The translations under genes were made by a program, and so were the position numbers. Of a DNA stretch of 64,000 nt, positions 1-64,000 are shown one piece after another; position 1 is the first letter of the stretch; each line of letters opens with the position of its first letter. This DNA is from Fistulifera solaris (Eukaryota). The stretch is from contig AP026127.1 of assembly GCA_030295235.1 (NCBI GenBank), positions 1,364,001 to 1,428,000 of the forward strand, given 5' to 3'. The notes under the pieces were generated by a model. The model did no database searches and had not been told where the DNA came from. It saw only the letters and a list, made by a program, of their open reading frames with translations.

Positions 1-5
1 CAGAC

Positions 6-1067
6 TTGATCTTGTCGCCAACTCAGCTAGAGAGTATGTTTTCTGCTCATAAATCACGCTTGTACAAGATTAGTCATTACAATCTCTCCCTTGAGCAATC
101 CGTTGTGCTAGCGGCAAAGACGGACCTGGCAGGGATAGAGAGGTGCACCATCAGTGACAACGGCCATGCAGTGGTAAACTATCTTGAATTTCACAATGGA
201 ATGCGCACTTTAGGGACGCTTGGAGAACACTTTCATGGCAAAGTGCGGGAGACCATTGTCGCGTTTTTGGAACGCTCAACTTACCCCGTTTTCGAAGAAC
301 TTTGCTTCGATTGCTTCTATATCAGTGACCGTGCTATGCTTCAGCGCCCTGCTACGTACCAGTCAAATGTATGTTCGTTCTCGGTGAAAGTTGGTCCAGA
401 TGAGGTGATCCCAGATGAGCTTTTGGAAGCTCTTCGACATGGCTTATTCGCGCCTTCAAAGCTGAAAATGCTCTTCTCGTGCCCTCCCAATCAACAAGCG
501 ACTGCAGTAGAGAATCTGTGCGATGCTGTTGGCTCTACCGATTGTCAATTGCATGAGCTTTCTGTACACTTGAAAGGAGGGCCACTATCGTCCACCGGAC
601 TTGAGGGACACTTCATTGACATGCTGCGTGGCAATGCAAGTTTACAAACATTGAGCATCCTTGACGAGAACGGCGACGTTTTGCCATTCCCAGCAACGAA
701 GCTTTTGAACGTCGCTACACAGCATCCACGCCTTCGAAAGCTGGCTTTCGTTCCGCCTTGCGTAGATCCACCCACAATTGGTCAGGCCGGCCAATTCCAC
801 CTGTGGTATCGGGCCAATCTGTCCCACAAAATTGTTTTCAAAGACGTAGCGTTACCTGGATCAGATTTGTCGGAGAATACAAATGCGGTGACGTATGCAG
901 CAAAATGGCAGGACTCCGCTTTCTTTTGTCGATTTGGGCTTTTGCAACAAGTTAGCAATGAATGGATCCGCTCCCATTTGCTTGTCGCGGCTTTGGCCAA
1001 CCATTTAAGCTCTCCCAAACGCATTCACTTTCTCTTGTCGGAGAACCAAGACTTATTTGCAAAGTAG
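6..1067 (+). CDS. Diatom lineage-expanded hypothetical protein (degenerate LRR/RNI-like); 5' part probably upstream of the window
   Basis: 353-aa ORF open from the window edge; motifs 'LSLEQSVVLA..CTISDNGHAVV..LGTL', 'MLRGNASLQTLSI' and C-terminal 'IHFLLSENQDL' resemble an expanded diatom family; related degraded copy at about 60.6-61.6 kb. Confidence 0.6.
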   Translation: MILSPTQLESMFSAHKSRLYKISHYNLSLEQSVVLAAKTDLAGIERCTISDNGHAVVNYLEFHNGMRTLGTLGEHFHGKVRETIVAFLERSTYPVFEELCFDCFYISDRAMLQRPATYQSNVCSFSVKVGPDEVIPDELLEALRHGLFAPSKLKMLFSCPPNQQATAVENLCDAVGSTDCQLHELSVHLKGGPLSSTGLEGHFIDMLRGNASLQTLSILDENGDVLPFPATKLLNVATQHPRLRKLAFVPPCVDPPTIGQAGQFHLWYRANLSHKIVFKDVALPGSDLSENTNAVTYAAKWQDSAFFCRFGLLQQVSNEWIRSHLLVAALANHLSSPKRIHFLLSENQDLFAK

Positions 1068-1547
1068 ATGCTGGCTTAATATGGTTCGACGGTATTTCAT
1101 ATTTCAAAATTTTGTGGCTGCTCACAGCTTCAGTTTCATACAGAGCAAACATAACTAGGAGTAACAACTATAGTTTTACTTAGATTATATGGCTAGGTCT
1201 GACGTTAGTAATTGACCTTTTCCCCCAGTTTCCATTCGCCTCCCTCTCACTACTGGAGCATCGTGTCCATGATATTATCACTAATTGTCCCACAAACAAG
1301 CGTATATTGCGTCACTCAACCCCGTTGCGTCGCTCGGGGACCCAAATTGTTAGTTTTCTCTGACTTTTAGTCACGTTGACACCCGTATAACAGCTTTTAG
1401 ATTCCCATTCAATGTAAATCAGCAAGAATAGTCAGGCAATCTTTTGCACCGAGCATCAAGCTCATCCCGGAATAGTTTTCGTTGTTTCGAAGCATCAGCT
1501 GATGAATCTTTGATGCTATATTGGCGTTACGATAAATTGACAACTTT

Positions 1548-2426
1548 CTAGACGAAGAAAATCGGAGCCAGCAGCCAACCTCCCAGAAGCGTGATTAAAG
1601 CTGTACTCACCAGGTTCACTTGTTCATTCGTCAGTAGATTCGTGCCACAAATAGGTTGAATGGCATGACCTCCGCGACTCGCATGAACGACTTTCTTCAT
1701 CTGTGTTTCATAACAAGTAATTTGAGCAACCGCTCCTAAGAAAGAATCGAGTAACGATCCGAGAAGTCCACATATGGAGGCAAAGGATACTGTAGCAATA
1801 GAATGCACCGGTAGCGTTCCTCCCACCCAGTCGGTGATAACGTACAACACGCCGATCAGGAATCCTCCCACGAGACTCCAAAGCAGCCCGGTAACAGTGA
1901 TTCCGCCATTGGTTCCTGGTGGAACTCGCTTCCATGGTCGAGTAATCAGAAATGGTGATTTCTTTGCCAATATCCCCATTTCGCTGGCTAATGTATCCGC
2001 CAAACTAGTCGAATGGTGCGCAATTATCCCACAAGTCAAATGACTCGCCAGCGATTGATTCTTAGATAATGAAAAGTCGATTGAAAGCTCCGGTCCACAG
2101 TAGATGGCGTGTATCAGTGATAACGAGAGTGCAATGATGCTTACACACAAAACTTGTGTTGCTCCTCGTTCGGCTCCTTCTTCAACTGTTCCGTCTAATT
2201 TCATCTTTTGTTGCAACTTATATTTCGTAGCCCACGTTCCCAGTTGATAGAAATAAAAGAGTATCAATCCTCTCATGCCGGTAGAAACAATAGAAAGACC
2301 GACAACAAATCCAACTGCAGCCCCAGATTTCGATAAGGTACGTTTTTGTCTCGATCTCCACGACAAAAGAACCGCGACGGTGAGTCCGGTTGAAACAGCG
2401 GTAAATCCGAACGGGTTTACTGCCAT
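1548..2426 (-). CDS. TMEM19/DUF92 family integral membrane protein
   Basis: 292 aa, multiple TM helices, motifs 'ADTLASEMG', 'VPPGTNGGIT..G', 'GLLGSLLDSFLGA..Q', 'LLTNEQVNL'. Confidence 0.9.
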   Translation of the reverse strand: MAVNPFGFTAVSTGLTVAVLLSWRSRQKRTLSKSGAAVGFVVGLSIVSTGMRGLILFYFYQLGTWATKYKLQQKMKLDGTVEEGAERGATQVLCVSIIALSLSLIHAIYCGPELSIDFSLSKNQSLASHLTCGIIAHHSTSLADTLASEMGILAKKSPFLITRPWKRVPPGTNGGITVTGLLWSLVGGFLIGVLYVITDWVGGTLPVHSIATVSFASICGLLGSLLDSFLGAVAQITCYETQMKKVVHASRGGHAIQPICGTNLLTNEQVNLVSTALITLLGGWLLAPIFFV

Positions 2427-3058
2427 TGCTAATGTTTCTGCGAGTTATAATACACCGAGACAGCACTGATATCTTCCGCCTTTATTGCGTTTCTGCATTT
2501 TGCATGTCAATGCCGAGGTTTGTCCCTTGACCGGATGAGTAACTGTACGTGCAAACGGCGAAATACGAAGAACGGGGACCGAAGACTTCTCTCTCTCCAA
2601 CAAAGTAGGCTTTCCGCTTTCCCTAAGGTCAGTACTAAAACTGGCTGTCAAATGACTCGAAAAATGCTTAGACCTTAGACATCACAAAGTGCACATAAAT
2701 ACGCATAGTCGATGAAGCGAATAACCGCACTATAGAATGAAGAATGAAGAAGAGAATAAAAGCCTATAGGACCTTTACTTATTTGATAGAAAAAGTGGCT
2801 ATTTTTCTCACAGGGAGTAAAAGTAAAGAAGGTTCCAGGGAGGCGGGCGGTCGAGCAACAATAAACGTTGATACGCAGCGCTGCGTGTTGCGTCGCAAAG
2901 TTGCAAATAAAAAAATAAAAAATAAATTATCGCAAATCATCGAGCCAAAGGAAACTCCTTAGAGACCTATCAAAGATAAGAACGACGAAAAGAAGATTAC
3001 AAGTAAGTCAAGAGATTTAAAAGTAGCCCAAAGCGATCTTTCAGTCTACGCATAAAGA

Positions 3059-3736
3059 ATGGAGCGAATAAAAAGAATACGACCGAAAAGAGAAACGACA
3101 GCCGACAGTTTCGAGTCGCTGGCCGATGCCTTGAACGATCTGGATATGGAGGACTTCGAATTTTCCGATAATTCAGAGACTTCTGCTGATATTCTGGAAG
3201 CCATTACTCTTGCAAATGAAAGAATCGGAGGACGCGTTCGGTTTGGGTCGGTTCGTGTGCAAACTCACAAAGTCGTTCTTGGAGATGTAAGTACTTGATT
3301 GAGTAGTGTCATCCTTTGAATCGGTCACATCACGTTTTTGAAACTCACTTCTCTGACGGCTCATTCTATTGCTCACGAACAGAATCCTTCTTGTACAAAA
3401 GGGGCGCCCATGACCCTCGCGTGGAATCCTGTATTATCCGATCGATTTTCTTCTGTAGAAGAATTTGAGGATCTACGTGGTGCGCCGGCAACACCGCGAA
3501 GAGTGTCAGCAAAAACAAGGGAGGGATGGCTGAGAACTAACGGTCATTCGAGAGCGAGTCTGATCCGCGCTACAAATGAAATCATCGAAATCAAACATCA
3601 GCGAAGAGAGACGGCGGGGCAACGACGACCTTCCAACTTTGAACGAGCGTCGGCGACCCCACCACGGCGACCGCAACGTACGGGTAGCCTGGATGAACCG
3701 CCTTTGGAGCAACCAACAGTCCAGCGAGTCGAATAG
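3059..3736 (+). CDS. Diatom 'VRFG..LGDNPSC..GAP..L.W' family protein; intron 3287-3382
   Basis: GTAAGT donor at 3287 and CAG acceptor at 3382; splicing gives VVLGD|NPSCTKGAPMTLAW; paralog at 5646 has the same intron position. Confidence 0.8.
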
Positions 3737-3946
3737 CAGCGTATCAAGGCAATAGAAGCAAACATAGACACTATGAACAAATTAATAGAAAAGTGACCAG
3801 TCAGCTTCTGGCGAACAGGCAGAAGGGGCGTCGCACGCTACCGATATAATAGTTGAAACACTCTGCAATGTAATAATGCAACAGATATGCAGTAGTGATT
3901 ACCTTAACGTCCATATTAGGCATGTTGTATTCTCTTCGATATCCTT

Positions 3947-4649
3947 TTACGTGTGAAAGCGACGCGAAGCATCCTCAACCGCAAACCGATCAACCCAAAC
4001 TTTATTGTACTCATTGTTGTCATCAGGACCAAAATCTTCATCGTCCCAATCAAATTCATCTTCGCCGTAATCGTCGTCATCGTCATCGTCTTCCTCTTCG
4101 TCATCATCATCGACCTCATGACCCAACTCCTCCCGAACATGATTTTTGGCGCGGAGGTTGGCTTCTTTCAAGGAAAAGAATACTCCCAACACTTCCTGAT
4201 CATACTTGTCTCGAACAAACTGAGAGCGGTAGTAATCACTTCCGCTATTGAGTTCCGACTTGCACGCAAAGGCGACATAAACAGAGGCATGCTCCATCTG
4301 ATCGGCGAGTCGTTCGCGACGGGCGACACGCTCCAAATGCTGAGCACTTGGAGGAGGAATAGGAATATCGCGCGATTGGCGGATCCGATAAAGCACTTTG
4401 TGAATGTGCTTGCATTTGCTCAGAATGGGACACGTGCAGGACGAGTTTCCCTGAGGGTTGAGACGCACGGTGGATTTCATAGTTGCGCTGATTGGTAGTA
4501 GAAGCAGGGATTTTGGCTTCAACATGAGCAATCATTCTTCCTGAATGGTCTTCTTCGTACTGTAAATGAATACTGGAAATATCCTGACAACCACGGAAGT
4601 CGGTAGAACCAAGATAGGCGTCAATGACTTGTTTGCGCAAGGGAATCAT
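3947..4649 (-). CDS. SWIM zinc-finger protein with acidic tract; one frameshift near 4472
   Basis: CTCPILSKCKHI (CxC..CxH SWIM motif) and a poly-D/E tract; ORFs 4245-4649 and 3947-4531 join if one base is removed at GAAATC-C-ACCGTG. Confidence 0.7.
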
Positions 4650-5645
4650 GGCGTTCTTCGCGCGTCGTTTTTCTTTTGTGATGATTGCTCTGTGTCAGCC
4701 GCTTTCGGCCTGAATTAAATTTATGAGACCAGCATAGCCATTTTTCATCCGACCCGATTCAACGATCAGTTGATTTGAGCTGGTAGCTGTCCATTTCTTT
4801 GATTGTCTTCGACACGATGGGGAGCGGTTTTCACGACGTGTTGAAACTTAAATGGAACGAGGAATGGAAGTCGGAAGTCGTCAAAGAAAGCCTTTAGCCT
4901 TCTTCAGACGCAATGAGTAACAAGCAACCAGACAAAAGACAATAAGACAATAGGCAATAATAGTTACACGTTTCACACGGCACACAGCTGCATCGTCGCG
5001 GATCTCGGCGAATGATGATGAGGAGGCACGAGCACGAGCACGGAGCACGAGGCACGAGCCACGAGCATCTTTCATCTTTCATCTGACACCAAAAATCGAA
5101 ACACCAAAACGTAAAACGCAAAACAGTCGAAAGCGAATATGAATAAACCCTGTGTAGTGTATAGTGATCTAAGCTACTCAATAACCTATACAATTTTATT
5201 TGTCAAAAGACCGCTGATCGTAGAAAAAGGAAGGGCTATTCATTCTGATTTTAGTAAACAGTAGAAAGTACAGTAGGACGAGAAAACAATGATTTATGAT
5301 TTATGATTTTCGATTTTCTGACACTTTACTCTGTCTCAAAGTTCCACATTACATATGAGTGTCTTGATAGTATCTATTGTAAAGTAGTCACTTATATTCG
5401 ATATTCGCCGCTTGACGCGACACGCGACACGCGACTTCCCATTTCGCATTCTTTTGTACTTTGTTCGATACACTACGCTCTGTGCTGTGTCTTTAGGTCT
5501 TCCGAGAAAAATGAGAAGTGAGAAGAGACGATGAAAGGAAAAAGGCGAAACAAACTTTTCGTGAAGCTATCTTCATTCATTCTTACCTTTCTATTATTAC
5601 CTTGATATCACGTGTTCGACTGCAATACATGACAAACAAGAAGAA

Positions 5646-6266
5646 ATGGAAGCCACGGATATAGAATATGCGAGCTTTGCCAGTTTTTCACTCAGTGATT
5701 TCTCGGATTGGTCAGAGAGCTCAGACTTTGACCCGAATGAGTCGGCCGAAAGTCTATCCGTTGATTATGAAGAAGAACTGATCTCACGTAGAGTCGTTCG
5801 ATTTGGCTCTGTTCATGTCAGAACACACAAGGTAACCCTTGGAGATGTAAGTATCCTTGTAAAGTTGGCTCAAGAGGTTCATGATGATAAGCTAACGGTA
5901 ATATCTATTACGCCACAGAATCCATCCTGCTCTCAAGGAGCTCCATTATCGCTAGCCTGGACTCCGATAAAGTCGGATCGTTTTGGCTCATTGGAAGAGT
6001 TTGAACGCGTGTTTGGCTCACCGAAACAAGTACAGCGAATCTCCGTTAAACTAAGAGAGGAATGGCTCCAAAAGAATGGGCATTCCTTACAAAGCATAAA
6101 TGTAGTTGCAAATGAAATTGCGACAGCAAAAAAAGAATCAGCAAGATGTAGCAAAAAGCGACGGATCACTGGGCAAATGATTGTGCCGCGAATAGCAAGT
6201 TTAAAAACGACACGCTACATTTGTCGCCTCATTTGCCGAAACGCCAGAAGACACCTCCTGCCATAA
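5646..6266 (+). CDS. Paralog of the 3059 gene (LGDNPSC family); in-frame intron 5847-5918
   Basis: GTAAGT at 5847 and CAG at 5918; spliced VTLGD|NPSCSQGAPLSLAW; shares 'SDRF.S.EEFE' and 'REEWL..NGHS' with the 3059 gene. Confidence 0.8.
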   Translation: MEATDIEYASFASFSLSDFSDWSESSDFDPNESAESLSVDYEEELISRRVVRFGSVHVRTHKVTLGDVSILVKLAQEVHDDKLTVISITPQNPSCSQGAPLSLAWTPIKSDRFGSLEEFERVFGSPKQVQRISVKLREEWLQKNGHSLQSINVVANEIATAKKESARCSKKRRITGQMIVPRIASLKTTRYICRLICRNARRHLLP

Positions 6267-6804
6267 AACCGAAGTTGCGTATGCAGTTGCAATGCTCGGA
6301 GCAGCAAATTACATCTAAGATTTTCCCTCAATATTAGTATTATAATTCGCCTCTTTGCGACTATCAAACAATGCGGATATAGCTCGTTCATTCGCGAGGC
6401 CAAGTGTACCTATCGCGAGAAGACAGCTCTCCGGACCTGTGCAGCTGCAACTCACAGTGTAACCACATCAAGCATAATTGCAGCTGCTTTTCCACAGTCG
6501 TGTCAAGAACGTTAACAAGTCAAAGACGGATTTCTCACTGCCTGCTCGGCTGCAGCTTAGGAAAAATTTTATGTCACAAGCAGTTCTTGAGATATCTAGT
6601 GGAAATCGGAAATTGCTCATTGCGCGGGGCCGTGAATGCTCGAACATTTTTCGTCAACGCGTTTCATAGTTCCGCTGTTTTGGAGTAAAGCAATCTTTTT
6701 CCTGCAACTGGCAAGGCTTTATCCAACGTCAAATACATTATCAAACAATTGATTCCTACGGAACTCAAATGCTTCGATGCGTGTATGTACGAATTATCAC
6801 GCAA

Positions 6805-7935
6805 TCATCTTCTTGCCTGTGAATCGAATACTTCCCAGAACCTGTCATCCCTGTTTCCGTAGTATCCTTCTAAAGCTCTATCTAAAAGCATACTTGTTCG
6901 TAATGCATTTTCGCCTTTGGAAGAAAGGCGGACCTCCGAGTTCCCCGTAGGTCGTCTGTAACGGCTTGGATCATGGCTTGTGCGGTATGTTCAGGAACTT
7001 CAAAATTGTCGACGACACGATTGACCTTGTCAGCTTTGTCCAATACATAGACGGGTGCTACAGCACTCATGGCAATCATACGTAAACTTCCAGAAGAACC
7101 TCGAATAATCAATTCATCTAGATTCTGCACCGACGCAAAATCCCACTCGCAACTGACGTAGGCGTTTCTCGACGGAAGCAGTGGTGTCCAATTCGCCTGT
7201 TGTAGCACTCCCTCGAACCGAACGTAGTCTTCGACTCCAGTTCCCGGCTCCATTCGTTTCGCTTCTGCCCTCAAAAATTTAATAGGACCACACAAATAGT
7301 CAATTCGATCTAAGACGTGGCAACCAACGTCCATAATCAATCCACCACCAGACTGGGCTGGGTCCAGTCGCCAGGGCATGGGGCCATCCATGTCTCGCGC
7401 GCCTCCTTTTCCATGTAATACATACGAAACAGAGGTGATCCTGTCACCAATTGCCCCTTCTTTCAGTAATTGCCGTACAGCCTCGGTGCGTGGATATGCT
7501 CGACTGATGTACGCCGTGTATAGCTTATCTGCACCGACAGCTTTCAAGATGCTGGCCGTTTCGACCGCACAACGACCGACTGGCTTCTCCACGTATACTT
7601 TTTTTACCGGCTGCAGCTACTGCTTTGCAAATCTCCAGGTGCGTCCCGGGCCTGGTTGCTACATAGACCGCATCGAGGCCAGGGTGTTGCAAAAAGGCCT
7701 CCAAATTTTCGTAACCGACACAACGGCCTCCGGGCACTTGTTTCGCAAATTCTTGCGCTTTTCCTGGTGTCCTTCTCATGACAGCAACTAATTCACTGCC
7801 TTCACATTTCCAAAAAGGCGGCCCGCTCTTTTGTCGTGTAACATCTCCGAGTCCGATGATACCCCAGCGAATGAAAGGAGGACGAGCAGGAAGATTCTGT
7901 TCTGCCGTTGTCGTTGTTGGCGTGAGAAATGCCAT
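6805..7935 (-). CDS. Gfo/Idh/MocA family NAD(P)-dependent oxidoreductase; frameshifts at about 7600 and 6925
   Basis: 'IRWGIIGLGDV', 'LDAVYVAT..GTH', 'VYVEKP', 'SGGGLIMDVGCHVLD'; an A7 run breaks GKKVYVEKP; start could extend to 8043. Confidence 0.88.
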
Positions 7936-9549
7936 CGACAAAGCAACCACGCTATCCCTTCTCGTTAAAAGAACAAGGCAAGTTGGGAAATGATCACGAA
8001 GGAGCATAAAAAAGGAAAGAATGCTTAAGTAGCTCAACATCAAACATCATATAGTCAAAATAAAAAATACGGCGACGATAAGACGACGGTCATCACTCAA
8101 GACTGAATTGCAGTCACGAAGCGAGCTTTGAAACAAAGCTTTCTGCTTGTCTTCGTGATTCTTCCAACCTTGACAAACATATTTTGACCATTGTTATTCT
8201 TACAGGCTATTTTATAGAATTTTGTGTCTGGAATCGGCATCTAGTTCTTGATTTTCGAGTAATCTGCTTCATCGTTTAAACTAGAGTTTTACTATACACC
8301 CTAAATGTATTTCGAATTGTCCAAGACTGGATTTCATTCACGAGACACAAGCTATAGTCCTTATTGCTGGCTCGCTCTTCTGTTTCTTGCATCATCTATC
8401 ATCTACAAGAGAAATTATGACTTATGATATATCCTTAATGGTCACCCTGTTCTCCCACGTGATTAGTGGATAATAAGTCCACCTTACAACGGCGTGGGGG
8501 TGACACCTCTTGGGATCTCTCATCGTCACACGCACAGTGATCGTTATACCGTAATTTCTTGTAGCTTCAACTATTAATTTACAAAACGATTGACCTCATT
8601 TTTCGATCAAAGGCACCTTGGTATCTTCTACAATGATACCCTGTTGTTTCTTTACTTTCGGCTTGGAACCGACGACTTATGATGGAGAATAGTATTCATA
8701 GGAACGATCGTCCACAGTAACGATTCGGTAGTTGCCTTTTGCTTTCGGGTTTGAATTCTTGAGGTTAGGCGTTGCGTTTTCGCGTATTTTCGTTCGAACC
8801 GGGGAGGGCGGATAACATTGCCTGCGATGGTCCTCGAGCCATTTGCTCGAAGGAGGTTTCGTCATTCTTTCTGTACGTGCTGCATAATTTTTACTCTGTA
8901 ACTTATGCGTCTTTTTCTCTGATTTCTCGGTTTTGATATATCCTTTTTTCCTTGTTCTTTTCGTCCCGTTTCGTAGTTGTCGATGGAAGTTACTGTATCA
9001 ATTGCGAGTTCGCAATTAGAGCTGTTTGTGAAGGACTGAACCGTACTGCCTTGACGGGTGAACATGACGAGAAACTAGATGCTAATGCTGCAACTTCCGC
9101 GTCGTAATCGTCTCCTAAATTAGTTTCATCTTCTGTAACGCTTGTGTCGTCCTTTAGGCCTTGTTTCATTTTCTCAAACTCATATTGCATTCTACTTGTA
9201 AACGTTTGATGAGCTTCGCTGGTTATTAATGAATGAAGTTGTTGACGAATGAATGAATGCGATTTTTTCGGCGGTGTGCTAAAACTGCTCCAGAATTTCT
9301 GGACCAGGTAGGGGTAAGTTAGGAGTCACCGCGTTTGTGATCGTGTCTTTTAGTCTTGTAAAAATGAACGCCTACTCCTAAAAAAATTCCCCCGCGCGCC
9401 GGCCGTTCTGCAAATTTTTGAATTTTCAATTTCTGCCGCAGGCGTATCTTGAACGCAAGGCCCTCCGTTTGCCACACGCACGCAAAACGCGTCACGTTGC
9501 ACTCCTTTCTACCGTTGCACTTAAAAACGAGCCAGCATCACCAATCACC

Positions 9550-10900
9550 ATGGCGTCCATCGAGTCTTTGCTCGAAGGATCGCAAACAGTCTTACTTCCC
9601 GGAAAAGAAAAGGATAAGATACAGAGTCCTCCGACGACATCTTTGATGAGCGAATTTCCTCGTTACAACCCAGATAAAGATAGCGACGATGAAGCCGAAG
9701 AGCCCCAGGAATTCACCTGGAGACTCGATCCTCGAGAGAGTCTGAGTGACTTTATGATTGAAGTTGTCATCAAGGGAAAGACACATGGGGAAATTTATCA
9801 CGTGCACAAGTCAGTTTTGGCCATCGGGCCGAAGCGCTCGACGTACTTCGCCAGAGCTTTCTTTTCTCCCCCTCCCCCGGAAGCGCAACAACAATCAGCT
9901 GCAAAACTAAATGAAACACGTAACGAATGGCTATCGTGTGGAGGGATTGAAGAGATCATGAAAGACGATGTCGATCCTCAGAGCTCGCTCATTCGCTTCC
10001 AATTACATCAGATGGCTGCCGATGTCTTCCCCGTTTTGCTCGATTACATGTACTCCAATCAGGGACAAATAACCATTACTACGGAAAATGCAGTTCCCCT
10101 ATATTCATTGGCCGCGCTCTTAGAAATCAAACCGCTTCGGAGAAGAGTTCGCGACTTTTGGACGCAAGATTTGAGTATGGAAAACCTTTGCAAATACTAC
10201 CAGCGTGCGCATATCTTTAAAGAAAAACGACTCATCGCACACGCTGAAGAATACTGTGCGCAACACATTTTTCAAGTACACGAGTCTGTTGTCGTCGATA
10301 TTCTGGCCACAGTCGATCCGTTCTTCTTTTTGCGGGTGGTCACTATGCCCACGATCGGAGAAGGCACCACGACGAGTTTGCGACTCTCGCTCTTGATTGC
10401 AGTTTATTGCAACATACACAAAGCAGAGCTTGATTCTTCCATGTTTTGGGCCCTTACGGACGCTTCCCATTTACCCAAACTTGAAATCAAAGCAGCAAGA
10501 ACGTTTCTTGAGCTAGAAGATAAGATTTGTGGAGTCGAATGTCGCCACCAGATGTCTCCCTTGAAAAATAGATGCATCGCAGTACTAGCCGAAAACTGGG
10601 ACACGGCTTGTTTTAAAAAAGCCCGAAGTAGAGCATGACAAGGAGGACATCAAGGGTGTATTGCTGCCGCGCTTATTTGGGGAACCTCTGGAATTATTCG
10701 CGTCCAAGGCATTCTTGAATGCTAAGAAGCGGCTGGATTGGTCGGAACGCGAGCGCAAATCGCTGCATAAAAAGAATGCATTACTTGAAAAGAAGTTAAA
10801 GGAAGTCACCGCTCAACTGGGGCACCTCGAGCTAAATAAATCCGCTATAGATTCCACGTCGGATCTAGATAATGTTCCTTCCGGTCTCCAAGGGATGTAG
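9550..10900 (+). CDS. BTB/POZ domain protein; frameshift in A-run at about 10615
   Basis: 'WRLDPRESLSDFMIEV..YHVHKSVLAIGPKRSTYFARAF', 'FPVLLDYMYS', 'ITTENAVPL'; removing one A joins it to ORF 10661-10900. Confidence 0.85.
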
Positions 10901-11179
10901 GGGCCGCTATGGATACATGAAACGTAACTGGGGAGAGTAATCAATAAGGGGGACGGGTCGATTGAGATGAGACCTGGCTAGTATCTTAAGGACTTTTTTA
11001 ATGTTTGTTATGTTTGTAGAGTCAGAACCATAGTTGTTATGTGTTTGTTTTGTATAGGTTCCCGACAAGAGGACGTGAATTCGTTCTTGAATGGTCGGCC
11101 AGAGCCGCGACAAGCAAAATGGAAGCGGATCCTTCACTGCCCATTTGTTGCAAAGCACGAGTCAACAAAAACTGACGTC

Positions 11180-11546
11180 CACCGCCCATCTCATTCGAAC
11201 GACATACACTCTTTGATCAATGAATTTTATTAAACGGGCGGAGAAGTTAAACCGTCTTTCGATGCATGTCTCGTTCATCGCACCGCCCCACTTATTCTCT
11301 TGATTTATTTAGAGCAGCGGGTTTTTAGACAATGCTTCCCTATCAACACGATTGTCGAAGGAAATGCAGAGGCCAACGCAGCTATTTTCATCCGTTCAGG
11401 ACGCCATCCTTGCTGGTATATTGCGGTGTAACAAGTCAACCTGCTACATGAAATCAGACCTTGTAGGACGAGCTCACCGACAAGTAACTCGTGTACCTTT
11501 TCAGCTCGAGTTCATCGCCGCACTTGCTTTTGGTCTGACAGTCTAA
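11180..11546 (+). pseudogene. Degraded copy of an unidentified gene family; homologous to 24430-24915
   Basis: Shared 'tctttcgatgcatgtctcgttc' (PSFDACLV), 'tccgttcaggacgccatcct' (SSVQDAIL) and 'caccgacaa...ccttttcagctcg' (HRQ..R.PFQL); internal stops. Confidence 0.6.
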
Positions 11547-11574
11547 GTATAGTGCGATTACGCAGTGACATCTC

Positions 11575-11815
11575 GTTAGCCAGCTGAGAAATTCCCTACT
11601 GGTACAAAGATTGCAAAGCAATTCAACAGTGGCTTAGAGGTCGGAGACGCGGTGGTTTGAAGTTGAACTGTTCAGCCATTTGAGCCGTTCAGAGCAAATG
11701 ACGGCACGAAAACATGGGGCTACACAGTTCGTGTTGCGACGATGGTACTCTGGGCCGCATGTCTGAAGCTAATGTAGCCGCTAGTTTGATACAAGAGAAA
11801 GAGAATGAAAATATA
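11575..11815 (+). pseudogene. Decayed Tudor-like domain, near copy of the C-terminus of the gene at 45240-46920
   Basis: Translates as EKFPTGTKIAKQFNSGLEVGDAVV*..DGTKTWGYTVR/DDGTLGRMSEANVAASLI, versus QKFATGTKVAKYFSSGFEVGDAVVC..DDGILGRMSEADVAASLI; has stops and a frameshift. Confidence 0.8.
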
Positions 11816-11821
11816 TGTAAC

Positions 11822-12295
11822 TCGAGAAACGAAGACTTTACGGACAGCCCTGTATGGACCGCCGCCGCGATTTCACGCCTCTTGTTTTTTCTGTCGACGG
11901 GCTTATGGGTAAACAAGCCGTGGCTGCCTCACGCCAACTTGCAAGAAAGCTGCAAAAGAAATGGAAGAGACCGTACTCTGAAATTTGTGGCTTCATCCGA
12001 TCTCGTCTGAGTCTCTCGTTGGTTCGATCGGTGAGCATGCTATTGCGAAATCCGAGAGATGGCGCGCCACAGCGCAATCCCCCGCACTGGGAAACCGGAG
12101 CAGGTTTGTCGCTTTACTACTAACTGTGGTACAGTGATTCAGAAATCGAAGTTTCTGAAAGAAAGAAAAAAGTGATTTGTGACAAAAGAGAAACACCAGT
12201 GGAAAATTCACTTGAATGTCAAAAATGCATCCGCATTTTAGGATAATTAGGAATTAAATATTATTTTTTAAAATATTACTGGTACAGTACAGTAC
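11822..12295 (+). mobile_element. 5'-truncated non-LTR retrotransposon, CRE-like (restriction-like endonuclease class): ORF C-terminus plus 3' UTR
   Basis: Frame 11824-12123 reads EKRRLYGQPCMDRRRDFTPLVFSVDGLMGKQA..LARKLQKKWKRPYSEICGFIRSRLSLSLVRSVSMLLRNPR, matching the conserved C-terminus of CRE-clade RT-RLE ORFs; 3' boundary uncertain. Confidence 0.75.
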
Positions 12296-12326
12296 CACTT
12301 TACCACCAAGATCGAAGGAGGACCAA

Positions 12327-12405
12327 GAAAGGACGTTAAAATTCTGCCTCTCGGTACAAGTTTCTATGTAGAACCTACGGCGAGGCAGAACTTTAACCTC
12401 GTTTC
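12327..12405. repeat. 79-bp hairpin (MITE-like) element, left copy
   Basis: 24-bp arms at 12327-12350 and 12382-12405 pair at 21/24 positions; the whole element is an inverted copy of 17143-17221. Confidence 0.9.
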
Positions 12406-12409
12406 TCTC

Positions 12410-15400
12410 TCTAGCGGCTAGCGGAACGCTCGACTTCGAATCACTATACCCCGAAAGTGTGCATAACGATTTTTCACGACTGCATGTTAGTCATGAATCG
12501 CTATTGAGATTGTGCCAAAGTACACCCAAGGCTCCATTTGCCATTTATTCTCACAGGAATACATATTTTATCAGTTGCTGGAGCTTAAAAAATTTCTTTG
12601 AGTCCGTTCATAGCACAATTCGGCAATCGTGTGATTGAAAAGGCGCTAGCGGAACGCTCGACTTTGAATCACTATACCCCGAAAGTGTGGATTACGATTT
12701 TTCACGACTGCATTTTGATCATGAATCGCTATTGAGATTGTGACAAAGTACACCCAAGGCTCCATTTGCCATTTGTTTTCACAGGAATACATATTTTATC
12801 TGTTGCTGTAGCTTAAAAAATTTCTTTGAGTCCGTTCATAGCACAATTCGGCAATCGTGTGATTGAAAAGGCTCTAGCGGAACGCTCGACTTTGAATCAC
12901 TATACCCTGAAAGTGTGGATTACGATTTTTCACGACTGCATTTTAGTCATGAATCGCTATTGAGATTGTGCCAAAGTACACCCAAGGCTCCATTTGTTCT
13001 CACAGGAATACATATTTTATCAGTTGCTGTAGCTTAAAAAATTTCTTTGAGTCCGTTCATAGCTCAATTCGGCAATCGTGTGATTGAAAAGGCGCTAGCG
13101 GAACGCTCGACTTTGAATCACTATACCCCGAAAGTGTGGATTACGACTTTTCACGACTGCTTTTTAGTCATGAATCGCTATTGAGATTGTGCCAAAGTAA
13201 ACCCAAGGCTCCATTTGTTCTCACAGGAATACAAAATTATATGTTGCGGCAGCTTTATAAATTTCAATGAGGCCGTTCATACTACAATTCGGCAATCGTG
13301 TGATTGAAAAGGCTCTAGCGGAACGCTCGACTTCGGATCACTATACCCCGAAAGTGTGCATAACGATTTTTCACGACTGCATGTTAGTCATGAATCGCTA
13401 TTGAGATTGTGCCAAAGTAAACCCAAGGCTCCATTTGCCATTTATTCTCACAGGAATACATATTCAATCAGTTGCGGGAGCTTAAAAAATTTCTTTGAGT
13501 CCGTTCATAGCTCAATTCGGCAATCGTGTGATTGAAAAGGCGCTAGCGGCTTCGAATCACTATACCCCGAAAGTGTGGATTACGATTTTTCACGACTGCT
13601 TTTTAGTCATGAATCGCTATTGAGATTGTGCCAAAGTAAACCCAAGGCTCCATTTGTTCTCACAGGAATACAAAATTATATGTTGCGGCAGCTTTATAAA
13701 TTTCAATGAGGCCGTTCATACTACAATTCGGCAATCGTGTGATTGAAAAGGCGCTAGCGGCTTCGAATCACTATACCCCGAAAGTGTGGATTACGACTTT
13801 TCACGACTGCTTTTTAGTCATGAATCGCTATTGAGATTGTGCCAAAGTAAACCCAAGGCTCCATTTGTTCTCACAGGAATACAAAATTATATGTTGCGGC
13901 AGCTTTATAAATTTCAATGAGGCCGTTCATACTACAATTCGGCAATCGTGTGATTGAAAAGGCGCTAGCGGCTTCGAATCACTATACCCCGAAAGTGTGG
14001 ATTACGATTTTTCACGACTGCATTTTAGTCATGAATCGCTATTGAGATTGTGCCAAAGTAAACCCAAGGCTCCATTTGTTCTCACAGGAATACAAAATTA
14101 TATGTTGCGGCAGCTTTATAAATTTCAATGAGGCCGTTCATACTACAATTCGGCAATCGTGTGATTGAAAAGGCGCTAGCGGCTTCGAATCACTATACCC
14201 CGAAAGTGTGGATTACGATTTTTCACGACTGCTTTTTAGTCATGAATCGCTATTGAGATTGTGCCAAAGTAAACCCAAGGCTCCATTTGTTCTCACAGGA
14301 ATACAAAATTATATGTTGCGGCAGCTTTATAAATTTCAATGAGGCCGTTCATACTACAATTCGGCAATCGTGTGATTGAAAAGGCGCTAGCGGCTTCGAA
14401 TCACTATACCCTGAAAGTGTGGATTACGATTTTTCACGACTGCATTTTAGTCATGAATCGCTATTGAGATTGTGCCAAAGGAAACCCAAGGCTCCATTTG
14501 TTCTCACAGGAATACAAAATTATATGTTGCGGCAGCTTTATAAATTTTAATGAGTCCGTTCATAGCACAATTCGGCAATCGTGTGATTGAAAAGGCTCTA
14601 GCGGAACGCTCGACTTTGAATCACTATACCCTGAAAGTGTGGATTACGATTTTTCACGACTGCATTTTAGTCATGAATCGCTATTGAGATTGTGCCAAAG
14701 TACACCCAAGGCTCCATTTGTTCTCACAGGAATACATATTTTATCAGTTGCTGTAGCTTAAAAAATTTCTTTGAGTCCGTTCATAGCTCAATTCGGCAAT
14801 CGTGTGATTGAAAAGGCGCTAGCGGAACGCTCGACTTTGAATCACTATACCCCGAAAGTGTGGATTACGACTTTTCACGACTGCATTTTAGTCATGAATC
14901 GCTATTGAGATTGTGCCAAAGTAAACCCAAGGCTCCATTTGTTCTCACAGGAATACAAAATTATATGTTGCGGCAGCTTTATAAATTTCAATGAGGCCGT
15001 TCATACTACAATTCGGCAATCGTGTGATTGAAAAGGCTCTAGCGGAACGCTCGACTTCGGATCACTATACCCTGAAAGTGTGGATTACGATTTTTCACGA
15101 CTGCATTTTAGTCATGAATCGCTATTGAGATTGTGCCAAAGTACACCCAAGGCTCCATTTGCCATTTATTCTCACAGGAATACATATTTTATCTGTTGCT
15201 GTAGCTTAAAAAATTTCTTTGAGTCCGTTCATAGCTCAATTCGGCAATCGTGAGATTGAAAAGGCGCTAGCGGAACGCTCGACTTTGAATCACTATACCC
15301 CGAAAGTGTGGATTACGATTTTTCACGACTGCATTTTAGTCATGAATCGCTATTGAGATTGTGCCAAAGTACACCCAAGGCTCCATTTGCCATTTATTCT

Positions 15401-16995
15401 CACAGGAATACATATTTTATCAGTTGCTGGAGCTTAAAAAATTTCTTTGAGTCCGTTCATAGCACAATTCGGCAATCGTGTGATTGAAAAGGCGCTAGCG
15501 GAACGCTCGACTTCGAATCACTATACCCCGAAAGTGTGGATTACGATTTTTCACGACTGCATTTTAGTCATGAATCGCTATTGAGATTGTGACAAAGTAC
15601 ACCCAAGGCTCCATTTGCCATTTGTTTTCACAGGAATACATATTTTATCTGTTGCTGTAGCTTAAAAAATTTCTTTGAGTCCGTTCATAGCACAATTCGG
15701 CAATCGTGTGATTGAAAAGGCTCTAGCGGAACGCTCGACTTTGAATCACTATACCCTGAAAGTGTGGATTACGATTTTTCACGACTGCATTTTAGTCATG
15801 AATCGCTATTGAGATTGTGCCAAAGTACACCCAAGGCTCCATTTGCCATTTGTTTTCACAGGAATACATATTTTATCAGTTGCTGTAGCTTAAAAAATTT
15901 CTTTGAGTCCGTTCATAGCTCAATTCGGCAATCGTGAGATTGAAAAGGCTCTAGCGGAACGCTCGACTTTGAATCACTATACCCCGAAAGTGTGGATTAC
16001 GATTTTTCACGACTGCATTTTAGTCATGAATCGCTATTGAGATTGTGCCAAAGTAAACCCAAGGCTCCATTTGTTCTCACAGGAATACAAAATTATATGT
16101 TGCGGCAGCTTTATAAATTTCAATGAGGCCGTTCATACTACAATTCGGCAATCGTGTGATTGAAAAGGCGCTAGCGGCTTCGAATCACTATACCCCGAAA
16201 GTGTGGATTACGATTTTTCACGACTGCATTTTAGTCATGAATCGCTATTGAGATTGTGCCAAAGTAAACCCAAGGCTCCATTTGCCATTTATTCTCACAG
16301 GAATACATATTTTATCAGTTGCTGGAGCTTAAAAAATTTCAATGAGGCCGTTCATACTACAATTCGGCAATCGTGTGATTGAAAAGGCGCTAGCGGAACG
16401 CTCGACTTCGAATCACTATACCCCGAAAGTGTGGATTACGATTTTTCACGACTGCATTTTAGTCATCAATCGCTATTGAGATTGTGCCAAAGTACACCCA
16501 AGGCTCTATTCGTTCTACCTGTAACAGGAATATAAATTCTATCCGTTGCTGAAGCATTATACATTTTTTGGACGCCTTTCATTTTACAATTTGGCAATGT
16601 TGTGAGTAAACCCAAGGCTCCATTTGTTCTCACAGGAATACAAAATAATATGTTGCTGCAGCTTTATAAATTTCAATGAGGCTGTTCATACTACAATTCG
16701 GCAATCGTGTGATTGAAAAGGCGCTAGCGGAACGCTCGACTTTGAATCACTATACCCCGAAAGTGTGGATTACGATTTTTCACGACTGCATTTTAGTCAT
16801 CAATCGCTATTGAGATTGTGCCAAAGTACACCCAAGGCTCTATTCGTTCTACCTGTAACAGGAATATAAATTCTATCCGTTGCTGAAGCATTATACATTT
16901 TTTGGACGCCTTTCATTTTACAATTTGGCAATGTTGTGATTGAAAAGGCTCTAGCGGAACGCTTGAATCGAACCACTATACCTATATACCCCCAA
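12410..16995. repeat. Satellite tandem array, about 21 monomers of 211-228 bp
   Basis: CTAGCGG monomer starts at 12418, 12646, 12874, 13095, 13315, 13543, 13754, 13965, 14176, 14387, 14598, 14819, 15039, 15267, 15495, 15723, 15951, 16171, 16390, 16724 and 16951 (partial), plus a half unit at about 16606; no ORFs; about 39% GC by hand count of one monomer. Confidence 0.98.
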
Positions 16996-17142
16996 GTAAA
17001 CGCCTACGAAAAGCTTCCTACTCGGTGAATTTGTCGTCGGGGGCTGGGAGTTCGAGTCGGACGAAAGAAACTGATATTGAATCCTCCCTCGCTTGCTCCC
17101 TCCCTCGCCACCTCCACCACACGTGGCAAATGTGGTGTTCTG

Positions 17143-17221
17143 GAAACGACGTTAAAATTCTGCCTCGCCGTAGGCTTTACGTAGAAACTTGTACTGAGAG
17201 GCAGAATTTTAACGTCCTTTC
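17143..17221. repeat. 79-bp hairpin (MITE-like) element, right copy, inverted relative to the left copy
   Basis: Arms gaaacgacgttaaaattctgcctc and gaggcagaattttaacgtcctttc (23/24 paired); the loop is the reverse complement of the left-copy loop. Confidence 0.9.
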
Positions 17222-17469
17222 CTATTTCAATTCCGCCGTTTACACAACGCTTCTACTGGGTTGAGGATCTGCTTTCTGCTGGGAGCTGGGAGTTCGGATT
17301 CCTGTAGTAATGTAGTATAATCAATTTAGTAGTAAAGAGGCTATATGTTGTCAGATCGCAGACGTCCCCGTAAGGGTTGATATCTCTGGTCTGGCATCGC
17401 CCGTTGGAGCCAGGTCGACAGTCGACACACACACACACACAACGCAACAATTTCCCATGCTCCTTTTTT

Positions 17470-17975
17470 TGGCATTCGACGTTTCCTTTTTCGCGTCGGC
17501 GTCAACAATTTCCTCGCTGGAAAGCACCTTCTATTTTTATGATCTTTGCTTGCTTGACTATGGAACGTCAGTCAACGAAAGTATCCACACATAAAAGTTT
17601 GGTGTGTCGTTTTCGGCCGGATTGCTTCAAGAGCGGCCATGATATGAGCAGTTGCGTTTCGAGCTTCGCGGCTCGCTCCAACGGAGCCTCAACGATGTCG
17701 CCTGTGGCTCTATTAAAACATAAACACAAGAGTTTTAAATGATATATATCTTCTAGGCTCATTTGCAGCACATTGCGGCCGCTTCTACGGCTTCGGCAGC
17801 GCACAGAAACTCCCCCTCTCCGCCGTCTTAGGAAGCAGACGACGCGCGAGCCCGTCCTAAATGTTCGCTTCCCAGTGGCTAAATCGACTCCCACGACCGG
17901 AAACACTTAGGAAAGCCGTTGTTCCTTCGCTCGGAGACGCCTTAACTCAATCAACAAAAATGAATATTCAGAGTA
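17470..17975 (+). repeat. Dispersed 0.5-kb leader module, copy A
   Basis: Colinear with the reverse complements of 39123-39645 and 47079-47590 (e.g. gcccgtcctaaatgttcgcttcccag, gagcagttgcgtttcgagcttcgcggctcgct). Confidence 0.92.
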
Positions 17976-18134
17976 ACAGTAAGTAGGTATGTGTTATGTG
18001 ATCATGCTGGTCGGTAGTCTCGGCAACGAACGAGGATCACTGCTGTCTTTCTATTGTTCTGTCGAAACGTAAGAAAGCGTTGAAATTCAGCTGTTTGCAC
18101 TTGAAAAGTATCTTATATCATATCAATCCTTACA

Positions 18135-20927
18135 ATGAGTGGCGTCAACATCAATCCTATTTTAAACGACCTCATACGCAGTGCTACTGAGATGTTCGAA
18201 TGGGACAAAAAGGAGAATGCGTGGCGATGCAACCAGTGCCCAGAAAGTGATGTTCCTGTAAGGTTCAATAACCATTTAGCCCTGAAGAAGCACATAAAGA
18301 AACACAAAGGCATTTGTGCACAAGGGTGTGAGTTTGACTGGGGTAAAACACCTGGCACCCTCTTTAGATTTCAGAGCAATGGTCCAGATATCAATTGCAG
18401 GGTTTGCGGTTTGATTCTCGAAAACTCCAAAGACTCGCTTTTAAAGCACGCACTCGACGAGCACGGAGACGTGGGCGTCGGACCGTGGCTTATAGAACCA
18501 TACCTCAAGAAGGCCAACGTTGACAAAAATAATTCTCATCTCAAGATTGACGGTCAAGCAATGGTACGCGACTTGCACGGATACGCACATGTTGACGAAC
18601 ACTCCATGGCTACTCGACACGGAGCAAATGCAACGAATGACAATGTAAAGGAAGGTTACTTCGGAATGTAAGTGCACAGCTGTGACTTTGGAGTTCTTCA
18701 TATGGTTGTGTTGGCGAAGAAGACGACGACTCACTGTTTCCTCTGCTTTTTGCAGACCTGTGAATGTAAATTGTCCAGACCCTCGTTCGGAAAGTGAGCA
18801 GCTAGGTTTTTCTCTACCTATTAGCCCGGCCTGTGTATCGTCTCCGGAAGCTCGTAAGGATGAGGCTTTTTCCGATGCACCATCATCGTCGCCGTGTAAG
18901 AAAACGCTTTTTTCCCGTCCGAATTTTACTCGCAACAACTTCAATCGCATCGCGTCTTGCGACAATCTCGCCCAATTATTGCGCTCTTCCGATAATTCCG
19001 ATGATAATGATCTCGCAGACAAACTTGACACCTCCTCGTCGTCCGCATTGAATATTACTTCCTCTTCAATTCCTCGATCCGCGGGCTTGGAGGAGAGCAA
19101 TCTCAAAAACGATAGCAACGCAGAATTCGAACAACCTTTACAGCCACGCACGCCTTTGTCCGTGATAGCAAATGGACAAGATCGCCAATCGACTTCTTCG
19201 GTCAAGCGGAAACCGGCGCTGCCAGCTCACATTGTGGCAACTGGAGCAGCTCTCAATGAAAAGCTACTGCTTCATGTCTTTTCGTTTCTGTCATTGAGCG
19301 AAATCACGACAACGGCGTCGGCAGTTTGCACTTCGTGGTCGGATGCTGCATTGACTGCAACTTGCAGCTTGATGTGCAGCATCCTAAACTTTCCAGACGA
19401 TGACGAGCTCAATGGGGAATATCCTTCCGCCGCTTCTTCTTTGGTGCTTGAGAAAGGTTGGGATGATTTGACGCGCTTATTTCCTTGGGGACGTTATCTT
19501 TCCGGCGGTGCATCAAAGGCCGTTTATCGAGTTCACAACAAGTTTACTAACCGTGCCGAAGCTGTCTCGGTCATGTGAGTTGAAATAGATTTGATCAATG
19601 CTCTGCCTGTCGTCTTGTTGGATACTAATACGCTTGTCGCCACAGGGATTTTGATACAATCACTCATACAAAGACCATCTTGGCCGAGCTCTTGGTTTCG
19701 TGGAAGTTGAGCTCGCTGACGCGTCTTGGAATTTGCCCGAACTTTGTCACAATTCGAGAAGTCTTTACATGCGGGCATCCTCCGCCTTCGGACTGGGGAA
19801 CCGCGGAGGAGGAGGCGAAACTTGGAGATGCTTTTGACCCAGGGATGTCGTATAAGCCGCCATCAAAACCCAAGAAATCGTACCCCGGCCGTTTTGTGTT
19901 TATTCGTATGGACCTGTGTAACCAAGGCGATGCGGAAGCTTTTTTGAAAAATCAGACTGGCGAAAGTGTTGATTCTCTGGTGGCTCGTTCATTCATCTTT
20001 CAAGTTGCGTTTGCATTGCATGTTGCTGGTGCCAAATTTTCTGTGAAGCACTACGATGAAAAATTGTTGAACGTCTTCTTGCACGCCCCGGAGGTGAAAC
20101 GGAATTTGGTACTTCGGTACGGTCTCGGCTCCCGAACATTTGCTCTGAATATGCCGCCGGGACAGGCGATTATTGCTAAAATCGCTGATTACGGCACCGC
20201 TGATATCCGACCTGAATCGAATGGAGAGCCCGTTACTGCGGCACAATTCACCACCATCGAAAATACGCCTCCTGATTTCATGATTCTTGGAGACCGTGCG
20301 CAGCAAGGTCCCGCTCACGACTGCTTTGGGCTGGGTCTCTGTATGTTGCATTTGTTCACAGGGCATGCGCCGTATGAAGAGATTCTCAAGAGTGTCAAAT
20401 GCCCGTCCAATCTGGAGAAGCGCCTGCGAAACATATGGGAGAATAAAAATGATGGTAACTATACGGTCATTCGCAGTGTCATTCTATCTGATGTTGAAGA
20501 AGATGAAGATGGGAATGTTGTCAGTGGAGAGCCGGACGAAAGGGTCTATCATACGCTCTACAGATTCTTGGTCTTGTTTGGTATTCCTGATTTAAAGTTC
20601 AAACGCAAGCGAGGCCCGAAAGTTTGGGTTGCAATCCAACAATTATTGGTCGAGCAAGGCGAAGGGCCCGATGCAAAGACCTATCGAAAGCATTGCAAAA
20701 AGTTTTCCATTTTGGAAGGACAGAACTTTTACATTAAAAGAGCTCGCAAAAGTTTGGAAAGCATGGATGGAGGCTTGGAACTTCTTTTTGAGCTGTGCTC
20801 GTTTGACCCTTCGACGCGTGCTACTGCGCTTGATGTTTTGAATTCACGCTTCATGGCAGCTCTTGTGGAGAATGAAAATAGCTTATACGACCCAGAAGAC
20901 ACGGTGCACTCATTCACAAGCTTTTAG
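18135..20927 (+). CDS. C2H2 zinc-finger + F-box-like + Ser/Thr protein kinase, about 877 aa; exons 18135-18667, 18756-19574, 19646-20927
   Basis: Both GT-AG introns restore frame; CNQC..HIKKH and CRVC..HALDEH fingers; 'LNEKLLLHVFSFLSLSEI...SAVCTSW' F-box; kinase motifs LSGGASKAVY, HYDEKLLN, KIADYGTA, DPSTR. Confidence 0.88.
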
Positions 20928-22917
20928 TTCTAGAGTGATAAATTTAGAAGCTTATTTCATTACTACGTGCCTTAGATTTGATCAGTTGTGACGAACCATC
21001 TATCAACTAAATGCCTAGTGCACCGTTACTATCTATGCCTATGTCTTTACTGTCTCGATTCATTCCAGAAGCGTATGATCTTCTGAAACTTCCGCTTCCT
21101 CGTAAAGATACAATGCAAGCACGGAGAAACGACAAGAGACTTCAGCGTTGATGTTGCAAGTACGTCGAGAGCGGTAAAATCCAATATTCCTTGACATCCT
21201 TGGCAAAACCATCGTTTCTTAATGATGCCAAAATCATTCGGAAAAGTCTCTTCAAGCCTTGGCAGATCACGAAGCTCGAAAGTCATGACACAAAGTGAGC
21301 CTGACGACTCTTTTGCAGGGAGAACACGAACGGGACGGGTGGTTTGTTGCATCTACACACAATAGGACGCACTGGGACAGGATGATTGTTACGTTGATGC
21401 GAATGCACCTTATAGGTCACCTCCTCTTTACAAGACAAATGCGCTACCGGAATTGGTCGCGATTGTTGCGAATTCGTAAAGCAGGGGAAAAGAATTTATG
21501 TCATTGTCGGGGTACCTGTGCTCGAAAATTAAATTAAAAGTGCGCGTGACTACTCGAAGAGCTGCAACTCAACCCAACTGCTGTCTATGCCACGCTATAT
21601 AACGACCTTCTTCCAGCCGAACATAGTCTCCTCGTCGTACTAAGGATCCTTTCGAACCACACAACCAGTCGATTCAAACCAAGACGTGGCAATCTCATCC
21701 ACGCTTACTTTAACACAGTCATTAAAAGGCCAGTAATTCAGAAGCAATCACCCAATCTCTCAATTGTTGAGATACAGAAGCTTACAGAAGTAGCCGAGAT
21801 TGCGAATTTTCCCGTCAAGCAGCTTTAGCGATGTCGAGGTAACACGAAACTCTCGCAGCTGGTCCAGCAATAGCAGATTGGCTGCGAAACTACTAACCGG
21901 TCGCGCATCGGAGTTACTGATAAAAGAAAAATCAACTGCTTCAGATTTCCCGACTGGTCAATTTAAAGTCGCTCATTGCGTTGAAGGGAAACTTTTTTCA
22001 TTCACCACCAATACCATCATTTCATCCCCCGGCAATATACAGCATTTTGACCCGGATCACGGAGTTCATTAGGGTGATAAGCATATGAAATTTAGGCTTT
22101 CAAATCAAAACAAATGTGAAAGGTATGTCGAAGCGTCTGAGTCTTGTGAGCAGCCTTTTTCTTCGTCACAGAGTTGACCACTTTCGCTATATTTGTGGCT
22201 TCAAAGGCAACCCATTTCGGTGTGCAGTCTATCGGGTAAACTTTGTCGTTAATTGCCTACAACTGGTTGCGGATGTAATACAAGATGTTTTTTAACAGTG
22301 TCGTGAGCATCGTAAATTGTATTCCTTTCAAATACTGTCGAAGTACTGGTAAGCGCTTGAAGATAAACAGGAGATGGTCAAACGCAGGAGTTGCAACTGT
22401 CTTCGTTACATCTTTTATACTTTACTTCTCTCAAAGATGACGAGATGGTCGCGACGACGACGGCGGCGGCGGGGCGGTCGAAAATAGAACGCGGCGAAAA
22501 AACACCGCCTTTTCAAAAACATAACGGAGTTTCGGTCAGACATGCATGCATATAGTGAGAAATATCTATGACGAGTTGTTATACACTGGAGCGCGCCCGA
22601 CGCGCTAATCGATGTTTCACAAAAATCCAAGAAGCGTTTTCTTTCTTCGCGCAGAAGCAGGAACTCACAAAATTATTCGCTCTTATTGTCGTCATCAACA
22701 ACAACGACGGGCATCATATTCAGAACTTTTGCTTGGTAAGCTGCTTGTTAAGTGATTGTGATCCGTCGACGTAAGCGCCCTTGGTTGTGAAGAGACCGCC
22801 AGTCGAACTCTTGTCGTCTCGTAATCGTCATCGTGCTCGTTTCCTAACCTTGGAAGCTCGCGATCGATCCTTACTTGAAGTTCCATCTAACGAAGTTTGC
22901 TCAAATTACTTAGGAAA

Positions 22918-23715
22918 ATGGACGACGACTCGATTTTGACTAATACTATAGATGCGGTCGATAGGATGCTTCTGGCCAACACCTGCAAATACTTGGAAGC
23001 CAGCAACTTCCCGGACATTAGAATGTGGATGGAGAGTTACCGGAAGCTCGAGGCCGAACGCATTAGAGGAGACCGGTTTTATCGCAAACTTGAACGTCTT
23101 CGAGAACTCAATATTGGCAGATTCGTCGAGAAACGCAACTATCTACTAAGTGCCTTGGAAGAAGACTGGGTAGGACAAGAAAATCTACCTGTGGAAGCAC
23201 CGGTGATGGAATCACAAGAGAATGCTTCTTTAGTAGTGATGGCGTCGCGCACGAACGAGAATCAGCCATCGGGGGCGAGCTCACGACAGCGATATGAAAA
23301 TGGCACGAAAATATCAAAGTTCTTTGAGGTGAATCAAGTGCATACGGAATTTGATGGAGAGGTTATCTCTTTCGACGAGTCAAATGATGGTTCTGGACGA
23401 TGGTTTTACACTATCCGCTACAATAATGGTCATGTAGAGTATTTGCTAGACGATGAAGTAAGCGTTTCGCTCGATGATCAAGTAAGCGAGCTCCTTGATG
23501 ATGATTCAGAAAACTCGGGTCTCGTATGGGTTCGTGATGGAAAAGAACAACATCCCGCAATTCTTGACAAGACCAAATCTCTTGTAAACAAGGATGAAAA
23601 AACATTGCGTGCTATTCGATGGCAAACATCTGGTCGCCCTGCTTTAGTCGAGCAAAACAAAATCGAGTATAAACTTGCTCCTCGCCGATCGACTGTCCCA
23701 CGATACAGCTTCTGA
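22918..23715 (+). CDS. Protein with a Tudor-like domain and a second SH3/PWWP-like C-terminal module
   Basis: 'RYENGTKISKFF...FDGEVISFD...WFYTIRYNNGHVEYL' and 'LVWVRDGKEQHPA...IRWQTSG'. Confidence 0.65.
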   Translation: MDDDSILTNTIDAVDRMLLANTCKYLEASNFPDIRMWMESYRKLEAERIRGDRFYRKLERLRELNIGRFVEKRNYLLSALEEDWVGQENLPVEAPVMESQENASLVVMASRTNENQPSGASSRQRYENGTKISKFFEVNQVHTEFDGEVISFDESNDGSGRWFYTIRYNNGHVEYLLDDEVSVSLDDQVSELLDDDSENSGLVWVRDGKEQHPAILDKTKSLVNKDEKTLRAIRWQTSGRPALVEQNKIEYKLAPRRSTVPRYSF

Positions 23716-24299
23716 ATTTCGAGCCATGCCTCGACAAGCATTGAAAGGAGCGAAAAAGCAACCAGCAGACGCGAGACGAAAGAATTGTATTATAAAATAT
23801 TTTGGCATAACGCTCCTCTTTGCATTCATCCGTAGAAATTGACATCGGTGAGTCAATATAAGTCGGCAAGCCGCAATCGAAACTCAATGGCAAAAAAAGA
23901 TTTTAACCCTCAAAATAAAAGGAAAAATCTTTTGCAGACCCTGTAGCGAACAACAAGCAACACGGGAGCTTCCAGCCCCGAAATAAGTAAGCTTAGCATG
24001 CGGCCAGTAGCAACAACAGACAAATCAAAAATCCAAAGAAGAAAGACACAATCGATACCGTTTGTGTATTCAGGAATGTGCAAACTACCGAGTTGCTAAT
24101 GGCGTTACCGATTTAGGCGCATTTCCTCCACGTAATTTCACACAAAACATTGCGGATTGTAGCAGAGGGTGTTTTTGATAGGAATCCGAGTTTACGACTG
24201 CGATCTACGCTTTGTATAGTTGAACACCCAAAGCGTAGAGATGATGCGATTACAAACAACGAAAGTATGTCCGATCAAACAAGTCAAAATGCTCTGACC

Positions 24300-24990
24300 A
24301 CAAGAGGGAGTCGAGCAGTCAGCCAGCCGGTGTACGATCAAGCATGAAGGATCACGCGCTTTCTTCGAATCTGTCAGCGGTCCATAGTGACAATCAAGAA
24401 GCGAGAGAAGACAGAGCAGAGAGACGTATCTACCAGTCTCATTCAACCGACATACTTCTCAAAGCAATGAATGTGCAGAACGGGGGAAGAGGTTATGCCC
24501 TCTTTCGATGCATGTCTCGTTCGTCGCACTGGGTTCTCCCTACATTCAAACAAGAACTGTGAACTCTTATCACCATGTGATCTAAAAGTAGACCGCATCT
24601 TCATGCCCACTTCTCCGATTCTCGTGATTTCTCTTGAATACTCTAGCGTAGCGGGGTCGTCCGACACTGCTATCAACATGGATGTCAAAATTCACTTATT
24701 GCTAGCATCACATTGAACGACTGAAAACGCAGGTGCCAATGAGATGAGCTGCTCGTCCGTTCAGGACGCCATCCTCTCTGGTGTATTACGGTGCAAAGGG
24801 GCGACTAGCGACTGCATCTATGAAATTCGACATTGCAGAAAGAGGTCACCGACAACTGGCTCGCCTACCTTTTCAGCTCGCACTTTTTTGCCGCATTGCT
24901 TTCCGTCTTACAATTAATATAACTCGTAGTACAGATCTGCCGTGGCCGCGATGCAGTCGACATGAATATCCGTTTACACAATGACACCTC
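24300..24990 (+). pseudogene. Degraded gene, second copy of the family at 11180-11546
   Basis: Fragmented + strand ORFs containing PSFDACLV, SSVQDAILSGVLRC and RGHRQLARLPFQL. Confidence 0.55.
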
Positions 24991-25995
24991 GTTGCCGATG
25001 GAAGCATCATCGTCCAGCACAACCAACTTCAATCGTTGCCAGCCGTTCATCCACGTATTAATAAGAGCTACTGCGCACTTGAATACCGAAAGCGTAGCGA
25101 CGACGGATCACACAAGTTCGTAAAATCAAACATCGAATCATACAAGTCAACCATTCCCAACACGTGAGTTGATTAAAGGGACCAGCAAGCCCATGTCGGC
25201 CGAGCATGAAGAAGCGAGCGCCTTTCTTTCGTCTACCGGTGGTCCAGTGTCGCAAGTAAGAAGTCAGGGAAGTCAGGCAAGACAGGACTGACGTCAACAG
25301 CCAACCTCGCAACAAAAATGTATCGAATCATCATTCAATGTGGCCCGGCAAAAGAGTCGGGAGAAGATGAACGGAATTTCGTCTGCCGGGGTCGCTTTCT
25401 GCAGTTAAAGTCGCCGTTTTTTCGTTTGTTGTCTCTATCGTTTCTTGAATCGCGGTTTTTTAGACCGATTTACGGGCGAATAGGTTGTTTTCGCGAGCCA
25501 ATTTTGACTTTAGCGCGATAATGCGTACTTCGCGACATTCCCCCCGCAAAGTAGACCTACAACCGCAGCAGAAACTGGCACGAGCAGGAGCGACAATCAA
25601 GGGCGGTAATATACCGGAGTATTGTTTTCAAGAAAGGAAGTTGGCCTCATAGTTGATACAAACCATTTTCGTCATCTCGGCCCCGGCCGCAGTATACCAG
25701 GTAGCAGTGCAAACAATAATAGGGCGCGCGGCATCAGGAAGAACACGACTGACGGCCGACAGACGATCACGTTGGAGGGAGAAACCGAAAAATTTGGCTG
25801 CCCGCGACATAATTGTCGGCTAATTAGTACAAGATGGCGCACTCCAAAAAAGCTATAGCGTTTTGTGTAGTTAATGACTCTTGCGGTTTTGATATTTCGC
25901 GTTTCTCGCATTTCATGTGACAACAAAACAAAGCAATCAGACGAAGACGCTATAGAGAGATCAAGGACCGCAAGAACACAACAATCAAGGGAACG

Positions 25996-28900
25996 ATGAA
26001 GTATGTTAACATGTTAGAGCAAGATTTGAAAGATGATTCGTCGATCAGCTCGGCGGCGTCCTCTTCCTCGTCTTCTTCCTCCTCCTCCTCTTCTTCATCA
26101 TCGTCGTCGTCGTCCTCCTCCTCCTCTTCGTCATCTTCATCTTCGTCATCCTCTTCCTCCTCGTCATCGGCATCCAAGTCATCGGCGAGTTCTTCTTCTT
26201 CAAAGTCTTCTGGTAGCTCGTCTTCTTCAGGAAATACGAGTAACTCAGATACGGCGGATGATTCATCAAAAAGAAGTCAGTCGTCAGATTCAGATACGGG
26301 GGAAAGCTCAAGTGCTGCGCCGAGCTCGGATGCTTCGTCTGCTTCATCGAGTAGTAAAAGCAGTCGAAGCAGCAAAAGTAGCGACGACGACAGTCAATCG
26401 AGTCGAAGTAGTCAAAGCAGTCGTAGTAGTAGCAGCAGCAGCAACAGCACTACCGCCAATTCTGCCTCCGAAAATGAAACCGACAGAGAAAGTGATACTG
26501 TCGGTGACTCTACGGCAGCATCAACTACATCTGCATCGGATGACAAGGATGAATCGTCTCAATCATCTTCATCGAACTCATCGGATTCAGAATCAACAAA
26601 GAGCGATGATGACAGCTCTCGTGACAGTTCGTCAACTACTTCCGAACATTCCGAATCGAATCAATCAACAGGCCCGTCCGCTATTGACTCGACTGAAGCG
26701 GAAGCTCCACCGGCTGTCATCTCCACTGATGCGGAAACCTCGGTAGATGAAGACTCCGTCGATACAGAATCCAGAAAGGTAGATATAGCATCAGCTAGTT
26801 TGTTGCAAAGCCCCGAACGAGATACACAATCGGAAGATCGAAACGTTGAAACAGCGCACGACGCCTCGGAAACATCGCGATCGGCACATGAAGAGCTTGA
26901 GCAAAGAGTAGACGATAGTCCGCGGGAAGAGTCTGACGATCGTGAAAGGGTAGAGCAGTTGAATCTACACGATGAACAGGAAGTTATTTCGGAGAAAGAG
27001 TATCTTACATCGCACGCAGCAGACCAGTCAGACTATGATGGTAGTTCAAAAGAAGTGAATTATGCACCCGCTCAACGTTCCTCGGAAGCGAAAGTTGAAG
27101 CGGGCAATACAGCTGAAGATGTCGATATCGTGACAAAAGCTGCCATGGAAGCAACTTTGTTCGAAGAACAAAAGCCACGTCGACAGTCGCGTTTGATAGA
27201 CTTAGATGACTCTGAGTTCCCCGACGATGATGACGACGAAGACGAGGAAGGAATTACGGCAGTGCTACCGCCAGCAATAACAAATGTGGCCGCAGCGAAT
27301 CGCAATGACGAAGACGAGGACGCCCGTGATGAGCTAAACAAAATTATTCCGCCGGGCGATTCCGCAACAGAATTGCAATCCACCACTGCTGCAGACTCTA
27401 AAAAGAAACGTGGCTTGATGCGATTATTTCGACGTAAAGACCGGTCTCGATCGAAAAGCCGTGACAGGGATCCGCTTCCACAAGAACCAATTCCTACCGT
27501 TGCCTCGAGCAACATCCAAACGGGAAGGGAGGATTCACGCACTGTTGTGGAAGTGACAGGCAATGAAGACGCGATGGTGGAGCGAACAGATATTGATGAA
27601 ATCTCGAAACCCGCGGAAACGATGGGGGATGCTTCAACTTATCGCATTGATGAAATCGACAGTCATTTGCAAGAAGAACCGGGGTCTGCTAATCAGATAT
27701 CAGAGGTCTCGTCAACAGCTGTATCCGTCCCAGAGAAAAAGAAGAGGAGAGGAATCTTTGGTTTCAATAATCGAAAAGATAAAGCTGCACCCTCGGAAGA
27801 GAGACACAGCCTTCGGCTTCTCATGGCCCGTCATCGCAATCTCACTCTGCGGCCACTGCTACGCCAACTATTGCTCCTATTGAAACTGACCAGTTGCCGG
27901 AAAAGACGAAAAAGAGAGGTCTTTTTGGAATCGGGCGCAGAGCAAAGGTGAAGTCAGCAGAAGACCAAGAAGACGATACGCCCTCTGACGTTACCCCTTT
28001 AGCTTCAGATTTGAACATGGAGAGAGGAGTGTCCTCAATGGAACCTTTCCCCATAATTGAGGGTTCTAGCACCGATAAAGACGCAACAAAAGCTCTCGAA
28101 GATTCGAGAAGGCCTGTGTCGGAAGTGGCGGCACAAGACACAAAATTTGCCGACGAATCGGCAATATTGCTCACCGGAATGGCAAAACTAATGGCTGAAG
28201 ACGAGACCCCCGACGAAGCACAAGAAGCAGCAAGAGTAAAAGCAGAAGAGACTGCGAGGCTGCTAGCGGAAGAGCAGGCCGAAGAAGAAGCGGCACGATT
28301 GAAAGCGGAAGAAGATGAAAAAGCTAGATTGTTGGCCGAAATTAAGGCCGAAGAAGAAGAGGCCAGGTTGAAAGAAGAAACGGCAAGAATTCAAGCGGAA
28401 GAAGAAGAAGATAATGCGAGGCTGCTAGCGGAAAAGCAGGCCGAAGAAGAAGCGGCAAGATTGAGAGCGGAAGAAGAAGAGAAATTTAGATTGTTTGCCG
28501 CAAGACAAGCCGAAGAAGAAGAGGCCAGGTTAAAAGCAGAAGAAGCGGCAAGAGTGAAAGCGGAAGAAGAAGAGAATGCGAGGTTGCTAGCGGAAAAGCA
28601 GGCCGAAGAAGAAGCGGCAAGATTGAAAGCGGAAGAAGAAGAAAAGGCTAGATTGCTGGCAGAAAAACAGGCCGAAGAGGAAGCAGAGCTGAAGGCAAAG
28701 GCAGCAAAGGAGCTCGAAGACAAAGAGAAAGAAAAAATCAAAAAGTAGTCTATTTTCCATTTTGCAGCATCGGAGAGAATTAGCCGACAGCGGAAAAGAC
28801 ACGGGGACGATCTTATAAAGAGAAAGAAAGAACTACAAGATGACAAACCGTCGATGAGTACTGACTTGGCAGCGATCTTTAGTAGGCGGAGGCAAAAGAC

Positions 28901-31900
28901 TGAATCGAGCAACGACGAACAAAGTATCGACGATAAAATTCGAAGGAATCACCCGCCTGAAAAGTCCACGGTGAAGATGAATGATGAAGTTCAGATGGCT
29001 TTGCTAAGACGAAGAATGGCCACAGAAAATGCGAAAGTGGACAGAGAGGATGACCGAGTGGAAACTACGACTCAGGAGGACCAAAACCGTTCAGGAGACA
29101 TGGCTCACGATGAGGGAGGAACGCTTGAACGTTAACGTCCAGGATGAAGAGGAATCCTCAAAACCCATTTTTGTTCTTGTCGATGATGAAGGATCTGAGG
29201 AGGACGTCGTGGACGAGGAACAAAATTCCCAAGTAGGTGACGAGGAACAGGGAAAGAGATCTAACCTCGATGACGAGGACGGGGCCTCTGATGCGGAAGC
29301 TGAGGTTGAGGACGACGACTCCGATGTCGAGGCTGAGACTGGGGACGACGACTCCGATGTCGAAGCTGAGAGTGAAGATGAAGACTCCGATGTCGAAGCT
29401 GAGAGTGAGGACGAAAATTGTGAAGTGGAAGCTGAAAGTGAAGACGAAGACTCCGAAGCTGACGTTGAAAATGAAGAGGACTCTGAAGTGGAAGTTGAGA
29501 GCGAGGAAAATTTGAACAACGAGGTCTTTGAAGTAGGTGACGATTCCAATATTGAGAACGAAGATGAAGAGGAAGAAGTCGAGGAGGATTGCTATGAGGT
29601 TGAGAATCTTGAGCACGAATTAGAAGAAGAATCTGAAATCGAAGAAGAATTATTAGAGGAATCTGAAGAGTACGAAGATATAGAAGTAGGAGATGCTGCG
29701 ATCGAGCAAGAGTTCATTGCGGACTCTGTCAACGAGATTGCAGTCGTCTCTGACGATGATGATAATTTCGATAATGCTCATTCTGTCGAACCAACAGCCT
29801 CAAGTGAAGTTATTCTTGAGGATCGGGAAGCAACTAGCAACGAAAATAAGTCTTGGTTCTGGTGGAAAAGAAGAAAAATCTTGAAGAAGTCGAGGCCGAA
29901 TTGAACGCTCGCGAAGAACAACAATTAGAAGAGGGTGAAAAACAAGCAGAAAGGCGTTGGTGGCCGAGGAAAGCCGATCTCGCCCGGGACGACTCTGAAC
30001 CCGAGCTTCATGATGAAAATCAAAAAGAGGAAAGTGAAGAACCAGTGAAACGAAGCTGGTGGAAGAGGCAAGGTATTCCGGCAGAGCCCCTTCCCAATCA
30101 TCATGAGGAACCATTTGCAGCGGATAGTCTGAAAGAAGATCGCATGGAAGACAAATTAGGCTCAGATCCCCACGACCTAAAAGCAAAACGAAGCGGCCAA
30201 AGTACCATTATTTATGCGCCGCTGGCGGACATCGAAAGAACATGCTGCAGGTGACGAAATTGAACCTGAAGTGCCCGATGAGCCCCAAAAAAAGGAGGGT
30301 GTAATTCCAGTGAAAAGTGGCTGGTGGGCAAAGACTGAAAGCTCTCCAGTAAACGAAGCGGGAATTGATCATGTCAATGAAAGGCAGAAAAGAGAAAGTA
30401 CACCGCGAGAAAAACGCGGATGGTGGACTAGAAGCGAGAAAAACCCAGCAACTGTAGCTGTGGATGAAGAGGAAGCACTCATGGTCGTATCAGCAGACTG
30501 CGAGCCTGGAGCTTCTGATCGGTTAGATCGCACGGGCAACAAAGATGCATCAATAAAAGCGACCGGGCTTGACAGTGACGTCGAGATGCAGCGAGATGAT
30601 CCGATCGCCAGAGAGATGTCGGACATTGCCCCAAAAACGATTGAGCCAGAGCCAGGAAAGGACTCTAAAAGGAATTGGACTGGTAACCATTGGTCAAAGC
30701 GGTGCTTACTTTTGATGGGAATTCTTCTTATTGCCATTGGCATCGCCGCCGGTGTCGGTATTGGAATTGCCGTCGGAGAAGACGATCCCGCTGCCCCTTC
30801 AATTGAATCTACACCCGCCCCAACCGGTGCGCCTTCTGAAGCCGTGCCTATTGATCCTAATCAAAAACAAGCGTATGACTTGCTTTGTCCTCTCGTTCTT
30901 AATTGCGAATCATTGCTTGACCTCGAGACGCCTCAAGGAACTGCTTTCAAATGGTTGACAGAAAGCGAGCCAAAAGCTACGGATGACTTGCGTATAATCC
31001 AGCGCTATGCCTTGGCTACTTTATATTACAGTACGAATGGTGATTCGTGGACCGACAATTCGGATTGGGTTACCGACGCCGATGAATGTCTTTGGTATTC
31101 TAGTTCCTCAGACTCCCAACGATGTTCACCTGATAACGAATTGTTGGTGCTCTCACTAAACGATAATAACCTCCAAGGAGAGCTGCCGCATGAGATATCG
31201 TTGCTAACAACGCTAACCAGCATAAGTATTCGCAATCCTCGCGACAACACCCCTACTTTGACCGGCGGTATTCCGTCGGGTGTGATTTCGCTGTCCGTCC
31301 TCAGCTCACTTGTCATTTCTGGAAATAGCTTCGAAGGTCCGATCCCCTCCGAGATCGGCAAACTAACACAGCTACAGCAGCTTGATCTAAGCTTCAACAG
31401 CCTTCAAGGTGACATTCCTGGGTCATTTTCTACACTTACCGAAATCACTTTCCTCGACCTTTCCGGTAACTTGCTGGAATCCATTCCATCTGATCTCTTT
31501 TCCTCATTATCAATGCTAAAGGAAATGAACCTGGAAGAAAACTACTTCACAGCGATTCCCGATTCAATTTCAAGTCTGTCGTCTCTTGAAAAGTTGAGCT
31601 TGAGGCAAAACAGCTTCGAAGAGTTTCCCCTTGGCATACTCTCCGTGACTAGCCTCCAGGTGCTCGATCTTAGTGAGAACAACTACGTCGGTAGCTCGAT
31701 TCCGGAGCAAATCAGCAACTTGGTGAATTTGCGACAGCTAAATATGAAAGCCAACGCTTTAATTAGCACCATTCCATCAACAATGGGTCTACTGACACAG
31801 CTTCAACGACTCGACTTGAGTGAAAATGCTTTACAAGGGACCATTCCAACAAACCTCGGTGGCGCAACTAATGTCCGTCAGCTTCTCTTGAACTCAAACC

Positions 31901-32148
31901 AGTTGGAAGGGCCCGTACCTGCCGACATAGCGCTGATGACCAGTATAGAGATCATTCGAATTGATGACAACGACCTCACGGGGATCCTACCGAATGAGAT
32001 TTGTGCACTTTACGATTCAATACGACCGGCTTCTTACGCTGACTGCAGCGAAATTATCACGTTCTGCTTCAGTTATTGTTGTGAGGACGGTGAAGGGTGC
32101 ACATGCCGGTTCGAAACCAGTGACCCTGCGCGGTGCCTTGTTCGGTAA
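25996..32148 (+). CDS. Giant receptor-like membrane protein: poly-Ser, E/A/K coiled-coil repeats, acidic repeats, one TM helix, C-terminal plant-type LRRs; about 2000 aa if several frameshifts are corrected
   Basis: Contiguous overlapping + strand ORFs; TM 'LLLMGILLIAIGIAAGVGIGIAV'; 'PQGTAFKWL..IQRYALATLYYSTNG..W..W..EC.W' cap followed by LxxLxLxxNxLxGxIP repeats. LRR part 30214-32148 is secure; fusion with the upstream ORFs is inferred. Confidence 0.75.
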
Positions 32149-33193
32149 TTTCCCTGTCTTGTAAAACTTTAATAAAAATAGGAAAAACCGATATAGCAAT
32201 AGCGACTACTCCAATACTCGAAAAATAAAAAGTCTCTATAAATTCGTAGAAATAACGCCATCCAGAAAGATATTATGGCTGAATGTTGTGTCAGCGTGAA
32301 AGTTGATCTTGTCGCCCTTGATGCTAACATCGGTGAAGTCTAGTTAATCGAACTTGTAGCAGTTTCAGCGCTCGTTCTGAGTTTAGAATGAGCTTGCATG
32401 TTACTGCGCGCTTCAATGACAACAGTCAAAAGACAACGATAAGTAATCGTTCTTCCCTTGCACTCGCAGGACGGCGCATCGATCCTAGACAGAATTTCAA
32501 GACATGACAAGCGCTCGTTACGTACAAGCGCCACGAAAACGACAGATCGTGGCCAACCACCACTATTTTAATACTATTTCTTGAAAAAACGGAAATGCCA
32601 TTGCGTCCTTTCGAGTTTCGAAAAGAAAAGTTTCCAGAAAAGAACAAGCGAAAGACTAGAGCCATCTTTTTGCGTCATTGCAAGATCCTACGGACGGCAC
32701 AGACATCGCACACCCAAGCACATTGTAAGAGCCACAGTATAAGTTATTAGCGAAAGAACCATCACTATTATAACTTCACCATTCAAAGATGCTCCTCGTC
32801 CATCATGATGCTTCACATTGCAGCATTATTCAGCATCGCACGTCGTGCATCATAAGCCTTATGCACTTATGCATCATGCATGCATCATCGGCGCATTATG
32901 GTGACACGGGCGTTAAATGTATAGGCAACAGTGTAGTCTCGGTGACTATGTATCATTGTGACGGAATGTTTCTGCTTAGAGTTTCGCGTCACCCACCGGT
33001 ACCAAGTACGCTAAGAAATTGTTCAACGGTTGCTCGATCGCTGAAACTGCGCGCAAACCGAGTTTCAAATGGTTCCAAATTCTTTTTTTCTTTCGACATT
33101 CCATTATTTTACTTCTTCGTTGCCTGCTTACGAAACTTTCCTTCAACCTTTACGATCATTCATTGATTCTCTTCTAGTTTGTCAAAACCAAGT

Positions 33194-34739
33194 ATGGAAA
33201 GCGACTGTTTTCAATCACCGGAAATCTTCTACGGCTTGAGTGAAATGAAAAAGCATTGCGGGCCACCACCAGAAGACATTTTGAATCTGAGCGAATGCCA
33301 TTTCAGGACGATAGCATCGATGTTACAATTCCAAAGCAAAATAGTAAATACTACAACCGTGACATCAGCCTTATCAAATATGCCCTGGCCTCTGGATCTT
33401 TAAGAGAAATCGATTGGGATAATGTCGCAGTCGATTTGAGAAAGTCAATCAAGAGGTTCTTTGCAGGATGCGATTTGTTGAATGGCCACGCAAAATGCTT
33501 ACTCTACAACAATGAAGAGAATATTGACCGTAAGATGTTGAAAGAAAAGAAAACGATGGCCGATATCCTTTCGGCTCGGACGGTTGTGATCGACGACGAC
33601 TATCTTCTCAACCAAAAGGTGGATCTATTTGTCGTTCATGCCTATGGTATTGCTTTATTGGGCATTCCTTCCGCAACAATGTGCGAGAAAGTCATGACTC
33701 GAATGAAAGCGACAACAAACATTGATCTTACACCAGAAGCGGGATTTTCCACAAAAATAGTCGAGGTTGCTATACCGTGACTTTCGGTGTAACCTTTATG
33801 CTCCAAAGTGGCAAGAACAATACGAAAAGTACGATCGAGGCTGCTGGCGCCGAACGCTACCGACTACGACTCGTGCAAAAGGATCCACTGGAATCAGCGA
33901 AGAAACGTAAAACGCCAAATCTTACGGACGGCAAGGCGAAAAAGAAACAGAAAGCGCCGGACGATTCGACCAAAATTACGACAGGAGGAAACAAGGACGA
34001 AGTAAAAGCATTAAATTATCCACACGATCTTGGAGGGTGCGTTCGCGGAGTTTATGCAAAATTGTGCATTCCTGCTTTAGGGCAAAGATCATTGAATCGA
34101 TCGGAGAGATTAAACGGGGACTTTGTCAATCGAAGCATTCTGAACCTTCCGTCACCTTTGAATACTTCGATTCCAAAAAAAGACATCAAAGGTTAAATGC
34201 GACTGTGCCGAATATGAACTGAAGTGCCGGGAAATTGGCGAACGAATAATGATCGAGTTCTTTGGCCTTATGCGAATGCGCCTCTTATAGCTGCGAACAA
34301 TCTACGGGCGTTTTTCGATAAATGCAAGAATGAGTACCCTGAGGGAAAATGGCTACGCCGGATATTTCCGAAAGGGTCCGTATGCTCATACGCAGATGGT
34401 AAAGATCTCCATAATGACGAAAACGGTAGAATTTCACCTTCCGTTTGGATCAATCTGACAGAAAATGAAAATAGCGTGCTGGAATTCAAGTTGACCGGCT
34501 TCGCGGCTCAGATCAAATGCTCCAAGAACAGATTCGTGTGGTTCATGGGTTACGTGCCGCATCAATTCTATAATCTGAAAGGAGAAAAAGAGTTCGACAG
34601 GATTCACTACTATGGCTACTCAAAGCCCGAGTGCGAACACTGGGGGCTTGTGACCTGCAGTTTTGTGAATAATAGGGGCCCCGCCGAAGGAAGAAAGAAG
34701 TTAAAGTCAAGATTGGTAAGACGTTCCATCACATCTTGA
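33194..34739 (+). CDS. TET/JBP-like 2OG-Fe(II) dioxygenase domain protein; 3-4 frameshifts (sequencing errors or pseudogene)
   Basis: HxD (LHNDEN, 34410), distal His 50 residues later (FMGYVPH, 34560), R-x5-Y (DRIHYYGY, 34599); upstream ORFs 33179, 33256 and 33777 abut it and carry a basic NLS-like 'AKKRK..KAKKKQK'. Confidence 0.55.
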
Positions 34740-35169
34740 AAAACTTACCGCAAACGGCGCGGAAGAAGTGAAGATACGGTTTGAAAAATCTTTTGTTTCG
34801 CCAGTTCGAAGTGCCAGACAGCATTACAAGTTGAATTATAAGAAGACGCGGTGCCCGCGAAGGATCCTCACACGTACGTCAAACGATTGATGGTTACCAG
34901 TTGATGGAGTGAAGGGATACATGAGATAGCAGTGCAAATTGTAGTAGCTTGACAAAGGACACACTACGTCTTATAAAAGCTTAGATACATGGATATCAAT
35001 TCTACACGGACTCAGTTCTTTCTCACAAAGTGTGTGCAGCTGATCGTGTCCGTTTCGGAACAGAACTAATGGCTGGTTCACTCTTCAAACAAGGATCTTC
35101 GTTCGATACGTCCTGACCATTCGATTGGTTGAACAAGATCATGTTTTCCCGATTTCGCTTAAACTTTTC

Positions 35170-35841
35170 TTACGTTTCAAAGGAGCAGTGTTTGGGGCAA
35201 GTGCCCCGGCGCTTGCTTTGCTCGTAACAGTTCTCTTTTTCTTCACTCCGGAATGATTTCATGCTTTTTGAAAGCACAGCATTGTTTTCCATCGCACTCA
35301 CTGGGACTTGCGTCAAAACATCCACCGTCTTTGCCCCACCTTTCGCACTAGGATCATCAATTCGAATACTCTTGGGCTGTGACTGTTTCTTCGATAGGCT
35401 CTCCTTTTCTTCGCTTCGCTCGGGCTTTTTGATTTTCGGCGGATCAACGTACTTTTCTAGTTCCCCTGCCGTCATGTGTTCGCGATCCCCATCATCGTAA
35501 TGAATCATGTATGCTCGTACAGCGACGCCGCCCTCCTCTTCTACGTACTCGGAATGCACAACCGTCCCTCCATATTCACATGCTTTTCCTGGCTCTGTGT
35601 TAGAGTAGAAAAGCCTACTCATTCTCGTACCGTTGGGGTATTTCGGTTCGTCATAGGATCGTTTGGAGGAATCTGCATCCACCGGAACTTTATCATCCAA
35701 AAGATCCACCAACTGTGACAAGCGAAGCCGCAGCATCAAAACCCACTTGCCTAGCTTCTCGGTCGCTCCGATGCGCGGTACATTCGTGTGACCGTTAGCT
35801 TTCTTGAAATCGGCGACGAGAGTCGAAGGTTTGTCGTCCAT
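35170..35841 (-). CDS. Helicase-associated (HA)-like repeat + Tudor-like domain protein
   Basis: 'LVADFKKANGHTNVP.....LGKWV' (HA motif) and 'PKYPNGTRMSRLF...YGGTVV...YMIHYDDGDREHM' (Tudor-like). Confidence 0.7.
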   Translation of the reverse strand: MDDKPSTLVADFKKANGHTNVPRIGATEKLGKWVLMLRLRLSQLVDLLDDKVPVDADSSKRSYDEPKYPNGTRMSRLFYSNTEPGKACEYGGTVVHSEYVEEEGGVAVRAYMIHYDDGDREHMTAGELEKYVDPPKIKKPERSEEKESLSKKQSQPKSIRIDDPSAKGGAKTVDVLTQVPVSAMENNAVLSKSMKSFRSEEKENCYEQSKRRGTCPKHCSFET

Positions 35842-36351
35842 TCGTCATGGTTTCCCGAATCATCACCGGCGAGAGGAATGCTTGAAGCCATGGTAGCACG
35901 TTGCAAATCAAATAGAGAATAGAAGGAGACGTTTTTACTACTTCCAACTGCAATGACGGTTTCTCAAGTAAGAGTTTTGTTGTTGTGGATGCTTCGAATG
36001 AACGCGTGTTTGCATTGTTTTCCTTGGCATGAAATTTTGACTGCTGTATTCTGATGGCATGAAATTTTGGGAGAGGGCTTTTTTCGACGTGTACCGTCAC
36101 TCTGCGACATGAAGCACAAGTCACAATTAATAATTAAAGAACCGGTACGAAGCCCATCTCCGCTTGTTCACTGTACTTCGAAAAGTACTATACCTGCTAA
36201 GTGTCACAAAGCACACATCAGACATAAAATGTGTCTGTTGCACTTTTACTCCGTCGGCACCGACGCAAACGCAACAAACAAAATGCTTTTATCTCAATGC
36301 AAATATTCATTCCTCGAATCAACCTTCGTTCTTACAAATAAAATTTATATC

Positions 36352-37797
36352 ATGTCCTTTTTAGCCTCGCGTGTTGCTGCAGCCTCAGTTCGTGCATTGG
36401 GAAGCACCTTGATTGTCGGATGTTGGCTGCAACATGAGAAAGATCGTCATGCACGGTGTGAGACAATTTCTCAGTCTCCTGCTTCTTCCTTGGAGCATAC
36501 TATGCAAACGATCGCTGGTAATCCAACGTATGAAGCACCAAACGGAAAGAAAACGGATAATCTCTTTTACAATGATGGCGATTCCTTTCCGAACCTATCG
36601 CGGCACGGGTCAAACTCGTTGCTGAAAAAGTATCTGACGCCGGACGTTTACGAGCAACTCAAAGATAAACAAACATCCGCTGGAGTCAAATTGGAAGATC
36701 TCATTCAAGGGGGAATCGCTCTGCCTTGGGGGGCTCGTCCGCCGCGGGGAATCGCTGGTGTTTACGCCGGAGATGCTGGTACGTGCCTTCTTTTCTTGAT
36801 TTATACATACGGCATCGTTGTCTCACATTCTTTTCGCAAATCACAAAACAAAACAATCTACTTCTTTGAATGAAAAGAATCGTACACAACATTTTCTGTG
36901 TTACTCTCGCCTCTGATTGAAGCTCATCACAAAGCGCTGCATCGGGCACGATTGCGAAGACATCGCACGAACTTGGATGTACAAGGGCTTTCACAGCGTC
37001 GCTTGGATGGAGCGTACATTTTGTATACGCGCATGCGGTTAGCGAGATCATTGAATGGTTTTAAATTTGCTCCCTGCATTGGTCGAAGTGAGCGTCGAGC
37101 CGTGGAGCGTTTGCTGCGCGATTGCAGTCGCGATTGGCCACAGGGCTCTTACATCTCTCTCATGGAAATGTCGAACAATCAACATGAGGATTTGGTGAAG
37201 CGCCAACTGTTGTTTGCCGATCCGGATGAATTTGCAATTTCGACGGGCATGGGGCGTGATTGGCCAGATGGTCGGGGAATTTATTGCGATTCATGGGATG
37301 ATTTGCCGCACATCATGATGTGGGTGAACGCGCAAGATCATCTCTGGATTATTAGCAACGCCAAAGGTGGAGACGTTCAGGGTGTCTTTACAAGACTGTC
37401 GATGGCAGTAAGGAGTCTCGAAAAGAGCTTGAACGATCGAGGACAAAGTTTCGTTGAAGACCCGAACTTGGGTTTCCTTAATGCGTCTCCCGTAGACATT
37501 GGTACTGCACTCCGGGCAAGTTTATACGTCAAACTGGTCCGCTTGGGCCAGAAGCCGGGGTTTGATGAGTTGGTGCGGCGTCTTCGCTTAGAAGCTCGCC
37601 CTTTAAAGTTTCAGAGCCAGACTTACACTGGGATGTTTGATATTGCAAACTTGGAAGCCCTCGGGAAAACGGAAGTAGATCTGATCAATTTAATGATTGA
37701 AGGAGTGGGCACTCTGATTGATCTGGAGAAGCGGCTAGAAAATGGTGAAGACATTGACATAGAGGCAATTGCGCAAAAGAAAGGGAGTAGAAAGTAG
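36352..37797 (+). CDS. ATP:guanido phosphotransferase (arginine/creatine kinase)-like protein, probably mitochondrial; intron 36779-36877
   Basis: 'SLLKKYLTPDVY', spliced 'GVYAGDA|ESY..F', 'TRMRLARSLNG', 'DWPDGRGIY', 'GTALRAS'; N-terminus MSFLASRVAAASVR resembles a transit peptide. Confidence 0.9.
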
Positions 37798-37889
37798 AAA
37801 GGTAATGGTATATGAAGCATACACGCAAACAGTAACTGTCTTCTTAGGTGTTTAATAGTAGAAGATGAATCCATAAAACAACTTAGATA

Positions 37890-38952
37890 CTACACTAGTA
37901 ATCGTTGTTCATGACGCGTTCGAAACATGGGAAAGACTCCAGTAGCTTTGCCGTTAGCAAGCTTGTTGCATTCATCACGAAAAAGGACTTTGTTGAGCAT
38001 TTCATTTTTCGGATAGATCTTGTACGTTTTGACGTCGTGAAAATAAGGAAGGAAAAAGTCGGAACGATGTTGCTCAACTTCCAGATTAGCTTTGTGCACC
38101 AAAAACGTATTTTCAATGCTACTGTGCAGTACTGGCTGCTTCGAGACATCAAACTCTTCTTCGTAGAATTTGACAAACTTCTTGGTGCAGTATGTCACGA
38201 CACGGTCAAAGATTGCTTTATCTCCCGAAGTCCAGAATTCCTCCATGGATTGGACTCCCTCATCTTGCAGTTTCGGCAGAAGCTTCTCTAACCAGTTCTC
38301 CCAAATGTCATCAGCAACAATTAGATCGTCATTTGCAATTTCAAAGATGAAGTCGGAAAACGGATTTGCAGCGTAGTCGACTGGACCAGGAACAATAACT
38401 TGACCACCAGTCAAAGCCGCTTCCATCAGTGCCACTTCTGTTTCCCCCTTTCCTCGTTTGCTGCGATGAACGGGTCGCAACACATAAACTCGCTTATCGC
38501 TGTCAACGGCCACCCATTCCAACGGCAAGTCAGTCAACTCAACAATGCGCGAAACTTGGGTTTTCTGGGTGGCGTCCTTGACCAACACGTGCGCAGGAGC
38601 AGGTGCTCCGGAGGGCATACAAGTTGCCACAAAGAAAGGAACGTCGGTTCCTCCAGAAACTCCCTCAACGAGGTGGAACTCCCTCACTTCGGTAGCCATG
38701 AAGGTAAATTGTTCCTGAGAGCTGCCCAAGAAGAGTCTCGACAGGACGGCCAATGTCGAATTCCCAAACGGCTTTCTCTGAATGACCGGTAATCAGAGGA
38801 AGGCTACGAGCATAGTACACTTGTCGAGAAAAGAAGGCAAACGTCGGAGGGATAGCAAGAGTAAGCTTCAGCTTTTTGGCCAGGGGCACTGTGATCTCTT
38901 CGATCCGTCGTTTCATTCGTCGGCTGCGGATAATCTTGGATGATGAGTTCAT
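37890..38952 (-). CDS. Hypothetical protein; frameshift near 38720
   Basis: 287-aa ORF 37890-38753 overlaps ORF 38665-39039; ATG at 38952 lies about 170 bp downstream of leader module copy B. Confidence 0.6.
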
Positions 38953-39122
38953 TATGATAGTAGTAGAAGCAGAAAAAGAGCTGCCTTTTCGATGCAAATG
39001 TCGTGCTTTGTGAACAGTTGATGCGCTCTCACATAACAAAAAGAGACACCAATGAAAAGTTTGGCGACGAAGAAGCCACTACTACGTACTAACGTCGGTG
39101 AACACAAAGACAAAGACTCGTT

Positions 39123-39645
39123 AGTTTAAAACATAATCTTATTATTCATTACTGTTGACTGAGTTAATGCGTCTCCGAGCAAGACAGCAACGGATTTCCT
39201 AAGTGTTCTCCGATCGTGGGAGTCAATTTAGCCGCTGGGAAGCGAACATTTAGGACGGGCTGGCGCGTCGTCTGCTTCTCATGACGGCGGAGAGGGGGGA
39301 GTTTTTGTGGGCTGCCGAAGCCGTAGAGGCGGCCGAATTGTGCTGGTAATGCACTTGGGAGAGCTATATCATTTGAAAATTTTGTGCTTATGTTTCAATA
39401 GAGCAACATGCGACATCGTTGAGGCTCCGTTGAAGCGAGCCGCGAAGCTCGAAACGCAACTGCTCATAGCATGGCCGTTTCTGCAGCAATCCGGCCGAAA
39501 ACGACAAATCACACTTAAATGTTAGACTTCTTTCGTTGGTTGATGTTTCAAAGGCAAGCAAGCAAAGATCATTGAGAATAGAAGGGGATTCCCAGCAAAG
39601 AATTGTTGACGCCGACCCGAAAATGGCGAATGTCGAATGCGGAAA
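39123..39645 (-). repeat. Dispersed leader module, copy B; weaker homology to copy C continues to about 39900
   Basis: Colinear with 47079-47590 and the inverted 17470-17975. Confidence 0.92.
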
Positions 39646-39994
39646 AAGAGCTTGTGATGCATGTTGAGAGTGGCCTTCTTTCATGCGGGTACCCGGTATG
39701 ACTGTTAAAGTACGAAGGTGTACCGGTGCGTCTTTTAGTTTTTACACTGGGAGAGACACGGGAACGCACCTCTGCTTGGTACATTTTTCTACGGGGGGCC
39801 TACGTGAGTGTACACTTTTTCCCGAACCTTCCTGAGTGAATTTTTTACCGCGATGACGTCATTTTTTCTTTGTACCTTTTCTCCATCATTCGTCATCCGA
39901 ATGAATGATGGATGCTATGAAGAGGATGCAATAATTACACGTAGAGCGCACCTGAATCATTTCGCCAGCCTGACTATTTCGCGCTGAGGGTTTT

Positions 39995-40600
39995 GGGAAG
40001 TTTAACACGGTAGCATGATGCTACCGTGTTAAACTAGCATCACGGTAACCTTAAATATTTTTTATCGAACGGAAAACTGACTTTCTAGATTTAATAAATA
40101 CACCAATAGAATCAGTAGGTCGAGATCTGTTCAAAACCGCTGTGTTTTTCATCATTTGCGTAAACCGTGTGACGTGACGGCCGGCCTAAGTTCCTCAACC
40201 CAGGCCTCGAGCGGGCTCTAACAAGAACGGCTGATTAATAAGCAAGTAAAGTCTACTTTTTTGAATATAGCAATGAGAAGACACTATCATATCATGAACT
40301 GCTAGTTAAAACCATTTGCAACTTCTTGAAAGGTACGAAAGGCTAAAATTACACCTTGATTATTACACGTGATATCACCGTGTTAAATTCTACTACGCGA
40401 TACCACCGTGTAATATTTATTTAGTAATTTAACACGGTGTACCTCGGGCGAATTTAATCAGGTTGGCCCAAAATCTTGAGACCCCCCTGGTAAAATTTTC
40501 TATCGACCATAGCTTTGTCAAAAATGGTCGGATGAAAAAAATAAAGCTAGCAAATGAAAGGTCTCACCGAGATCTATTCAGAAATGCAATAAAAACCCTC
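39995..40600. mobile_element. Probable non-autonomous DNA transposon remnant(s) with palindromic/subterminal repeats
   Basis: Perfect 18-bp inverted repeat at 39999-40035; motif ACCGTGTTAAA recurs in both orientations at about 40378 and 40428; related 'ggtc..cgagatct.ttca.aa' motifs at about 40118 and 40560. Confidence 0.5.
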
Positions 40601-40860
40601 CAGATGGAACTCTGTGATTGGCTGGAATTTTTTCGTGATTCTTCCGCGAACCAGTCAGGTGCGCTCTACAAGCTGTTTGCGCTTCGTTTATTTTGTGCAG
40701 CAAGCTTTGGGAAGGTTGACGAACAAATGCTCGTCTCATCTAACGACGACTTCAAGATTTGGTTGGGTGGGTTCATTTCCCCAACCGGTACGGTTCGTGT
40801 TCCAGGTACACCGTTTGATAAGGCCATGGCTGCACGCGACCGCATGCTGACCATTTCTTA
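40600..40860 (+). pseudogene. Cytochrome P450 internal fragment (E-F-G helix region, CYP120/CYP26-like)
   Basis: 'YKLFALRLFCAASFG...DDFKIWLGGFIS...VPGTPFDKAMAARDRML'; no I-helix, ExxR or heme motif follows. Confidence 0.5.
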
Positions 40861-41598
40861 TCAACTTTGTCATCAAATTCACCTAATTACGTGTTGCATG
40901 CAACAAATCGCGCTACTTTAGAAAGAACGGTGCACAAGGACGAAGAAGTCACTGTGACAACCACTGCTTTTCAAGCAAAACAACGGATGCAAGCCGAAAT
41001 CGAAACGATTTAAAATCCTACTCAACGACCGACCATTCCAACAAACCATAACCCTGCAACTCTTGATACTGCGGGCTTTATTGTGTATATTCATGACAAG
41101 ATCTTTTCGTTTTGCGGTTTTCCTTCTTCTTTTGTGGTAGACTTTCGACCACCAATTTTCAACTTGCATCCGCGGGCAACTTCGTTTTATGAATAATACG
41201 TTTCAATCTTTTGAAGCACGGTTTAATTTTTTGTCGGTGACGCCGCAGTCTGATACGCCGTCCTGTTGCGGTAGTTATTCCTTTGCGGTCGGCTTTGACC
41301 GGGACCTGCAACCTCGGGCACCTTTGTCGACTGGGTTTTGTTATTCGTCGGCGAAAATGCTGCTTCGAACGTCGAAGCTTGGCTTATTTTATGGTCGACC
41401 ACCCGGCAGCTTGTAACCTTTTCTTGTTGCGAAAGTTCTTCTTTTGCGGTTGGCCTTTGCAGTGACTTTCAATCACGGGTATACTTGTCAGATTGTGGGT
41501 GCGCAAATAGGTCCTTTGCGTGTCAATGCCGAGATTTGTCGTCGACGTCGAATTCCGCCTACACAATGAACCTACAGCAACTAGCGGAAAACAGAGCT

Positions 41599-41798
41599 TC
41601 GTAATGCCTTTCGCCACCGAAAATTGTAAAATGCGTTAAAGCATTGCGAATTGCATTAACAGTATGGTGAATTTCGCTGATCTAGGTAACAAAAGGAATC
41701 GTAATGCCTTTCGCCACCGAAAATTGTAAAATGCGTTAAAGCATTGCGAATTGCATTAACAGTATGGTGAATTTCGCTGATCTAGGTAACAAAAGGAA
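41599..41798. repeat. Perfect tandem duplication, 2 x 100 bp
   Basis: 41599-41698 is identical to 41699-41798. Confidence 0.95.
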
Positions 41799-42069
41799 CG
41801 GATTTACAGGGAGGATTCAATCATCGAAAAACTCTTCCTTCTTGACTAAATCGCAGTCTTGTCACAAAGACCTATACACTAAGTCTAGTTTCAAACTTTA
41901 GTTTCATTCACTTTAGTTTCATAGAAACCTGGGAAAACAACGAGCCACCACAATAAGAAGTGCAAAGAGCATTGAAACACCGCCCAATGGGTTACCTGGA
42001 ATAAGATGACAATCGAAGCTGATCGAGAAACAATGTATACTAAGGTACAAGTAAGGGAGGAGTATTGAT

Positions 42070-43235
42070 CGGCACACAGGACGTTTGATGGATGCCAAAC
42101 ACCGCTTCCAGTGCTTCTGGAACTTCAACACGATCTTTCTGTGACAGAAAATGAAAATTCCAGAATTTCTGGAATGCACGAGAGATCTCTGAAGTGACGC
42201 AGAACACCGATTCCAAGATTTTTGGAACATTGCAGCTTTTCTGGAACGCCAACAGAGTTGCTGTAGGACCAAAAATCTGATTCCAGAAAAATCTGGAACA
42301 TAGACAGGATTTCTGTGTGATCAAAAAAACATCGGGTCCAGAAATTCTGGACCATGCACAGAATTCACCTGCAACGCAAAACAACGATGCCAGCATACTG
42401 TGTCTGCAGGACACAAAGGACGTTTGATGGATGTCAAACACCGATTCGATTATTTCTGGAACGTCAACACAATCTTTCTGTGACCGAAAATAAAAATTCC
42501 AGAATTTCTGGAATGCACGAGAGATCTCTGAAGTGACGCAAAACACCGATTCCAGGATTTCCGGGACGTTCGGAAAATATCAGCGTGATTTCGAACATCG
42601 GTTGCAGCTTCCCTGGAACGCGCACAGAGTTGCGGTAGGACCAAAATACCGATTCCAGAAAATCTGGAACATAGACAGGATTTCTGTGTGACCGAAAAAC
42701 ATCGGGTCCAGAAATTCTGGACCATGCACAGAATTCACCTGCAACGCAAACCAACGATGCCAGCATACTGTGTCTGCAGGACACAAAGGACGTTTGATGG
42801 ATGTCAAACACCGATTCGATTATTTCTGGAACGTCAACACAATCTTTCTGTGACCGAAAATGAAAATCCAGAATTTCTGGAATGCACGAGAGATCTCTGA
42901 AGTGACGCAAAACACCGATTTCAGGATTTCCGGGACGTTCGGAAAATATCACAGGATTTCTGTGTGACCGAAAAACATCGGGTCCAGAAATTCTGGACCA
43001 TTGCACAGAATCTATTTGCAACGCAAAACAACGATACCAGATTATCTGCAGGACAAAATGGACGTTTGATGGATGCACAACCACCGCCCTTCCAGATTTT
43101 CCGGGAACCTGAAAATACACCTGGTCCACATTTTCTGGACACGTCAAAACACCGCTCTCCCAGATTTTCCGGGAACGTGAAAGTACACTGTATCCACATT
43201 TTCTGGCTACGTGAAATCACCGCACTCCCGGATTT
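42070..43235. repeat. Hierarchical minisatellite: about 53-bp subunits with palindromic core, in a 370-bp higher-order repeat; 35-bp units at the right end
   Basis: atcgggtccagaaattctggacc at 42331, 42701 and 42977; core aaacaccgaTTCCAGAATTTCTGGAAc recurs in degenerate form about every 53 bp. Confidence 0.92.
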
Positions 43236-45239
43236 ATCGATTAGTTTTGGGCCGCGACGGCGGAGCCGTATTTTTTTTGAGATGGGGCGGAAAGTCCGTA
43301 AAGTTTACTTCATCCATCTTCGTGCAACATGTTTTCGTCCATTTTCTGGATCGGAATTAAACGCGAATGCGGAGCGGTGGACTGTAAGCGCTGCAGCCAA
43401 CAAGGTTTTGCGGGTGGTGCAGTTATAATTGACCCTGATGTTGTTGCTGGGGCGCTTCTTCGCGCCCTTTTATGCGGACCATGGCATTTTCTTGTATGGA
43501 ATTGAATCGTATTTCTGCACCATGCAATAACATCTTACTCATTGCTCACTGCATAGCGCATGCCGAAGAATTGGAAAGCAAAAACTATCGCCGCGCGTCG
43601 AGTGGAAAATAGGATCGTTTCATTACGAAATTGTTTCACCCGCCCTGGCCAAAATTTATTGAGATGTGGCAAATATTACAACGTCTTTTCCACTCAACCA
43701 GCCTTACGAAGAGCGGGCTTTTGTCGTGAACACTATGATCGAATCACAACACAATTTACCTTCTTGAATGAAACGAAAGAAAGTCACCAACTTACGTTAG
43801 GTATCTACCCAATATCAAGATTGCATCTTTGAAGATATTTGACGGCTATTCAAAAGTGGGCCAAGGCCTTCAACTGCTCGTTTTGGCGGAGAGCACGACG
43901 CGATGCGACTATTTCAACAACATAAGCCGATACTGTGTCGGAACACTGTCTGGGTGAAGGCATGACGGAATTCGCTGCAGTACCGGGGATTCAGTCCTCG
44001 TTTATTAGTCCTTCGTTATTAACTGGACAAAAGCCTTCGCGCTCGTGTTGCGTTGCAAATCGTGTCACTTCCGTGGTTCTGGTATTTCACATTATTGGAA
44101 CTCACGGCACCGTAGCGGTGATGACTGCGTTCAAAATAACACCAGATACGGGAAATGGCAGCCCCTTAACAATCATGTTCGCGCAGCCTTGTGACTGATT
44201 ATTTTATGTAAGGTTACACAACAATGGAACCGAAGAGTGTCGATACAAAGAACAGAGGCGCGAAGAAGTCGCGATGATGTGGTATTTTCATAAAGGATGT
44301 ACGTGTAATGGAGAAGTCGTCGGCAAACACAATAGTGAAGGCGTTTGTGTGAATGAATTCGGAGACCAAATTTCTGTTTGAAGCATGAAGCTGCATGCAC
44401 AAGTTTCGCAAGCCAGGGCCAGTATAGCACCTCAAACGCAGCGAGCAGCAAGCAGCAAGCAACCTCGTCGTCATCGCCGGGAACGGAAGAAACGGCGAAA
44501 CAAGAATGGCGGGGCAAAAGAATAGGAATTTCGATGAAAGCTTTCGCGGAGGCATCTGGGCTCAATACAACGACCAGCCACAGCAACAGCACAAATGCTC
44601 ATGAAAGAGTACTGAACCGGGTATATCGACACCATTAAGTGAGCACAAGCTATCTACTGAACGAACAAGTGCTGCTGAGTCGAGAACTAGCTGACAAGAG
44701 TGAAGACATTCGGCAGTTGTCGTCAAGAAAGCGACGAAAAACTGTGCAGTATGCTTGTTTTGCATTAAAAGCTGTAGAAAGGGTCTGCATAGGGAAAAGT
44801 GCGGACCCTTTTTACACAAAGCAAACGAAAGCGATAGAAAAAAATCCAACTCGTTTTGCTGGCGGGTGACTGGCCGGTGCAAGCCGACGTACTCAGATTG
44901 GACTGACTTTCTGTTTTTTCGTGAGCTAGGGTGCAGCAAGATTTGCTGTCTCGAGATACTTGTAGTCGAAATACGGATCGCGAGGTACGGCTCATTGCTT
45001 TTGGGGCTACTGTCAGCGCTCCTAAACGAATGGATTACTGTGGATGACGTGAATTGTTATTTCATTTTTTCAGAATAGATCGAGTCACTTTGATTGCGAA
45101 CTACTTCAACTAGAAATATTAAGAATTAGATATGTCAAAATCGTTGTCTAATTAAAGAATGCCATGCTATCAATCTTGCATGTCTACTTCTTTTTGGTCG
45201 TCGGCAAACAAGACTTTTTCTTATATGAGCCACCTTTCT

Positions 45240-46920
45240 TCAAACCTTTTGGTTTCTTCTTTTCGCAGCAAGCCCACAAGATTTATCCGGAGAAGCTTTA
45301 TCTCCCTTCGACCCAGGTGACACATTCTCATTCTCTTCATCGTGTATCAAACTAGCGGCTACGTCAGCTTCAGACATGCGTCCCAGAATGCCATCATCAT
45401 AACGAACTGTGTAACCCCAGGTTCTCGTGCCGTCATCCGCTCTGAACTGATCAAATGACTGAACAGTTCCACTACAAACTACAGCGTCTCCGACCTCAAA
45501 ACCACTGCTGAAATACTTTGCAACCTTTGTACCAGTGGCAAATTTCTGGGCTGGCTCCGACGGAAAACCATCATCCTTCATACACTTCGTCGTGCCATCA
45601 TTGTACTCGACCACTTTATTCCAAGTGATTGTACGCTTGACAGCAAGGGAATTGCTAACTGTTCGTGCTTTCTTAGAAACGCTTTTAGCAGCGGTTCCGG
45701 TCGCTTTTCGTCTGGATGGCCCACTGTTCAACGATTGTGATAATTGGCGACTTTGGCTTCTAGTCGTCGGTGCAGTGATCTCCACAGCACCGCCTCTCGA
45801 TTCGACGTCCTTAGCAAAGGGCGGTGGATGTATCGTGGCAGTTTGTTGTCGTGTTTTCTGATGGAAAAGGTTTTCATTTGAGGCTACTCCAGTTGCCACA
45901 ATGCGAGCCGAAGGTGCCGCTTTCCGCTTAATCGAAGAGATCGGCTGGTGATCTTGTCCATTTGTGTTCACGGACGAAGGCATGCGTGGCTGTAAAGGTT
46001 GTTCGAATTCTGCGTTGCTATCGTCCTTGAGATTGTTCCCCTCCAAGCCCGCGAATCGAGGAGTTGCAGAGGAAGCAATATTCAATGCGGACGACGACAA
46101 GGATGCGTCAAGATTATCTGCGAGTTCATCGTCGGAATCATCGGAAGAGCACAATTGGGCGAGACCGTCGCGAGACGCGATGCGATTGAAGTTTTGTTGC
46201 GAAGAAAGAAGCGCTTTCTTACATGGCGACGATGACGATGGTGCGTCGGAAAAAGCCTCATCATCCTTTCGTGCTTCCGGAGACGATACGCAGGCCGGGC
46301 TAGGTAGAGAAAGATCTAGCTGCTCGTTTTCCATGCGAGCGACCGGATTTGCAGGCCTGCGCAATTTTAGGAGAAGTAAGTCACACAACATGAAGAGCGA
46401 CATTACATTTGCTCACTTACATTCCAAAGTATCCTTCTATCTTGGCGCGTCCAAGCGCGTCGCTTTTCATTGCTTGTCCATCAGTATCCGGAAGTACGTT
46501 GGTAGAGCGCTGCGCCCGACGTTTTGCGCTATATTTCACTTGGTAAACAAACTTCTCTATGGTCCACAAAGGAATATCCGAATTTTTGTGGATTTCGAGC
46601 TGTAAGTGCTCAATGAGAGCACTCGCTTTCATCGGAAGTTGCACATTAGAACAGTCTTTGCACCTGAAAAGTCTATGGTGGAGTCGGAAGAGGGCCCCCG
46701 GCTTTTGCCCAAAATCAAAATCCGTGCCTTGCGCGCAATCATCAGAGTGTTTCGAACTGATGTGGTTTTGCGTCGCCTCGGAGTAACTGAAATACAAAGA
46801 AGGATTCTCGTTTGGACAAATTGTGCAGCGTCCCGACTTTGCTTTTTCATCCCATTGAAAAACTTGAGCCCAATGGCGATAGAGACCGTCCGTATTCAAA
46901 TTGTTGCTCTCGGAACTCAT
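45240..46920 (-). CDS. C2H2 zinc-finger + Tudor-like protein; exons 46920-46421 and 46356-45240
   Basis: CTIC..HISSKH and CKDC..HLQLEIH fingers; same intron position after 'EGYFG' as the 18135 gene; exon 2 is paralogous up to 'IVATG.A.NE', then Tudor-like 'FATGTKVAKYF...YTVRYDDG'. Confidence 0.85.
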
Positions 46921-47078
46921 GATATTGAATGACGACTTATTCTTTGATCCGAAAGACTGATTGCGAGCACTTTTTGATTGACATGCAACAAGAGGAACAC
47001 CAGCGATCCTCTTTCTCGCTGACAACTCGTCTGCAGTCGAACATGGTTTTTCTTGGATACAATAACTGAGACACAATC

Positions 47079-47590
47079 AGTTTAAAACATGATCATGATA
47101 TTCGTTACTGTTTACTGAGTCAAGACGTCTCCTAGCAAAAGAACAACGGATTTCTTAAGTGTTTTGCAGTCGTGGGAGTTGATTTAGCCGCTGGGAAGCG
47201 AACATTTAGGACGGGCTCGCGCGTCGTCTGCTTCTCATGACGGCGGAGAGGGGGGAGTTTTTGTGCGCTGCCGGAGCCGTAGAGGCGGCCGACATGTGCT
47301 GGGAATGAGCTTAGAAGATATATATTAAATGGAACTCTTGTGTTTATGTTTCAATAGAGCCACATGCGACATCGTTGAAGCGAGCCGCGAAGCTCGAAAC
47401 GCAACTGCTCATAGCGTAGCCGCTTCCGAAGCAATCCGGCCGAGAACGACACATCACACTTAAATGTGAGGCTACTTTTGTTGGCTGACGTTTCAAAGTC
47501 AAGCAAGCAAAGATCATCAAGAATAAAAGGTGATTCCCAGCAAGGAATTGTTGACGCCGACCCGAAAATGGCGATGTCGAATGCAAAACA
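47079..47590 (-). repeat. Dispersed leader module, copy C
   Basis: Colinear with copies A and B. Confidence 0.92.
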
Positions 47591-48347
47591 TAAAAAAAAT
47601 CGAGGATCACTTTTACGAGTACGAGCTGCTACTTGTAGTTGATGTGGATATGGTCGCTAAAGTACTGATTGGGTACCGGTGAGGTCTTTTTTGTTTTTTA
47701 CGCTCAATTATCGGTGATGACGTCATTTTTTCTTCTTCCTTTACCTTTTCTCGCTATCGTCATCGTCAAAAAATGCGATTGGTGGAAGTCGTTCTTGTTT
47801 GGGAAAACATTTCGCACTGCTCGAGTTGCGCGTGTTCTTGGTTCGCCTGTTTCAAAACTATGAACTATCGGTCGTAAAGGACACGAAGGTATGGCTCCCT
47901 ATTTGCACATGGAATGTCGAATTTCAGTTGACAAAGAAGACCGCCTAAAGAGACATTATCAATACTTTGTAGTTCAAACGTTAGCGTTAGTACGTGTTCC
48001 GGTCGTGCATGGTGACTTACCGGTACTGAAGTATGGCGTATCAAGTGTTCTGACGTGTGACGCGTGACCGCGTGACGGATGATTTTGCCTGCATGCGCGG
48101 CGTCCTGAGCTTTGTTCGCACCGCGAGGTTGACGATGATGCTCTGCAACTGCCCAAGTAAATTCGTCTCATCATTATTTGTGCAATCGTTCTACTCCTCG
48201 GTCCAGTTTTCAGGGGAAGCATATTACTGTTGAGATTCCGTTTCTCGCGCTTTACGGACAACAAGAGCAACAAGATAAAGCTCGTAAACGCTTTGAACGA
48301 ATATCGTTCATTTGTTTCTGACGCTGCGTCTCCTTCGCAACAAAGGA

Positions 48348-51019
48348 ATGGACTATCACAATCTTCCCGTGAACGTGAACGGCGGTGACTACGATGATGA
48401 CGACAGTCTCTCCATTGAAGAAAGCAACGGTCAATTATTCGAAAATGGTTTAAAATGTAGCTACAGCGACAATCAAGGTCAGCAATTGCGCTTTCGGGCA
48501 ACTTCACTAAGAGGCGACGGATACGGCAGCGGCAGTGGAGATCCAGGCAATAGCCTCGTGGAAGACAACACGATTCAATCGCACAATTACGAGCCTGATG
48601 AAAGTGAAGTCTGGCGTGCCTACACGGCGCAATTGCATTTTCGCAATCGAGGACACTGGTGGACGACGGGCAAGAAGCGTTCGCTTATGCGCTGGGTACT
48701 GACGTTCATTATAGGAGTCGTACAAGCACTCGTCGCTATTCTTTCCAATATCGCTTGTCGAAGTCTGTCCCGACGAAAATTTGAGCACGTTTATCAATAT
48801 CTAACTGTGCCGGAACCATCCAGCAGTGTCACAATTGATACGGCTCAAGATTTATTTCAGTTTGATGACGATGCAACGACCGATGGCGCGGCGTCACATT
48901 CCTCCTTGAATCAAAACGTGACCCCGAGTCTTTTTACCGCATTCTTTTATTTTGTTCTTTATCAGTTGGTGTTTGCTGCGATTGCCAGCGTCTTTGTTTG
49001 GATTGAGCCTGTCTCGGGAGGCTCCGGTATTCCGGAAATCAAATGCTTTTTGAACGGTATTGACATTCCTCGGGTCGTTCGAATCAAGACACTGTTTTGT
49101 AAGGTCATCGGTGTCACCTTCAGTGTAGCGGCGGGCTTGCCGGTCGGAAAAGAAGGACCCATGGTGCATTCGGGGTCTGTTGTCGCCGCGGGTATTTCTC
49201 AGGGAAAGACGACTTTGTTTGGACAAGACACTTCGTTTTCTAAATTCAGCGACTTTCGAAACGATCGAGAAAAGAGAGATTTTGTAGCCTGCGGTGCAGC
49301 TGCTGGTGTTTGCAGTGCCTTCGGAAGTCCGATTGGTGGCGTGCTCTTCAGTCTCGAGGAAGCTTCTTCGTACTTTAGTACCAAACTGACCTGGTGAGAA
49401 CAGGACACGCATTGTTTGCGTACGATCCATAAGTCGCATTCTAACATGTCTCTTCGTCTCCTGATACAGGCGTGCGTTTTTCTGTGCCATGACTACTCTT
49501 GCCACTCTTTTTGGATTCGAAACTTCGATTCTCTATGGGGACAAGCGAACATCGAGAAAATGTTTTCCTTTGGAGAATTCAATTCTATCAGCAGAGAGGC
49601 ATCCAATTTTTCAATTTGGGAACTGATCCTTTTTACTATGGTAGGATGTTTGGGAGGATTGATCGGGGCCGTTTTCAATGCAGCCAACGAGCATTTGACG
49701 ATTTGGCGTATGAAGAAAGTCAACAAATCTAAGTCGAGACGATTTGTAGAAGTTCTTTGTGTAAGCCTGGGCGTTTCTATCGTCAGTTTCTTAATGCCCG
49801 TTCTGTGGGGGCGCTGCACGAAGCTGCCCACCGATATGCAGGACTGGACGAACCAAGAGAAGAATTTGGTAGAAGCCTTGGTACCCTTTCGTTGTGTGCC
49901 GGGCAAGGAATACAATGAAGTGGCTAGTTTGATTTTTACCGAGTCAGACATTGCGATCAAGCAGTTGTTTCACTTTCGCGAAGCGGGGCATCGGATATGT
50001 CAACTTTCAGCTCGGGAGCATTATTCTTTTTCTTCGTCCCTTACATTGTCATGGCGACGATAACGTATGGCACCGCTGTTCCCTCCGGTTTGTTTGTACC
50101 ATCGCTTCTATCGGGTGCTGCTTTTGGGAGACTTGTTGGTCACTTGCTTCACAAATTGGACCATACTAACGGGACGTTCGCTGACTCTGGTACATACGCA
50201 TTGATTGGAGCTGCCGCTGTATTAGGTGGAATGGCCCGCATGACAATCAGCTTGACGGTAATCCTTTTGGAAGCGACAGGTGATATGCAGTATGTGCTAC
50301 CGCTCATGTTGACACTCATGGCAGCTAGATTCACGGGTAATGTGTTCAATGAAGGTCTTTACGACATTCACATCCACTTGAAAAACATTCCTTTCCTTGA
50401 ACCCGACGTGCCGCCCATTGCCGAACGCTCGGAGATTGTTGCTGGTCAGGTGATGTCGACAGAGGTTAAATGCCTTCGTCCTGTGGAACGAGCAGGAGTC
50501 GTGTACGATTTGTTACAGCAATGCGGCCATGGAACGTTTCCCATTGTCGATATGGCCAGTGGTGGAACTTTGTACGGAACAGCAAGTCGTTACATGCTAT
50601 TTACGCTGCTACAAAGGCGTGCCTTCGGTTCGCCGGATGTAATTTCAGGCGACTACGATGGAGACACATTGGGTCCCCGCCGTCTGAGTCCGCTAGTTCA
50701 ATGGGATACGATTGAAAAGGCATATCCAAGGTATCCTAGGATTTCGGATGTGCACTTGCGCGAACAGGATCGCAACTGCTGGTTGGATTTGCGCCCATAC
50801 GCGAATACAGCGCCGTACACGATCAATGAGACGGCGTCAATCCAACGCACCTATCGGTTGTTCCGTACTCTTGGCTTGCGGTTTCTATGTGTCGTCAATC
50901 ACAACAATCAAGTTGTCGGTATCATTACACGAAAAGATCTGTTGCCACGTGCTCTGAGTGAATCTTTACTCCGAGGGCGCAACGCCCATGTCAACGAGGA
51001 CTCGCTGGGTTTTACATAA
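48348..51019 (+). CDS. CLC family Cl-/H+ exchanger (CLC-6/7, CLC-d-like) with two CBS domains; intron 49394-49469; frameshifts at about 49510 and 49990
   Basis: GSGIPE, GKEGPM, GGVLFSLEE, PSGLFVP, MARMTISL, GLYDIHI and CBS 'LGLRFLCVV..VVGIITRKDL'. Confidence 0.95.
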
Positions 51020-52007
51020 TGACAAATGGTTGCTGTTTTGAAACATGGTTCTCGTTCAAGAGAGTGTAGGAGGTTATAGCCCATTTATTTAGTTTTTGTT
51101 CAAAATATATCGTGACCGACAATTAAAATACAAACAAGTTATCGTCTGTTACAGCATTTCAACTTGGCATTCATGCTATAACGTTCAGTGCTTTCCATTT
51201 CCATTTCCATCATCATTGTTTCGTTGCTATGCATCGTGGTCAAAAGTTCTGAACACGAAACTCAAGTTGCGCTTAGACCCTTGTTGTGTTTATGAATGGT
51301 TTGCCGAGTCAGTTTGACTCGTTGGACCATGGTCGAACCGACCGTACAGAGAAATTCTCGTCTTCGCAAGCCACCTCGCGATCGGCGCCACTTTGACAGA
51401 TGCAAAAGTGTACATTTTTACTGATGACCGCATTTGACTGTCGCATTTGTCATGAGAGACGTTTGAGAGGATAAAAACTGGAAGATCGAATCACTTTCCG
51501 TGGTGCCGCAGATGGCGCATCGGAACAGATCCTCTTCATTATTTAAGTCCATTGCTTCGATAAGTCTAATAGCCACTCTCCCTCTCCTGTATGCTCATTG
51601 TCTATTCTGTGATCGACCAAAATGAAGAGGTTGGTGAGGCTTATTGTTCCTTTGTTGTAGTATAGACTCTTTGTTGATGTTTTTGCGAAAAGTCTGAGAT
51701 GAATGCAGCGTTTCTCGACGATATACGAAAAATAACTATAGCTTTTACTGTTTGAGATCGGCATTCAAACGCCGTAAACTAACATTGGAGACAATAGTAA
51801 AAATTAGAAACCATTGATACACTTTAACGTATAGTGTTTGTAGATCGAGTTTCGATGATGCGAATTTTCTTCGACAAAGGAGAAAAGATACGCCGAAGGC
51901 CGTCGAAGACGATGATAATCCTTCGCGTTTCGATTTCAAAAGCATAAGAGACCCCCTTAACAAGATCTTGTTGGTCGATCCTTCTTCGAGAAGATCGCCG
52001 CATAAAC

Positions 52008-53775
52008 ATGCGAACAGCACTCTTATTTCTCTTTTGTGCTTTCGAATCATCCTTCATCTTTTTTCTCCCTTGCGTGAAATCTTTTCAAACTGCTCCTCCT
52101 ATTCGTCAGCAACAACAATCACGACAACAACAAACTATGCTTTCCGGGAAAAACAAATACACACTTCAAGCTTCTTCACTGCAAGAAGATACCGTCAGTC
52201 GCGATGAAGAATTGGCGGAAATTGAGCAACAGCTCGAGAGTGCCGGCTTTCAAGCGCGTTGCGAAGAGCATCTCATCGTGAAAAAAAGTCTACAAAGCCA
52301 AACTAGAATCCTTGCGTGATCGATTTCCTTCAACAGATACTCTCAACAGTCGAGTCGAGTTATTCAAGCCGATTCCGATGCAACCGCCGAAGGCCTTTCA
52401 GAATCAGACCGAAGTGGATGTTGCACGCAATAGCAACCACTCTTCGGTTTCTTCGAACCCCAACTCGTTCTCTCAATTCATTGCGTTTGATTACAATGAG
52501 TACTTCAACGACGACGACGTCGTTTATCTTGATGCGGTTCGAACGTCTCGGATGGTGTCTTTGTCACGCGCCTTTGTACGTGCCGGTCCCCGAGAACGAC
52601 TGCATTTTAACCCGGCGACCGTCAATGCGGCAATTGTGACGTGCGGTGGACTCTGTCCCGGTTTAAACAATGTGATCCGCGAATTGACGCACAGTCTGTA
52701 CAGTGTGTATGGCGTCAATCAAGTGTGGGGTATACGAGGAGGATTTCGAGGATTTTTGGGTCTTGCGGACTTTGAACCCATCATTCTTACGAATGAGCTC
52801 GTAGAAGACATTCATCACGAAGGCGGCACCGTTCTTCGGAGTGGACGGGGTGGTTTCGAAATCGAAAAAATTCTACAATTTTTACAAGAAAGGGATATTT
52901 CACAGCTCTATGTCATTGGAGGAGACGGAACGCACCGTGCTGCCTTCAAGATACACGAAGAATGTATGCAACAGAACCGGAATATTGCTGTAGTGGGAAT
53001 CTGCAAAACAATCGACAATGATCTAGACTATATTGATCGCTCTTTTGGTTTCTTGAGCAGCGTCGAGGCGGCGCAAGCCAGTATCCGAACTGCCAAGACA
53101 GAGAGTATGTGCGTGAGTCCAAGAGGCATCACTGTAGTGAAACTGATGGGTCGATCGGCGGGATATTTGACAGCATATGCCGCCTTGGGAAGCGGAGATG
53201 TCGATTGTGTCCTGATACCAGAAGTTCCGATTGTTTTGGAAGGGAAAGAGGGCATTCTACACTTTCTGGAGAAACGAGTCGCCGAAAAGAAGTATGCCGT
53301 CGTCGTAGTCGCCGAAGGTGCCGGTGAAGAAATCCTAGGCACGTCTTCCGAAATAGACAAGGGTGGCAATAAAAAGTTACAACCGATTGGTGAATACATC
53401 AAGAAGCAAATTCAAGATCACTTTGAGAACAAGGGACTCGAATGCACCGTCCGTTATATCGATCCCTCATATATGGTTCGGTCAGTACCCGCCAATGCGG
53501 CAGACTCGGTGTATTGCACGGAACTGGCACAAAATGCAGTCCACGGGGCCATGTGCGGCTATACCGGCTTTTCTGTCGGTCAAGTGAATAGTCACGGCGT
53601 TTACATTCCAATTCCTTTGCTCGTTGCCACAAGTCCACGGACGATGGATCCAAAGGGACTTTTATGGGAACGAATTTTATCCCTCACAGGACAGCCCAAT
53701 CCAGATGTGGGTGAGTTATGCAATCCAGAAAATGAAATGGATTGTTTCCCGCATTTCGAGAGGTTCATTCATTAG
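52008..53775 (+). CDS. PFK: ATP-dependent 6-phosphofructokinase (plant/protist group X type); frameshift at about 52285-52310
   Basis: 'RAGPR', 'AAIVTCGGLCPGLN', 'GGTVL', 'IGGDGT', 'KTIDND', 'LMGR', 'YIDPSYMVRSVPANA'. Confidence 0.93.
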
Positions 53776-53992
53776 AGTCGATTAATGATGAATTTTCAAG
53801 AATTTAGGTCGCGTATTATCACGGAATGACTAATTTTGAGGTCGTGTGTGATTGTAGGCTTCACGAATAGTTGAACCTTGTATTCTTGTTTACTAAGGGA
53901 TTCTAGTTGTTACTATTATAGAACTGATTACATAGTTCCACAAGAACAAGAAGCCTTATAGCCAGCCGACAGCCGACCATTTTCCGTTCATC

Positions 53993-56523
53993 ATGACTCG
54001 GTACTCAAATGACATACTAAAAACAGCAAGGACGTTCTATGTATCCGTTACGGCATTCATCAAGCCAACGCATGCGAAACCACACAAAATGCTTTGCAAC
54101 GAAACGAAAGCGCCTTTGCTTGTCTGTTTTTACTCTCTTGGTTTGATTCGTTTCGTTTTGTTGATACCTCTTCACTCTATTGACTACGAAGATGACAGTA
54201 CCGATACGACCGAGCAAGAATCTTCATCATTCTGCGCACAATTCAAGTGCAACGAACAGCGGTCCGAAAGCCAAGGAGGCGAAACGCGCCCGAGCAAATG
54301 CCATGTTACGGACGATTGTAACAGCATTGATTCTTACGGGTGGCTTTTTCATTTTTCAATCAACAAATGGTCTCCTTGGTTGCTTCATGACCTGCCCGTG
54401 TCGGGATTATCGAGTACGACAAGTATGCTCTTTTCAACAATTCCTTCAACGCCGTTTCGTGTCTTTGGTCCGATGCCAAGCTCCGGAATTCCTCCTCTCA
54501 TTACCGATTTCATTGAAGAATTCGATGCAGCAGGAACTGGCAGCGCACAAATGTCGTTTAACTTTTATACGCAGGCGCAGCAACGGACGTTTGTGCAGCA
54601 ATATTGTCATGACTCGCTGGCACAATTCGATGCTTTAGCGTCACAATACGCAACACAGTTGTGGAAGTATTGTGTCATGGCGACACAGCAGGGAAACGTC
54701 TATTGGGACTCGGAGCAAGTTACTTTGACAGTATTGTGGCAAGATTTGTTGCCGAACGCGCAGTCGTCGGTGGCGATTGCCTTGCCCGATGATCGATGGC
54801 ATCCTGGATTTCTTTACTTGGCTCCATCGTCGTTGCCCATGGCATCCACTTTCTTGCGATACTGGACTACTACATCAACAACAGATACTCGAGAACCCGT
54901 GGCACCTAGAGTCACGTCGTGGACGTTGTGGCAGGCACAATGTACTTTTGGTGAAGAAGTGGAGCATGCGACGTGCCCCGTGCCGTACAAGGGACATTGC
55001 TGTCAAGTGTGGTCGCAGCAAGAAGAAAATGGGCGACAAGAGGCTCCCATTTTGTTAATTCGGGATCCCTGGCTGTCAAAACATGATCGTGAAGAGGCTA
55101 CACCGTCAACAAATGTTCCATTTGCTTTTATCGACCGACCTGACGAAATGACAGATGCGAGCTTGGGGATGGATATGGATCATTTGCCATTTGTTGCGAC
55201 CGTTCGGGAGTATCCAACGGGTGCTACACCCGCAACCCTGTTGGAAACGCCCAATTTCTTTGATATTTTGCTCATGAATGATTGCTTGCCGTCGGGTAAA
55301 GAATGTTTCAAATGTCTCAAAACAGGCTATGATGGAGATCAAGGTGGGGATTGCCAACTATGTCAAGCCCAGTGTCCGTGTTACTGTCAAGCACTTTGTC
55401 AGATACGACCGCCGCCCAAACGTTTAATGGCGGAATGGAAGGTCACGCGACCCCGCGTTTCGAAAGACCCCGAGCGACTCATTCCCCGAATCATTCATCA
55501 AACATGGTACGAACCCGTCACCAAAGAGAAATATCCCAACATGTCTCGATTGATTGAATCCTTCCGACAGTCCGGGTGGCACTACGAGTTCTACGATGAC
55601 GATCGGGCGGCACAATTCTTGCAAGCCCATTTCCCACCCGCCGTTCGTGAAGCGTACGATGCCATTTTGCCCGGCGCGTTCAAAGCAGATCTGTTTCGTT
55701 ATTGCGTCCTCTTGATCATGGGTGGAGTCTATGCCGACATGGATATCATGTTGGAAAGCAACTTGGATGAGCTCATTCCGCCGTCGGTGGGTTTCATGAC
55801 ACCGCAAGATACACCGGGCATGACCTTGGGTCATCGACATTGTCTATGGAATGGATTTCTCGCTGCCGCCCCGGGACATCCCTTTCTAGCTCAAACGGTG
55901 CAGAACGTAGTGAACCATGCGCGCAATCGGTATACTTCGGTGGACTATGATGATATGCTGTGTCCCAATCCTGTCTTGGCTGTTTCGCATACTGTGGTAC
56001 GTAGTTTAAAAGCTGCGTCGAAATTGTGGATTGTCAATATGGCAGAGTACAGGGCGACTCACTCGTTGTCGCTTTTATTGCGCGTTCTTCGTTCAAGGAT
56101 ACTCTGTTTACAGCGGGTCCTTGTATCTTGGGGGCCAGCATCAACGATGTACTTCAATTGCATCGTCAGACAGGATTTGAACCCGGCGATATTGAATTGT
56201 TTCCCAATCATAATGGCGAAGAAGACGACGATGCAGACTACTTGAAGAAAATGGCTCTCTCTCCGAATGATCCTCGTTTTCTAATTCCGGGTCGATCGAT
56301 TATTTTGAAACAGGATAAGGAAGACATGGGATCGCATCGATTTACTTGGGAAGAAATGAACATGGTGGCGGCAGCAACAGATATGCCCGATTACGACGAT
56401 CGTCCGAAGACGTTGGAACACTATAGCAAAACGCACGAAAAGTTTGGTGTTTATGGCTTGAATAAACTTTACAGAGACGCTCATCGAGCGAATGAAGAGT
56501 TTACTGTAACAATCGTACCCTAG
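53993..56523 (+). CDS. GT32 (DxD, OCH1-like) glycosyltransferase with Cys-rich insert; intron 55997-56097
   Basis: 'IPRIIHQTW', 'PGAFKADLFRYCVL..GGVYADMD', 'WNGFLAAAPGHPFL', spliced 'HTV|DTLFTAGP'; start uncertain. Confidence 0.88.
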
Positions 56524-56673
56524 AAGGCAAAGGTGGCTACAGAGGAGAAAGCGAACGATGTTCTTTACACCTAAACTAAGGAGTCGTTAGGGATTTACTA
56601 CGTATTTTAGATGTTTCGTTAGGATTTCCAAAAAATTTAAGGCTAATAGACCTGTGTTTTTTGCTGCCAAAGG

Positions 56674-57905
56674 CTAAAGATACCATTCACTTATCGTCAG
56701 AATCCTCACGAATGACCACTGCACTGAATTGACCACCGCCGCCGAAATCCAAAATCTGCTTCTGAGAAGGAAGGTCGACCTTTGTTGGGCAACAAATATC
56801 CTTTTCCTCGTCTCCTGCAGCGCAAGGTTGACCTGTAGCTCCCCTCCCCGCCAAAGCCCCACGTGTATAGTGTATTGTTGCTATCGAGAGCCATGCCGTG
56901 AGTATTACCCGCCGCAATTTTAGTAAGCACAACAGGTCCCGGAAACGTGACTTGCTTAAAGCAAAAATGCTGTCCTCCACCAGCACCCAGACCAAGCTGT
57001 GCGTATGTATTCTGCCCGGTGGCGAACATGCACCCTTCATCATCAACGATGTAAGAATGGTAGGAACCAGCGGCAACCAGGGACACATTTTTACACAGTT
57101 CCGTCAACACATGTACTGAATGGATTGTATCCGGAAGACCTAGTTGTCCAGAGTAATTTAAGCCGCTACCGTACAGCGTCGTATTGGTCTCACCCCAGTT
57201 CCTTGCAACGACAAGAAGGTGTTTTGATCCACATGCCATCGCAAGTACTTCCTTGACCGGTCCCTCGAAACGAGCGAGCTATGGTGTCAAAAAATGACGC
57301 ATGATTCGCCCATTATCCGTCGGATGGGGAACTTTATCGATCTTGCTCAACGCGCTCAAATTGTAGCTGCCATCAGCTTCGGGATCCGTCATGCCGTGCG
57401 ATCGAGCTAATTCGCCATACTCACCGAAACCTATCGAGCGCTCTACTTGTTAGAATACCTTTCCAGCAAGAGACATCAAGCTGTAACAACACTTTCCAAA
57501 TGTAGCGATTTCCCCACTTTCCAAAAGCACCGCAGCAAAGTTGGAACCGTCTCCCGCTGCAATGCGGACCGCCTTCAGGTTTCCAGGCATCGGTACAACA
57601 ACAGGTTGTACAGTGTTCCCCTGACAAGAAATTCCGTCGGCAGGGTAATGAAAAGAGTCGTAGTGAGACGAGCGCATTTTCCCGCACATCAACACATGTC
57701 CTTTCGTGTTGAGAAACAAAGTGAACGATTCTCCCGCCGCAACTTGAATGATTTTGTCAGGTATCGGCACTATCTGGGGAATAGGATTTTCATCGTCGTC
57801 GGGTGAATATCCTAACGCTCCTTCGTCAGCGGCCACGCCCCATGTATAGACTTTTCCATCGACCGTGAGAGCAGCTGTGTACGTTGTGCTAACATTTTTT
57901 TGCAA
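56674..57905 (-). CDS. RCC1-repeat protein, fragmented by frameshifts and/or introns (possible pseudogene)
   Basis: 'TAALTVDGKVYTWG', 'IIQVAAGESFTLFL', 'GFGEYGEL', 'VAAGSYHS', 'IAAGNTHGMAL..LYTWG'. Confidence 0.8.
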
Positions 57906-57950
57906 GAAAGACGTTGTACTTCGTAGTCATTCTAAAAATAAAATATTGAT

Positions 57951-59729
57951 TCAAAAGAATGGTATAGGAGGCGGTGTAGCGTTTCTCCGCAGTCTAGCCA
58001 GCTTTCTTAACGCAGTCAATGTTGGTGTTTCTGGCGGTGCAGGCATAACATCCGTATCACAACCTTGCAAATCAAAGTCCTTAGCGATAGCTGAGGCAGC
58101 TTGTCGTCCCGTAACGACAGCTTTCTCTGTACTCCACGATGAATGCCCCGTCCGATCAATCCAATCTCCGGAAAAATAAAGTCCTTTTCGAGCTCTCACT
58201 CCAGGAGACGTCTTGGCCGAGTCGAGACAGAAATGCGAAACAGCGTTGCGAGCACGAATGACATGCACTTCGAGCCATGAGTTTCGATCCTGCGCAATGG
58301 ACGGAATCTGCAAGGCAGTCGCAACAGCTTCGAGTGCTAAATCAGCTACATCGTCGTCACTTTCCATGTTCGCAATATCATCGGCTCGAAAGAAGTCCAC
58401 TTCTAGGGCGGTAACATTCGAAAAGACATTCGGCTGCAATCGATTCAGATCATAAATGCAAAATCCCGTTTCGACCAGTTCGGGAAGTATGTTGGGTCCA
58501 CAAACAACGACAGGCGAATCCTTCATAGGCGTGAGCCAAGGTTTAAGACAATCTCGATCAAAGAAAAGCCGAACAGCGACACACGTAACACCACGCAATG
58601 AGTCATTCCAATACTTTGATTCAGGGACTTGTAACAACGGGCAATTCAATGCCAGTCGTTTCAACGCCGTCCCACCAACCGCCATGACCACAGCATCGCA
58701 TGTATACCGTTCGTTGTTTCCTTGCACCGAAACGTCGAACGACCCTGATGATTGAGCCGTGATATTTGTAACTCTTTGTCCAGACGTAATTTTCACATTC
58801 CCCCGCGCCGTCATTTGCTCCATCCACGGTTGAAATATCGTTTGCCCTATACTCCCTGTACACCATCGCACATCAAAAGCACCTTTCGATTGCAATGCAA
58901 AGACATGAAAACACGACAAGGCCGCCGCGGCCGAACAATCGTATCCAGTCGTCATGGGCAATACGTGCAACAACGGCGCAACCAATTCATCATACATTGC
59001 GGGTGTGACACCCGCCGATCGAAATAAAGCTTCAGCAGAAACATTGTCATAACGCAACCAAGATTCACGATTTTCGGGTTCAAAATCGGCCCAGGCCGAC
59101 AACAAACCGAGTGCCGAAAGTCGATCGGCGGGAGAGAGTCGTTGGGAGGAAAATTCTGACAACAAGGCCACACCGAGTGGCGGAGGTAGCAACTGAGAAA
59201 TGGCTTCATCCAGCGTTGGTATTGGTGAGTTTGCTGTCCATTGATTGTTGAATGATTCGTTGGCGAGTACCGGCGCGAGAGCTACACGTCCATTTTGCGA
59301 GACGAGAATCGAAGGTGTAAATTCGGTCAAAGCACCGGGCATGACACCAATCCGTTCCAGTGTCGCAATCGTATTCCGATATTCGCGCCAGAAACCGTGC
59401 AATCCCGGCTCGGCGGGCAATTGCAACCGCGGCGAACGCGCCCCGCCTCCCGCCAATCCTCCGATGGCCGGCCCCGCATCCAACACTGTGACTTCCACAG
59501 TCTCATCGTGGGAAAGAGAATCCGCAACACTGAGACCCGCCCAGCCACCTCCGACTATAAGAATGCGTGTCTTTTTGTTGGTGTGTTCGTCCTTATAGGC
59601 AAATAAGGATGTCGGATCTCGCGCGTCATTACGAATGGATCGAAGAGACGAAACAATGTGCGGATGCACCCACAGCTCCCCGAGCCGTACACACGCCGCA
59701 AGTAGACACAAAGAGCGACAGATACCCAT
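57951..59729 (-). CDS. Flavin amine-oxidase family oxidoreductase (carotene desaturase PDS/ZDS-like)
   Basis: GxGxxG 'ILIVGGGWAGL', 'GGLAGG', 'GLHGFWREYRN', 'LYFSGDWI', 'SWSTEKAVVTG'; hydrophobic N-terminus. Confidence 0.85.
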   Translation of the reverse strand: MGICRSLCLLAACVRLGELWVHPHIVSSLRSIRNDARDPTSLFAYKDEHTNKKTRILIVGGGWAGLSVADSLSHDETVEVTVLDAGPAIGGLAGGGARSPRLQLPAEPGLHGFWREYRNTIATLERIGVMPGALTEFTPSILVSQNGRVALAPVLANESFNNQWTANSPIPTLDEAISQLLPPPLGVALLSEFSSQRLSPADRLSALGLLSAWADFEPENRESWLRYDNVSAEALFRSAGVTPAMYDELVAPLLHVLPMTTGYDCSAAAALSCFHVFALQSKGAFDVRWCTGSIGQTIFQPWMEQMTARGNVKITSGQRVTNITAQSSGSFDVSVQGNNERYTCDAVVMAVGGTALKRLALNCPLLQVPESKYWNDSLRGVTCVAVRLFFDRDCLKPWLTPMKDSPVVVCGPNILPELVETGFCIYDLNRLQPNVFSNVTALEVDFFRADDIANMESDDDVADLALEAVATALQIPSIAQDRNSWLEVHVIRARNAVSHFCLDSAKTSPGVRARKGLYFSGDWIDRTGHSSWSTEKAVVTGRQAASAIAKDFDLQGCDTDVMPAPPETPTLTALRKLARLRRNATPPPIPFF

Positions 59730-60163
59730 TCTTATTAGTTTACCGCGTCCTTCTTCTCTGATTCATTGTAAATGGTGATGGAAAGAGTGAAAGTATATGA
59801 TAAAGTACGATAAATCAACGTCTTCGCAACAAAACAAAAAGCAAAGAATTCGTGACTGGCTTGCGGACTTGCAGTCGCGGAGAAAAGTAATCTACACATA
59901 GGTCTATAGTCGATGGGAATTCATCATCACTGCGACATGCCTTGTGACTGTTTTCGTAAAACTTGTTTCGGGTCGTTATTTTTCAAGCGAGAACATTATT
60001 CATAACATAACAAGGAAGATTGTGCACGGTTTCGTCATTATTGAAAGAAAGAATGACATTACAAATCAACCGCTATTTCGAAGGAGGCGCGAACGGCGTA
60101 ATATGTTTTGTGGAGAATGTGCGATGATATCTTTGGGGTTCATCGTCCCGAGGTTGCAAGAGG

Positions 60164-60515
60164 ATGAATGAATGTCCTCTTATCGCCGTACTTGAAGAAC
60201 TCCCATCGGCTTTAACGTTGTTGCGCGATTATGTTTCTATCAGCCGGCCTGGTATCATTGAAACGCAGTATCGTTTCGTTGCTCGGTCTCCGATTGGGCG
60301 CGACTCACTCCGCAGATGCAACTCGTCGTTAATGTTTCACTCGATGGACATGCGGATGTGCTTCGACGTGTTTAGACTCTCAAGGAAAACAATGACGCAA
60401 ACTATATGCAAATATCAACGAATACATGAATGAAAGCGATGTGTCTGTACCATATTTGTGCAGCCAGAGCAACGATATATGACGACCAAATCCTTTTACA
60501 AACAACTCGTTTATC
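60164..60515 (+). pseudogene. N-terminal fragment resembling a JMJD7-type JmjC protein
   Basis: 'IAVLEELPSALTLLRDYVSISRPGII' and later 'QPEQRYMTTKSFYKQL'; no HxD/H core visible. Confidence 0.4.
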
Positions 60516-60559
60516 AAAACAATCTACAAATTGAAAGCTTACCTGCTTATTCAGAAGAC

Positions 60560-61650
60560 AACCTACAACGTCTTAATGAAGATACCGAAAACGACTTTCA
60601 CCCTGCGAACGAGAATCACTTTAACGCTGTTCAACTGCGCATTCTATCCGATCTCTTCGGTTTGGGGCCGTTACGCTCCATCCCGAACAATCCACTGTGC
60701 TCGCATCGAGGCCTATACGCTATGCATTTCAGTTTGGAGACGTGTCAAGGTTATTGTCGTTTTACAGGAGGCGGAACGGTATTTGTTGAGGCGCTCCAGA
60801 AACGGACGTCTTCTTCTTTTGGCTCTCTTCAGATAAACGACTGTTCACAAGTGTTCGGTAATCGACGCATGACGGTATCGATTGATTCGATTACCATATC
60901 TTCGTATTCGATTCGTTTCCAACACCAAAGAACTGTTTGATGCACAATATAGTAGCAAGTAGCAATGAACGTAGCGTAATTCAATTGCCCCTACAAAAAC
61001 TCCTTGCCACGACCAAAAGAGACTTTTCCTTACTTTCCGCATACGCCAGAGACCCTTTATGTGAATGAGAATTGCGTGAAAGACGGTGTTGCATTTGGTG
61101 CGCAAACGGATTTTCTTAGAATGATTGACAGTCTCGTGCCAACGAGGAAAAGCGAGCGTGCATCGTTAATACAAAGGAGAAGAGTCTTCAAGGTACTTTT
61201 CTGGGAAAGAATAACGCATCGTCTGCGGAAACCATGACATTCTTCGACTCTCTTTTCCGGCGCACCATCTCTACAAAAGACGGCGTCAAACGTTGCCTCG
61301 CTCCAGCTCGGGCGTTTCGCTCGTTTAACTGACTTAACTTTCATCCAATACAACATGTACTGAAATCTGGAATGAAACGCATTTCACCGTTCTTGCGCCA
61401 CGTCCCTTCCCATTGACTCTGACATTTGGATAAGTTGACTTTCAAGATAAAGAATGGCCTTTGTCGACGCTTCAGACCAACTATCATCTCAGCCTCACCT
61501 TTAATCGCTCGTATCGAGTTACACTACAGACTGATGCGCGTCATTGGATATCTTATATTGCAGAAATGTCCCGGATGGTGACAAGACAACGTTTCGTCAT
61601 CGAGCATTTGCCGAGGGAATATCCTTCTAAAGAACTTGCACATTAGCAGG
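60560..61650 (+). pseudogene. Degraded member of the same diatom family as ORF 6-1067
   Basis: 'FNAVQLRIL', 'CRFTGGGTVFVEALQKRTSSSFGSLQI' and 'LQTNYHL', with many stops. Confidence 0.5.
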
Positions 61651-62458
61651 TTCCAAACTCCGCGATATCCAAGAGTCAAGAGTTGGTATCATTCACCATC
61701 TTCCGACAACAGTTTTCGAGGATCACAGCATAATGCAGCTCAGGGAGGATGTTCTCGTGACTTCATATTGAACGACAGAAACCGCGAAAATCCTACAATG
61801 GTTCGGGAAGTCGTCGGAAGTTAGCGAAGCGTGATCGGTATACGCGGCTGTTCCTCCTTTCATTAGATAAACGGTATACAATATTTTGCGAGAACTACTA
61901 CACCTGCAATAGAAATGTGCTGGTTCATCTATAACATCGTCGAAAAAATGAGACATGCAAGACGCAAACGCAAATATGGCGCAAACGCAAAACGCGTCCG
62001 TGAAAAAGCATGTCTGTCTGACAAGCGGACAAAGATCCAACGGCCAGCGGCAAGACTACTATACGCTTGTTCTGTAGTCGGTCCGTGTTCGGCGTGTGGC
62101 ATCCTCACAAAATCAACTTCCGTCCGATCTTCCGGAAGTTTGAAGAACACGGAGCGGTGAATGTCAGAACTGCGCTTTGCACGTCAGAAACGGTACTTGA
62201 AAGTACAATTTGATATTATACATGAGAACCGCATCGCCTTCTCGTTCGCTTTCGGAGCCATAGTAACGCAGAAAGATCCACCGATCCACCGACAAAAAAT
62301 TCCGCAAAAAGCGAACAACCGGCCCACCACGACAAAGAACGAGTGATGAAGAGATCTTGAAGATCACTTTCCTTCCATTTGCACCGTTCATTTGCTCTCG
62401 TGAAAGAGCGATTTGAAGTAACCAGACCTCAATACAAGCACAAAAGACACACACAATC

Positions 62459-64000
62459 ATGTTCTTACGCAACGCTGCTCATCAACTCTCTCGTACATCG
62501 AACATTCCCTACGCCGTCGCTCGTCGAGCCTTTGCGGCGTTGCCTCAGTTTGAAGATTACGGCAAAAACGTCTTCACGGGGAAAGTTGCCGATGAATACT
62601 TGAAGAAACACGGTGCTTCGGGAGCTATCTTGAAGGATCCGACTTGGGTTGCGACTCATTCGGATGTTGTAGCGAATGCTGTCTTTGATTGGTAAGTCGG
62701 TCGTTGAAAGGCATCGGCGGTCGTCGTCGTCGTCGTCGTCGAACTCTTGAAGACAAAAGATTCGACCGTTGAATCATTTACATTGTAAACTCATTTCTCA
62801 CTTCATGACTCTCACTTGACTTTCCTTCACTTCTCAATTACTTCTTATTTACTCGCTTTCTGTAGGGCCCTCGACAACGGAGCCAACGTCTACTGCCACT
62901 GGTTTCAGCCGATGGGTGCATCGGGTGTTCGACACGGTCAAACCGGTCAAGTGCACAACATGATGCTTCAGTTCAACAAGGATAACGAAGTCGTCAAGGA
63001 CTTCAAGGGAAAGACTCTCATTAAGGGTGAAACTGACGGTTCGTCTTACCCCAACGGTGGTCTCCGAGGAACCCATCAAGCTGGAGGATACATTGCTGTC
63101 GACACGTCGTCGCCCATCTTCCTTCGAGGAGATACCATCTTCATTCCCTCCGTCTTCGTTTCCTACTACGGTGCCGCTTTGGATGAAAAGACACCTCTCC
63201 TCCGTGCCAACGCCGCGCTCGACAAGCAGGGTAGTCGTCTTCTCAAACTCTTGGGCTTGGATACGTCCTCGGGTGTCTGCACCAACATTGGTCTCGAACA
63301 GGAAATCTTCCTCATCCCCCGTGAGCAGTACTACCGACGTCCCGACTTGCAAATGACGGGACGTACCGTCATCGGAAAGGACGCTCCCCGTGGTCAAGAA
63401 TTGTGCGATCACTACATGGCTCCGCTTTCCACTTCGACCGCGGCCTTGGCCTGCATGCAAGAAATCCAGGACGAGTGCTGGCGCATCGGTATCCCCCCTT
63501 AAGACACGCCATCGTGAAGTCGCTCCCAACCAGTTCGAATTCGCTCCTCTTTACGGAACCAACACGACACAAATCGATCAGAACTTGATGGTCATGCAAA
63601 TCATCGAAGAAGTGGCCGTCAAACACGGTTTGGCCGCTCTCATGCAAGAGAAGCCATTCAATGGAATCAACGGATCCGGAAAGCACAACAACTGGTCCAT
63701 TGCTACACGAGATGGTGTCAACTTGTTGGACCCCGACAGCCTCACCAAGGCGTCCGGCAACAGTGCCGCCTTTCCCATTGTCATGGCGGCCATCATTTCC
63801 GCCGTTGATCAGCACGGTGATTTGATGCGTGCGGCCATTTCCTCGCCCGGAAATGACTTCCGTCTCGGTGCCTGCGAGGCGCCTCCCGCCATTGTCTCGG
63901 CCTACTTGGGTGATGACATGACCAAGTACTTGGAAGCATTCAAGAACGGAAGTGACGTCAAATACGAGCCCGCCAAGAAGACACTCGATCTAGGTACTCG
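62459..64000 (+). CDS. glnN: Glutamine synthetase type III, mitochondrial; intron 62692-62865; frameshift in C-run 63493-63498; runs off the window
   Basis: 'YCHWFQP', 'GETDGSSYPNGGLRGTH.AGGY', 'IGLEQE', 'TRHREVAPNQFEFAP', 'EKPFNGINGSGKHNNWS', 'NDFRLGACEAPP'; Arg/Ala-rich transit peptide. Confidence 0.96.

Follow-up and report, generated by a model that had tools for sequence, protein, structure and literature searches.

The 64,000-nucleotide stretch of Fistulifera solaris DNA analysed here (the window) carries three copies, c1 to c3, of a 0.5-kb block, which lie sense to the downstream ATGs of genes 1, 2 and 3 at 18135, 38952 and 46920, respectively (Table 1). The three copies are alike well above chance in a self-BLAST of the window (E ≤5e-156), with identities of 86.3% over 518 columns for c2 and c3 (E 1e-176), 84.7% over 503 columns for c1 and c3, and 83.9% over 527 columns for c1 and c2, so that the three sense-oriented 0.5-kb copies reported in the preliminary description of this DNA are real, and, as it also stated, they have no intact ORF in common. 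A search of the 51.7 Mb genome (62 contigs), in which DNA, translated and pattern searches agree and the counts are lower bounds, found five copies, four of them inside 160 kb of the contig that holds the window (C7; the one outside the window is c4) and the fifth on C8, the homeolog of the window's part of C7. A 22-mer is invariant in all of the block copies; with ≤3 mismatches allowed it gave 5 matches genome-wide, all exact, and its reversed control gave 1. An nhmmer profile search turned up no further copies in 635,992 bases of sequence from loci that overlap in part, and the 22-mer has 0 matches in metagenome contigs and 0 in viral contigs.

Table 1. Block copies and neighbouring features (window positions unless a contig is named)
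Feature	Position	Strand	Remarks
Patch upstream of c1	17030..17435	.	copy of C7 sequence some 47 kb distant (81-91%); 80-bp palindromic repeat splits it at 17142-17222
Block copy 1 (c1)	17468..17975	+	self-BLAST of window
Spacer 1	17976..18134	+	homologous to spacer 3 (null scores as high: 0/342), weakly to the c2/C8 spacer
Gene 1 exon 1	18135..18667	+	zinc-finger-like motif C-x2-C...H-x3/4-H twice, as judged from the sequence; without Pfam match
Gene 1 predicted GT-AG intron	18668..18755	+	codon position as in gene 3
Gene 1 exon 2, part common with gene 3	18789..19265	+	62/455 sites differ
Gene 1 F-box-like and kinase tail	19267..20927	+	contains an intron at 19575-19645; 69% identity with the 3' portion of a gene pair on C25/C26
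Gene 2, Fistulifera-restricted hypothetical protein	37890..38952	-	intact syntenic homeolog on C8
Block copy 2 (c2), ancestral syntenic position	39123..39645	-	self-BLAST (39123-39640), synteny with C8
Upstream sequence common to c2, c3 and C8	39646..39895	-	ATGACGTCAT palindrome at 39853; 80-bp repeat interrupts at 39753-39835
Cytochrome P450 middle remnant	40665..40853	+	gene intact on C8
Gene 3 exon 2	45240..46356	-	part common with gene 1 (45868-46332), then Tudor-like domain
Gene 3 predicted GT-AG intron	46357..46420	-	
Gene 3 exon 1, zinc-finger-like	46421..46920	-	amino-acid identity with gene 1 exon 1 of 36-37%
Block copy 3 (c3)	47079..47590	-	self-BLAST (47079-47588)
Upstream sequence copied with c3	47591..47779	-	ATGACGTCAT at 47717; abuts P450 remnant directly
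P450 3' remnant	47780..47953	+	broken P450 gene
Block copy 4 (c4)	C7:1252223-1252662		genome search
C8 copy of block	C8:1236483-1236957		genome search

Paralogous heads and different tails of genes 1 and 3

The first exons of genes 1 and 3 retain the zinc-ligand Cys/His pattern, with a dS of about 2.8, near saturation, and a dN/dS of 0.22; their motif resembles, we presume, BED fingers. Genes 1 and 3 are thus paralogous in these exons, in where the intron falls and in the opening 480 bp of exon 2 (dS 0.26), and the block does not precede three unrelated genes. No zinc-finger (ZnF) exons besides these two were found in the genome, in a search that may miss very diverged donors of such exons. 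A search for longer ZnF relatives, weak evidence in itself, found none, the near-length match being the protein's own record; the leads to a ZnF family were unnamed or zf-C2H2-like at 0.89-0.92, below the bar for recognition, the PDB gave spurious eL39 matches only, and the AlphaFold model of the ZnF protein has a pLDDT of 44.

Similarity between the c1 and c3 loci ends, and similarity of gene 1 to the 3' part of a pair of F-box-like/kinase genes on C25 and C26 begins, at 19265-19267, and the intron is kept. The tail differs from this donor family by a dS of 1.5-1.6 with a dN/dS of 0.14-0.15, which together with the kept intron indicates an old fusion at the DNA level followed by purifying selection. 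The Tudor-like domain of gene 3 is related to HA-Tudor genes elsewhere (14 matches, the best distant one at 51%). Both spliced models, which are predictions, are open, at 877 aa for gene 1 and 538 aa for gene 3. The two genes are therefore chimeric as first described, one joining ZnF to F-box-kinase and the other ZnF to Tudor, with tails that derive from other gene families.

The c1 and c3 loci differ at 67/494 sites in the block and at 62/455 in exon 2, 13.6% in both cases, so that two tracts, each 86% identical, flank a diverged core in which 59/133 spacer, 219/451 exon 1 and 24/64 intron sites differ. Synonymous sites repeat this contrast between exon 2 and exon 1. The earlier observation that the block is far more alike than the first coding exons holds on these counts of block and exon 1. 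Hypermutation of the ZnF core was considered and rejected, as its 103 transitions and 116 transversions show no skew.

Synteny, age and spacing of the block

The C8 copy of the block is syntenic with c2. It stands before the gene 2 homeolog, within 1 kb of intergenic DNA between divergent genes, the other neighbour being a cytochrome P450 gene (Pfam p450, an open 481-aa model). Gene 2 has a dN/dS of 0.25 and encodes a protein unrelated to those of genes 1 and 3 and with no usable Atlas match; its homologues are confined to three records, and its named protein records are the Fistulifera solaris FisN_2Lh564, 100% identical to the C8 copy, and FisN_2Hh564. By records P0002 and P0006, gene 2 exists in a third lineage too. 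Four runs whose type is guessed bear on positions 35901-50300, and the first, X1, covers 30/30 bins and is DNA-like. Its contigs span block and gene at both c2 and c3 with no other letters. The window copy of gene 2 has a one-base frameshift near 38680 that is probably an assembly slip, because record P0003 reads through it and the DNA-like contig differs there by one gap. We note that the DNA-like run is perhaps the source of the assembly itself. The other runs, X2-X4, reach 15, 11 and 13 of the 30 bins and leave the control ORF 36055-37797 almost wholly uncovered; they have no splice joints among the alignments listed and are uninformative on expression.

Copy c3 belongs to a segment present on C7 alone (about 40854-47779), which divides the P450 gene into two remnants and takes the place of about 610 bp of it, and since this gene is open on C8 the present position of c3 is derived. 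All five copies are sense-oriented, and the suggestion that the block had been copied into new places, sense to ORFs, is borne out. The C7-only stretch that holds c1 (about 11180-24944) faces 3.9 kb of unrelated sequence on C8, and may have been gained on C7 or lost on C8; c4 belongs to another C7-only stretch, about 2.9 kb long. C8 has neither gene 1 nor gene 3, so that the comparison of orthologues with paralogues is one of c2 with its C8 counterpart.

Block and spacer of c2 are 0.765 identical to those of C8, and the median for homeologous non-coding stretches is 0.758, 9/22 of them reaching 0.766 (22 stretches with >=200 aligned bases, at least that length being required; 23 are listed and the one shorter was excluded); dS between homeologs is 0.20-0.47 (7 genes). 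The block thus evolves at the background homeolog rate, not slower than neutral between orthologues as a conserved non-coding element would, and its high conservation, first taken as a sign of function, loses that meaning. The Jukes-Cantor distances of the C7 copies are 0.11-0.17 among themselves and 0.24-0.28 to C8, rates from which we infer that their common ancestor has roughly half the age of the split between the parental genomes. A divergence about half that of the homeologs, combined with the background rate between the latter, indicates that the apparent conservation reflects recent copying and not selection. Ancient copies held by selection are also argued against by the few block sites shared by c2 and C8 alone (5/430, against 9/104 in the spacer; Fisher p 0.0002); 53/430 block sites are private to C8. 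In the block the paralogous C7 copies are thus closer to one another than to C8, and in the spacer the order is reversed, c2 and C8 being closest, as is expected of interlocus gene conversion. The tree of the five sequences is nearly a star, and hence fixes neither the donor copy nor the order of copying. A metagenome scan for outgroup DNA (P0002) gave 61 pattern matches, 0 of them confirmed.

The near-constant spacing reported earlier is found within the window, where the 22-mer is 281, 304 and 292 bp from the ATG at c1, c2 and c3, and is looser outside it (252 bp on C8, about 337 bp at c4). Global and local alignment alike support homology of the c2 and C8 spacers and of the c1 and c3 spacers (null scores as high in 0/342 for both). 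The global null is reached in 0/342 cases for c1-C8, 1/342 for c3-C8, 1/342 for c1-c2 and 35/342 for c2-c3, and also in 1/342 for C8-c4, a presumably unrelated pair; local alignment puts no pair above the null except c1-c3 and c2-C8. Spacer homology of the ZnF genes to gene 2 thus appears modest, the c4 spacer has no convincing homology to other spacers by alignment against the null, and the constant spacing would mostly reflect common descent of the spacer. For the ORF downstream of c4 (~135 codons), neither the genome nor Pfam yielded a relative, and for that reason it is perhaps not a gene.

Promoter, coding and mobile-element readings

Each block copy contains about 11 sense upstream ATGs, which makes a plain unspliced 5'-UTR leader unlikely and suggests that a putative start site is nearer the 3' end of the block or in the spacer. 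Judged from its position, the block probably includes promoter sequence upstream of gene 2. Parts of it may be constrained, since the positions that do not vary among its copies lie in clumps (p 0.003 and 0.0004), the longest run being 22 (p 0.011). One could go further and see a functional promoter cassette, kept or spread by selection before new chimeric genes while the ZnF cores were held apart. The clumping agrees with this, as do the five of five copies that are sense to an ORF with the 22-mer 252-337 bp away and the two open chimeric models with dN/dS below 1, and the diverged core between homogenised flanks resembles the "peak of divergence" described in the available text of PMC3924837. 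We nevertheless regard such a cassette as rather doubtful, in view of the background rate given by the homeolog comparison, the ATGs, which count against a plain unspliced 5'-UTR, the c4 ORF that may be no gene, and the variation among C7 copies, whose correlation with change on the C8 branch is not significant (r 0.15-0.44, p 0.085-0.26).

The block was also proposed to be a decayed coding exon, a reading that is not sustained. Over six frames its pN/pS is 0.67-1.32, and the one long frame tested, a minus-strand frame of 112 codons in c1, has no homologue in Pfam or among 1.84 billion proteins. A structured non-coding RNA was likewise rejected: Rfam gave no match at the gathering score and two chance-level hits, there is no tRNA, and the covariation check suggested earlier, made on the sense strand, found compensatory change in 0/92 predicted pairs. 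A small gene or RNA, decayed or still active, that lies on the other strand and is head-to-head with the gene downstream could account for that minus-strand frame, which is open in c1 and has the lowest pN/pS of the six (0.67), and for the T-run at the common end of the copies, which could be an A-tail on that strand; however, none of the other four copies keeps this frame open, its pN/pS is only slightly below that of other frames (0.79-0.80), and the protein, Rfam and sense-strand covariation searches just described are all negative, so that we hold this reading very improbable.

Pack-type elements (Pack-MULE, Pack-CACTA) have terminal inverted repeats (TIRs) and a target-site duplication (TSD) at the empty site, and the 3' ends of retroposed SINEs and LINEs have a common A-tailed end, a variable other end and a TSD. 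Helitrons are defined by a 5' TC and a 3' stem-loop followed by a terminal CTRR, in the part of PMC4224331 available. The ends of the block copies are uneven: beyond the block c3 has about 190 bp more upstream, common to c2 and C8 and reaching the P450 junction, c1 has about 25 bp, at which point it joins the 47-kb-distant patch at a (CA)n run, and c4 is cut at both ends. The longest inverted match between the ends of a copy is 5-9 bp and different in each copy, direct matches at the block ends are 6-10 bp and inconsistent, and the c3/P450 site has no duplicated target. As for an A-tailed end, a T-run is seen in 4/5 copies, c4 being the exception, and homology extends beyond it in c2, c3 and C8. 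There is no CTRR at a common position near the 3' end and no terminus common to the five copies, and no transposase adjoins any copy among the ORFs scanned.

These copies could still be the end or body of a low-copy, non-autonomous Helitron-like or Pack-type transposon that carries gene fragments. Similarity drops near the same T-run/GCATT point in all of them, several captured gene pieces and repeats are found in the C7-only stretches, and capture of promoters and first exons by Helitrons is known (PMC4224331, as far as its available text goes). But homology runs beyond the T-run/GCATT point in c2, c3 and C8, the minisatellite near c3 and c4 is in opposite orientations relative to the block, and the five copies, on one chromosome pair, have neither the dispersal nor the fixed ends of Helitrons, nor a common TIR, TSD or terminal CTRR, nor, among the ORFs scanned, a transposase beside them. 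We therefore think a transposon quite unlikely, and the preliminary suggestion of a Pack-type or Helitron-like element end falls with it.

Probable copying within one parental genome, and known systems

We consider that the locus is probably explained by ectopic copying at the DNA level, or gene conversion, of a putative promoter-bearing intergenic stretch, together with the building of chimeric genes. The block would be one half of the ordinary intergenic DNA, 1 kb long, that separates the divergent P450 gene and gene 2 and that both parental genomes inherited. Within the C7 lineage, later than the split of the parental lineages, non-allelic conversion or recombination would have put the upstream block of gene 2 into the already related 5' regions of the ZnF paralogues, giving c1 and c3, and c4 would be a ragged patch insertion. 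Exon 2 of the two ZnF genes may have been homogenised, as a second tract, by the same kind of exchange, while the spacer, ZnF exon and intron between the tracts stayed anciently diverged, and separate DNA-level fusions would have supplied the ZnF genes with their different tails. Recent duplication followed by replacement of the core would leave the same pattern here as conversion. A bolder version, in which one parental genome harbours a gene nursery whose promoter block and exon-2 arm are homogenised by recombination and serve as fixed flanks, whose ZnF cassette is exchanged or held apart by selection and whose tails are fused on, seems to us unlikely; if true, it would make the block a reusable expression module, and the new orphan regulators both subgenome-specific and co-regulated.

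The locus illustrates in detail how an allodiploid diatom can come by orphan and chimeric genes that are specific to one subgenome. It also carries a caution, namely that a non-coding block that is more conserved than the exons beside it can simply be younger than they are; here the homeolog serves as an internal clock, and with it the apparent conservation of the block disappears. If the block drives the chimeric genes, it would be a case of natural promoter sharing among unrelated genes, and F. solaris is reportedly amenable to genome editing (PMC13276009), which would make such sharing testable in that species.

The feature is genuine and adds one more case to processes already known; a literature search, subscription journals lying outside it, found no published work on it. 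Chimeric genes that arise when part of a gene is duplicated at the DNA level and fused to another form a known general class, which genes 1 and 3 resemble in the in-frame fusion of a 5' part to an intron-bearing 3' part, in their lineage restriction and in their dN/dS below 1, and from which they differ in having two tails on one paralogous head and an upstream block that was apparently homogenised later. According to the available text of PMC5935921, F. solaris is an allopolyploid with two subgenomes, of which the high-dGC H subgenome is richer in non-homoeologous genes (122 vs 56 on Chr 2). We infer from gene names that this Chr 2 is the C7/C8 pair; the 11 supplementary files of that paper contain no FisN identifiers. 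Genes 1 and 3 are subgenome-specific, on the side that a database record names 2H, like the non-homoeologous genes of PMC5935921, whose available text gives counts of such genes and not their origins.

In the available text of PMC4224331, the Helitron HelibatN3 captures a promoter and first exon, and the likeness to the block is that a promoter-proximal host fragment recurs before other sequences; the block differs in having no common 5' TC and 3' hairpin-CTRR ends, no dispersal, and 5 copies where Helitrons have hundreds to thousands. The closer parallel is interlocus (non-allelic) gene conversion with a local peak of divergence, which the available text of PMC3924837 describes in the red and green opsins. 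There, as here, the homogenised parts of paralogues within one lineage resemble each other more than they do the orthologue, a diverged core is flanked by homogenised tracts, and the copies lie tens of kb apart. Unlike in the opsins, the tract here is upstream non-coding DNA that also stands before the non-homologous gene 2, the core is synonymously saturated, and genes 1 and 3 are without orthologues in the other subgenome.

Palindromes and repeats around the block

The palindrome ATGACGTCAT, possibly a bZIP-type site, is kept upstream of two window copies of the 0.5-kb block, c2 and c3, and of the copy on C8, the homeolog of the window chromosome C7; it is absent elsewhere in the two main stretches examined. 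An 80-bp repeat is also inserted upstream of c2. It has copies 98–99% identical to it at two further C7 sites, its summed depth is very high in the DNA-like run X1, and it is probably a young, abundant MITE-like element.

On the upstream side of c1, the 228-bp tandem array is flanked by mutually inverted copies of a palindromic 80-bp repeat, which is also present on C3, on C8 and at other C7 positions. The C7-only stretch bearing c1 has degenerate direct repeats (74–78%) close to each of its ends.

Coordinates of the features (window positions unless a contig is named)
Feature	Position
Degenerate direct repeats	11189-11540; 24437-24912
Decayed Tudor copy	11578-11812
100-codon frame	11821-12123
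Palindromic 80-bp repeat	12327-12405; 17142-17222
228-bp tandem array	12417-16982
80-bp repeat upstream of c2	39753-39835
ATGACGTCAT	39853 (c2); 47717 (c3); C8:1236325 (C8 copy)
Minisatellite family	42040-44130

Minisatellite, read runs and homeolog orientation

The minisatellite family, which has internal palindromes and is present too near copy 4 of the block and at several C7 sites, adjoins a decayed gene copy whose relative on C34/C35 has long open frames; the related gene gave a weak TMEM151 match, below the cut-off. The same arrangement of repeat and gene fragment is found on C3. Contigs of the sequencing runs X2–X4 are patchy over repeat-rich, non-genic DNA (40701-42140 and 43581-45101) and missing over most genes, and these runs do not look like RNA-seq.

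C7:1230000-1262000 aligns with C8:1100000-1130000 in the same orientation, whereas the window region is inverted relative to C8, indicating a homeolog inversion between copy 4 and the window.

A retrotransposon-like frame

The decayed Tudor copy, 84% like the window ZnF-Tudor gene (gene 3), adjoins the 100-codon frame. A Pfam search of this frame gave no match; from motif likeness, we take it to resemble CRE-type non-LTR retrotransposons at their C-terminal endonuclease end.

Follow-up and report, generated by a model that had tools for sequence, protein, structure and literature searches.

The locus at ~33295-34739 on the + strand of the window (the whole 64,000-nucleotide stretch of Fistulifera solaris DNA analysed here) is probably the decayed and no longer functional remnant of a gene without introns, one of a family whose intact members belong, at deep divergence, with the TET/JBP-like Fe(II)/2-oxoglutarate dioxygenases; we hold this reading with moderate confidence. 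In such an enzyme, the histidines of the HxD and Hxs motifs together with the aspartate would hold iron, and the arginine of Rx5a would hold 2-oxoglutarate. The substrate of the family would be 5mC or thymine in nucleic acid, and the reaction would hydroxylate the methyl group of this 5-methylpyrimidine after the base has been flipped out of the nucleic acid, most likely DNA. The window copy itself would make no enzyme.

Layout of the locus and its frame breaks

A profile search in three frames places the locus colinear with positions 15-450 of the 482 in family profile A1, and its coding sequence is split over frames 1, 0, 1 and 0 (33244-33780, 33726-34196, 34162-34290, and 34218-34739). The N-terminal segment of the TET-like gene (33295..33759, + strand, frame 1) opens with an in-frame ATG at 33295 and corresponds to profile positions 15-145 (hmmsearch with A1, E 6e-17, nt 33298-33759); a start at 33194 in frame 2, proposed earlier, has no homology in its favor, as the profile match begins only at 33298. 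Frame break 1 (33750..33771, + strand, frame 1 to frame 0) is a true feature of the organism; the profile switches frame at 33759, and the linker found in the family (profile positions 146-157) is missing here. The middle segment that follows (33759..34174, + strand, frame 0; profile positions 158-196 and 207-274) carries in translation a YTVTFG motif, a K/R-rich insert, and the motif LNLPSPLNTSIP. The insert is lineage specific, with the K/R-rich stretch KKRKTPNLTDGKAKKKQK at ~33889-33945, and is possibly an NLS.

Apparent frame break 2 falls in an A-run of 7 (34175..34181, + strand), of which one A is an assembly error, public contigs having 6. Next to it lies the helical segment AEYELKCREIGERIMIEFF (34176..34262, + strand, frame 1 in the window; profile positions 275-306; hmmsearch E 1e-4, nt 34174-34269), across the region of which the intact relative P0078 reads uninterrupted. 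Frame break 3 (34255..34266, + strand, frame 1 to frame 0) is real, with 2 nt in the window set against 9 nt (FF-KTL-PYA) in P0078, which amounts to a 7-nt deletion in the window. The C-terminal double-stranded beta-helix core (34263..34739, + strand, frame 0; profile match E 4e-48) contains the FPKGS strand, HND, the distal His (H-Q-F), RIHYYGY, and the stop TGA that is read from the sequence at 34737-34739 (+ strand); this frame is without any Met upstream of HxD. The preliminary description had presented a gene of ~500 aa with an NLS, hidden by frameshifts and convergent on an HA-Tudor gene; the length of ~480 aa, the K/R-rich stretch, the split frames, and the convergent HA/Tudor-like ORF that we find agree with this outline, with the amendment that the window assembly, and not the organism, is the origin of the break at 34175.

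The state of the gene depends on how the remaining breaks are interpreted. It could be argued that the gene is functional and encodes a working enzyme of ~480 aa, the other breaks then being explained by errors in the assembly or the contigs, by introns of very small size, or by programmed ribosomal frameshifting. The history of the break at 34175 lends this some force: 1 letter is absent there in the public contigs of X1 (17.7/17.7), X2 (11/11), and X3 (9/9), omission of the extra A merges 33726-34290 into a single open frame of 187 codons, and a further indel difference between the window and public contigs lies at 34790. As one of the three breaks has proved to be an assembly error, additional errors are conceivable; this assembly has homopolymer indel errors, and any frame break in it should be compared with reads. 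The window copy also still encodes all four catalytic residues (two His, one Asp, and one Arg), and its substitutions relative to a second copy favor third codon positions (8:9:21 by codon position, hence 21/38 third, p=0.016, with 38 of the ~85 differences examined), an excess that indicates past coding constraint.

We nevertheless consider a working gene very unlikely. The breaks at ~33760 and ~34260 are present in every contig covering them, so that the reading frame is interrupted in the public contigs as it is in the window, and there is no long homopolymer at either place. Break 1 is spanned gap-free by contigs X1 record 4, X2 record 6, and X3 record 7, with X4 record 10 extending to 33766, and break 3 by contigs X1 record 4, X2 record 6, and X3 record 8. 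These contigs are of short-read type and come from three to four runs, which are partly dependent, X1 and X3 originating from one study and X2 being near-identical to the window. An intron does not fit either, since homology is continuous over both breaks; GT..AG candidates that could bridge the frames were enumerated and ruled out, family homology running through every junction, and at break 1 there is no room for an intron because the conserved YTVTFG in frame 0 directly follows the frame-1 stop at 33778. The 7-nt deletion at break 3 speaks against function as well, as do three substitutions at conserved sites (D377N, T428F, and S451Y), each unique to the window among 63-71 family rows, and the second copy likewise carries breaks, located elsewhere than in the window copy. 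A metagenome protein, P0079 (262 aa), seems to run through the stops; it was considered as open-frame evidence and set aside, as its gene call reads TGA as W. With both breaks standing in all covering contigs, the window copy is therefore most likely a pseudogene and not a hidden working gene. The polishing of frameshifts suggested earlier consequently rescues the break at 34175 and leaves the other two in place.

The second copy (X1 record 5) shows ~85-90% identity to the window over four pieces, 62 nt of 3' flank included. The PFK encoded in the window shows 100% identity to a protein named from Fistulifera solaris. This species is described in the literature as allodiploid, and a second copy diverged by ~10-15% with homologous flanks therefore looks like a homeolog; we conclude that this diverged, broken copy is probably the homeologous one.

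The protein family and its catalytic motifs

A phmmer search with the C-terminal piece against 1.8 billion representatives recovers 75 representatives at E<=1e-3, and full-length members of the family measure 430-730 aa with the domain at their C-terminus. Six of the 75 matches were dropped before A2, comprising the window's own piece (P0002), the short or frame-jumping fragments P0011, P0016, P0041, and P0055, and P0058 (1235 aa), a false positive that belongs to a bacterial DUF5018/DUF285 repeat protein. The gene of this family is intronless. Related metagenome loci were scanned with A3, a closer alignment than A1, and seven loci carry single-exon ORFs that are intact or truncated by the contig end. 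Purifying selection is evident in one intact orthologous pair of the family (L001 versus L002), with a dN/dS of 0.094 over 242 codons.

Wider searches left the family at this extent and without a name. A word-indexed homolog search with the C-terminal piece ("longer" lengths) yielded 124 candidates, none of which was accepted, and its counterpart with profile A1 returned 3 proteins and did not widen the family; viral contigs scanned with two peptide patterns contained no relative. None of 20 family clusters has an NCBI or UniProt name. At E<=10, Pfam gives no match, Tet_JBP included, on 4 window pieces, Pfam Tet_JBP (PF12851) matches 0/71 aligned family rows, and searches of PDB sequences with profiles A1 and A4 yield no chain of a TET. 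The sole PDB-sequence match at E<1, to RNase J (E 0.09), falls on an N-terminal helix and was rejected. Judged by sequence homology, we are dealing with an unannotated protist family to which the window locus is homologous.

The motifs named in the preliminary description (HND, a 50-residue spacing of the histidines, and RIHYYGY) can all be read directly in the window. H-N-D (CAT AAT GAC) occupies 34410-34418, the codon CAT at 34560-34562 encodes the distal His, which comes exactly 50 residues past the first His, and R-I-H-Y-Y-G-Y (AGG..TAC; R-x5-Y) is located at 34599-34619. Naegleria gruberi Tet1 (NgTet1) has the same spacing of 50 residues between HxD and the distal His (H229 to H279). Across the 71-row family alignment, the HxD histidine is found in 71/71 rows and the aspartate in 68/71, the distal His in 69/69 with a small residue (T/S/V/C/A) at H+2 in 68/69, and the Rx5a arginine in 60/65 with an aromatic residue at R+6 in 62/63; because of this conservation across the family, the motifs are beyond chance. 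Hxs, in which a small residue stands two positions after the distal His, and Rx5a are given as Tet-JBP signatures in a passage of a published analysis (PMC4150289). HxD and Rx5a are present in the window copy, whereas Hxs, kept by the family, is lost from it, its H-Q-F being the sole row with a residue that is not small.

Predicted fold and comparison with known oxygenases

The intact family members are predicted to have a TET/JBP-like fold. The AF2 model of the intact member P0017, computed with the 71-row alignment, reaches a pLDDT of 90.1 and a pTM of 0.90, and it presents a double-stranded beta-helix (DSBH) with a TET-type N-terminal elaboration, closest to the solved TETs. In a Foldseek search of the PDB, CcTet (5.8e-8), TET2 (2e-6), and NgTet1 (1.4e-4) come ahead of all other 2OG oxygenases. 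VIA-align gives Z 14.9 for NgTet1 (236 of 264 residues, rmsd 3.7), 14.3 for TET2, and 14.0 for CcTet, with FTO at 10.2 and AlkB at 8-9. In an independent scan, which covered 48,161 solved chains, TET2 (Z 14.1), NgTet1 (14.1), and CcTet (13.8) likewise rank first to third, with FTO next at 9.8. Within the model, H376 ends strand 373-376, H426 starts strand 426-430, and the arginine precedes strand 448-453, as a DSBH predicts. Named BFVD matches include JBP1/TET oxygenases, and the nearest clusters in the ESM Atlas carry PF12851 (score 0.87, 174/256 features shared), which we treat as a lead only.

The TET/JBP fold that had been proposed from the motifs is thus supported by the model of an intact member, for which three TETs take the top of the scan, and by a family that keeps HxD, Hxs, and Rx5a. 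Folded alone with AF2, the window's own C-terminal piece reaches a pLDDT of 73, with strands at 62-65, 74-79, 86-92, 95-100, 106-110, 115-119, and 130-134, and presents only a generic double-stranded beta-helix for which PHD2 and cupins, not TET, are the top matches.

A rival reading takes the members for 2OG/Fe(II) oxygenases of some kind other than a 5-methylpyrimidine oxidase of TET/JBP type, the resemblance to TET reflecting the common scaffold only; an N-demethylase similar to AlkB/FTO, an enzyme that modifies RNA, and a hydroxylase of proteins or small molecules would then be the candidates. Beyond the PHD2 and cupin matches of the isolated piece, such a reading is consistent with the lack of Tet_JBP matches among the family rows and of TETs in the PDB sequence searches, with an identity to TETs of 9-15% in structural alignments, and with the observation that FTO, CMD1, and AlkB also reach Z 8-10. 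We regard it as unlikely, given that the TETs at ranks 1-3 come from three kingdoms and stand ~4 Z above FTO/AlkB in the scan, and that the alignments to them span 236-280 residues and extend beyond the jelly roll to include the N-terminal elaboration. The retention of the Hxs and Rx5a signatures by the family argues in the same direction, and the closest non-TET structures (FTO, CMD1, and the AlkB family) all modify nucleic-acid bases.

Taking the intact members as TET/JBP-like, NgTet1 (PDB 4lt5, 5cg8, 5cg9) is the enzyme closest to the P0017 model by VIA-align. Like NgTet1, the family is limited to a compact TET core and has neither CXXC nor a Cys-rich domain. It exceeds NgTet1 by ~180 residues, as additional helices and loops follow its N-terminal sheet and precede the jelly roll, and the two are 11-13% identical without an HMM-level match; on the side of the family, the arginine lies ~21 residues past the distal His, and the window copy is frameshifted. 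The catalytic domain of human TET2 (PDB 4nm6, 7ne6, 9hxv; 271 residues aligned) and Coprinopsis CcTet (7vpn, 7w5p, 8jkk; 245 residues aligned) share HxD, Hxs, and Rx5a with the family, which has no Cys-rich domain, no CXXC, and no large low-complexity insert.

Chlamydomonas CMD1 (PDB 7cy4-7cy8) provides an algal reference within the TET/JBP superfamily and is a vitamin-C-dependent, 5mC glyceryl-transferring TET homolog. It aligns to the family model over 250-262 residues at Z 9.3-10.3, clearly below the 2OG-dependent TETs, and as the Rx5a arginine is present in 60/65 rows, we infer that the family would use 2-oxoglutarate rather than vitamin C, unlike CMD1. The FTO/AlkB-family demethylases (3lfm, 8jnr, 3khb) are the next-best folds and likewise Fe/2OG enzymes with flipped-out bases as their targets; their alignments cover 165-200 residues and are confined to the jelly roll, the N-terminal part of TET type remaining unaligned.

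Neighborhood of the locus and significance

The neighbors of the locus are housekeeping genes (an LRR protein, arginine kinase, PFK, and a CLC channel). No transposase, RT, or integrase domain was detected in any of 86 distinct window ORFs of >=110 aa, eleven ORFs that overlap identified genes having been excluded from this screen, and the surroundings of the locus contain neither terminal inverted repeats nor long direct ones. The neighborhood had been called TE- and Tudor-rich, and neither label is supported. The Tudor label goes back to one ORF, the convergent neighbor at 35170..35844 (- strand), which lies outside the gene and is context only; its matches to Pfam HA (E 8.9e-4; 20 bits, cut-off 28.4) and PTM_DIR17_Tudor (E 1.6e-3; 18.6 bits, cut-off 27.2) are both below threshold.

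The same observations bear on the suggestion that the gene is transposon cargo with an anti-silencing role, in which case the decayed copies would be dead copies of an element. In fungi, TET/JBP genes are carried along by KDZ elements, and such a mode of spread would be in keeping with the existence of at least one further diverged and broken copy (X1 record 5) and with the frame jumps in fragments P0011, P0016, and P0041. A linkage to KDZ transposons such as that of CcTet-type fungal genes is not seen at the window or at the family loci. Pfam assigns no domain to the neighbors of the intact homologs at L003 and L007, and apart from the orthologous pair L001/L002 no two of the seven loci with homologs share a neighbor. 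Together with the housekeeping neighbors, the lack of terminal repeats, and a second copy whose divergence and homologous flanks match the expectation for a homeolog, this makes the cargo proposal highly improbable, and we retain the interpretation of two decayed copies that are probably homeologs.

Diatoms methylate cytosines, chiefly on transposons, and to our knowledge no diatom enzyme that removes or oxidizes 5mC has been characterized. As the intact members are predicted to fold like TET, the family is therefore a candidate for a diatom DNA-demethylation enzyme. A full-text literature search for TET/JBP with diatoms or stramenopiles returned no paper describing such a family and one review sentence only, which speaks of "TET homologues" in Phaeodactylum and cites a 2012 PhD thesis (PMC9033121). 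A survey of another stramenopile alga, in the passage concerned, gives TET homologs as absent (PMC12019312).

A conserved and selected family, tied to TET by structure prediction alone, would be a concrete candidate for diatom epigenetics, while the window locus is of limited value because it is probably a dead copy. It is possible, although we put this forward as a tentative and rather doubtful extension, that a deeply divergent and as yet unannotated TET/JBP clade, invisible to Pfam and under strong purifying selection, exists in diatoms and in marine protists related to them and provides the 5mC oxidase/demethylase missing from their epigenomes, or else a thymine hydroxylase that makes 5hmU, with both homeologs decayed in the present species. 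If this were true, the decay of both homeologs would turn this allodiploid diatom into a natural loss-of-function case.

Frame breaks and probable decay of the window copy

On the forward strand, the coding signal at 33194-34739 is split among four open frames that overlap one another, 33244-33780 (frame 1), 33726-34196 (frame 0), 34162-34290 (frame 1), and 34218-34739 (frame 0), and in this respect the preliminary description was right to call the gene hidden by frameshifts. The motifs it listed are likewise all present: H-N-D (codons CAT AAT GAC, 34410-34418), a distal histidine codon exactly 50 residues past the first His (34560-34562), and R-I-H-Y-Y-G-Y (34599-34619), followed by a stop codon at 34737-34739. 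The segment at about 33889-33945 is rich in K and R. None of the pieces of the locus matches Pfam, even at E ≤ 10. The family profile A1 (482 positions, built from 30 long members) is colinear with the locus across profile positions 15-450, in frame 1 at nt 33298-33759, in frame 0 at nt 33759-33860 and again from 34020 on, in frame 1 at nt 34174-34269, and in frame 0 up to nt 34667. The gene is therefore intronless and of about 480 codons. Its start is most likely the in-frame ATG at 33295; the ATG at 33194 chosen earlier opens a frame without homology.

Logan contigs from four public runs (X1-X4) were aligned to 32900-35000, with confirmations that are partly dependent, as X1 and X3 come from a single study and X2 is almost identical in sequence to the window. 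The A-run of 7 at 34175 has one base fewer in the X1, X2, and X3 contigs, and leaving out the extra A turns 33726-34290 into a single open frame of 187 codons; this break is therefore an error of the window assembly. The window also lacks a T after 34790, outside the gene, that the public contigs carry, and both 34790 and 34175-34181 are homopolymer-like runs. Further apparent frameshifts in the same assembly may be errors of like kind.

The other two breaks are spanned gap-free by public contigs, at about 33750-33771 by X1 record 4, X2 record 6, and X3 record 7 (X4 record 10 ends at 33766) and at about 34255-34266 by X1 record 4, X2 record 6, and X3 record 8. Polishing, which the preliminary description had proposed, would repair the break at 34175 and leave these two standing. 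Introns do not fit either of them, since family homology runs unbroken across both. At the second, comparison with the intact relative P0078 (FF-KTL-PYA) shows that the window keeps FF and PYA but has 2 nt between them, hence a 7-nt deletion. Within the C-terminal frame there is no Met upstream of HxD, and three conserved-site substitutions are unique to the window among 63-71 family rows, namely D377N (inside the HxD motif), T428F (Hxs), and S451Y (following the Arg). Because of the two contig-confirmed breaks, the missing Met, and these three substitutions, the window copy is most likely a pseudogene, a relic without the capacity to make the catalytic domain. A further change, H450Y, is found in the family alignment in the window and P0001 only.

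A TET/JBP-like fold and signature motifs in the family

With the 173-aa C-terminal piece as query, a phmmer search of 1.84 billion cluster representatives matched 75 proteins at E ≤ 1e-3, 22 of them at E ≤ 1e-10; among the 75 is the fragment from the window itself (P0002). One match, P0058, is a bacterial repeat protein and was rejected as a false positive. Full-length members are 430-730 aa long, with the matching domain C-terminal. No significant Pfam domain was found in the 31 members scanned, no Tet_JBP match at E ≤ 10 in any of 71 family alignment rows (69 of those 75 proteins together with P0076 and the piece from the window), and no TET among PDB sequences with two family profiles.

The AlphaFold2 model of the intact member P0017, built on the 71-row alignment (pLDDT 90.1, pTM 0.90), retrieves with Foldseek the solved TET structures CcTet (5.8e-8), TET2 (2e-6), and NgTet1 (1.4e-4) from the PDB ahead of all non-TETs, the best being T6ODM (4.4e-4), which bears out the TET/JBP-like fold proposed earlier. 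On VIA-align re-scoring of the Foldseek list, the TET family scores Z 14.9 for NgTet1 (236/264 aligned, rmsd 3.7), 14.3 for TET2, 14.0 for CcTet, and 10.3 for the Chlamydomonas homolog CMD1; the best non-TETs are FTO (10.2) and the AlkB family (8-9). An independent VIA-align scan of 48,161 representative chains ranks TET2 (Z 14.1), NgTet1 (14.1), and CcTet (13.8) first to third, with CMD1 at 9.3 and the non-TETs FTO and ALKBH3 at 9.8 and 8.8. Two JBP1/TET oxygenases (2.6e-4 and 8.4e-4) are among the named matches in a viral structure library, and, as a lead only, the closest ESM Atlas clusters carry PF12851 (score 0.87, 174/256 features in common). The window's C-terminal piece folded alone (pLDDT 73.1), by contrast, best matches PHD2 and cupins.

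The family also carries the signatures described for Tet-JBP domains, HxD, Hxs, and Rx5a (PMC4150289). In HxD, H is found in 71/71 rows and D in 68/71; in Hxs, H in 69/69 and a small residue in 68/69; in Rx5a, R in 60/65 and an aromatic in 62/63. From fold and motifs together, the intact proteins are most likely TET/JBP-type dioxygenases that use Fe(II) and 2-oxoglutarate. Residues of HxD and Hxs would be the iron ligands, a geometry read from strand positions, and the Rx5a arginine would bind 2-oxoglutarate, with a 5-methylpyrimidine of DNA (5mC or T) as the presumed substrate to be hydroxylated.

The kind of enzyme is already known, and it may be the clade itself that is new, outside Pfam's reach and unnamed in collections: the 20 clusters looked up in NCBI/UniProt are "hypothetical protein" only. 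In the openly accessible full-text literature, no account of a family like this turned up for diatoms or stramenopiles; the sole printed hint found is one review sentence on TET homologues in Phaeodactylum, citing a 2012 thesis (PMC9033121).

Intact relatives and a second copy

Single-exon family ORFs occur at seven metagenome loci, full length (563-652 codons) at L003, L004, L006, and L007 and cut by contig ends at L001, L002, and L005; none was found in viral contigs. The orthologous pair L001/L002 gives dN/dS 0.094 over 242 codons, at a dS of 1.28 that is near saturation. The four full-length ORFs share just 34-46% mutual identity and all come from one metagenome, reflecting either several paralogs per organism or several host species with the family.

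A second type of copy is seen in X1 record 5, a 5.3-kb contig that matches the stretch in four pieces and takes in 62 nt past the stop, with 43/300, 25/165, 6/62, and 9/62 positions differing and several indels. Substitutions at codon positions 1/2/3 number 8/9/21 (p=0.016; 38 of about 85 differences), and this third-position excess suggests that the two sequences diverged partly under coding constraint and decayed late. The phosphofructokinase ORF of the window shares 100% identity with a protein listed by NCBI under Fistulifera solaris, a species described as allodiploid or allopolyploid (PMC5935921, PMC13276009), and the second copy is most simply a homeolog, provided X1 is from this species too. 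P0011, P0016, and P0041 alternate between the frame of the family and wrong ones, and they resemble pieces of this second type; P0011 keeps HND. Upstream, 111 nt (32935 to 33047) are absent from one X1 contig, and another short contig shows 26 differences and 7 gaps against 33049-33272, either a structural variant or a diverged second copy extending into the 5' flank. P0079 is a spurious 262-aa protein on a 4629-nt metagenome contig that matches 32900-35000: its public gene call reads TGA as Trp, through two stops and beyond the true stop.

Genomic neighborhood

The locus had been placed in TE- and Tudor-rich surroundings, as a possible cargo gene. Of 97 ORFs of at least 110 aa outside it, 86 were scanned (the other 11 overlap identified genes in another frame or strand), and none encodes a transposase, reverse-transcriptase, or integrase domain. 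The neighbors are ordinary genes (LRR protein, arginine kinase, PFK, CLC channel, amine oxidase, glutamine synthetase III, RCC1 repeats), no terminal repeats surround the locus, and no neighbor recurs across loci except in the orthologous pair L001/L002, so that neither the TE-rich setting nor the cargo role is supported. The intact homologs at L003 and L007 have neighbors that match no Pfam domain. The Tudor richness reduces to a single weak match: a minus-strand ORF (35170-35844) does converge on the gene, about 430 nt stop to stop, but its helicase-associated (HA; E 8.9e-4) and PTM/DIR17-like Tudor (E 1.6e-3) matches are sub-threshold.

Elsewhere in the window, 28001-30000 shows strong purine skew (GC skew 0.289, AT skew 0.384) and long overlapping ORFs on both strands with no Pfam match, and is probably low-complexity repeat coding sequence. 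The CLC chloride-channel gene with a CBS domain (48297-51016, +) lies in three ORFs of different frames, a split that could be due to introns or to more assembly indel errors. The arginine-kinase-type gene (36055-37797, +) carries the ATP:guanido phosphotransferase N- and C-terminal domains in two same-frame ORFs, divided by one stop (36871-36873) within a low-complexity stretch resembling an in-frame intron.
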